Below are positions 1 to 38,156 of a stretch of 38,156 nt of DNA, piece by piece (the stretch's first letter is position 1; every line of letters begins with the position of its first letter). The notes under the pieces are model-generated. The model was not told where the DNA came from. It did not search any database and saw only the letters and a program-made list of their open reading frames with translations. The DNA is from Candidatus Nanohalarchaeota archaeon (lineage in GTDB: Archaea; EX4484-52; B79-G9). The stretch covers positions 1 to 38,156 of the forward strand of contig QMVA01000002.1 of assembly GCA_003660865.1 (NCBI GenBank). The letters run 5' to 3'. The translations under genes and the position numbers were made by a program.

Positions 1-102
1 AGAACCGTTTCTCTGTTTTCCATTTTTTACAATGTGAGGACTACCACAGTGCACACATTCACTTTTGTCCAATGGTCCAAATATATCCTTGAATAGATTC
101 AT
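1..102 (-). CDS. 5' fragment (34 codons, runs off the window) of a zinc-ribbon protein with a transposase-like N-terminus
   Basis: ATG at 102 sits 5 nt after a GGTGAT Shine-Dalgarno-like motif. The translation MNLFKDIFGPLDKSECVHCGSPHIVKNGKQRNGS has the CxxCGS..IVKNG pattern seen at IS-family transposase N-termini. Third codon positions are mixed and T-rich, unlike native minus-strand genes. Confidence 0.3.
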   Translation of the reverse strand, partial: MNLFKDIFGPLDKSECVHCGSPHIVKNGKQRNGS

Positions 103-273
103 GTTTCATCACCCTAAAACATTCTGTGCTAAACCACTATTTAAAGTTTATTGGGTGATTTCATTTTTTAGAAGTAGCATCACGTCTATTTTGGTGGGGT
201 ACCTGGATTTATTCGTTTTTTGGGTGGTTAAGGTTCTGTCTGGATATAATTTTCAGTGGCAATTGTTTGGACT

Positions 274-519
274 TCATGTGATGAATTTCTTCTTTAGTTC
301 TTCGTAAAAGGATATGTTTATAATTTCCATTTCTATATCGTTTATTGCTCTTAGTATTCTGTCAATATGTGTTTTTAATTCTATGTCTTTTATTTTGTCT
401 ACGTCATATTGTAATATGTTTGAATGCTGTACTGCGCTTTTTAGTATGGGTGTTTTATTGTTACTTGTGAGATGTTTATTTTCGGGGTTATATAGATGTG
501 ATATTGGTTGGCTCTGCAT
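274..519 (-). CDS. hypothetical small protein (81 aa, probably helical)
   Basis: ORF from the track with no recognisable motif. Codon third positions only partly follow the local A/C bias. A T7 run (minus strand, 525-531) lies immediately upstream, so independent expression is uncertain. Confidence 0.3.
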   Translation of the reverse strand: MQSQPISHLYNPENKHLTSNNKTPILKSAVQHSNILQYDVDKIKDIELKTHIDRILRAINDIEMEIINISFYEELKKKFIT

Positions 520-579
520 TGTAGAAAAAAAGATATGGGGCTATAGCGGGAGAATAATGGTCGGCTATAGTTCTTAATA

Positions 580-2064
580 TCAGAAATAAAATTTCCCTTC
601 CTTAATCATGTCGTCTACATATTGTTTGATCTCATTTTGGGACATGTCTGTTTTAGGATCAATCTTGTGTTTTGGGTTTATGGGAAATCCTTCTTTTGCT
701 GGTTCTTTATCTGTTCCTTGTAGTCTTTTTTCTTTTAGTATAGTCCTACTATGTTGTGTTAGCTTTCTTGCTACGTTTGCTGCATCTCTTATTTCTTCTT
801 CTGGTGTTCCTGCTGAAACCTTTTTGGGCGTTCTTGTGGCATATGCTTTTATTGAGTCCATAAGGTTTTCACGGATGGGCGGGTAATCTCTGGTTTTCTC
901 AGTATATGTTGTGGTTTTAAGTTCTCCGAGTTCGTCAGTTATGTCCTGACCTGTGTGTTCATCACTGGTCTCTGTTTTCTTGTATGGCTCGTCGGTTATT
1001 AGGTAATGTTTCAGTTCGTCATTATCTGTTATTGTTTCAGTAAGGTGTATGCGGAGTAGGTTGATGCGGCGGGTATCCCTGTTTTTCTTTTTCATTGATT
1101 TTTCGACTTCGTTCAGAAGTTTGTAGGTTAATGTGCCGTTCGAAATCTTGTCGAGAATAGCATCGCTTGTGTCATCTACTATGATTTTGTCTGTGTAGTC
1201 TTCGAGGAAGTATAGTTGGCGTTCTAATTCATCTGCTTGGGGGTTGTCTTCTTTGTATTTGTTTTTATCTTTTCTGTTCCAGGGGGTGATGCGATTTATG
1301 AGGTCGATATTGTCGTCGAGATATTTTTCGGCTGCTTCTAGTATTTTGTCGCTTGCTTCTTTTATTTCCTCTTGGGATTTTGTTTGTTCTTCACTGTATC
1401 CTGTTTTGTATTCCACATTGTCAGAGGCGGACAATAAATATGGTTTATTTACTAGTTCTTTCAGGATACCTTTTGGTATTTTGCCGTCTTTGATTTTTTC
1501 GACGACTTTGTCTCCGTAAGATTCTGTTTTGTAGTCTGGATTATTTAAGAGGTCTCCGAGTTCAAGTGCACTGTCGAGATTATTTTTGTTCTTTTTGATG
1601 TTGTAGATACTTATAAGTAGTAGAACTCCAGCTGTCGTTCTTAGAACCGGTGCCTCGTATGCTGAGGCTTCGTCGAGTATTCCTGTGTCGTTTGAGATAT
1701 TGTCCAGTGCTTCGCCAAGATGTGTGTGCCAGAAGTTGCCTGCGCCTGTTACATTATCTACTGTAGCAAAATAGTTTATTGCGTCCCCGTAAAGTGTGGC
1801 CGTGGTGGCTGCTACTGGTGCGGCAACGTTTTTTGCTTTGTGGGCTGCGCTCTTTACAGTGTCTTTAGCTTTGTAGATTATTTCTTCTTCAATATTGGTC
1901 ATATATTGACCTCTGTCGTTGAGAACGTCTTTGCTTGTTTTTGGTATGTCTGTGACACTTCTGTAAATGTCACCAATTTTTGAATCGCTTATTTTTGATT
2001 TTGCATTACTTATTTTTGATTTGAGATTACTGAACATTTGCATCACCGCAGTCATTGTTGTCAT
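580..2064 (-). CDS. hypothetical protein (494 aa) with one central hydrophobic segment and a K/E/D-rich C-terminal half
   Basis: Long ORF with a non-degenerate amino-acid sequence. N-terminal 7-aa tandem repeat (SNLKSKI/SNAKSKI, 21-nt DNA repeat near 1990-2035). Putative TM segment TTAGVLLLISIYNI. TATA-like CTTATATAC on the minus strand near 2080-2088. The start could be M1 (2064) or M4 (2055). No family recognised. Confidence 0.55.
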   Translation of the reverse strand: MTTMTAVMQMFSNLKSKISNAKSKISDSKIGDIYRSVTDIPKTSKDVLNDRGQYMTNIEEEIIYKAKDTVKSAAHKAKNVAAPVAATTATLYGDAINYFATVDNVTGAGNFWHTHLGEALDNISNDTGILDEASAYEAPVLRTTAGVLLLISIYNIKKNKNNLDSALELGDLLNNPDYKTESYGDKVVEKIKDGKIPKGILKELVNKPYLLSASDNVEYKTGYSEEQTKSQEEIKEASDKILEAAEKYLDDNIDLINRITPWNRKDKNKYKEDNPQADELERQLYFLEDYTDKIIVDDTSDAILDKISNGTLTYKLLNEVEKSMKKKNRDTRRINLLRIHLTETITDNDELKHYLITDEPYKKTETSDEHTGQDITDELGELKTTTYTEKTRDYPPIRENLMDSIKAYATRTPKKVSAGTPEEEIRDAANVARKLTQHSRTILKEKRLQGTDKEPAKEGFPINPKHKIDPKTDMSQNEIKQYVDDMIKEGKFYF

Positions 2065-2221
2065 TAGTTAGTAGTGAAAGTATATAAGCATTTCTATAGT
2101 GTAATATGGCTATTTGAGAAGATATTTATTCATCTGATTCTGTTTTTGGTGTTGATGACTTGCGGTTTGCTTTTTTTTTGTAGTCAATAAACCTGTATGT
2201 CTGTTGTATCTATAAGTTAGT

Positions 2222-2240
2222 AAAAAGATAAGAGAGAAGT
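2222..2240 (-). terminator. oligo-T / pyrimidine tract downstream of rps10
   Basis: A5 run on the plus strand (T5 on the minus strand) plus a purine-rich tract about 45 nt after the S10 stop. A-runs are otherwise rare on the plus strand. Confidence 0.35.
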
Positions 2241-2271
2241 CTATGGTGAAACAAATCGTCTTTCTGTTCTT

Positions 2272-2580
2272 TTATTCGCGCAGTTCTATTTCAATATTGA
2301 TTGAGTCAGGAACTTCTATGCGCATAATCTGCCTTAAAGCGCGCTCGTTTGTGCCGATGTCGATTACGCGCTTGTGGATGCGCATCTCCCACTTTTCGTA
2401 TGTTTCTGTGCCGTCGCCGGATGGAGCTTTTCTTGTGGTTATCTTTAGCTTTTTTGTCGGCAGTGGGATTGGTCCTGCTACGTTCGCTCCGAACTTGAGG
2501 GCTATCTGCTTTATTTGTTTTGCCAGTTCTTCAAGTTCCTGGTAGTTTGTGCTTGTTATTTTTACGCGTGCGGTTTGCAA
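2272..2580 (-). CDS. rps10: 30S ribosomal protein S10 (uS10)
   Basis: MQTARVKITSTN...GPIPLPTKKLKITTRKAPSGDGTETYEKWEMRIHKRVIDI is a typical archaeal S10. TTG start at 2580 is preceded by AGGTGA. The position after EF-1alpha is the conserved one. Confidence 0.95.
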   Translation of the reverse strand: MQTARVKITSTNYQELEELAKQIKQIALKFGANVAGPIPLPTKKLKITTRKAPSGDGTETYEKWEMRIHKRVIDIGTNERALRQIMRIEVPDSINIEIELRE

Positions 2581-2647
2581 TTTATTTCACCTATGGTATC
2601 ATACTTTAGTCTTTCATAAAGCATGTCAAAGTTACAGAATCTTTTGA

Positions 2648-3925
2648 TTATTTCTTTGCAACAAGGTCAATGCACATACCAGCTGCAATGGTCTGTCCCA
2701 TGTCTCTTATTGCGAATTTTGCGAGTTGAGGGATGTCTGATTGCTTTTCTATTACCATTGGCTTGGTTGGTTTGCATTTGATGATTGCTGCATCTCCAGG
2801 CTTGATGAAGTCAGGGTTTTCTTCCTTTGTCTCACCTGTAGTGGGGTCTATTTTTTTTAAGATATCTGTTATCTGACATGCAACGTGTGATGTGTGGATG
2901 TGGAATACCGGTGTGTATCCTTTTGTTATCACACTTGGATGTTGTAGTACTATTATCTGTGCTGTGAATTCGCCGCTTTGGTCAACTACTGTTGGCGGGT
3001 TGCTTGTGTGTCCACAGACTTCACCACGGGCGATGTCGCCTTTTCCGAGACCTCTTACGTTGAAGCCGATGTTGTCACCTGCTTCTCCTTTTGGTATCTC
3101 TTCGTGGTGCATTTCGATTTTCTTTACTTCGCCGGTTTTGCCGGATGGCATGAATACGAGTTTGTCGCCTGATTTGATTTCGCCGGTTTCTACGCGACCT
3201 ACAGGTACTGTTCCTACGCCGGTGATTGTGTAGACATCCTGTATGGGGAGTCTTAGCGGTTTTCCTGTTGGCTTTTCCGGCATAGGTAGGTCGTCGAGGG
3301 TTTCAAGCATTGTTTTTCCTTTGTACCATGTCATCTGTTCTGCTTTCTTTGCTACGTTTTCGCCTGTCCATGCTGATACGGGGATGTATGGTATGTCGTC
3401 TGTCTTGAAGCCGACGCTTTTCAGAAGCTTGATTATGTCGTCTTTTGCTTTGGTGTATGCTGATTCGTCGAAGTTTACTTCGTCCATCTTGTTTATTGCG
3501 ACGATGAGGCTTTTTACGCCAAGTGTTCTTATTAGAAAGACGTGCTCTTTGGTCTGCGGCATGACGCCGTCTTTTGCGCCAAGTACGAGGATCGCTGCGT
3601 CTGCCTGTGATGCGCCGGTTATCATGTTCTTTACGAAGTCCCTGTGGCCAGGAGCATCAATGATTGTGAAGTAGTATTTTGCTGTGTCGAATCTCTGGTG
3701 CATGACGTCAATTGTCACACCGCGTTCTCTTTCTTCTTTTACTGTGTCCATGAGGAACGCGAATTTGAATGATTCTTTTTTAAGCTCTTTTGCTTTTTCG
3801 TCTATCTTTTTCATCTGCTGTTCCGGGACGTTTCCTGTGTCCCATAACATTCTTCCGATTAATGTTGATTTTCCCTGGTCGACGTGACCGATTGTTACTA
3901 AATTCATGTGTGGTTTTTCTGCCAT
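2648..3925 (-). CDS. tuf: translation elongation factor EF-1alpha (aEF1A)
   Basis: [18 protein letters not shown] and NKMD GTPase motifs with full-length similarity. The ATG at 3925 is preceded by GAGGTG, so the track start at 3934 is a GTG lying inside the SD. Confidence 0.97.
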
Positions 3926-4142
3926 ATTTAACACCTCGCAATTATCATTTATTCTTCTTTATAATGATTGTTTTTATTTATGGTTTGTATGTTTATAGGG
4001 TTTAATATTGTTTATTATTGATTCTGAATTTTTTAAAGTTTTATGTGAAATGTGCTAGAGAATCGAGTGTGTTTGTTCTCTGTTGTCACATTATTGGTTT
4101 GATGGTTAAGTTTATAAATGTTGTGTATTGGTTATGTTTTCT

Positions 4143-6341
4143 TTATTGTTCCAGTTTTATTTGCGGGAGTTCTTCTTTCATGCCTTTTCTTTTCCTGATC
4201 TGAAGGACTATCTTGTTCTGGAGTTCTGTTGGTAGTTTTTCGTATACTATGTCTATGAGTGACTGGAATCCTCTGCCGCCTGTTGCGGATTTTATTGCGC
4301 CTTCAAAGCCGAACATCTCTGCGACAGGGAGTTTGGCTGTTATTATGCTCGTGCCCTGCTCTTCTTCCATATTCATGATTTGCCCGCGGCGGTTCTGGAC
4401 TTCTTTTACGACGTTGCCCATGTGTTCTTGGGGGCTATCTATTCTTAGTATCTGTTTTGGCTCGAAGAGGGATGCTTTGCCGTCGAGCATGCAGTTTTTG
4501 AGGGCGCTTTTGACTGCCGGGAGTACCTGCGCCGGTCCCCTATGTATTGCGTCTTCGTGGAGTTTTGCGTCCATGAGCATTACTTGCAGGCCGAATGTTG
4601 GTTCTGCTGCAAGGGGTCCTTCGTTGCATACTTCTTTGAATGACTGGATTATGAGTTCAATTACTTCGTTTAGCTGGACTATACCTCTTGTTAGGTTTAC
4701 GAGTATGTTGCCGTTCTGAATTGCGACTACTTTTTTTGCCTCGTCGCGGTTGTAGCCTGCGTCTGCGAGTGCGTTTGTTACTTCAAGCTGGTCTTGTTTC
4801 CTGATTTTTCCTTCTCTCATGTTGCCGGATATGAGTGTTTTTCTTACTTCGTCGGATACTGGTGCGACTTTCAGGTAGAATTTGTTGTGTTTGTTTGGTG
4901 TTTTTCCTTCGAATTGCTGTGATTCTTTTAGGAGGCCTTCTTTGTAGATTACTATGGGTTTTGAGACTGTGATCGGGATGCCTTTTTCTTTTATGTAGCG
5001 CTCGATTTTTGCTTCGATGTGGAGTTCGCCGAGACCGGATATGAGGGTTTCGCCTGTGTCTTCGGAGATTTTTACTCTTATTGTCGGGTCTTCTTTTGAG
5101 CGCATTCTCAGGATGTCGATGAGCTTTGAGAGGTCTTTGATGTTCTTTATTTCGATTGATTTTGTTACTACCGGTTCAAATATGTGTTTTATGTCTTCGA
5201 ATGGAGGTATCTCGTGGGATGCGCCGCTGAGTGTTTCGCCCGATGATGCCTGGTCGAGGCCTGTTACTGCGATGATGTTGCCGACACACATCTCGTGTAC
5301 CGGGATTCTTTTCGGGCCGTCGTATACTGATACTTGCTGGACGCGGGTGTCTGCCTGTACGTTTGAGAGGTAGACTGTTTGTCCGTCTTTTAGTGTGCCG
5401 CCGAATAGGCGCACTGTTGAGACGATGCCTGCGTTTGGGTCGCTGAGTACGTTTGTGACTACGCCGATAGGTTCGCCGGTTTTGTCTGAGTTCATCATTG
5501 CTTTTCCTTCTTTTGATTCTATGTCGCCGGTCCAGATTTTCGGGATCCTGTATTTCTGTGCTGTCTCTGGGTCTGGCAGGTGGTTTATTACCATGTCGAG
5601 TATTACTTCGTGAATTTTTGCTTTTTTTGCGAGTTCTTTTTCGTCGCCTTTGTTTGTGAGGTCAATTATGTCTTTGAATGATGTGCCTGTCTTTTTCATG
5701 TAGGGGATGGATGTTGCCCAGTTTTTGTAGGCTGAGCCGAATGCGACTTTGCCTGACTGGACGTCTACAAGCCATTCTTCTTTGAGTTCAGGGGGTGCGA
5801 ATTTTCTTATGAGATTGTTTATTGATGTGATGTGTTTTGTGAAGCGTTCAAGCATCTGTTCAGGGGTTAGCTGGAGCTCTTTTATGAGGCGGTCGACTTT
5901 GTTTATGAAGAGTACGGGTTTTACGCGCTCTTTTAAGGCCTGTCTCAGGACTGTTTCGGTCTGGGGCATTGCGCCTTCTACTGCGCATACGACTACGACT
6001 ACGCCGTCTACGGCTCTCATTGCGCGGGTGACGTCGCCACCGAAGTCTACGTGGCCGGGGGTGTCTATTAGGTTGATTAAGTAGTCGTCTCCGTGATGAT
6101 CATATACCATTGAGACGTTGCCTGAGTATATTGTTATGCCGCGTTCCTGTTCCTGCTTGTCGGCGTCCATTCTTACGGCTGTGCCTGCCAGTTCTTCTGA
6201 GAGCATGCCTGCGCCTGCCAGTAGGTTGTCTGTGAGGGTGGTTTTCCCGTGGTCGATGTGGGCTGCTATGCCTATGTTTCTGATTCTTTTCAGGTTTTTT
6301 ACTGCTTCTTTAATTCTTTCTGTTCTTGTTCCTTTTGCCAT
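4143..6341 (-). CDS. fusA: translation elongation factor EF-2 (aEF2)
   Basis: MAKGTRTERIKEAVKNLKRIRNIGIAAHIDHGKTTL, DTPGHVDF, NKVD, and the diphthamide-region motif HEDAIHRGPAQ. The ATG at 6341 follows AGGCGATGA. The 51 upstream codons in the track are K/Q-rich low complexity and are treated as leader. Confidence 0.96.
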   Translation of the reverse strand: MAKGTRTERIKEAVKNLKRIRNIGIAAHIDHGKTTLTDNLLAGAGMLSEELAGTAVRMDADKQEQERGITIYSGNVSMVYDHHGDDYLINLIDTPGHVDFGGDVTRAMRAVDGVVVVVCAVEGAMPQTETVLRQALKERVKPVLFINKVDRLIKELQLTPEQMLERFTKHITSINNLIRKFAPPELKEEWLVDVQSGKVAFGSAYKNWATSIPYMKKTGTSFKDIIDLTNKGDEKELAKKAKIHEVILDMVINHLPDPETAQKYRIPKIWTGDIESKEGKAMMNSDKTGEPIGVVTNVLSDPNAGIVSTVRLFGGTLKDGQTVYLSNVQADTRVQQVSVYDGPKRIPVHEMCVGNIIAVTGLDQASSGETLSGASHEIPPFEDIKHIFEPVVTKSIEIKNIKDLSKLIDILRMRSKEDPTIRVKISEDTGETLISGLGELHIEAKIERYIKEKGIPITVSKPIVIYKEGLLKESQQFEGKTPNKHNKFYLKVAPVSDEVRKTLISGNMREGKIRKQDQLEVTNALADAGYNRDEAKKVVAIQNGNILVNLTRGIVQLNEVIELIIQSFKEVCNEGPLAAEPTFGLQVMLMDAKLHEDAIHRGPAQVLPAVKSALKNCMLDGKASLFEPKQILRIDSPQEHMGNVVKEVQNRRGQIMNMEEEQGTSIITAKLPVAEMFGFEGAIKSATGGRGFQSLIDIVYEKLPTELQNKIVLQIRKRKGMKEELPQIKLEQ

Positions 6342-6391
6342 TTCATCGCCTTTTGAGTATATTTTTAGTGGATGATTGATTGTTTGCGGGA

Positions 6392-6401
6392 GTTTATATG
6401 T
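6392..6401 (-). promoter_or_regulatory. TATA-like box (minus strand ACATATAAAC) for EF-2
   Basis: About 55 nt upstream of the EF-2 ATG, which leaves a roughly 30-nt SD-containing leader. It resembles the recurrent ACATTTATA motif upstream of other minus-strand genes. Confidence 0.35.
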
Positions 6402-6588
6402 TTTTTTGTGCGCCCTGTTTTGTATTCTTTGTTTTGGATTGTGTGTTTTGTATTTTTGTTGTTGTGATTTGCTTGTGGTGCTTCTTAAGAACATAGTCTT
6501 TCTGTGCGAAGTTTTATAAACGTTTTTGTTTTTGGTTGTTAGGATTTTTGAGTATTATCTTATGTCATATTCAAAGTTAGAAGTGGTT

Positions 6589-7209
6589 TTAATCTTGGGA
6601 TGAAATTATTTTGTTGTATATCTGGTCTAATTTATGATGTGCCTCATATAATATTTTTTGTAATTCTCCTACTGTTTTTCTTGAATCCGGAAGGGCTGTT
6701 TCTAAATCTTGTAAGGTTCCAAGTTCCATACTGCCTCGACTGAATATGAATTTATCTGGATTTAATCTATTAATATCAGTTTCAAGGAGACTATCTCTTT
6801 CGTTAGGCCTAGCATAAGAGTATGGATTCTCTCCTTTTTGTGCATAGTCCATTCTTGTTTTTACTTTGTCTATTTGTTGGGATGCATCTTCTTCGGTCCA
6901 TGTCGTTAGTTCTTCCATTGATATTTCGAGAAATTCCTTTATTGAGTTAAATGTGTGGTCTATTTCGCCATAATAAATATGTCCGTTGTTATAGTATGTC
7001 TCAATGAGTGATTGTTCTATTTTTGTTACGTTCTGATTGTCGATTGTTTCGCCTAATTTTTGTATGTCTTTTACTGCGTATTCAAAATCCGCTTTGTCAG
7101 GACTTACATAGCCTCTTAAGTAAGATATTGACCAGTACACGTTGCCTATTTGGTTTTCTATTTTGGATACTAGCGCTAAATCTTGGTCTGTTAGATCTAT
7201 TTTGACCAC
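6589..7209 (-). CDS. hypothetical protein (206 aa), compositionally atypical
   Basis: ORF with a GTG start at 7209 about 27 nt from a palindromic TATA (AATATTATATAT, 7232-7243). Many GAT/TAT/ATT/AAT codons break the A/C third-position rule of neighbouring minus-strand genes. No motif recognised. Confidence 0.5.
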   Translation of the reverse strand: MVKIDLTDQDLALVSKIENQIGNVYWSISYLRGYVSPDKADFEYAVKDIQKLGETIDNQNVTKIEQSLIETYYNNGHIYYGEIDHTFNSIKEFLEISMEELTTWTEEDASQQIDKVKTRMDYAQKGENPYSYARPNERDSLLETDINRLNPDKFIFSRGSMELGTLQDLETALPDSRKTVGELQKILYEAHHKLDQIYNKIISSQD

Positions 7210-7272
7210 TAGGATGGGGTATATGTTGTAAATATTATATATCTTTCTGTATGTGCTTGTTTTTGGTGATTT

Positions 7273-7707
7273 TTGCTGTTCTGGTTTTGTTTTACGAAGG
7301 CATTTATATTTGCGCTTATCTTATATTTTGTTATGTATTTCAGTCTGGGGTCGATTGTGAATTGGCGTGCGCTTGAGCTTTTGTTTGGCGCTGTGTTCGT
7401 CTATGTTGGTTATCTTAAGTTTACTGAGATTGGGCTTGATTTTGTTATGAGTTTTCCGCTTCTTATTGTGAATGCGCTGATTTTTTTTGCTATAGGGGTG
7501 CTTATGGTTCTTTCCCGGTCGCATATTGCGGTGGTTGGGCTTGTTCTGGTTGCGCTTGGCATTTCGCTTCATGGGCTTGGGTTTTTTGAGTCTTATAGTG
7601 TTTCTTATCTTTTTTACAGGTTCGGGATTCAGCCGGTTATGTTTTTGACGGATTTTTTGATGCCTATGCTTGCGGTTGTGTGGGTCTGGAAGGGGGGTAG
7701 TTATTGA
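7273..7707 (+). CDS. small polytopic membrane protein (144 aa, about 4 TM)
   Basis: Hydrophobic segments run throughout. TTG start lies 2 nt after GGTGAT (7265-7270). G/T-ending codons fit a plus-strand gene. The stop TGA (7705-7707) is 1 nt from the hicB-like ATG. Confidence 0.5.
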   Translation: MLFWFCFTKAFIFALILYFVMYFSLGSIVNWRALELLFGAVFVYVGYLKFTEIGLDFVMSFPLLIVNALIFFAIGVLMVLSRSHIAVVGLVLVALGISLHGLGFFESYSVSYLFYRFGIQPVMFLTDFLMPMLAVVWVWKGGSY

Positions 7708-7708
7708 T

Positions 7709-7906
7709 ATGGCAAATAAATTTACTCTTATTATAGAGCAGGATACTGAGGGTTGGTTGGTTTCTGATGTTGTTGGGTTGCCCGGTTGTCATACTCAGGC
7801 TAAAAGTATGGATGTGCTTTTGAGAAGAACGAAAGAAGCTATTCAGTCATATCTTGCGTCAGATGCGGATTCGGAAGTTTCTGGTAAGTTTGTTGGAATT
7901 CAATAG
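7709..7906 (+). CDS. hicB: HicB-like / UPF0150 antitoxin-fold protein (65 aa)
   Basis: MANKFTLIIEQDTEGWLVSDVVGLPGCHTQAKSMDVLLRRTKEAIQSYL matches the HicB N-terminal fold pattern (..eqd.eG.y.a.vp.lPGc.tqg.t..ea....keAi..yl). A T5 run follows the stop. Confidence 0.75.
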   Translation: MANKFTLIIEQDTEGWLVSDVVGLPGCHTQAKSMDVLLRRTKEAIQSYLASDADSEVSGKFVGIQ

Positions 7907-7927
7907 ATAGAGGTATGATTTTTGAGT

Positions 7928-8647
7928 TTATAATCGTGTGATTTTTTCTTCGAGATGATTGTCAATATTTTTTGTTAATTTTGGGATGCTGCCGATTAGA
8001 CCGATTTTTTTGTCTTTTATGATTATTGCGCCTTCAAAGTATTTCTTTTTTTTGAGCCAGTCAAGTGTTTTTTTTATGTCTTTTTCGGTTTTTACCTGAT
8101 TTGCTGCTGCTGTTGCGAGGGCGTCTGCAATGTTTGCTTTTTTTGAGAAGATTACTGCAAGGTCGCATTTTCCGAAGCTTAGGGAGTGTCCCATGTTAGA
8201 TGATGATGAGCAGATTGATATTGGGGTGTTTTCGTCTGTCAGGTGGAAGCATAGTTTGTCTTTTAGTTTGTTTTGCCCGGAGAATAAGCCGATGTTTATT
8301 TTGCTTTTTGTGTATGCGTAGATGTCGCCGCCGTTTTCTACGATGAGTGTTTCTGGGTTGTGGAGAGCTATTGCTTTTTTTGCGCTGAATTCTGCCAGTG
8401 TGCCTGCAACTGCTGCCATGGGACCGACTTTGGCAATTTTTGCTGCCATGACCATTTCTTTTATTATTTTAGGGGCGTCTTTTTTTGTTTTTACGGGAAC
8501 CAGTGAGTTTAGAAATTCTTTGTCGGCGTAGTTTTCTATCAGTGTTCTTTGGGTTATGAGTTCTTTTTTTATTGTGCTGATTGCTTCTTTTTTGTCGGTT
8601 ATGACTTTGAGTTTGCTTGTCTTATATGTCAGTGTCTGGGTTTCCAT
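7928..8647 (-). CDS. UPF0280 / COG2122 (ApbE-like fold) protein
   Basis: Length and motifs (VGPMAAVAGTLAEF, ENGGDIY, SSSSNMGHSLSFGKCD) fit the UPF0280 family of methanogens (MA1715-type). It overlaps the upstream NIL-ferredoxin gene by 26 nt. Confidence 0.7.
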   Translation of the reverse strand: METQTLTYKTSKLKVITDKKEAISTIKKELITQRTLIENYADKEFLNSLVPVKTKKDAPKIIKEMVMAAKIAKVGPMAAVAGTLAEFSAKKAIALHNPETLIVENGGDIYAYTKSKINIGLFSGQNKLKDKLCFHLTDENTPISICSSSSNMGHSLSFGKCDLAVIFSKKANIADALATAAANQVKTEKDIKKTLDWLKKKKYFEGAIIIKDKKIGLIGSIPKLTKNIDNHLEEKITRL

Positions 8648-9239
8648 TTAGATCATCATTAATTGCGCCGAAGGGGCATACGAGGATACATGCTCTGCAT
8701 TCTATGCATTTCTCTCTGTCGAATTCTATTTCCATTGTTTTTTTATCTGGTATGTGGAGGGCGCCTGTGGGACAGTGGGCGATGCAGAGGCTGCATTGTG
8801 TGCATTTGTTTTTGTTTAGCTGTGTGCCTGTTTTGAATGTGTTTACTTTTATTCCCCGGGATTTCAGGTAGGTGATTGAGTCTTCTATGTTTTTTTCTTT
8901 TCCTTCAAGTTCTATTATCATGAATCCGATTTGCTTTTCTGTGATGTTTGCGCGGAGGATGTTTGGGATTACGTTGTAGTGTTTTATGATGTAGTATATG
9001 CTGGGGTCTTTTATTCTTTTTTTCGGGTAGCGAAGCTGGAATTTTTTTGTTTTTAAGTTATTGGGGGTGTTGGTGTTATATTGTATCTTGTCTTGTGTAT
9101 CTGTGTTATTATTATCATTATTATTATTATTCATATCCCCCTTGGTGTTTGGTGGTGTCCATCCTCGAGCCCCCACCCTCCCATCTTTAGAGTTATTAGG
9201 ATGTTTTGTTTCTTTGTCTTGTTCTTTTTTGGCTGTCAT
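8622..9239 (-). CDS. NIL-domain + 2x[4Fe-4S] ferredoxin protein (MA1822-type) with an N-rich N-terminal extension
   Basis: NIL-like segment PSIYYIIKHYNVIPNILRANITEKQIGFMIIELEG is followed by CTQCSLCIAHCP and CIECRACILVCP. The start is either M1 (9239) or M36 (9134). The N-terminus contains an (AAT)n-encoded Asn tract. Confidence 0.75.
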   Translation of the reverse strand: MTAKKEQDKETKHPNNSKDGRVGARGWTPPNTKGDMNNNNNDNNNTDTQDKIQYNTNTPNNLKTKKFQLRYPKKRIKDPSIYYIIKHYNVIPNILRANITEKQIGFMIIELEGKEKNIEDSITYLKSRGIKVNTFKTGTQLNKNKCTQCSLCIAHCPTGALHIPDKKTMEIEFDREKCIECRACILVCPFGAINDDLNGNPDTDI

Positions 9240-9253
9240 TTTTTGTCATCTGT

Positions 9254-10453
9254 TTACTGTTTTTTGTTGTCTCTTATTTCCAGTTGTTTGAATGGCTGGT
9301 TTTGTGGGAGTTTCTCGTAGGGTTCGTTGAGTGTGAATTTACCTGTTTGTATTTCTTTTTTTAGGATGGATGCGATTTTTTTGGCTTTCGGGTAGCTTGA
9401 CATTGAGCTTGTTTTTACTTTTTTGTTGTTTATCCTGATTTGTCCTGATTTCAGTTGTTTGTAGTTGACTTTTGCTATTGTGTTTGATAGTCTTTTTGGG
9501 TAGTCGCTGCTGTAGTCTATTATGGGTGCGTATATATCTTCGTCTTTTACGCAGGTGCTTTTTAGGATTTCTTTGTTCAGTATTGGGATTGGGATGCCTA
9601 TTCCGAGTGCGAGGCTTGCGCCGTAGCCTTTTATGCTTGCGCCGCGTACGAATTCGCTGTCCATCTGTTTCATGTCTGCTGTTAGTGCCAGTGTGGCTGC
9701 GCCTTCTTCGGGTACGTTGTTTTTTGTTCTTTTGCAGTCGGTTGTGTGCTGTGTGCCTTGGGAGTAGATGTGGCCTGGTGCGCCTGCGAGCCAAACTTTT
9801 GTGCCGATGCCGATTGTTTTGCATAGGGGGTCGTTTAGGAGGGGGCTTAGCTGGCCTGCTGATGAGTATGTTGCGTTTTGCATGTTGGGTTTGAGGGCGC
9901 CCATGTATGTGTAGATGGTGTGTTCTTTGTGGGCGTTTACTGCTACATTGTAGTTTTGGTAGCAGTTTCTTGGGTTTACCATGGTTGCCTGGTTGAGGGT
10001 GTTTATGTTTATCATTGTCCTTAGTTCCCGTCTGGGGTATTCGTCTGTTGCGTAGGATAAAGCGAAGAGTTGTACATCTTTTCCGCTTACCAGGTCTTCT
10101 ATTACGTGGCCGCCGCCGTATTTGAATTCGCCTGGAAAGTACCTGTTTCCAGGGTCGTTGTGCTGGAGTTCTGTTGCGCCGAGGTATGCGTCTACTGCTG
10201 CGATTCCTGTGTATATGCGTACGTCGTTTAGCCATGCTTCTGTCATTCTTATTTTTGGTTTGGAGTGTCCGAAGTTCAGGAAGCAGCCGGATGAGCACAT
10301 TGTGCCGAAGGTTGCTGTGGTTACTATGTCTATGTTTTTGTATGCTTCGTCTATGCCTTCTTTTTCTACTATGTCGATGATTTCTTCTGCGGTGACTACG
10401 ACTGCTTGTCCTTTTTTTATTTTTTCGTTGAGTTCCTGATAGGTTTTTGGCAT
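9254..10453 (-). CDS. COG1900 (DUF39) homocysteine-biosynthesis-type protein (MA1821-type, without CBS domains)
   Basis: Full-length match to the COG1900 pattern (VVTAEE...DIVTTATFG.MCSSG...FNFGH..P.I.....LN.V..Y.G.AAVD.YLGAT...YGGGHVIEDLV.GK). It sits directly upstream of the NIL-ferredoxin gene. Confidence 0.8.
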   Translation of the reverse strand: MPKTYQELNEKIKKGQAVVVTAEEIIDIVEKEGIDEAYKNIDIVTTATFGTMCSSGCFLNFGHSKPKIRMTEAWLNDVRIYTGIAAVDAYLGATELQHNDPGNRYFPGEFKYGGGHVIEDLVSGKDVQLFALSYATDEYPRRELRTMININTLNQATMVNPRNCYQNYNVAVNAHKEHTIYTYMGALKPNMQNATYSSAGQLSPLLNDPLCKTIGIGTKVWLAGAPGHIYSQGTQHTTDCKRTKNNVPEEGAATLALTADMKQMDSEFVRGASIKGYGASLALGIGIPIPILNKEILKSTCVKDEDIYAPIIDYSSDYPKRLSNTIAKVNYKQLKSGQIRINNKKVKTSSMSSYPKAKKIASILKKEIQTGKFTLNEPYEKLPQNQPFKQLEIRDNKKQ

Positions 10454-10506
10454 GTGTTGTCTTTTGGGGGTTTATCTTTATTTGTTTTTGCGAGGGTTGT
10501 AGTAGA

Positions 10507-10514
10507 TTAATATT
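10507..10514 (+). promoter_or_regulatory. TATA box (TTAATATT) for the macro-domain gene
   Basis: Centre lies about 28 nt upstream of the ATG at 10539 with no SD, implying a leaderless mRNA. Confidence 0.4.
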
Positions 10515-10538
10515 TTTTTGGGTTTATATTGGTCTTTT

Positions 10539-11033
10539 ATGGGTGGAGTTTCTGTTGTTTCGGGGGATATTTGCGCGCTTAATGTTGATGCTATTGTTAA
10601 TCCTGCCAACTCTTCAGGTTCGATGGGCGGCGGGGTTGCGCTTACTATCAGGAGGAAAGGGGGGCAGATTATTGAGGATGAGGCGATGGCGCATGCGCCT
10701 GTTGCTGTCGGGTCTGCTGTTTTGACTACTGCGGGTCGGTTGCCTTGCCGGTTTGTGATTCATGCGCCTACTATGGTTGGTCCTGCTGAGAGGGTTGGTG
10801 TTGGGAATGTGCGTCGGGCTGTTTTGGCGGCGCTTGAGTTGGCTCGCGAGAAGGGGATTTTTGAGGTTGCGTTTCCGGGAATGGGTACGGGTGTCGGCGG
10901 GGTGGATAAGGGGGAGGCTGCGCATGTGATGGTTTGTGAGATTCTTGATTTTGTTTCGAAGAATGAGGGCTTCCGGGTGGTTTTAGTTGGTTTTGACGAG
11001 GAGTTGTATGAGTGTTTTTTGGGTGAGCTGTAG
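10539..11033 (+). CDS. macro domain protein (ADP-ribose binding / deacylase type, Af1521-like)
   Basis: GDICALNVDAIVNPANSSGSMGGGVA...VIHAPT...AFPGMGTGVGG are the canonical macro-domain motifs. G/T third positions fit a plus-strand gene. Confidence 0.85.
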   Translation: MGGVSVVSGDICALNVDAIVNPANSSGSMGGGVALTIRRKGGQIIEDEAMAHAPVAVGSAVLTTAGRLPCRFVIHAPTMVGPAERVGVGNVRRAVLAALELAREKGIFEVAFPGMGTGVGGVDKGEAAHVMVCEILDFVSKNEGFRVVLVGFDEELYECFLGEL

Positions 11034-11072
11034 TAAGGTTTTTCTGTGCATAATTTGATGTGTGTCTTTTTA

Positions 11073-11112
11073 GTGTCCATGTTTTTGGACAGGTGTCCAG
11101 TTATGTGGACAT
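11073..11112. repeat. two tandem 20-nt hairpin units (GTGTCCA-N6-TGGACA, twice) between convergent genes
   Basis: TGTCCA at 11074 and 11094, TGGACA at 11086 and 11106. The middle pair also forms the palindrome TGGACA-GG-TGTCCA. A TATTTTG follows on the plus strand. Confidence 0.6.
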
Positions 11113-11130
11113 GTATTTTGTCTGTGTTGG

Positions 11131-11583
11131 TTAGAGTGTTTCCAGTGTGTCGCCTTGTTTTATTGTGCCGCCTTTTATGACTTTTACAAATATGCCTTCT
11201 TTTGGCATGACGCATTCGCCAAGTTCCTGGAAGATCTTGCAGCTGGCATGGCATGTTTTTCCGATCTTTGAGACTTCGAGGATTACTTCGGTTCCTGCTT
11301 TTAGTTTGTCGCCGATTTTTAGTTGTTTCAGGTCTATATCTTTGGTTGTTATGTTTTCTGCGAAGTCGCCGGGGTTTAGGGTGATTTGTTTTTGTTTGAT
11401 TTTTGCGCTTTCTTTCATGCGGTCTATGCTTTCCTGTGCAAGGAGGCTGATTTGTCTTATTTCTGCGCCGGCGTGGGCGTCTGATTCAAGGCCGAAGTTC
11501 TCTATTGCCTTTGCCTGCTTTACAGGGGCTTTTGTTATGTGCTTGCTTGTGCTTGTGTTGATTGAGTGTATTTTTCCTTTCAT
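11131..11583 (-). CDS. MOSC domain protein (150 aa)
   Basis: Stand-alone MOSC pattern: G...D.H......RQISLL..ESI......L.PG.F.ENI...IDL..L.IGD.L..G..V.LEV....K.C.. Confidence 0.75.
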   Translation of the reverse strand: MKGKIHSINTSTSKHITKAPVKQAKAIENFGLESDAHAGAEIRQISLLAQESIDRMKESAKIKQKQITLNPGDFAENITTKDIDLKQLKIGDKLKAGTEVILEVSKIGKTCHASCKIFQELGECVMPKEGIFVKVIKGGTIKQGDTLETL

Positions 11584-11611
11584 TTTTGGTGCACCATTCG
11601 TTTTCTGGATT

Positions 11612-12208
11612 TTATGGGATTGTTATCTTTTTATGTTGGTGTGTTGTCCATATCTTTTTTAGCTGGGTTATGGCAATGTCGATTCTTGGGAGTGTTGATG
11701 ATATATGTGTTTGTCCGTTGGGTGTTTTTAGCATGTGTTTTGTTGTTTTGATGGGGTATAGTTTGCCTGAGGTTGCTTTGTTTATGACGTCCTGTTTTGT
11801 CAGTTTGCGGCTGTTCCATGAGTCGAGGATGATTTCGCTGTCCATGTAGTTTACGTAGAATACGGGGATGTTCTGGATTTTCAGGTTTTTGAAGACGTTG
11901 TGCCTGTGGTGGCCGTCAAGGATTATGTTTGTTTTTTTGTCTGCTACTATTGGGTATTTTATGCCTTGTTCAATTATGCTTTTTTTTACTTCGTGTATTT
12001 TTTTCGGGTCTGTGTGCTCGTGGGGTTTTAGGTTGTTTGTGTTGGTTAGTTTTATGATGTATGGCAACCTTGTAAAAGGTTGATCATTAGGTGCGTTTCG
12101 CTTCCGCTCAAGCGCACGAAGGTAATTTTCTATTTTGTCCTTTTTCGAGTCTAAAATCACCAGATTCGTGGTTCCTTTTGCTTTCCTATAGGCTGCACCG
12201 GTAGCCAC
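11612..12208 (-). CDS. ParB/Srx-fold domain protein (DGHHR motif)
   Basis: LKPHEHTDPKKIHEVKKSIIEQGIKYPIVADKKTNIILDGHHRHNVFKNLKIQNIPVFYV is a ParB N-terminal/sulfiredoxin-fold signature. The 5' end is uncertain: GTG at 12208, an internal TTG at the RLPY position, or an out-of-frame SD+ATG at 12233. Confidence 0.65.
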   Translation of the reverse strand: MATGAAYRKAKGTTNLVILDSKKDKIENYLRALERKRNAPNDQPFTRLPYIIKLTNTNNLKPHEHTDPKKIHEVKKSIIEQGIKYPIVADKKTNIILDGHHRHNVFKNLKIQNIPVFYVNYMDSEIILDSWNSRKLTKQDVINKATSGKLYPIKTTKHMLKTPNGQTHISSTLPRIDIAITQLKKIWTTHQHKKITIP

Positions 12209-12542
12209 CCATGTTTGTTTTTGTTTCGTTCATTTTATTGCCTCCATTTGAGTGTTTTTTTCTATGCTTCTGAGTTGTAGCTCTTGTGAGTTTGTCCTGT
12301 TGGAACTAAGTTTTGTTTTTTTGGTTGTGCTTAGTGGGTTATTGGGATTATAGAGAAGTAATGGTTCTTTTTCATTTGTTGATGCAAACACGTTCACCAG
12401 TCATTAGACTCACCGTTATGTAGTTAATTTATGTGGGCTAAGGTTTATATATCTTGTGATTGGGGTTTTTGGTCTGTGTTTGTAGATGTGGATGGTTTGG
12501 TTATACTTGAGTGGAATCTGGTTTTAGATTTTATGTTATGGG

Positions 12543-13907
12543 TCAGATTTTGGTTTCTTTTTTCCATGAGCCTGTTTTGAACCATGCAAGGGATATGATT
12601 GATGTCATGGCGGCTGCGATTACGAAGGACCACCAGATGCCGGTCAGGCCCATGGCTTTTGTGAATGCAAGGTAATATGCGATGGGTATGCAAAATATGA
12701 ATAAGCGTATCATTGTCAATACTAGTTGAGGGGTGCCTTTTCCTGTGCCCTGGAATGCTGATGCTATTATCATGCCTGTGGGGATGAATATTAGTTCTAT
12801 GGGTACTATTTTGAGGAATTCTGATCCCAGAGATATGACTGTCTTGTCGTCTGTGAAGAGTGTCATGAATTGGTTTCTGAAGGTGATCAGTATTATTGCG
12901 GTTGGTATCATGAAGGTGGTGAGGAGTTTGATTGCTGTTTTTACTGTGGTTTCTATGCGGTCGTATTTTTTTAGTCCTGCGTTTTGGCCGACTATGGTGA
13001 TTACGGCTGTGGCGATGGCGATAGAGGGTAGTATTCCTATTGTCTGGAGCTTGTTTGCTGCGCCGAAGGCAGCTATTGCAGGGGTTCCGAATTTTGCTAC
13101 GAAGGATGTGAGGATGAAGAATGCAATGGACATGCTGATTTGTGATAGTGATGAAGGGATGCCTACTTTTAGTATGTTTTTGATTATTTTGGGCAGGTAG
13201 TTGAATCCTCTGATGATGGGTGTGACTTTTGCTCTTTTTTTGATGAAGTGGTGTAATATGAGGAGCAGGCCGAATAATCTGGAGATTACTGTTGCTATTG
13301 CAGCGCCTTCTATGCCTAATGGGGGTATTATCCAGTATCCGAATATCAGTATGGGGTCGAGTATTATGTTTAGTGATACGGATATCACTAGTGCTTTCAT
13401 GGGTGTTAGTGTGTCTCCTTCGCCGTGTAATATTGAGTTTAGGATGAATACTGTGAGTATTATGATGAAGTTGTAGATTATTATTGTCATGTAGCTTTTT
13501 GCTAGTGATATTACGGCTGTTTCTGCGCCCATGAATGTGAAGATTTGTTCTATGTAATATAGACCCAGCGCTGTTGTGACTATGCTTATTATTGCTGAGA
13601 GGATTAGTCCGTGGGTTGCTGATTGTCTTGCGTCCATGATCTGGTTTTTGCCGATGTATCGTGCTATGAGGGATGTCACTCCTATGCCTATTCCTGCGCC
13701 TATTGCGATTATGAAGAAGATTACGGGGAATGTGATGCTTATGGCGGCGAGGGCGTCTGCGCTGAGCCTGCCGAGAAAGATGGCGTCTATTATGTTGAAG
13801 GCTGTCTGTAGTGCCATTGAGATTATTACCGGTGTTGAGAGGGCTATCAGTGTGCTTTTTATGTTGCCGTTTGTTATGTCTATGTTTTCTTTAGAAAATC
13901 TTTTCAT
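12543..13907 (-). CDS. MATE family efflux transporter
   Basis: 454 aa with about 12 TM. N-terminal pattern TPVIISMALQTAFNIIDAIFLGRLSADALAAISITFP is typical of MATE/NorM. A T-rich TATA-like box lies about 25 nt upstream. Confidence 0.85.
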   Translation of the reverse strand: MKRFSKENIDITNGNIKSTLIALSTPVIISMALQTAFNIIDAIFLGRLSADALAAISITFPVIFFIIAIGAGIGIGVTSLIARYIGKNQIMDARQSATHGLILSAIISIVTTALGLYYIEQIFTFMGAETAVISLAKSYMTIIIYNFIIILTVFILNSILHGEGDTLTPMKALVISVSLNIILDPILIFGYWIIPPLGIEGAAIATVISRLFGLLLILHHFIKKRAKVTPIIRGFNYLPKIIKNILKVGIPSSLSQISMSIAFFILTSFVAKFGTPAIAAFGAANKLQTIGILPSIAIATAVITIVGQNAGLKKYDRIETTVKTAIKLLTTFMIPTAIILITFRNQFMTLFTDDKTVISLGSEFLKIVPIELIFIPTGMIIASAFQGTGKGTPQLVLTMIRLFIFCIPIAYYLAFTKAMGLTGIWWSFVIAAAMTSIISLAWFKTGSWKKETKI

Positions 13908-13970
13908 CTGTTTTTTTGGTGTGTAACCTATAAAAAAGGGTTTTTATGGCTTTGGCTATAGTGTTGATGT

Positions 13971-14000
13971 AAAAAGTAAAAAATGAGAAAGAGTAAAAAA
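13971..14000 (-). terminator. triple oligo-T terminator after rps7
   Basis: Plus-strand A5, A6 and A6 runs (T5/T6/T6 on the minus strand) lie 20-50 nt after the S7 stop. Such A-runs are otherwise scarce on the plus strand. Confidence 0.5.
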
Positions 14001-14018
14001 GAATAAAGATTGGGGCAT

Positions 14019-14678
14019 TTATCTTGCGCCTGTGGCTTCTTTGTCTCTTCTTGTCTTTTCCTGTATTGCGAAGCTTGCAGGATCGCTTTTGTAGGCTGAG
14101 AGTATTTCGTTTGAGAGTCCTTGTGCGGCGCTTTTTTTCTTTTTTACGGTTCTTTGGTATGAGCCTTGCGCGATGTGTTTCAGTGCAAGGTCTACTCTTC
14201 TTTGGGGAGCTGTTACTACGGATTCTCTTGCGAATATGCCGCCTCTCTGGTATGTCAGGACTTCTTCTAGCGGGGCGGAGTTTTCTATAGCTCTTATGAG
14301 AACTTCAACTGGGTTTTTTTCGGTTTTTTCTTCGATTATGTTGAATGCCTCTATTAGTATTTTTGTTGTTTTTGTTGTGGTGCCGACGTTGTGGCCGCTT
14401 GAGAATTTGTGTTTTTTGCCGCGGTGACCTGCGACGAACATCTTGTTTATGAGGCGTTCTGTGATGTTTAGTTTTGATTTGTGGAACTGATTTTTTGCGT
14501 GTCTTCCGCCGCTTTTTGGGACTATTACTGGGCTTAGGTTTATGTAGTTTACGAGTCCGGGGTCTGAGACTTTTATGTTTTCTGTGCTCCATGTGTTGAA
14601 TAGTTTTATTTTAGAGGATTTTTGTTTTGTTTCTGCTATGTGCTTTATTTCAGAGGGTTTTTGTTTTGTTTCTGTCAT
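14019..14678 (-). CDS. rps7: 30S ribosomal protein S7 (uS7) with a duplicated N-terminal extension
   Basis: KLFNTWSTENIKVSDPGLVNYINL...GGRHAKNQFHKSKLNITERLINK...RAIENSAPLEEV...RRVDLALKHI is archaeal S7. A GATGAT SD-like motif precedes the ATG. Confidence 0.95.
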   Translation of the reverse strand: MTETKQKPSEIKHIAETKQKSSKIKLFNTWSTENIKVSDPGLVNYINLSPVIVPKSGGRHAKNQFHKSKLNITERLINKMFVAGHRGKKHKFSSGHNVGTTTKTTKILIEAFNIIEEKTEKNPVEVLIRAIENSAPLEEVLTYQRGGIFARESVVTAPQRRVDLALKHIAQGSYQRTVKKKKSAAQGLSNEILSAYKSDPASFAIQEKTRRDKEATGAR

Positions 14679-14687
14679 GTTATCATC

Positions 14688-15116
14688 TTATTTGCTTGGT
14701 CTTTTTTTTGTGCCTTTTATGAGTTCGTTCAGTGATATACCGTTTACCTGTGTAACTTTCCATTTTACTGATGGAAGCGATCCTTTTGGACCGGATTCTG
14801 AGCCGCCGATTCCTTCAAGTAGGACTTCGTCGTGTTCCTGAACGTGGTTGATGGCACCTGTCAGAGGGCAGAATGCGGTGATTTGTTTACTGTTTTTGAT
14901 TAGCTGTACTCTTACGCATTTTAGCATGCCTGAGTGGGGCTGTTTTGCTTCAAGCTGCCTTTTTTCAAGAACTATGCCTTTTGCCTGTGCTGAGCCTTCC
15001 AGAGGATCTGTTTTTTCTTTGAGGCGCAGGGTCTTTCTTGCGAAGTCTATAGATTTCCATCTTTTCTTGAGCCTGTTTTTTTTGAGGTTTCTTCCTGCGT
15101 ATAGTCCACCTGACAT
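14688..15116 (-). CDS. rps12: 30S ribosomal protein S12 (uS12)
   Basis: DPLEGSAQAKGIVLEKRQLEAKQPHSGMLKCVRVQLIKN.KQITAFCP..GAINHVQEHDEVLLEG is canonical. GGTGA lies 6 nt before the ATG. Confidence 0.96.
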   Translation of the reverse strand: MSGGLYAGRNLKKNRLKKRWKSIDFARKTLRLKEKTDPLEGSAQAKGIVLEKRQLEAKQPHSGMLKCVRVQLIKNSKQITAFCPLTGAINHVQEHDEVLLEGIGGSESGPKGSLPSVKWKVTQVNGISLNELIKGTKKRPSK

Positions 15117-15129
15117 TTTTGTTTCACCG

Positions 15130-15549
15130 TTATTCTATTTTTATGTTATCAATATTGAATTGTCTTTTTAAAAAGATTTTGATTATGTTTATGTTTTTGC
15201 CGCCTCTGCCTATTAGCAGACCTTTGTTTCTTTTTTCTGTTTCGATGGTTATTGTCTTTTGTTGGTTGTTTTCGATTAGGGTTATTTTTTTTGCCGGGAT
15301 AGGCAGCATGTTTTTTGTGAATTCTTCTGCGTTCTCTGTGTGCTTGTATATTATTATGTTCTGGTTCATTTTTTTTTGGAGTTTTTTTATTTCTATGCCG
15401 TTTTTGCCGATCAGGTTTTTGAAGTTGTTTGTTTTTACTACGAAATATAGTGTGTTATTTTCGTTTGCGTAGTCAACAACGTGTGTTCTTGTGATTTTTT
15501 CGAATATTGTGATGTTTATTATGTCATCGTTTGTGTATTTTATTGGCAT
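15130..15549 (-). CDS. nusA: archaeal NusA-like KH-domain protein
   Basis: Two KH GXXG motifs (IGKNGIEIKKL, IGRGGKNINII). Conserved position between L30e and S12. Start moved to the ATG at 15549, downstream of the L30e stop. Confidence 0.85.
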   Translation of the reverse strand: MPIKYTNDDIINITIFEKITRTHVVDYANENNTLYFVVKTNNFKNLIGKNGIEIKKLQKKMNQNIIIYKHTENAEEFTKNMLPIPAKKITLIENNQQKTITIETEKRNKGLLIGRGGKNINIIKIFLKRQFNIDNIKIE

Positions 15550-15575
15550 TAGATTCACGCATGATGGTAGCTGTT

Positions 15576-15839
15576 TTATTTTTTGAGGCCTAGTACTACA
15601 ATTGAAAATGGCTTTCTTGCGCATGCGCCTAATTCGATGCTTGTGCCGTTGAATAAGTGTATTTTTGATTTTGAGAGTTTTGCTGCGTTTTCTATGTCGC
15701 GCCGGATGTTTTTTGGGCAGTTTGTGGCGATTATGGCGGAGTCCAGTTTGTTCTGATTCAGGTATTTTAGGGTTGTGTCTGTGCCGATTGTTATTTTGCC
15801 TGAGTCTATTGCGTTTTTGATTGTTTTTGTTATGTCCAT
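15576..15839 (-). CDS. rpl30e: 50S ribosomal protein L30e (eL30)
   Basis: KNAIDSGKITIGTDTTLKYL...AIIATNCP.....IE..A.LSK..I..F.GTS.ELG.ACRKPF is typical L30e. The ATG at 15839 follows GGTG; an alternative ATG is at 15851. Confidence 0.9.
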   Translation of the reverse strand: MDITKTIKNAIDSGKITIGTDTTLKYLNQNKLDSAIIATNCPKNIRRDIENAAKLSKSKIHLFNGTSIELGACARKPFSIVVLGLKK

Positions 15840-15861
15840 TGTTAGCACCATTTATGTTTTT

Positions 15862-18800
15862 TTAGTCTTTTACTTTTAGTTTTATCATTCCTGTGCCGAT
15901 GGGTGCGATGTTTCCTATTATTATGTTTTCTATTACGCTTTCGAGCGGGTCGATTTCTCCCGCGGAGGCAGCGATGGTGAGGTGTTTTACTGTCTCTTCG
16001 AAGTTTGCTCTTGAGAGTACTGATGATTTCTGGCCTGCGAGCCCGTATCTGCCGATGGCCTTGATTGTGCCGTCGTTTGTCATTGCGTCTGCAACGACCA
16101 GGAGGTGGCGTATGTCTGTGTCAACGCCCTGTTCGCGCATTGTGCTTAGTGCTTCTTTAATGATTGCGTTTCTTGCGGCTTCTATGCCAATGGTTTTTGA
16201 GACTTCGAATATGTTGTTTGATGTGGTTTTTGTCATGTTTATTCCAGGCATTTTCAGGACTTTTTTGAGGTTTGATCCGAGGGTTTTTATTGTCCATTCT
16301 TCGTTTTCGTATTCAACTATTGCCTGTTCTATGCCTTTGATGCCTTTTATGAAGAGGCTTCTTACGCGGACTCTTATGGATTGAAGGTCACTTATTGTGT
16401 AGTCTTGTTTTTTGTTTTCTGCAATTTCAATTATTATTATGTCCTTTTCGGATGAGATGTTTATATACTTTATGCCTTTTTTGATTACTGAGATGATGTT
16501 TTCTGTTGTGATGTCTAGGTTGTGGAGGATAGTTTTGTCGGGCAGGAGTTCGACTCTTAAGTTTATCAGGTCTATTGAGTCTTCTTTTAGTATGTGTTTT
16601 AGCTTGGTTTCTTTTATTTTCGCAGCTATTTTTCTTGCGTCTTCTTTGTTGTTGTGTTCTTTGTCGAGGTAGATTTCCATTGTGGGTGTTTTTGGTATTT
16701 TTCTTGCGTCGAATAGTTCAATGAGTCTTGGCAGACCTTTTGTTGTGACGAGCTGTGTACGGCCTTCGGAGTGGTATGCTCTTAAGGTGGTCTGTGTTGC
16801 CGGCTCTGAGATTGACTGGGCTGCTATTACGCCTATTGCTTCGCCTACTTCGTATTTGAGATTGAGGTATCTTTTTTTGAGCAGGTCTTTTTCTTTTTTT
16901 GTCAGGTCCATGTTTTCGTATATGCCTGGTAGTTCTTTGGTTGTTTGGCTGCCTGCCTGTTTTTTGTTAAGCCTGTTTTTTGTTGCTATTTCTTTGTTGA
17001 TGTAGCCGCCGTCGCTTTTTGCAGGGTCTATGCCGTCTTCGCCGGGGATGAGTTGAATTATTGTGCCTGAACTGTCACGGACGCGGTAATCTTTGCCTAT
17101 TTTTATGTCCTGAAGGGCGCTTACGAGGCGGCGCTGCATGTAGCCGCTGACGCGTGTTTTTAGTGAAGAGTCCATTATGCCTTCACGGCCTTTCATGACT
17201 TCAAAGAAGAATTCTATCGGGTCTATTCCTTTTTGGAAGGAGGATCTTACGAAGCCGTGTGATGCCGGGCTGAGGTCGCCTTTTTTGAAGTGTGAGAGTG
17301 TTCTTCCTGTGTAGCCGCGGAAGATTCTTCTGCCGCGGATTGTTTCCTGGCCTACCAGTCCTGACATGTATGCGAGGTTCTGGATGCTGCCGCGGGCGCC
17401 TGTTCGTGCCATGATGATTGCTGTGTTTGTTTCATCTACGTTTTTGTCGATTATTTGCTGCGTATTGTTTGTGATTTTCCAAAGTTCAATCATGATTAGG
17501 TCTTCGAGGGTTTCTTCCTGGCTTCTTCCAGGGGATACTTCTATTTTTCTTTTTTTGTATGTTTCTATTAGTTTGTCAATTTCTACTAGTTGTTCGTCGA
17601 TTCCCTTGTGTATGTTGTCTTGGGTTTTTTTGTCTGTGTCGAGATTGTCGAGGGATATGCTGAACCCAAATTTCATCATTGTGTGGGTTATGATTTTTGT
17701 TATATGGTCTATGAATATTCTTGCTTCTGTGTGTCCTTTTTCCATGTCGATGATGTCGATTAATTTTCCTTTGAAGGCTGCGATGCCGTTGCTGTCGATG
17801 ACGCCTTTTTTGAGTTCGCCGTTTTCTATGATTACGTATGCGTCGTTTTCACATTGTGCTTTTTTGCATATTTCACAGTTGCGGCATGTGTTGGCTTTGT
17901 ATTCCAGATTTATGCCTTTGGGTATGGCGAAGCTGAATAGCTCTTTGCCTGTGTATGTGTCTTTTTTGAGGTCTGCGGTTATGTCTGAGTTGGAGATCAT
18001 TTGTGCTGTTTCCTGTTTTGTGAATTCTGTACCGGTTCTTGTTAGGAGGTATGCGCCGGAGATGTAGTCCTGGTCGCAGCCCATGATGGGTCCTCCGAAG
18101 CGCGGGGATTTGATGTTCTGTTCGACTAGCATGAGTTGTTCTGCTTCTGATCTTGCTTCTGCGGTCTGGGGGACGTGGAGGTTCATTTCGTCGCCGTCGA
18201 AGTCTGCGTTGTAGGGTTTGCATACGCAGAGGTTTAGCCTGAATGTCTTGTGGGACATTATTTTTGCGTAGTGTGCCATTACGGACATGCGGTGGAGTGA
18301 AGGCTGCCTGTTGAATAGGACGATATCGTCGTCTATTAGGTGCCTTTCTACAATGAATCCTGCTGTGAGTTCTTCAAGAATTGATTCTTTGTTTTCGTTG
18401 ATGACTCTTTTTCGGATGCCGTCAGGGCGTGTTATGTAGTTTGCACCAGGGTGTATGTCAGGACCGTTTTGGATGTATGTTTTTATTTCATTTATGTTTT
18501 GTTTTGTGACTTTGATTGGTATTGTGAGTTCTTTTGCGATTATTTCCGGGATGCCTACGTCGTTTAGGCTGATGTTGGGGTCAGGGGATATTACTGTTCT
18601 TGCACAGTAGTTTACGCGTTTGCCTGTGAGGTTGTGGCGGAATCTGCCGTCTTTGCTTTTGAGCCTTTGCGCTAAGGTCTTCAGGCTGCGGCCTGATCTG
18701 TGTCTTGCAGGGGGTATGCTTGATATTTCATTGTTGAAGTATGTGCTTACATGATATTGCAGGAGTTCCCATAGGTCTTCTATTATGAAGTCAGGGGCGC

Positions 18801-19482
18801 CTATTTCAAGGTTGTCTGCAAGGCGGTGGTTGATGCGGATTATGTCGACCAGTTTGTGGGTCAGGTCGTCTTCTGAGCGGTCGCCGCTCTCTAGTGTTAT
18901 CGATGGTCGTGCTGTTACGGGGGGAACGAGCATTAGTGTCAGGATGTACCATTCGGGTCTCCCGCCTTTTATACCGATTAGTCCTGCTGTTTCGTCTGAG
19001 ATTTTTTCGAACTGCTCTCTTATTTCTACAGGGGTTAGTGAATGTTTATCTCTTACGAATGTGGATGGCTTGTCGAGTTTGATTTTGCCTTGCTTTTCAC
19101 CACAGTCCGGGCATATTGTTGCGATTTTGAGTTTTTTTATGGATATGCCTTCTTGTAGTTTTGTTTTGTCTACAAGGAGGGCGCCGCATTTATGGCATGT
19201 GTGGGTTAGAAGGAGCCGGATTTGTGGCAGGTAGAGTATGTTTATTATGGGGCGTGCAAGTTCAATGTGACCGAAGTGACCTGTGCATTCGCCGATTCTG
19301 CCGCCGCAGGTCGCGCAGCGCATGCCTGGGTCGATTATGCCTAGTCGCGGGTCCATTACGCCACCGTCGATAGGGTATGCGTCGGCACCGTAGACTTCGG
19401 ATGTGACGACGGGCATGACTGAGAGTTTTCTGATTATCTCGGGGGATATCATTTTGAATTTTATCTCTTTTATTTTTGTCAT
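15862..19482 (-). CDS. rpoA: DNA-directed RNA polymerase subunit A, with A' and A'' portions in one reading frame (1206 aa)
   Basis: N-terminal Zn motifs (CATCGG..GECTGHFGHIEL), NADFDGDEMNLHVPQ active site, bridge helix GREGIMDSSLKTRVSGYMQRRL. The frame then continues without a stop into A''-type sequence (GEAIGVIAAQSISEPATQTTLRAYH ... IGIEAARNAIIKE ... RHLLVVADAMT ... GTGMIKL). The ATG at 19482 follows AGGTG. Confidence 0.93.
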   Translation of the reverse strand: MTKIKEIKFKMISPEIIRKLSVMPVVTSEVYGADAYPIDGGVMDPRLGIIDPGMRCATCGGRIGECTGHFGHIELARPIINILYLPQIRLLLTHTCHKCGALLVDKTKLQEGISIKKLKIATICPDCGEKQGKIKLDKPSTFVRDKHSLTPVEIREQFEKISDETAGLIGIKGGRPEWYILTLMLVPPVTARPSITLESGDRSEDDLTHKLVDIIRINHRLADNLEIGAPDFIIEDLWELLQYHVSTYFNNEISSIPPARHRSGRSLKTLAQRLKSKDGRFRHNLTGKRVNYCARTVISPDPNISLNDVGIPEIIAKELTIPIKVTKQNINEIKTYIQNGPDIHPGANYITRPDGIRKRVINENKESILEELTAGFIVERHLIDDDIVLFNRQPSLHRMSVMAHYAKIMSHKTFRLNLCVCKPYNADFDGDEMNLHVPQTAEARSEAEQLMLVEQNIKSPRFGGPIMGCDQDYISGAYLLTRTGTEFTKQETAQMISNSDITADLKKDTYTGKELFSFAIPKGINLEYKANTCRNCEICKKAQCENDAYVIIENGELKKGVIDSNGIAAFKGKLIDIIDMEKGHTEARIFIDHITKIITHTMMKFGFSISLDNLDTDKKTQDNIHKGIDEQLVEIDKLIETYKKRKIEVSPGRSQEETLEDLIMIELWKITNNTQQIIDKNVDETNTAIIMARTGARGSIQNLAYMSGLVGQETIRGRRIFRGYTGRTLSHFKKGDLSPASHGFVRSSFQKGIDPIEFFFEVMKGREGIMDSSLKTRVSGYMQRRLVSALQDIKIGKDYRVRDSSGTIIQLIPGEDGIDPAKSDGGYINKEIATKNRLNKKQAGSQTTKELPGIYENMDLTKKEKDLLKKRYLNLKYEVGEAIGVIAAQSISEPATQTTLRAYHSEGRTQLVTTKGLPRLIELFDARKIPKTPTMEIYLDKEHNNKEDARKIAAKIKETKLKHILKEDSIDLINLRVELLPDKTILHNLDITTENIISVIKKGIKYINISSEKDIIIIEIAENKKQDYTISDLQSIRVRVRSLFIKGIKGIEQAIVEYENEEWTIKTLGSNLKKVLKMPGINMTKTTSNNIFEVSKTIGIEAARNAIIKEALSTMREQGVDTDIRHLLVVADAMTNDGTIKAIGRYGLAGQKSSVLSRANFEETVKHLTIAASAGEIDPLESVIENIIIGNIAPIGTGMIKLKVKD

Positions 19483-19496
19483 TTGTTGCACCTAGG

Positions 19497-21287
19497 TTAG
19501 TCTTCTGTGACTATTTGGGGGTATATCAGCATGCTGCGCAGTTCGTCGAGTAGTAGTTTGAATGCGTAGGACATTTCAACATTTTCTATTTTTGTGCCTT
19601 TGCAGAGCGGACAGTATATTTTGTTTTTGATCCTGTCGTGTATTGCGGTTATGCCGCATTCTTTGCAGATTGGGATTTGTGTTTTGTCTGATGAGAATCT
19701 TTCTTTGAGGACTACTGCTGCGCCGTGGGCTATGAGGCAGTCTTTCTCCATTTCGCCGAATCTCAGACCGCCTTCTTTTGAACGGCCTTCTGTTGGCTGT
19801 TTTGTCAGCAGTGCTATGGGACCGCGTGAGCGCGCATGTATCTTATGGGATACCATGTGGTAGAGGCGCATGTAGTAGCCTATTCCAATGAGTATTGGCG
19901 CTTCAATGATTTCCCCGGTTACGCCGTTGTATAGCCTTTCTTTTCCGTCGTCACGGTATCCGAGTTTTCTTAGTTGGGTTCTGATTTCATCTACGTTTCC
20001 TTTGAATGCTGTGCCGTCTTGTTCTTTTCCTTCGAGGCTGCCTTTTTTGCCTGCTATGATTTCCAGAAGCTGACCAACTGTCATTCTTGATGGGATTGCA
20101 TGAGGATTGATTATTATGTCGGGCGTTATGCCGTTTTTGGTGAAGGGCATATTTTCTTCTGGTACAACTAGACCGATTACGCCTTTTTGACCGTGGCGGG
20201 ATGCGAATTTGTCGCCAACTTCAGGGATTTTCTGTTCTCTTACTGATACTTTTATCAGTGTGTTGCCGTCTTTTGTGCTTGCGAGTATTACTTTTTCTAC
20301 TGTGAAGTCTTTTCCTTTTGTTGCTGTCAGTGAGTTTTCCCTGCGGTCTTTTATGCCCATCCTTATTTCTTTCTGGATGCCGAGGAAACGCAACGGGGAT
20401 GTTTTTCCGACTAGTATGTTGTTTTCTTTTAGGCTTGTTTCAGGTGAGACTATTCCTTCTTCGCCGAGCATGGAGTATTCTTCTTCTGATTTGTAGCCGC
20501 GCACTTCGGGGTCGGGGATGCCTATTTCATCTTCCTGACCGCCCCAGTATCTTCTTGCTTCTGTGAGGTGTGTGCGGATGAACAGTGATCTGCCAAGGCC
20601 GCGTTCAAGTGAGCTTTTGTTTATTACTATGGAATCTTCGATGTTGTAGCTGTAGTATGGCATTACCGCAATTATGAGGTTCTGGCCGGTTGGATGGGTC
20701 GAGAGGCCGGTTGCGTCTGTTGTCTGTGATTGGACTATTGGCCTTTGAGCGTTTAGCAGGAGGTGGGCTGTTGTGTCGTCCCTTAGCAGATAGTTGTGGA
20801 GGTAGATACCTGTTGATTGGACTATCATTCGTGAACCATAGTTCAGACGGTCTCCACGGTCTTTTTCAGGATATGCTAACAGTGATGCGGCAATGCCGAG
20901 TATGAGTATCGGGTCGATTTCGAGGTGTGTGTGGTCTTTTGTGAGTGTCTCTTTCGTGGTTGCGATGTATGCGTTTTCTTCTTCTTCTGCATCAATAAAT
21001 TCTATTATGTTCTGGTCTATTAAGTCTTTCCATGTGAGTTTATTGTTCTGAATGTTTTTGAGCATCTCGTCTGTGAGCATGGGTTTTCCGTTTTCGACGG
21101 CGATCAGGGGGCGTCTTACGCGGCCGCCGTTAAGGTTTAGTTGTATTTCGTCTTTTTCTTTGTGGTGTGCGATGTTTAGTTGTGGAGATAGTATGTTTTT
21201 TCTTCTTTTTTCTTTTAGGGATAGGACTAGCTTTTCGGCGTTGTCGCAGTTTCCTGTGTATATTCCGTCAATATAAATTTCTGTCAT
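19497..21287 (-). CDS. rpoB1: RNA polymerase subunit B' (C-terminal part of split B)
   Basis: SRHGQKGVIG, NPHAIPSRMTVGQLLE, GGLRFGEMEKDCLIAHGAA, and a C-terminal Zn ribbon CKECG...CPLCKG. The start ATG at 21287 (or TTG at 21296) overlaps the end of B''. Confidence 0.93.
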   Translation of the reverse strand: MTEIYIDGIYTGNCDNAEKLVLSLKEKRRKNILSPQLNIAHHKEKDEIQLNLNGGRVRRPLIAVENGKPMLTDEMLKNIQNNKLTWKDLIDQNIIEFIDAEEEENAYIATTKETLTKDHTHLEIDPILILGIAASLLAYPEKDRGDRLNYGSRMIVQSTGIYLHNYLLRDDTTAHLLLNAQRPIVQSQTTDATGLSTHPTGQNLIIAVMPYYSYNIEDSIVINKSSLERGLGRSLFIRTHLTEARRYWGGQEDEIGIPDPEVRGYKSEEEYSMLGEEGIVSPETSLKENNILVGKTSPLRFLGIQKEIRMGIKDRRENSLTATKGKDFTVEKVILASTKDGNTLIKVSVREQKIPEVGDKFASRHGQKGVIGLVVPEENMPFTKNGITPDIIINPHAIPSRMTVGQLLEIIAGKKGSLEGKEQDGTAFKGNVDEIRTQLRKLGYRDDGKERLYNGVTGEIIEAPILIGIGYYMRLYHMVSHKIHARSRGPIALLTKQPTEGRSKEGGLRFGEMEKDCLIAHGAAVVLKERFSSDKTQIPICKECGITAIHDRIKNKIYCPLCKGTKIENVEMSYAFKLLLDELRSMLIYPQIVTED

Positions 21288-22806
21288 GCTGTTCAACTTT
21301 TGATTGTTTGTTTTCCTGTTCGATTTCTACTCCGAGGCTTTTCAGGGTGCTTAATACTTTTGTTTTGTCTGCTTCGTTTGAGGGTATTGTGACCTGTGCG
21401 CCCAGTGCGAGGAAGTTTCTCAGGCCGATGCTTTGGCCTTCCGGGGTTCTTACGGCACATAGGCGACCCCATTGGGTTGCATGGAGTTCTCTTGCTTCAA
21501 AGTGTTCCTGAGTGGATGATAGTGGGGATACTACGCTTCTCAAATGGCTTATGGTTCTTACGAAGTTTGAGCGTTCGAGGCGCTGACATACGCCGGTTTT
21601 GCCGCCGACCCAGTTGCCTGTTGCCATTGCTCTCATGATTTGTTTTGTGAGGACGTCTGAGACTACTACGCTTTGGAGTTTTAGTAGTTTTCTGCCGCGC
21701 TTCATCATTTTCTGGTAGTTGTATTGAAGGCGTGCAATCAGGCCCCAACGACCCATGATGATTGATCTGAAGAGTATTTCGAGGAGGTCTCCCGGCATTT
21801 TGAGCCTCTTGTTTGAGTAGTGGTCTATGTCGTCTTCTTTGATTTTGCCTTTGTGGAGAAGGATTAGTTTGCGTATGACCAGACCAAGGAATTTTGCTTT
21901 TTTTATTGAGTCTTTTGGCTCGTTTCCGAGGTGTGCTAGCAGGTAATTGTTTAGTAGTTGGGTGGCACGTTCTTCTCGTTGCTCTTTCATGCGTACTTTC
22001 ATTTTTTTGCCGATGTAGTCGAGGGCTTCTTCCCTGTTTGCAATCTGTGTGTCGTAGATGTTGATGTATACGTCTTCTATGTCTTCTTCTTCTGTGCCGA
22101 TGGCTTCTATGACTTCTTTGTCTGTTTCGAGGCCGAGGGCTTTCATTAGTACGATTATGGGTATTGGTGTTTTTACGAGGTTTGCGAATTTTGCTGTTAT
22201 GATGCCTTCCGGGCATCGCTCGAATACGTGGCGCTGGATATAGCCGCTTTTTTCGCAGTTTATTCTTGCTGTGATTTCGTCTGCTTTTTTCTGGAGTATT
22301 AGTTTGTTTGGTGCTATTTCTTCTGATAATACGATTACTCTTTCTGTGCCGTTTACTATGAAGTAGCCGCCGGGGTCGTATGGGTCTTCACCGGCTTTTA
22401 TTAGTTCGGTTCTTGTCATTTTAGAGAGTGGGCAGAGGCAGGATTTTACCATGATTGGTATTTCGCCGATTTCTACTGTTTCTGTGTCGTGTTCTCTTTC
22501 TTCGAATACTGGGGTCATTTCTACGAATATAGGGGTTGAGTATGTGAGGTTTCTTAGGCGTGTCTCGGAGGGATATATTGCTCTTACGGAGCCGTCTGCT
22601 TCGTTTATTTGCGCTCTCTCGATGCTTACTTTCCCGAGTTTGATTGTGAGTTCTTCGCCGGTGGGAAGTTCGATTGTTATTTTAGCTATTTCATCTACTG
22701 TTTTCTGGAGGCGTCTTTCGACGAAGTCGTTGTATGAATCGATTTGGTGGGCTATGAATCCTTTGTTTTTCGAGTATTCGTTGAGGTAGCTTTTTGCGAT
22801 GTCCAT
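21268..22806 (-). CDS. rpoB2: RNA polymerase subunit B'' (N-terminal part of split B)
   Basis: HQIDSYNDFVERRLQ, GYFIVNGTERVIV, HLRSVVSPLS...EARELHATQWGRLCAVRTPEGQSIGL. It ends with TGA at 21268 inside the B' 5' end. Confidence 0.93.
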   Translation of the reverse strand: MDIAKSYLNEYSKNKGFIAHQIDSYNDFVERRLQKTVDEIAKITIELPTGEELTIKLGKVSIERAQINEADGSVRAIYPSETRLRNLTYSTPIFVEMTPVFEEREHDTETVEIGEIPIMVKSCLCPLSKMTRTELIKAGEDPYDPGGYFIVNGTERVIVLSEEIAPNKLILQKKADEITARINCEKSGYIQRHVFERCPEGIITAKFANLVKTPIPIIVLMKALGLETDKEVIEAIGTEEEDIEDVYINIYDTQIANREEALDYIGKKMKVRMKEQREERATQLLNNYLLAHLGNEPKDSIKKAKFLGLVIRKLILLHKGKIKEDDIDHYSNKRLKMPGDLLEILFRSIIMGRWGLIARLQYNYQKMMKRGRKLLKLQSVVVSDVLTKQIMRAMATGNWVGGKTGVCQRLERSNFVRTISHLRSVVSPLSSTQEHFEARELHATQWGRLCAVRTPEGQSIGLRNFLALGAQVTIPSNEADKTKVLSTLKSLGVEIEQENKQSKVEQHDRNLY

Positions 22807-22818
22807 GGTTAACACGTT

Positions 22819-23058
22819 TTATTCCGGGATTACGATCCGATAGTATTTTGTTTTTCCTGCGGTGGGGCTGTCTCTGGTTATTTCGATGATGTCGCCTGTT
22901 TTTGCGCCTATTATTTCGGCGATCGGGTCTGTGTCGAGTATTTTTGGGAGTTGGTCGGCTGTTATGTCAAGTTCTTTTAGAATTTTTTGTGATTCGCTTT
23001 TCATGAGGATTTTGTGTTCTGGAACTAGTTCATGTGTAAATATGTCTTTTTCGCTCAT
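22819..23058 (-). CDS. rpoH: RNA polymerase subunit H (Rpb5 homologue)
   Basis: HELVPEHKILMKSESQKILKELDITADQLPKILDTDPIAEIIGAKTGDIIEITRDSPTAG...YYRIV is canonical RpoH. The ATG at 23058 follows GGTGA. Confidence 0.92.
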   Translation of the reverse strand: MSEKDIFTHELVPEHKILMKSESQKILKELDITADQLPKILDTDPIAEIIGAKTGDIIEITRDSPTAGKTKYYRIVIPE

Positions 23059-23081
23059 GTTGTTTTTCACCAAAGGTTTTG

Positions 23082-23240
23082 TGGTGGGCCCGACGGGAAT
23101 TTCACGGACGTTTTATGTTCGTTTTGAACCCGCGACACCCGGGTATCTTCTACAGATTCCGGTGCATTAACCGTCTGGTTAAAAGCTTCACCCTCGTCGA
23201 TTAAGAGCCCGGTGCTCTAGCCAGACTGAGCTACGGGCCC
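23082..23240 (-). tRNA. tRNA-Lys(CUU) with two introns (57 nt after position 37, 24 nt in the T-loop) and encoded CCA
   Basis: Exons read GGGCCCG-TA-GCTC-AGTCTGGCTA-GAGC-A-CCGGG-CTCTTA[57 nt]A-CCCGG-GTGTC-GCGGG-TTCAAA[24 nt]T-CCCGT-CGGGCCC-A-CCA. Folded by hand; all four stems pair (one G-U). Confidence 0.8.
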
Positions 23241-23515
23241 ACTCTGTGTGTATTATGTGTTTGGAATTGGAAGTACTCTATTTAAGTGATAATATTATAA
23301 ATGTATCTGTAGGTGAGAGGTTTGTTTTTGTTGTTAGAATTTTTGAGATGTTTGGCGTGTACATAGTTATTACTCTGATAGGTTATATGATGCCGGTTTT
23401 CCCGGGTGAATGGTGAATAGAGAATATTTGTGAATTCCCCTGTGATGTTCATTAATGGTTCTATTTTGGTTATGTTTACGAATATAGTTTTTAGTGTGGT
23501 TAAGTTTATAAATGT

Positions 23516-23547
23516 ATTGATTGATTGATTGATTGATTGGGGGGGGG
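23516..23547. repeat. microsatellite (ATTG)x6 abutting a G9 homopolymer
   Basis: ATTG repeats at 23516-23539 and a G-run at 23539-23547, read directly. Intergenic. Confidence 0.9.
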
Positions 23548-23548
23548 T

Positions 23549-23663
23549 GGTGCTGTTGTATAACTATTGGGATTATATGTACTGTTGCTGTTTTTAAGAA
23601 TATGACCAAAAATCGCTAAACGACATCAGAAAACCCTTCGGTCTTGACTTGTACAACAGCACC
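23549..23663. mobile_element. MITE-like 115-bp element with 12-bp perfect terminal inverted repeats and 5-bp direct flanks
   Basis: GGTGCTGTTGTA (23549-23560) is the reverse complement of TACAACAGCACC (23652-23663). GGGGT flanks both ends (23544-23548, 23664-23668). The interior is A-rich and breaks the local T/G bias. Confidence 0.5.
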
Positions 23664-23688
23664 GGGGTGGTTGGGATTTGATTGTCGA

Positions 23689-23961
23689 TTAGATCATTTT
23701 TGTGTAGATTACTTTGCCTGTGTAGTGTGTGCCTTCGTCGAGGACTATGATGTCGTATCTTGGGCAGTCAAACATGTCTTTGACGGCAGAAAATGATGGC
23801 GCTGCGATGATGTTTGCTATAGCTGTGTGGTCCTGAAATAGGTCGGCGTTGTAACCTTTTGGGCCGTCGCGTTGGTTGTATGTTGTCATCATTCTTTTGA
23901 TGTCTGTGCAGTTGAATGTTGTGTCTGGGTTGTATTCTATTGCGCTCATGTATGTCGTCAT
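23689..23961 (-). CDS. hypothetical small protein (90 aa)
   Basis: GGTGAT lies 3 nt upstream of the ATG. Third positions follow the native A/C bias while positions 1-2 are diverse. No motif recognised. Confidence 0.6.
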   Translation of the reverse strand: MTTYMSAIEYNPDTTFNCTDIKRMMTTYNQRDGPKGYNADLFQDHTAIANIIAAPSFSAVKDMFDCPRYDIIVLDEGTHYTGKVIYTKMI

Positions 23962-24085
23962 TTTATCACCGAAGAGTTGTATTTTTTGAGTTGTTGATGA
24001 TGTGTGTTTCGTGCGTAGTATTAAATTTGTTTTGGTGCGAGAAAGAATGAGGGTTATGGTCTGATTGTGCGTATTTTGTATGCTG

Positions 24086-24889
24086 TTAAACTGCTTTTGA
24101 GATTATTTTTATGTCTTCTTTGAATGATGTCTGTTTTGGGGGTTCGTTGTCGTCTTCGTTGTCTTCTTCGCGGTTGTACGATGGTTCTTTGTTTTTGTGC
24201 TGCCCTAGTTTTTTGTAGATTATTTCGCTGATTGAGGTGAATTTGTTTTTGTCTATCAGGTATATTAGTATTGATGTTATGAGGATGCTTGAGAATATGT
24301 CCCCGACTACGATGTTTGTGAATGCGGGGTCTGTATGTATTACTGCGAGCATGACTGTGGGGGTGAGGCCTTTTGCGCACATGGCTTCGAGGAAGTGCTC
24401 GTCTTTTTCTTCAAGGTCGTGGTTTATTAGTATTCTTACTACGAGGGCTCTTAATATGTATGCGATGAGGAAGAAGCCCAGACCGTACATTAGGTATTTC
24501 CACTGGCTGAAGTCTATGAGGATGTCGATGAGGTAGTGTGATGCTGTCCCGATGAGGAGGGTTATCAGTATGAAGTTGAAGAGTGATGATGCGAATGAGT
24601 ATTTCATTGTGGAGAAGAGGGCTTTTAGTTTTATGGGGAGTGCGTCGTAGAATTCTACGTATATCTGGCTGAAGGTTATTAGGAATGTTATTTGTTCTGT
24701 GTTTTGTGTGAGGTATTCTGTGATGCCGAGGTCTTTTGCAGTGCTGAGATATGATATTATGGCTCCTGCTGAGATTAGTACGAGTACGTCGGGGATTTTG
24801 GTTTTTCTGAAGTTGTACTGGGCGAGGATGCCTAGTTTATTACGCTGCCTATCATGAATAGGCTTGTTGTTGTGTCCAGTTTGTTTCAC
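24086..24889 (-). CDS. membrane protein with cation/H+ exchanger-like N-terminal segment, possibly a truncated remnant
   Basis: KIPDVLVLISAGAIISYL resembles the second helix region of CPA-type antiporters, but only about 5-6 TM are present. The first roughly 17 codons after the GTG start have atypical G/T third positions, and there is no in-frame ATG or SD. Confidence 0.4.
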   Translation of the reverse strand: MKQTGHNNKPIHDRQRNKLGILAQYNFRKTKIPDVLVLISAGAIISYLSTAKDLGITEYLTQNTEQITFLITFSQIYVEFYDALPIKLKALFSTMKYSFASSLFNFILITLLIGTASHYLIDILIDFSQWKYLMYGLGFFLIAYILRALVVRILINHDLEEKDEHFLEAMCAKGLTPTVMLAVIHTDPAFTNIVVGDIFSSILITSILIYLIDKNKFTSISEIIYKKLGQHKNKEPSYNREEDNEDDNEPPKQTSFKEDIKIISKAV

Positions 24890-25023
24890 TTTTGTGTTTT
24901 GTGTTTGTTTTGTATGGTGTGGTTATCATTGTTGTTATCTAAATATGGCTGAGGGGGTTATTATAATTTTTTGTTGGTTGGGTGGTGGTGGGTGGTGTTT
25001 GGAGAAAGGGGTGGTAGTATGAA

Positions 25024-25096
25024 AGCCCGGGGCGAGATTTGAACACGCGATCTCTGCCTTACCAAGGCAACGCTCTACCAGCTGAGCCACCCGGGC
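25024..25096 (-). tRNA. tRNA-Thr(GGU)
   Basis: GCCCGGG-TG-GCTC-AGCTGGTA-GAGC-G-TTGCC-TTGGTAA-GGCAG-AGATC-GCGTG-TTCAAAT-CTCGC-CCCGGGC-T. One U-U mismatch in the T stem. No encoded CCA. Confidence 0.85.
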
Positions 25097-25282
25097 TTTT
25101 TAATATTGATGATGTTTGTAATGTTTAGATAATGTTTATAATTGTTTGTGATGTGGTTGTAATTTGTTGTTTGTAATGTTTGAGGTGTTATTTTTTTAAG
25201 TTTAATGAGGGGTTTGAGTTGTGTGCTTGTGTTTGTATCTTTAGTTATCTTTGGTTTTTAGATATCGTTGTCTTTTTTTCTT

Positions 25283-26113
25283 TTAGAGCAGGGCTGTAAC
25301 AATGAATGAGAACATGATTATTATCATGCTGATTTTTATGAATCGTTGGGATTCCATTGCGTGTTTTGTGTTTATGAGGATTCTTAGGCCTGCGTATGCG
25401 AGGATTATGTCTGCTATGCTTATCATGTAGAGGTAGTTTTGGCCTAGTGTGGCTGTGGGTATTATGCTTAGGAATATTGTGATGATAATTAAGGATGCTG
25501 ATATTATTGATGCTGTCTTGTCGCCGTAGTATGTTGCCAGTGTGATTCTTTTGTATTTTATGCTGTTTTGACTGTCGATGCTGTGCATTATTTTTCTTGC
25601 GGCGCTTGTGAGTGCTATCAGACTTGCGAGTATTACTATTAGTTTTATTATTGCTGTGTTTTGCGGGTTTGTGGAGAATCCACCGAAGATGATTACAGAG
25701 CCGTTGAAGTATCCTTGATATATGGCGCATAGGGGTGATTTTTCTTTGTAGTAGCTGTATATTGTCATGATTATTGTGTTGATTATGAGGATGAATGTGC
25801 AGGCAGGGGTTAAGAAATAATGGGATAGTGCGAGGCTTATTGAGAACAGGAGTGTTGCAAGTGCTATTGCTGATTCTTCTGTTATCTGGTCCTGTGCCAG
25901 TGGGCGTTTTAGTTTCCTTGTTTTGTCTTCTTTTATGTCGAAGTAGTCGTTTATTATTGTGAGGGATGTGAGTGAGATTAGGGCGGTGAGGATTGTGATT
26001 GATGCGTGTGTTAGTTGCGGTAGGTCACCAGTTGCGATTATCTGGATTGCAATTATGAGTGTGAGAACTTTTGTCATCGGGTAAATTCTTGCGAAACCAG
26101 TGACTCTTTTCAT
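25283..26113 (-). CDS. UbiA-family prenyltransferase (size and pattern fit digeranylgeranylglyceryl-phosphate synthase)
   Basis: NDYFDIKEDK (NDxxDxxxD) motif and about 8 TM. Start set at the ATG at 26113, downstream of the L40e stop. The upstream K-rich codons in the track overlap rpl40e. Confidence 0.7.
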   Translation of the reverse strand: MKRVTGFARIYPMTKVLTLIIAIQIIATGDLPQLTHASITILTALISLTSLTIINDYFDIKEDKTRKLKRPLAQDQITEESAIALATLLFSISLALSHYFLTPACTFILIINTIIMTIYSYYKEKSPLCAIYQGYFNGSVIIFGGFSTNPQNTAIIKLIVILASLIALTSAARKIMHSIDSQNSIKYKRITLATYYGDKTASIISASLIIITIFLSIIPTATLGQNYLYMISIADIILAYAGLRILINTKHAMESQRFIKISMIIIMFSFIVTALL

Positions 26114-26133
26114 GTGGTCGCCTGTGAGGGTGA

Positions 26134-26307
26134 TTATTTCGCGCCTGCTTTCATTTGTTTGCTTTTTAGTCTTAGACTTTTTGAGCCGCATTTTCTGCAT
26201 TTGGTTTTTCCGGGTTTGTTTGTTCTTATTTTTGCGTTGCATTTCATGCATACTCTTACGTTTGAGAACATTCTTTGCATTGCTGCTGAATCTTTTGCTT
26301 TTGCCAT
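26134..26307 (-). CDS. rpl40e: 50S ribosomal protein L40e (eL40)
   Basis: VRVCMKCNAKIRTNKPGKTKCRKCGSKSLRLK is the L40e Zn-ribbon. The ATG at 26307 lies 6 nt after AGGTGA. Confidence 0.8.
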   Translation of the reverse strand: MAKAKDSAAMQRMFSNVRVCMKCNAKIRTNKPGKTKCRKCGSKSLRLKSKQMKAGAK

Positions 26308-26341
26308 TTTTTTCACCTGACTTATTCTTCTAAAGTGTTAT

Positions 26342-26908
26342 TTATCTTTGGTTAGTTTTAAATAGATTGTGTTGGTGTTTTTTTTTTGGGATTATGTATT
26401 TTTCCCAGTTGATTTCGCCTGGTGTGTGTTGTTTTTTTGATTCTTTGTTTTTTATTATGTTTATTATTGTGGCTTTCGTCTGTTGTGGTGTGCTTTTTGT
26501 TGTGTCTATCTCGAATACATTTTTGTTGTTTGCTACTGCTTCTTGTAGGATTATGTCTAATGCTTCTGATTCTATGTTTTCTTCTATCTTTTTTTTGGGC
26601 CATTGCCTTTTTTTGAGGCGGGATCTTAGGGTGTCTGGGTTGGTGCGCAGTATTATTGTCAGGTCGCTTTTGCAGTAGTGGGCCAGGTGGCCTTCTATTA
26701 TTGTGTTGTCCTGTATGTTTTTTGATTCTTTTTTTAATTTTTTTTCGTCTATTATCTGTGCTTTGCGGTATGTATCTTTTCCGATTATGAGGTTTTTGTC
26801 TTTTGCGTAGTTGTTTATGTTGATTAGCCTGTAGTTGAGTTTTTTTGCAAGTGTTTTTGAGGTTTGCGTCTTTCCGGTTCCGGGGGTTCCGCTTATGGTT
26901 ATTTTCAT
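26342..26908 (-). CDS. Fap7/AK6-type adenylate kinase-like NTPase
   Basis: MKITISGTPGTGKTQTSKTLAKKL P-loop, EGHLAHY motif, about 188 aa. Start set at 26908 after the UbiB stop (26923). Confidence 0.7.
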   Translation of the reverse strand: MKITISGTPGTGKTQTSKTLAKKLNYRLININNYAKDKNLIIGKDTYRKAQIIDEKKLKKESKNIQDNTIIEGHLAHYCKSDLTIILRTNPDTLRSRLKKRQWPKKKIEENIESEALDIILQEAVANNKNVFEIDTTKSTPQQTKATIINIIKNKESKKQHTPGEINWEKYIIPKKKHQHNLFKTNQR

Positions 26909-26922
26909 GTGGGTCATCCTGG

Positions 26923-28611
26923 TTATATTTTTTTGAATCTTATTATTGAAATGATAAGTCCAAGTCCAAGTACTGCGCTTATTATAAATCCCAATATTCC
27001 AATAATCGGGAATCCGAATAGTAAGTGTCCTTTGTCTGTTTGCATGATTAGTGATGAGCCAATGATTAGTGAGGATATTATCATTGCGAATGATAGTCTG
27101 TTTCCTATCCATTTAAGGTTGTTTGAGAATGTGTCGAGGTTTTTGTGTTCGAATTCTATGTTGATTTTACCTATTGCCAGTCTGTTTATGATTTCTTTCA
27201 GGCTTTTCGGAAGCGTTTTTGCAAGGTGTTCATATTCAAAGGCGTTGTCTTTGATGGATTTTGCTAAGTTTAGCGGACTTATTTTTCTTCTGATTACCTG
27301 CTTTGTATATGGTTTGTATTCTTCAGCGATGTTGAAGTCAGGATCGAGTGTTGTTCCTATACTTTCGATCATGATAATTGCCCGGCTTAGGAGGACAATC
27401 TCGCGAGGTAAAGTTACTTTGTGTTTGACTAGTAGTTTCATTAGTTTGTTTAGTATTTCTCCGAGTTGTATGTTTTTTAGGTCGTTGTCGTAATACATGT
27501 CCATTATGTCTATGGTGTCATATTTGAATGTTCTGATGTCAATTGTTTCGTTTATCAGGCCCATGTTTGTCAGTTGGTTTATTAGTCCGTTTATGTTGTA
27601 GTTTGTGATGTGGATAAATAGTTGTGCGAGGTCGTTCATGGTGTCTTTGTCTATGTGTCCCATCATTCCGAAGTCAATGAAACAGATGACGTTGTCTTTT
27701 AGGATGAAGATGTTTCCCGGGTGTGGGTCTGCGTGAAAGAAGCCGTGTATTAGTACCTGTTTGAAGATGGATTCAGCTCCACGTTTGGCTATCAGTTTTT
27801 TGTCGAAGCGTTTTCGGGATTTTTTTAAGTCTTTGATTTTGGTGCCGTTTATGTATTCCATTGTTAGAATGCGTTTTGTTGAGTATTTGTCATATACTTT
27901 TGGGGCGGTAATGGTTTCGTCGTCTTTGAACATTTTTCTGAATTTTTTTATGTTGGTTTTTTCCTGCTGGTAGTCTATTTCTTTTCTGATTGAGCGTTCA
28001 AATTCGTCAATGATTTGTGGAATGTTGTAATATTTCCAGTGGGGCATGTGTTTTTCGATTAAGTTTGCGAGGTAGCGCATGATTCTTATGTCTTCTTCTG
28101 TTTGTTTCAGAATGTCTGGTTTTTGTATCTTTATTGCTACTTTGCTGCCGTCTTTTAGGGTTGCTTTGTGGACCTGGCCGATTGATGCTGATGCTAATGA
28201 CTGTTTGTCGAATTCAGAGAAGTAGTAGTTTATGCGATGGCCTAGTTCGTGTTCTATTGTTGACTTTATGATGTCATAGGATACTGTGGGGGTTATGTCC
28301 TGTAGTTTTGAAAATTCTTTTGCATATTCTTCGCCGATTAAGTCTTCTCTTGTGCTTAGTATCTGGCCGAACTTGATGAATGTGGGTCCCAGTTCTTCCA
28401 GGACTAATCTTGCTCTTTCGGGAGTTGTTGCGTCTGGCTCTTCACTGGGTTTGTAGTGGAGGTATCTTTTTGTGAATGGGAGTTTGTCTTTTAGCTTTAT
28501 GTGCTCGATTATGTGGTTGAAGCCATGTTTTGTCGAGATTTTTACGATTTCCCTGATTCTTTGGAGATATTGTTTGTTCTGATATATTGCGGCAGGATTC
28601 ATATTTTTCAC
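26923..28611 (-). CDS. UbiB/ABC1 (AarF) family atypical kinase with C-terminal TM helices
   Basis: LGPTFIKFGQILSTREDL, ASASIGQVHKATLKDGSKVAIKIQKP, FFHADPHPGNIF, IDFGMMG. Confidence 0.88.
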   Translation of the reverse strand: MKNMNPAAIYQNKQYLQRIREIVKISTKHGFNHIIEHIKLKDKLPFTKRYLHYKPSEEPDATTPERARLVLEELGPTFIKFGQILSTREDLIGEEYAKEFSKLQDITPTVSYDIIKSTIEHELGHRINYYFSEFDKQSLASASIGQVHKATLKDGSKVAIKIQKPDILKQTEEDIRIMRYLANLIEKHMPHWKYYNIPQIIDEFERSIRKEIDYQQEKTNIKKFRKMFKDDETITAPKVYDKYSTKRILTMEYINGTKIKDLKKSRKRFDKKLIAKRGAESIFKQVLIHGFFHADPHPGNIFILKDNVICFIDFGMMGHIDKDTMNDLAQLFIHITNYNINGLINQLTNMGLINETIDIRTFKYDTIDIMDMYYDNDLKNIQLGEILNKLMKLLVKHKVTLPREIVLLSRAIIMIESIGTTLDPDFNIAEEYKPYTKQVIRRKISPLNLAKSIKDNAFEYEHLAKTLPKSLKEIINRLAIGKINIEFEHKNLDTFSNNLKWIGNRLSFAMIISSLIIGSSLIMQTDKGHLLFGFPIIGILGFIISAVLGLGLIISIIRFKKI

Positions 28612-28694
28612 TGATGGTTGTTTTTATTGCGTTGATGTTTATGATGGTTTTCTATTTATAATGTCTTTGTTTTGTTATTTTATGTTGTTTTGTG

Positions 28695-28886
28695 CTAATT
28701 TGTGAATCCTGATAGCAGGTTTTTTATGTTTTCGCCTATTTGTCCTATGATTGTCAAGATGTTGTTTTCGGTGTCTGTGGTTGTTGTGTACATGAGGGTT
28801 ATGACTGCGAGGGCTGTTGCTAATGCTACTACGATTGTGATTATTATCCATATTGATTGTTCCATTCCTTTTTTTATCTGCTTCAC
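28695..28886 (-). CDS. small membrane protein, possible archaeal type IV pilin-like (class III signal peptide)
   Basis: MKQIKKG-MEQSIWIIITIVVALATALAVI has a basic N-terminus, a Gly, then one long hydrophobic helix. Its ATG overlaps the upstream stop (ATGA at 28883-28886). Confidence 0.4.
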   Translation of the reverse strand: MKQIKKGMEQSIWIIITIVVALATALAVITLMYTTTTDTENNILTIIGQIGENIKNLLSGFTN

Positions 28887-31021
28887 CCTGTGATTTTCTG
28901 GATGAGTTGTTTTATGAATGATATAATCTTTTCTATTATGGTTTGTTCTTTTATTGTGATTGTTTCTGTTTTTGTGTATTTGTTGCCTGCGAGGTCTGTG
29001 TAGTTGATTGTTGCTGTGTGGGTTCCTATTGGCAGTTCGAAGTCAAGGGTTGATTTTTTTTTTGGTTCTGTTATTTTTTTTGTGATTTTGTTGAGGGTGA
29101 TTGTTATTTCTTTTGCTGTGTCTTTTTTTGTCTCGATTGCCACGGTTGCTGTGGTTGTGTCATAGTGGTATTTGTGTGTTATTTCTATTTGTGGTTTCTC
29201 GTAGATGCGGATGTTTCTTGTTGTTTTTGAGTCTATGTTTTGGCCTGTGAGGTGGAATGATATTTTTTTGTCGCCGATTGTGGAGGATGATATTGTTGTT
29301 TTTATTGTCTTTTCTTTTTCTATTTTTGTTGAGATGATGTCTTCTTTGTCTTCGAAGGTTTGTGTGAATTTGATTGTCTGTGATGTTGTGCGGTTGTTTT
29401 TGATGTGGGTTGTTACTGGTATTTCCTCGTTTGTTTTTGCGTATCGGGGTGTTTCTATTTTGTTGATGTAGATGTCTTTTGTTTCGCCTACGTTGTATTT
29501 TAGTGTTTTTACCTGGCCGGTTGATGAGTATATTATTATTTCGTGTTTGCCGGGCTGGTCTGGTGTGAATGTGTGTGTGAGTTTATCGGTTTCGCCTGGT
29601 TTTAGTGTGAATGTTTTTTCTATATGTTCGTTTTCATGTATTATGCCGATTGTTATGGGGTTTGTCCCTTGTGTTTTTTCTATGTTTATTTTTATTGTTT
29701 GGGTTTCTGCGAGGGTGAGGTCTTTTTTGTCTATCTTTGCGTCAATTGTGATTTGGTCGGTTTTTCGGGTTGTTAGTGTGTTTATGGTGAGGTTGATTGA
29801 TCTTGTTGTGAGGAGGCGGGAGTTGAGTGTGAGGGGGCATGTGTATTGTGTATTTTTTTTGAGGTTTTCGCTTATTTTTATTTTCCAGTATGCTGTTTTT
29901 TGTTTGTCTGGTTCAAGCATGATGCTTTTTTCTTTTTCGTCTATTTCTACTATTGGTGTGGGGCTGATGCAGGGTTCAAGGTCGAGTTTGATTACTTTGT
30001 ATTCTTTGGGTGTGAATTTCAGGAGTATTATTGCTTCTTCGCCCATTTCGAGTTTGTCTGAGCTTTTTAGTAGTTGGTAGTCTTTTTGTTTTTGTTTTTC
30101 GCTGATGGCGAGTATCTCGATTTCTGTTTCGTCTTCTGCCCAGGTCATTTCGCCGATTTTTGTGCCGTAGGCCTGTATTTCGTTTTTTACGATGTTGTCT
30201 TCTTTGGTGGCGAGCTGGATGTGGGTTGCGTCGAGGTTGCCGACTTCATTCCAGGTGGGGTCGACGGGAATCCATCTGCCGATGTAGACGTCTGCGAAGG
30301 CGTGTTTTTCCCAGCCGTCTTTGCCGTAGGCGTGGCCGGAGATGTAGCGGGTGGGGTAGCCGGATGCGCGCGCGAGGGCTATGAAGAGGCTTGAGAATTC
30401 GTCGCATGTTCCGACTTTGTTTTTTAGTGTCCATAGGGCGTCTTTTGATTCGGTGCCGAGGCTGAGTTTGTATTCGATGTTTTCGTGGACCCATGTGGCT
30501 AGTTTTGCGATGCGTTCGAAGTCGGTTTTGGAGTCTTTTGTGAGTTCTTTTGCGAGTGCTTTTATTTCAGGGGCGGTGCTTTGGATGTTTTTTGCAGGTT
30601 TGAGGTATATTTTGATGTTGTCGGGTATTGTGTAGGTTTCGGGGATGTGGAGGGTGCGGCGCTCTTTGATTGTGACTATGCTTTCTGCACTGTAGGTTAT
30701 TATGTTTCTGGGGTTGTCTTTTTTTATTGTGAGGATGTTGTTTCCGAGTTTGTCTTGCGTGTATTTTTCGGTTGTTGTGAGTTCTTGGTTTGTGTTGTCT
30801 TTTGGGAATGTGAGGTTGATTTTTACCCATTCGAGTTTGCCTTCAGGGATGAGGATTTTGCCGTGCTGGGTTATTTTTACTGTCAGTTCTTCGATGTTTG
30901 CAGGGTCTTTTATTTCCTGGGTGATTGAGAGTGCGGGGTGGCTCAGAAGGAGGAGTGTTATTAGTATTGTTGTTAGTATGGATATGGCTGGTTTTGTTGG
31001 TTTTTTGAGGAAGGGGGGCAT
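28883..31021 (-). CDS. secreted/membrane-anchored transglutaminase-like protein with a long beta-rich (CARDB-like) C-terminal region
   Basis: N-terminal hydrophobic signal/anchor. Transglutaminase core GTCDEFSSLFIALARASGYPTRYISGH...HAFADVY...WIPVDPT (Cys-His-Asp). ATG at 31021; an alternative GTG is at 31039. Confidence 0.8.
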   Translation of the reverse strand: MPPFLKKPTKPAISILTTILITLLLLSHPALSITQEIKDPANIEELTVKITQHGKILIPEGKLEWVKINLTFPKDNTNQELTTTEKYTQDKLGNNILTIKKDNPRNIITYSAESIVTIKERRTLHIPETYTIPDNIKIYLKPAKNIQSTAPEIKALAKELTKDSKTDFERIAKLATWVHENIEYKLSLGTESKDALWTLKNKVGTCDEFSSLFIALARASGYPTRYISGHAYGKDGWEKHAFADVYIGRWIPVDPTWNEVGNLDATHIQLATKEDNIVKNEIQAYGTKIGEMTWAEDETEIEILAISEKQKQKDYQLLKSSDKLEMGEEAIILLKFTPKEYKVIKLDLEPCISPTPIVEIDEKEKSIMLEPDKQKTAYWKIKISENLKKNTQYTCPLTLNSRLLTTRSINLTINTLTTRKTDQITIDAKIDKKDLTLAETQTIKINIEKTQGTNPITIGIIHENEHIEKTFTLKPGETDKLTHTFTPDQPGKHEIIIYSSTGQVKTLKYNVGETKDIYINKIETPRYAKTNEEIPVTTHIKNNRTTSQTIKFTQTFEDKEDIISTKIEKEKTIKTTISSSTIGDKKISFHLTGQNIDSKTTRNIRIYEKPQIEITHKYHYDTTTATVAIETKKDTAKEITITLNKITKKITEPKKKSTLDFELPIGTHTATINYTDLAGNKYTKTETITIKEQTIIEKIISFIKQLIQKITG

Positions 31022-31111
31022 AGAATTTATTGGGCGCACGGGGTTAATATAGTTTTTATAGTTTTTGTGGTGTTTTATGTTTTGGTTTTTGTGTCAAGTA
31101 TTTGCGGTTAG

Positions 31112-31121
31112 TTTTATATTA
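31112..31121 (+). promoter_or_regulatory. TATA box (TTTTATATTA) for rfcS
   Basis: Centre lies about 27 nt upstream of the ATG at 31144, implying a leaderless mRNA. Confidence 0.45.
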
Positions 31122-31143
31122 TTTGGAGGGTATAGTGTTGGTT

Positions 31144-32091
31144 ATGATTGAGATTTGGACTGAGAAGTATCGGCCGAAGACGCTTTCTGAGGTTGTGGGG
31201 CATGAGGCGATTGTTGAGCGCCTGAAGGCTTTTATCAAGGCGAAGTCGGTTCCTAATATGCTTTTTGCAGGTACTGCGGGGGTGGGGAAGACTACTTGCG
31301 CTATTGCGCTTGCGAAGGAGTTGTATGGGGATTCATGGTCGAGGAATTTTATGGAGACTAATGCGTCTGATGAGCGTGGCATCCTGGTGGTTAGGTCGAA
31401 GATTAAGGATTTTGCGCGTATCAAACCGCTTGGGGCGGAGTTTAAGATTATTTTTCTTGATGAGAGTGATGCTTTGACTACTGAGGCGCAGCAGGCGCTT
31501 CGCAGGACTATGGAAAAGTATACGCATTCGACGCGCTTTATTTTGTCGTGCAATTATTCTTCGAAACTTATTGCGCCGATCCAGAGCCGGTGTGCTGTTT
31601 TCAGGTTCGGGCCGGGGAGTGATGAGGCGATTTCGAGATATGTTCGGAGGGTTGCCAAGGCTGAGGGGCTTGATGTTACTAAGGATGGGATGGCTGCGGT
31701 TGTTGCTGTGTCTCTCGGTGATTTCAGGAAGGCTACTAATGTGCTTCAGTCGGTTTCTATTCTTTCGAAGAAGGTTGATGAGAAGTCTGTGTATGAGGTT
31801 GCGGCTACTTTGCATCCAAAGGAGGTCAAGGAGGTGCTTAATCTTGCGCTTAGCGGTAAGTTTCTGGATTCCAGAAAGAGGCTGTATGATTTGATGATCA
31901 ATCGCGGGCTTTCGGGGCTTGATGTGATTCGCGCGATTCATCGTGAGATTCTTTCTGTTGATGTGGATGACAGGTGTAAGGCGCGCCTGATTGATAAGCT
32001 TGGGGAGTATGAGTTTCGGATTGTCGAGGGCGGGCAGGAGGATTTGCAGATTGAGGCTTTTTTGGCGCAGTTGGTTGCGTTGAAGGGTTGA
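31144..32091 (+). CDS. rfcS: replication factor C small subunit
   Basis: WTEKYRPKTLSEVVGHE, FAGTAGVGKTT, IIFLDESDALT, SRC motif (IQSRCAVFRF). No intein. Confidence 0.93.
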   Translation: MIEIWTEKYRPKTLSEVVGHEAIVERLKAFIKAKSVPNMLFAGTAGVGKTTCAIALAKELYGDSWSRNFMETNASDERGILVVRSKIKDFARIKPLGAEFKIIFLDESDALTTEAQQALRRTMEKYTHSTRFILSCNYSSKLIAPIQSRCAVFRFGPGSDEAISRYVRRVAKAEGLDVTKDGMAAVVAVSLGDFRKATNVLQSVSILSKKVDEKSVYEVAATLHPKEVKEVLNLALSGKFLDSRKRLYDLMINRGLSGLDVIRAIHREILSVDVDDRCKARLIDKLGEYEFRIVEGGQEDLQIEAFLAQLVALKG

Positions 32092-32098
32092 TTTTTTC

Positions 32099-34834
32099 TT
32101 ATTGTGGCGGGGTGATTGATAGTCCGCTTTGTTCTATGAAGGCAAGGATTATGCCCATAAATGCCATGCCTATGAGCGTGATTATTATTGCGAGGATGAC
32201 TATAATTAGGAGTATTATTAGAATGAAGCCTATTATTATTTTCAGGGCGCTTATGTTGTGGACGGCTTTGTAGCCGATGACTGATATGTATATCTGGTAG
32301 AGGATTGCAAGTATTCCTGCATAGGGAATCCATGCGAAGATACTTGCTGCTGATGAGTATGCCATGACTCTTACTGTGGATTCGTATTTGCCTTGTGCGC
32401 CTAGTATTTTCAGGAATATGTGGAGGATAAGTGCTGAGACGAAAAGAATAGGTGTGCAAATTATTAGTGTGCTTAGTATTGCTATTAGTGAGATTAACAA
32501 GTTGATTGAGGAGAGGTCGGTTGGTGTGAAGACGAGGACCATGATTGCTGTCATGATCATGTAAAAGATTAATGGTTCTTTGTATCCGCCGGTTTTTGGC
32601 ATTATTGAGAAGAATTTTTTTGGGTTCAGGATGATTAGTTTTATTTTGTTTAGGAATTTCATATCTTGGAATTCGAAGGCGTCGATGGGTTCTTCTGTTT
32701 CAGTGTCTGCGGCGGGTTTTGTTTCTGCCTCAACGCTGCGTTTTATGTCTTCCAGGCTTTCTTCTTTCTTTTTGCGGCGGGCTTTGTATGCTATTAGTGC
32801 TACTGGGGTCAGTCCTATCAGTAATAGGATTATTAGTGGGCTGGATATTATGGATTTAAGTTTTTCGATGGTCTCGTTTTTTTCTTTTTCTTTGGGTTCT
32901 TCTTCTTTGGGTTCATTTTCTGTTTGTAATTCTGAGATTAGTTGTGTATCGTCGTAGGTGGCTAGTTCGTTTGTTCTTGTGTCGTATTTTTCTTGTGTTA
33001 TCAGGTTGTCTTCAAGATCGTCTTTTAGCCATGCTCTTTTTTCACCTACTGTTTTTGCGGGGTCCATGCATGCGTTCCTGTGGCATATTGAGTGGTTGCA
33101 GTGGCAGTCTTCTTTGCATGTGCCGCAGTTTTCGTCAGGGTCGCATGCGCCGTTTCCACAGCTTGTGATTTCGAAGGTGCTTGCAAGGTTGAACGGGCCT
33201 TCACCGACTATGTTTTGTCCTGTTACTTCTATTGTCCAGATGCCGGGTTCAGGGTCTTTTACTGCGCATGTGTATGATTCTTTTCCTGACGGGATTTTCT
33301 GGCATGTGCCTGTTTTTCCGTCAGGCTTGATGACTTTTGTTATCCTGAATTCGTCGCCGGACTGGAAGGCGGTCATTGTGAGGACTAATGGTGTTTTTGA
33401 TTCAGTTACTTTTATGTAGTATGTCTTTTTTTCGCCCATTAACAGGTCAGCGTTTAGTTGTGCCTGCGTCGGGACGGGTGTGATATTATAGTTTGATTTT
33501 GTGGTTACTTCTGATTCTTTCCATATTGATTTTACCTGTACTATCCAGCGCCCTTCAGCTGTTTCGCCGGGTGTTAGGAATGCTTTCTGCGTTACTTTTT
33601 CGTCTGCTTCTGACTGGTCGAATACGGATTTGAGGTTTGTTGAGATGATTGTTATTTCCATGTTTGGTTCAAAGTCGGACCATTTTGAGACTGCTACGAG
33701 GTGGGTTTTGTTTTCTGTGAGGATGTCTGTGTAGTAGAATACTGAGCCTCTGTTTGTTATGTTGCTTTCTTCTTTGAAGTCTTCGGGGATGTATGTTGAG
33801 TGTGTGTTTGCGAGGCGGAATGGTGCGTGGCCTGTTATTGTCTGGCCTTCCACATTTACGAGCCAGATGCCGGGTTCTGGGTCTTTTATTGCGCATCCGT
33901 CGGTGTATGGTGCACATGTTCTTTTTGTGCCGCGTGGGTCGTAGACGCTAAATATTTTTACACTGTCTCCTGCTTCCAGTCTAACTGCTGTCAATGCCAG
34001 GGGTATGGTTGAGTCTTTGATGATTATCGGGTATTCTTTTTTTTCTTTTTCACGGATTATGCCATTGATTATTTCCTGGTCTTCTATGTATTCAAATTTG
34101 TAGTTTGATTGGAAGTTTATGTCTGCGCGGGTGTCGAATGCTCTTAGTTGTGTTATCCATGTGCCTTCTGCGATCATGCCGGGGTTTAGGTAGTATGCCT
34201 GGACGATTTTGTCATCTCCTTTGGATATGTCGCTTTTTGTCTTTACGTTTGGGCTGATGATTGTTATTTCCATGTTTGAGTATCTATCTGTCCAGTTTGA
34301 TGAGACTGCAAGGTGTTCTTCGCGTGAGCCGGTTTTGATGTATGTCTTGTAGAATTTTATGTGGTCCTGTAGTATTACTGTTTTTATGAGGTGTTTGCGG
34401 GGCTTGTATATGTCGAAGTTCGCGTTTACGAAGAATTCGCCGGTTTTTGTTATTTGTTCGCCTTTGATGTCGAGCAGCCAGATGCCGAGTGTGGGGTTGT
34501 TTACGTAGCATTTGCTGCTGATGGGGCCTGAGCAACCGTTGGCTGTGTGTTTTTGCCCGATGGGGTCGTAGAGGCCGTTTATGTTGATTTTGTCACTGAG
34601 TGTGTTGGTGATGGCTCCTGATACATTGAGCTTTTTGTCGTGGTCTACGTTTATGAGGAAGTATGTGGTGTCTGTGTCTAATACGCTGTCATGGCTCTGG
34701 CAGAAGACGTCGCTGTCCGGGTCGTTTTCGTTGATAAATTCACATGGGTGGTCGGTTCCTATTTGAGCGTTTGCGTTTGAGAGTAATATTAAGTATGTCA
34801 GTAGTAGTGTTAGTGTGATTAGCTTTTTTTTCAT
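32099..34834 (-). CDS. large secreted repeat protein fused to a C-terminal Yip1-type multi-TM domain (911 aa)
   Basis: Signal peptide MKKKLITLTLLLTYLILLSNANA. Five beta-sandwich modules in A-B-A-B-A order. Cys-rich CGNGACDPDENCGTCKEDCHC module. E/K linker, a TM near aa 664-684, then a Yip1-like 5-TM domain (aa ~725-905). Confidence 0.8.
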   Translation of the reverse strand: MKKKLITLTLLLTYLILLSNANAQIGTDHPCEFINENDPDSDVFCQSHDSVLDTDTTYFLINVDHDKKLNVSGAITNTLSDKININGLYDPIGQKHTANGCSGPISSKCYVNNPTLGIWLLDIKGEQITKTGEFFVNANFDIYKPRKHLIKTVILQDHIKFYKTYIKTGSREEHLAVSSNWTDRYSNMEITIISPNVKTKSDISKGDDKIVQAYYLNPGMIAEGTWITQLRAFDTRADINFQSNYKFEYIEDQEIINGIIREKEKKEYPIIIKDSTIPLALTAVRLEAGDSVKIFSVYDPRGTKRTCAPYTDGCAIKDPEPGIWLVNVEGQTITGHAPFRLANTHSTYIPEDFKEESNITNRGSVFYYTDILTENKTHLVAVSKWSDFEPNMEITIISTNLKSVFDQSEADEKVTQKAFLTPGETAEGRWIVQVKSIWKESEVTTKSNYNITPVPTQAQLNADLLMGEKKTYYIKVTESKTPLVLTMTAFQSGDEFRITKVIKPDGKTGTCQKIPSGKESYTCAVKDPEPGIWTIEVTGQNIVGEGPFNLASTFEITSCGNGACDPDENCGTCKEDCHCNHSICHRNACMDPAKTVGEKRAWLKDDLEDNLITQEKYDTRTNELATYDDTQLISELQTENEPKEEEPKEKEKNETIEKLKSIISSPLIILLLIGLTPVALIAYKARRKKKEESLEDIKRSVEAETKPAADTETEEPIDAFEFQDMKFLNKIKLIILNPKKFFSIMPKTGGYKEPLIFYMIMTAIMVLVFTPTDLSSINLLISLIAILSTLIICTPILFVSALILHIFLKILGAQGKYESTVRVMAYSSAASIFAWIPYAGILAILYQIYISVIGYKAVHNISALKIIIGFILIILLIIVILAIIITLIGMAFMGIILAFIEQSGLSITPPQ
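33170..34672 (-). repeat. intragenic tandem repeats (period ~205 aa / ~620 nt) in the 911-aa protein
   Basis: Near-identical DNA stretches: ccagatgccgggttcagggtcttttactgcgcatg (33236-33270) and ccagatgccgggttctgggtcttttattgcgcatc (33864-33898). A diverged third copy lies near 34478. They encode CA(V/I)KDPEPGIW. Confidence 0.8.
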
Positions 34835-34888
34835 CTTGATTACCTTTGTTGTTTATTATTTGTTTTGAGGTGGTTTATATAGTTTTTG

Positions 34889-35272
34889 TCAGTTGATTTG
34901 CATGTTGAGGATGCGGAATTGTTTTAGTATCTTGTCTTTTTCTGTGTCGTATATTACGAGGTACTCGTTGCTTGTGGATGTGTATTCTATTTTGCATATG
35001 TTTTTGCCGGTGAGGTTGGCGTATATTGTGGGTTGCTTTTCTGTGAGTTGTTCTATGTTGTTTTCTGTTAGGTGTGTTATTTTTGTGCTGTAGGTTTCGT
35101 AAGGTTTGAGTTCGGGGTGGTTTTGGAGGTTTTCGAGGATTTACCGGTCTGTTGTTTGCTGGTTGTGTGTTGTTGTTTCCGGGGTGTCTTTTTCTGGTTG
35201 CTGGTGGTTTGTGGTTATTGCTATGATTATTGCGATTGCTATTGTGCAGATTATTATGTTTTGGGTTTTCAT
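34889..35272 (-). pseudogene. small TM-anchored protein gene interrupted by one in-frame TAA (43 codons + TAA + 83 codons)
   Basis: Hand translation: MKTQNIIICTIAIAIIIAITTNHQQPEKDTPETTTHNQQTTDR*ILENLQNHPELKPYETYSTKITHLTENNIEQLTEKQPTIYANLTGKNICKIEYTSTSNEYLVIYDTEKDKILKQFRILNMQIN*. The TAA is at 35141-35143. The downstream part has no start codon of its own. Confidence 0.55.
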
Positions 35273-35286
35273 TTTTTTCACTTATG

Positions 35287-35946
35287 TTATTTCATGTATT
35301 TTTCTTCCCATGCGTTGAGTTCTTCGTCAGAGAGTTCATCGTCTATTTTTTCTTTGATTTCTTTGTCTTCTGAGTAGTGGTTCCTGTTGATCAGGCCGTA
35401 TGCTATGCCTGTTGCGAAGCCGGCGAGGTGGGCGGCGTGGCCTGTGTTGTCTGCGGGTGCGAAAAAGCCTACAAGGTCGATGAGGATCCACATGCCTGAG
35501 AGGAGTATTAGGGGGAGCGGTGCGCCGAAGTATACTATCATTTTCGGGCGCAGGACTGTGATTGCGCCGAGTATGCCCATGATGGCGCCGGATGCGCCCA
35601 AGGATATTGAGTTTGGGTAGAATATTATGCCTGCGAGGTTTCCTGCTATGCCGGCTGTCAGGTAGAGGCCGAGGAATTTTTTTGAGCCTATTATTTTTTC
35701 TAATAGTATTCCGAAGAGGCCGAGTGCGACCATGTTCTGGAGAAGGTGGTTGAGGTTGAGGACTGCTGCGCCGTCAGGGAGTGTTGTGCTTGTTGAATGG
35801 AGGAACATTGCTGTGACTAGTGTCCATGGGGTTTGCATGATGGTGGATGGGTTCAGGGCGAAGAGGGGGATTATGTATGGGGACATTAGTTCGAGGATGA
35901 AGATTACGATGTTGATTGCAAGAAGTTTCAATGTGTAGTACTTCAT
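35287..35946 (-). CDS. rhomboid family intramembrane serine protease
   Basis: GASGAIMGILGA (GxSG) and HAAHLAGFATGIAYG motifs, 6 TM. Confidence 0.88.
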   Translation of the reverse strand: MKYYTLKLLAINIVIFILELMSPYIIPLFALNPSTIMQTPWTLVTAMFLHSTSTTLPDGAAVLNLNHLLQNMVALGLFGILLEKIIGSKKFLGLYLTAGIAGNLAGIIFYPNSISLGASGAIMGILGAITVLRPKMIVYFGAPLPLILLSGMWILIDLVGFFAPADNTGHAAHLAGFATGIAYGLINRNHYSEDKEIKEKIDDELSDEELNAWEEKYMK

Positions 35947-35984
35947 GGTTTGTTTTTTGGGTTCTGTGGTTTATATTTGTTGGG

Positions 35985-36638
35985 CTAGAAGTCTCCTAGG
36001 CCTTTTTGGGTTTTTGATTTGATGAGGTCTTTTGTGGTCTGCCAGCTTTGTCTTATGTAATCCGGAAGTGTGTCATGTGACTGTATGTACTCTTTTAGGA
36101 AGGTTTTTGTGTTTGGGTCTGAGGGGTAGCCTGAGCCTAGCTTTATGTTGTGTTTTTTTTCTATGAGTCTTATCTGCCTGTCGCGCTCTGTTTTTGCGAT
36201 TATGGATGCGGCGCTTACGGCTGTGTAGTTTAGGTCGGCTTTGAATTCTGCTGTTATTTTTGTTTTTGTGGTTATTTTTGCCTCTAGTTCCTGTGTGAAT
36301 GTTTTGCTGTTTGATGGGAGGTCGATTATTGTTTTTTTTGCGTCTGGTGTCTGATTTATTATCTTTATTATGGCGTTCATTTCTACGTGGTTTAGGGATA
36401 TATTTTTCATGTCGTTGTCGATTTGTTTTGCGCTGATGATTACAACTCTCACATTTAGGGCTATTTTTATGATTTCTTTTTCGAGGATTTCGCGCTTTTT
36501 TGGGCTTAGGAGTTTTGAGTCTGTTATGCCGAGTTCTTTTAGGTGTGGTTCATGTTCTTTTTTTATGTGGACGCCTGAGACTACTAATGGGCCTATTACC
36601 GGTCCCCTGCCTGCCTCGTCTATTCCGAGTGTGTCCAT
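35985..36638 (-). CDS. rnhB: ribonuclease HII
   Basis: GIDEAGRGPVIGPLVVSGV, VSAASIIAK, and the LGSGYPSDP-type C-terminal region. Confidence 0.92.
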   Translation of the reverse strand: MDTLGIDEAGRGPVIGPLVVSGVHIKKEHEPHLKELGITDSKLLSPKKREILEKEIIKIALNVRVVIISAKQIDNDMKNISLNHVEMNAIIKIINQTPDAKKTIIDLPSNSKTFTQELEAKITTKTKITAEFKADLNYTAVSAASIIAKTERDRQIRLIEKKHNIKLGSGYPSDPNTKTFLKEYIQSHDTLPDYIRQSWQTTKDLIKSKTQKGLGDF

Positions 36639-36663
36639 AGGTTCTTTTTTGGGCAGGGTAAGA

Positions 36664-36671
36664 TATATAAA
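36664..36671 (-). promoter_or_regulatory. TATA box (minus strand ACA-TTTATATA) for rnhB
   Basis: Centre lies about 29 nt upstream of the ATG at 36638 with no SD, implying a leaderless mRNA. It shares the ACATTTATA motif also seen at 4113-4121, 23296-23304 and 23507-23515. Confidence 0.45.
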
Positions 36672-36706
36672 TGTTTGTAGTGTTAGGGATTATATCTCTT
36701 TTTTAA

Positions 36707-36813
36707 AGCGAGGTGGAGCAGCCTGGAGTGCTCGTTGGGCTCATATGATGGCATAAGTTTTGTGTGTTGTCTGTGTTACCCAAAGGTCGATGGTTCAAAT
36801 CCATCCCTCGCTA
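36707..36813 (+). tRNA. initiator tRNA-Met(CAU) with a 32-nt intron at 37/38
   Basis: AGCGAGG-TG-GAGC-AGCCTGGAGT-GCTC-G-TTGGG-CTCATA[32 nt, 36746-36777]A-CCCAA-AGGTC-GATGG-TTCAAAT-CCATC-CCTCGCT-A. The A1:U72 pair and three G:C pairs at the bottom of the anticodon stem are archaeal initiator hallmarks. No encoded CCA. Confidence 0.85.
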
Positions 36814-36851
36814 TTCTAAATTATATAAAGGTGGATGGGTAATTAGTGTGT

Positions 36852-37055
36852 ATGAAAGGGTCGTTGTTCAGTTTTAATGTTTTTGTGGCTGTGTTAGTTC
36901 TTTTACCGTCGGTTGTGCTTTTGTATCACTTTAGTGCTGAGATTAATGAGGTCTGTGATATGAGTAGTAATGTTGTGTTGTATACTATTGTTCTTAGTTG
37001 TGTTGCCCTGCTTTCTTTGATGACTATTCTTAAGGAACTTTTGAGTTTTGAGTGA
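36852..37055 (+). CDS. hypothetical small 2-TM protein (67 aa)
   Basis: The TATA TTATATAA (36821-36828) is centred 27-28 nt upstream of the ATG (leaderless geometry). Two hydrophobic segments. No similarity recognised, and the G/T richness alone could create such an ORF. Confidence 0.4.
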   Translation: MKGSLFSFNVFVAVLVLLPSVVLLYHFSAEINEVCDMSSNVVLYTIVLSCVALLSLMTILKELLSFE

Positions 37056-37062
37056 GTTTAAG

Positions 37063-37070
37063 TTATATTA
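37063..37070 (+). promoter_or_regulatory. TATA box (TTATATTA) for orc1/cdc6
   Basis: Centre lies about 27 nt upstream of the ATG at 37094, implying a leaderless mRNA. Confidence 0.45.
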
Positions 37071-37093
37071 ATTTATGCTCTTAATTAAAGGTT

Positions 37094-38119
37094 ATGTCTG
37101 ATTTGTTTGATGTTGAGTCTTCTGTTATTAGGAGTGAGGAGCCGCTTACTGATGTGTTTGCGCCTACACGGCTTCTTCACAGGGAAGGGCAGAGGGATTA
37201 TCTTGCGTCGTGTATGAAGCCGGTGGTTGTCGGGAGGATGCCGAGGAATGTGTTTTTGTTTGGACCTACTGGTGTGGGTAAGACTTCTCTTGTTCTTTGG
37301 ATGTTTGATGAACTTTTGAGCTATACTGATAACGTGCGGACGTGCTATGTCAATTGCTGGAAGAGCGGGTCTACTCATGCTGTTCTTTCGAAGATTGTGA
37401 GTGATCTTAGGATTTTTTCTAACCCGCGCAGGCAGACTAAGGAGCTGCTTGAGGATATTGAGGGGAGTCTTAAGAAGAGTGGCAAGAAGCTGATTGTTGC
37501 TTTGGATGAGGTTGACAGGCTTGAGAGTTATGATGTGCTTTATGATCTTTGCCGGAGCGGGTGCGGGGTTGTGTGTATATCGAATGATGAGCATGCGCTT
37601 GCTAATGTTGATGTGAGGATTAAGAGTTCGCTTTCTTTGGAGTGGCTTGAGTTTAAGGAGTATTCTGCTGATGAGATGTATGATATTCTTTCTGACAGGG
37701 CGAATCTTGCGTTTGCGCCGGGGGCGATAAGTGAGACTGTGCTTAGGATTGCGGCAGTGCAGGCGGGCGGAGATGCGCGGGTGGGGCTTGAGATACTTCG
37801 CAAGGCTGCGCTTTTCTCGGATGATGCGGGGGTTTCTGTGATTGGGAAGGAGCAGGTGATTAGGGCGCATAAGGATGCGGTTTCTGTTAAGGTGCGACAG
37901 ATTGTTGAGTCTTTAGGGGAGTATCAGAGGATGCTTTTTTTGATTGTTGAGAAGGCGAGGACTGTGAAGTCGTCTGAGTTGTGGAGTGCTTTTTCTGAAA
38001 AGACGGGGGGCAAGGTGTCTGAGAGGAGTTATAGGAATTATATGGATAAGCTTGTTACACTGAAGCTTGTTCAGGCTAGCGGGGATGTCCGGTGGAGAGA
38101 GTATAGTACAATATTATAA
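37094..38119 (+). CDS. cdc6: Orc1/Cdc6 replication initiator (341 aa, compact)
   Basis: HREGQRDYL, Walker A FGPTGVGKTS, Walker B LIVALDEVD, GDARVGLEILRKA (sensor 2 region), and a C-terminal winged helix. Confidence 0.9.
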   Translation: MSDLFDVESSVIRSEEPLTDVFAPTRLLHREGQRDYLASCMKPVVVGRMPRNVFLFGPTGVGKTSLVLWMFDELLSYTDNVRTCYVNCWKSGSTHAVLSKIVSDLRIFSNPRRQTKELLEDIEGSLKKSGKKLIVALDEVDRLESYDVLYDLCRSGCGVVCISNDEHALANVDVRIKSSLSLEWLEFKEYSADEMYDILSDRANLAFAPGAISETVLRIAAVQAGGDARVGLEILRKAALFSDDAGVSVIGKEQVIRAHKDAVSVKVRQIVESLGEYQRMLFLIVEKARTVKSSELWSAFSEKTGGKVSERSYRNYMDKLVTLKLVQASGDVRWREYSTIL

Positions 38120-38156
38120 ATGGTTGAGTTACAGCCTTGTAAAGGGCTGGTGATTA

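Follow-up and report, generated by a model that had tools for sequence, protein, structure and literature searches.

The stretch of DNA analysed here (the window, positions 1..38156, 38,156 nt) raises the question of why its plus strand is rich in G and T throughout, whichever strand is coding, and what kind of process could leave such a mark. The window makes up nearly all of the 38,222-nt contig ena:ERZ27227322:k141_214384 and belongs to a clade of marine-sediment DPANN archaea. The named MAGs closest to it, of Aenigmatarchaeota and 'Nanohalarchaeota', come from cold-seep and hydrothermal sediments. The plus strand of the window is the G+T-rich heavy strand and its minus strand the A+C-rich light strand. 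We found no report in the literature of such an asymmetry for an archaeal chromosome. Taken as a whole, we regard it as probable that the clade is subject to heritable, genome-wide, strand-asymmetric mutation tied to replication, with a polarity that is preferably read as inverted.

Base composition and gene map of the window

The plus strand contains T 15635, G 10012, A 6474 and C 6035 (41, 26, 17 and 16%), corresponding to a G+T fraction of 0.672, a GC skew of +0.248 and an AT skew of -0.414, or an excess of 104 G and 240 T per 1000 nt, while the G+T fractions of 47 control loci of other archaeal and bacterial origin are 0.43-0.53. The asymmetry is present everywhere, as the lowest G+T of any 200-nt sliding window is at least 0.535 and intergenic DNA reaches 0.70, and it correlates only weakly with position in the window (Spearman rho 0.33-0.38, p 0.05-0.08). 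The local counts given in the preliminary description were reproduced exactly: T34 G12 C8 A6 at nt 9241-9300, G or T at the end of 62 of 67 rfcS codons (called start 31135), and A or C at the end of 59 of 69 non-ATG codons of rpoA.

Gene identities were assigned by Pfam matches, and about 28 of 34 protein genes lie on the minus strand. These include the S10, EF-1alpha and EF-2 genes (2272..6341, minus; Pfam and ORF evidence) and the operon encoding S7, S12, NusA-KH, fused RpoA, RpoB', RpoB'' and RpoH (14019..23073, minus; RpoH by ORF), all with an A+C-rich coding strand. The plus strand carries a membrane-protein ORF (7273-7707), of which the stretch 7303-7697 is conserved at the DNA level in relatives, a HicB-like antitoxin ORF (7670-7906) assigned by eye from its translation, a macro-domain gene (10518..11033, E=1e-28), the RFC small subunit gene rfcS (31135..32091) and a short Orc1/Cdc6 gene of 341 aa (37094..38119); the last three have a G+T-rich coding strand.

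Two side effects of the bias had been proposed. Stop codons are indeed rare, at 4.4% of six-frame codons against the 6.0% expected for strand-symmetric DNA of the same GC content, but the depletion is modest and had been overstated. Runs of A on the plus strand are rare as well (9 of at least 5 nt, against 390 T-runs); their general role as minus-strand terminators was overstated, and 5 of the 9 sit 19-82 nt downstream of two minus-strand gene ends. Four of the runs, which are T-runs in the minus transcript, cluster at 13932..14000 (minus), 19-82 nt past the S7 stop codon. Since oligo-T is a known archaeal termination signal, this cluster is probably the terminator of the RNAP-S12-S7 operon.

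Codon usage and protein composition

At fourfold-degenerate sites the asymmetry approaches saturation. The coding strand of the minus-strand genes has A.49, C.36, G.07 and T.08 (24 genes, n=4011) and that of the plus-strand genes G.41, T.48, A.03 and C.07 (3 genes, n=411), i.e. A+C is 85% in the former and G+T about 90% in the latter, so that neutral sites are about 86-90% G+T on the heavy strand. Each of 28 genes out of 28 conforms to the G+T-rich plus strand irrespective of its orientation, with a plus-strand G+T at these sites of 0.72-0.94 (0.79 for EF-1alpha, 0.89 for EF-2, 0.72-0.88 in the RNAP-S12-S7 operon, 0.89 for rfcS; the macro-domain gene has G.36, T.53, A.03 and C.08). Synonymous codons are exchanged accordingly between minus and plus genes: Lys AAA:AAG is 888:96 and 3:48, Glu GAA:GAG 608:61 and 4:58, and Asp GAC:GAT 445:68 and 4:43, respectively. 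Because plus genes embedded among minus genes use mirror-image codons, the bias belongs, as had been suggested, to the strand and is neither a genome-wide codon preference nor transcription-coupled.

The effect extends to the encoded proteins. Plus-strand products have 1.5-3.1 G/V/C/W/F residues for each K/N/T/H/Q/P residue and minus-strand products 0.29-1.45, and for Orc1 this ratio is 0.80-1.49 within the clade compared to 0.68 +/- 0.09 in 114 homologues outside it. The dependence of codon choice and protein composition on gene orientation is thereby confirmed. Constrained sequence resists the bias. In minus-strand genes the A+C fraction of the coding strand is 0.60 and 0.58 at the first and second codon positions but 0.83 at the third, and tRNA genes are little affected: the low-skew interval of the window (23045-23319) coincides with an intron-containing tRNA gene (23085..23240, minus, Rfam match, G+T 0.51) at the skew minimum, tRNA-Thr(GGT) (25023..25097, minus) is unskewed with G+T 0.43, and a second intron-containing tRNA gene (36707..36813, plus) is weakly skewed with G+T 0.60.

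Selection rather than mutation could in principle generate such a pattern, either for transcripts or single strands that do not pair with themselves (A+C-only or G+U-only RNAs) or for translationally preferred codons. Single strands rich in A+C or in G+T would lack Watson-Crick self-complementarity, and the core gene RtcB, located unlinked on a 110-kb scaffold, has 90% A+C at fourfold sites and is far more skewed than the accessory genes around it. Nevertheless, codon preference is mirrored between the strands, which leaves no single tRNA-adapted codon set, intergenic DNA is skewed too, the highly expressed S12 and EF-1alpha genes are among the least skewed, and amino-acid composition is shifted even in conserved proteins. 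We consider selection very improbable as the cause.

Distribution in the clade

The asymmetry was followed in at least 10 independent assemblies made with different assemblers, comprising 7 GTDB species-representative MAGs together with ENA and Logan assemblies. All clade contigs fetched show the same skew with the same polarity relative to orthologous genes, and the main ribosomal-protein operon, which is unlinked, has a G+T of 0.27-0.38 over up to 20 kb in 7 of 7 species. The nearest sister lineage (L023, EF-2 71% identical) is without skew, its plus-strand G+T at fourfold sites being 0.54 in plus-strand and 0.58 in minus-strand ORFs (controls about 0.5). A more distant relative, L080, has an intermediate asymmetry, and there EF-2, EF-1alpha, S10, RtcB and most other genes sit on the G+T-rich strand, so that gene orientation is not tied to one skew polarity in the wider group. 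The skew is thus a clade trait that varies among subclades. It reflects a mutational asymmetry between the two DNA strands that is inherited in the clade and affects the whole genome.

Islands acquired recently by horizontal transfer are still free of the skew, as seen for a type I restriction-modification system adjoining tRNA genes in the otherwise skewed L015 contig and for an IS element in that of L022. Such unskewed islands within the same contigs rule out a technical artefact (chemical conversion, DNA damage or misassembly), as do the recurrence of the skew in independent assemblies, its concentration at synonymous sites and the strong Pfam matches of the proteins. Transcription-coupled asymmetry is ruled out because the sign of the skew stays the same whichever way a gene points. 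Both explanations share with the data only the C-to-T signature of deamination, and we assign them a practically negligible probability.

Mutational pattern and age of the asymmetry

Between the window and its closest relative, transitions account for 77% of keto-amino exchanges at fourfold sites (118/153). On one strand, amino bases (A, C) have given way to keto bases (G, T), mainly by C-to-T and A-to-G type transitions. The bias tracks strand identity and not gene orientation, yielding mirror-image codons and letting the products drift to different amino acids.

Stationarity is rejected (2dlnL 45.8 in a 12-rate model and 35.4 in a two-state model), which may be taken to mean that the skew is a fossil: an ancestral episode of extreme asymmetric mutation, possibly triggered by loss of a deamination-repair or template-uracil-sensing function, would have been followed by far more symmetric mutation, so that old genes retain the skew and later arrivals are without it. 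In line with this, the group-2 stem has 24 keto-to-amino against 8 amino-to-keto changes, the terminal branches of AB175, CS1788 and CS321 have an approximately 2:1 keto-to-amino excess, and the accessory genes next to RtcB show far less skew than it does. An island with CBS and Na/H-exchanger genes, common to two subclades, is unskewed although it has diverged at fourfold sites to a similar degree as its flanks, and its recent substitutions favour amino-to-keto changes only 1.55-fold per site; from this island, the driving bias may now be weaker than when the skew was built. However, the group-1 stem gained skew after the subclade split (20 amino-to-keto against 10 keto-to-amino), the terminal branch of the window is balanced, amino-to-keto changes remain favoured 2- to 7-fold per site in resident genes, errors in the consensus of low-coverage MAGs make keto-to-amino changes look more frequent, and islands could have spread late between species. 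A largely ancestral origin is a tentative, rather unlikely alternative. It concerns the timing of the bias and not the strand, and in this respect overlaps with the explanation that we prefer.

Replication polarity

The asymmetry would be linked to replication, with damage, misincorporation or repair differing between the leading- and lagging-strand templates, because we know of no other process that acts evenly on an entire strand across tens of kilobases, whatever the direction of transcription. Which strand is leading is less straightforward. An excess of T over A and of G over C is the direction of bias of the bacterial leading strand and of the mitochondrial H strand. Following this canonical polarity, the G+T-rich plus strand would be the leading-strand sequence (it being the displaced or lagging-strand template that remains single-stranded) under strongly asymmetric replication, e.g. 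strand-displacement, unidirectional or with very slow lagging-strand synthesis, and transcription of most genes, including the RNAP and ribosomal-protein operons, would run against the fork, the situation in vertebrate mtDNA. The mtDNA-like magnitude and the A+C-rich sense strand of most genes fit this model, as does the bacterial arrangement of L080, with its EF and most other genes on the G+T-rich strand. About 110 kb of non-redundant DNA of the clade revealed no polarity switch, on either side of orc1 or elsewhere; relatives keep the polarity for about 4 to 20 kb beyond this gene, and no ORB-like repeats were found in its vicinity. With approximately two switches per genome of roughly 1 Mb, only about 0.2 would be expected in 110 kb, and their absence is uninformative. 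A gradient is also weak in the window. Under canonical polarity the major highly expressed operons would all face the fork in every clade species, an arrangement for which we know of no cellular chromosome. We find it doubtful, and slightly more so than the ancestral episode.

In the preferred reading, the A+C-rich strand would be the leading-strand sequence, with the RNAP, EF and ribosomal-protein operons transcribed in the direction in which the fork moves. We prefer such an inversion of the skew relative to the fork to large-scale head-on transcription, since all highly expressed operons seen (RNAP, EF and the main ribosomal-protein operons) lie on the A+C-rich strand in every clade species. 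Together with the precedent of Haloferax volcanii, in which an origin is reported to lie at a maximum of the third-position cumulative GC skew, opposite to bacteria (PMC12999951), this makes inversion at least as likely as head-on transcription. The skew of H. volcanii has the polarity that the preferred reading needs and is weak, unlike that of the present clade. Against the preferred explanation stand the missing switch, the position of orc1 away from any switch and the lack of ORB-like repeats near it, the rejected stationarity, the unskewed island of the two subclades and the arrangement of L080.

Comparison with known systems

Vertebrate mtDNA replicates by strand displacement, with deamination of the single-stranded H strand. 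Judged against general figures for mtDNA, the strength of the asymmetry matches it: in both there are G+T-rich and A+C-rich strands near saturation at fourfold sites, the A+C-rich strand is the sense strand for most genes, exchanges are mostly transitions, and the coding strand sets codon usage and amino-acid composition. The differences are that the window is from a cellular archaeal chromosome, presumably of about 1 Mb, with Orc1, RFC and RNase HII genes, and that a clear gradient along the sequence was not found in it.

Borrelia burgdorferi and other bacteria with strong Lobry-type GC and AT skew have strand-specific codon usage and proteome composition; in these, as here, the G+T-rich or A+C-rich strand sets codon and amino-acid usage independently of the direction of transcription. 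The magnitude in the window is far larger, however, as SkewDB figures cited by PMC12999951 put the excess of G per 1000 nt at about 23-25 for bacteria and 7-8 for archaea. Opposite to bacteria, most genes are on the A+C-rich strand, and an origin-linked switch was not seen in the clade DNA.

The Microgenomates order UBA1400 of the CPR bacteria resembles the clade in that ultra-small uncultured prokaryotes have a very strong disparity at clade level that a neighbouring family lacks. Its G/C disparity extends with a single polarity over the whole chromosome (C 29.8% versus G 15.0%), and unidirectional replication has been proposed (Kadnikov et al. 2020, PMC7143001), which lends some support to canonical polarity. 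In UBA1400 A and T are about equal and genes are evenly split between strands (PMC7143001), whereas in the window A/T is more strongly skewed (-0.41) than G/C (+0.25), about 80% of the genes are on one strand, and the clade is known from contigs and not from a closed genome.

Archaea in general are reported to show little strand-specific mutational skew (Paravel et al. 2026, PMC12999951), to which this clade would be a strong exception. If the preferred reading is true, the polarity of its skew would moreover be inverted relative to that of bacteria.

Strand asymmetry of the window

The plus strand of the window contains 15635 T, 10012 G, 6474 A and 6035 C in 38,156 nt, which gives a G+T fraction of 0.672, a GC skew of +0.25, an AT skew of −0.41 and an excess of 104 G and 240 T per 1000 nt. 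The skew has one sign in all 2-kb windows, and the G+T minimum of any 200-nt window is at least 0.535. The three hand counts in the preliminary description were reproduced exactly on recount. At fourfold sites, the coding strand of the minus-strand genes has A.49, C.36, G.07 and T.08 (n = 4011), and that of the plus-strand genes has G.41, T.48, A.03 and C.07 (n = 411). Read on the plus strand, G+T is 0.85 in the minus-strand genes and 0.90 in the plus-strand genes, i.e. the absolute polarity is the same. Per gene the value is 0.72-0.94 in 28 of 28 genes, a near-saturated keto/amino (G/T versus A/C) skew. Relatives whose genes alternate in orientation obey the same rule, which an ORF-based survey covering every fetched locus also showed, and a (KNN)x40 pattern has 20 matches in the window against 0 expected.

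Synonymous usage is mirrored between the strands, which excludes a genome-wide codon preference or translational selection: AAA:AAG for Lys is 888:96 in minus-strand and 3:48 in plus-strand genes, GAA:GAG for Glu is 608:61 and 4:58, GAC:GAT for Asp is 445:68 and 4:43, and Ile is encoded by ATA/ATC in the former and by ATT in the latter. Since fourfold fractions lie far above 0.5 in genes of both orientations and codon usage is not shared between them, the asymmetry originally proposed stands. Transcription-coupled asymmetry is likewise rejected. The plus-strand Macro, RFC and Orc1 genes of the window share absolute polarity with their minus-strand neighbours, and EamA and Carb_kinase, among the alternating genes 3' of orc1 in the related locus L026, also keep it. 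The bias is thus one of strand, as the preliminary description had held. A sequencing or assembly artefact is excluded by the concentration at third positions, by intact proteins with strong Pfam matches, by recurrence in at least 10 assemblies and by unskewed islands within the same contigs; base-count arithmetic and a bias centred on synonymous sites exclude a bisulfite or DNA-damage artefact.

The bias decreases as constraint increases. Coding-strand A+C in the minus-strand genes is 0.60, 0.58 and 0.83 at codon positions 1, 2 and 3, and intergenic DNA of the window has a plus-strand G+T of 0.70. The three tRNA genes, two of them presumably with introns, have G+T of 0.43-0.60, and one coincides with the only low-skew interval of the window.

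Gene content and protein composition

Pfam searches confirmed an archaeal gene set, and about 28 of the 34 protein genes are on the minus, A+C-rich strand. These include S10, EF-1alpha, EF-2, NIL-ferredoxin, HcyBio, MOSC, MatE, S7, S12, NusA, a fused RpoA, RpoB', RpoB'', RpoH, UbiA, ABC1, a transglutaminase-domain protein, a Yip1-domain protein, a rhomboid protein and RNase HII. The plus strand encodes a membrane ORF, a HicB-like ORF, a Macro-domain protein, the RFC small subunit, a small ORF and a short Orc1/Cdc6. The window makes up nearly all of contig ena:ERZ27227322:k141_214384 (38,222 nt), and no dispersed repeats were found in it.

The effect on proteins that had been claimed is borne out by residue ratios in the window's products and, with the family fixed, in Orc1. 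The ratio (G,V,C,W,F,L)/(K,N,T,H,Q,P) is 1.5-3.1 in three plus-strand products and 0.29-1.45 in 24 minus-strand products. With L left out, Orc1 has a ratio of 0.80-1.49 in the clade versus 0.68 +/- 0.09 in 114 other Orc1 homologues, while EF-2 exhibits a modest opposite shift (0.57-0.74 in the clade versus 0.72 +/- 0.05). Two proposed side effects held in part. Stop codons are rarer than in symmetric sequence, but only by about 26%, and five of the nine plus-strand A-runs lie just downstream of minus-strand genes, as expected of terminators, but the other four do not. ORFs of 100 aa or more number 71, against about 34 real genes; many of them are long antisense shadow ORFs, whose translations are of low complexity and either K/N/H/P-rich or F/L/V/C-rich. 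Start sites are overcalled in the mechanical ORFs, e.g. for EF-2 (783 aa at 4143-6494 on the minus strand, 732 aa in homologues), and 190 nt (26923-27112) are shared by the ABC1 and AAA_18 ORFs.

Several local features were also observed. RpoA is a single minus-strand ORF of 1209 aa (15862-19491) with Rpb1 domains 1-5, so that A' and A'' are fused, and RpoB is divided into two minus-strand ORFs, B'' (21268-22815) and B' (19497-21296). As rpoA is split in most archaea, this combination looks unusual. Two tRNA genes matched by Rfam and missed by ARAGORN, at 23085-23240 (minus strand) and 36707-36813 (plus strand), presumably contain introns because of their lengths of 156 and 107 nt, a reading consistent with the clade's possession of RtcB and archease. 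Between RNase HII and orc1 (36659-37074), the intergenic DNA contains three copies of an AT-rich 16-nt motif, TAAGATATATAAATGT and two variants of it. They are located at the RNase HII gene start, just 3' of the plus-strand tRNA gene (5' of the small ORF) and 5' of orc1; these are probably TATA/BRE promoters. At the 5' end of the S7 gene, a tandem duplication of 39 nt with copies 89% identical (14605-14680) would either give a 13-residue N-terminal repeat or reflect a mis-set start codon.

Distribution in the clade and beyond

The nearest named relatives by EF-2 are DPANN MAGs labelled Aenigmatarchaeota and Nanohaloarchaeota. Orthologous loci with the same skew and gene-relative polarity were found in seven GTDB species representatives (JAFCBW01, DAOVYR01, DAOWAN01, JAUVEK01, CBDUVR01, JAIWAJ01 and JBDRKP01) and in further ENA, NCBI and Logan contigs, and a relative whose EF-2 is 79% identical also has the skew. 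The sister lineage represented by L023 (EF-2 71%) lacks it, with a plus-strand fourfold G+T of 0.54 in plus-strand and 0.58 in minus-strand ORFs. DAOWEN01 is an unskewed sister MAG, and 47 control loci from other archaea and bacteria have a G+T of 0.43-0.53.

The skew is not limited to one genome region, since the RtcB and main ribosomal-protein operon loci are skewed as well. The RtcB gene on a 110-kb scaffold has a fourfold A+C of 90%. In all seven species and one Logan assembly the ribosomal-protein operon is encoded on the A+C-rich strand, where stretches of up to 20 kb have a G+T of 0.27-0.38. The RtcB scaffold (L079, ena:ERZ23498525 scaffold_57, 2316-21437) is the longest clade contig found; the RtcB neighbours on it, a giant ORF of 1649 aa and T2SSE/T2SSF genes of pilus or archaellum type, are only moderately skewed (0.57-0.73).

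A different DPANN lineage, with EF-2 66% identical to that of the window, is represented by L080 (ena:ERZ23498525 scaffold_289, 1-17597). Its asymmetry is intermediate, with a plus-strand fourfold G+T of 0.66 in ORFs of both orientations, and consists mainly of T over A. Moderate asymmetry was also observed in L040 from Nanoarchaeota KR13_S3.mb.5 (0.36 and 0.33). The JAIWAJ01 MAG, SFP3_US_04_2 (L003, L017, L030 and L084; coverage about 2-3x), carries the GenBank label 'Methanosarcinales archaeon', and its contigs are 80-95% identical to those of the DPANN clade and have the skew in common; this bin is mislabelled or contaminated.

Mutational character

The window and its closest relative differ by 6.6% overall and by 13% at fourfold sites, and 118 of the 153 keto/amino exchanges between them (77%) are transitions. 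Such a pattern would fit C-to-T and A-to-G changes on the plus strand, the classical directions of deamination. Parsimony polarisation with a distant outgroup was biased by the skewed composition and was therefore replaced by close-outgroup counts, four-taxon maximum likelihood and a rooted pattern count, which gave no single consistent history. The skew is non-stationary: a four-taxon general Markov model with free root frequencies is better than the stationary model (2dlnL 45.8, df 3), as is its two-state version (2dlnL 35.4). With JBDRKP as the root, 20 amino-to-keto and 10 keto-to-amino changes fall on the stem leading to the subclade of the window, which is a gain of skew. On the stem of the second subclade the counts are 8 and 24, a loss, and several terminal branches have an approximately 2:1 keto-to-amino excess, such apparent losses being inflated by consensus errors in low-coverage MAGs; on the terminal branch of the window the two directions balance. 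Possible accounts are a driving bias that is episodic or weakening in some lineages, or late movement of islands between species.

Unskewed islands

Normal-looking islands are embedded in skewed contigs of three clade loci, L015, L027 (a 1059-aa ORF) and L022. The first (L015, DAOWAN010000031.1, 10589-16972) is a putative type I restriction-modification island of 6.4 kb, 1.5 kb 3' of orc1 and beside tRNA-like sequences, with HsdM, HsdS, a 486-aa ORF and HsdR assigned by eye from translated ORFs. Its GC content of 0.32 and its absence of strand skew suggest that it is probably a recent horizontal acquisition. In the relative with 79% identical EF-2, a DDE transposase (DUF772/DDE_Tnp_1_6; L022, JAEMOI010004344.1, 734-2302) with symmetric fourfold composition adjoins the strongly skewed EF-2 gene, and this IS element is an unskewed recent arrival.

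An island with CBS-domain and Na/H-exchanger/TrkA genes (L027 10960-13536, L029 about 2000-4830 and L030 1640-4077) is common to two subclades at 83-90% identity, and both JBDRKP and the SRR28272308 organism lack it. Its fourfold G+T is 0.48-0.56, i.e. unskewed, its fourfold divergence of 0.19-0.37 is comparable to the 0.18-0.34 of its flanks, and its recent changes show only a 1.55-fold per-site preference for amino-to-keto. The accessory genes near RtcB also have much weaker skew than RtcB itself.

Replication polarity

The preliminary description had noted that by the bacterial convention the plus strand would be the leading strand, with about four-fifths of the genes transcribed against the fork, and had named an inverted relationship as one alternative. 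In the bacterial convention the G+T-rich strand is the main gene-bearing strand, which is not so in the window. All clade species encode their RNAP, EF and ribosomal-protein operons on the A+C-rich strand, as is the case for every highly expressed operon seen. About 30 clade contigs, with about 110 kb of non-redundant sequence, contained no polarity switch, an uninformative absence, since with about two switches per genome of roughly 1 Mb only about 0.2 would be expected by chance. None lies in the 37 kb 5' of orc1 or in as much as about 20 kb 3' of it (4-10 kb in four species, then a further 8-10 kb), and none in the ribosomal-protein or RtcB loci. The run of plus-strand genes after orc1 is local and returns to minus-strand genes farther on, without a lasting change of orientation. 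The search for an origin at orc1 yielded three promoter-like TATA motifs and no ORB-like repeats. In several assemblies, that of the window among them, the contig ends within a few hundred nt 3' of orc1. Skew and position in the window are only weakly correlated, with a Spearman rho of 0.33 for GC (p 0.08) and 0.38 for TA (p 0.05), values that cover only 38 kb and are confounded by expression level.

In Haloferax volcanii one origin is at a maximum of the third-position cumulative GC skew, very different from bacteria (Paravel et al. 2026, PMC12999951). This pattern, and the location of all highly expressed operons on the A+C-rich strand, lead us to favour an inverted relation, in which the A+C-rich strand would have the leading-strand sequence and the genes would be co-directional with the fork. 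There is a substantial probability of a mitochondria-like arrangement instead, in which the displaced or leading-type strand would be the G+T-rich one and transcription of most genes would run against the fork. That alternative gains from L080, which has the bacterial arrangement: EF-2, EF-1alpha, S10, RtcB and most other genes are on its G+T-rich (T-rich) strand, the reverse of the window's clade.

We consider it possible rather than probable that this is an archaeal chromosome under mitochondria-grade asymmetry, whose strands are treated by replication or repair in a way undescribed for cellular genomes, and that within one family-level clade the trait can arise, grow stronger and relax. One route would be highly asymmetric replication, by strand displacement or unidirectional, with most essential operons head-on. 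Another would be a leading/lagging division of labour in which uracil and hypoxanthine are tolerated on one template strand only, and such one-strand tolerance of deaminated bases would make the polarity inverted relative to bacteria.

Comparison with known systems and implications

Strand-dependent codon and amino-acid usage occurs in Borrelia and other bacteria, and in extreme form in animal mitochondria. The window resembles the mitochondrial H/L asymmetry in its near-saturation at fourfold sites and in the predominance of transitions among keto-amino exchanges. The CPR order UBA1400 has a single-polarity G/C disparity with A about equal to T (Kadnikov et al. 2020, PMC7143001); the window differs in that A and T are disparate too. 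The average excess of G per 1000 nt is 7-8 in archaea and 23-25 in bacteria, and the skews of reference archaea were attributed mostly to gene orientation, with little capacity for strand-specific mutation or repair (Paravel et al. 2026, PMC12999951). The clade is a counter-example of mitochondrial magnitude to that conclusion. New are the host, an archaeal chromosome, the very large excess of G and T, the placement of most genes and all major operons on the A+C-rich strand, and the variation of the trait inside one clade beside an unskewed sister. A full-text literature search, which included the text of PMC12999951, found no report of the clade's asymmetry, and one could still exist.

An orientation-dependent bias of this kind misleads codon-usage gene finders, expression predictors, composition-based phylogenies and marker-protein trees. 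In the clade genomes, the skew marks horizontally acquired DNA and serves as a built-in clock for it. The clade is also a natural experiment on how strand asymmetry originates where the replication machinery is eukaryote-like. Sister lineages with and without the skew both occur in cold-seep MAG sets (CSMAG isolates), and a comparison of their polymerase and repair genes could indicate the factor.
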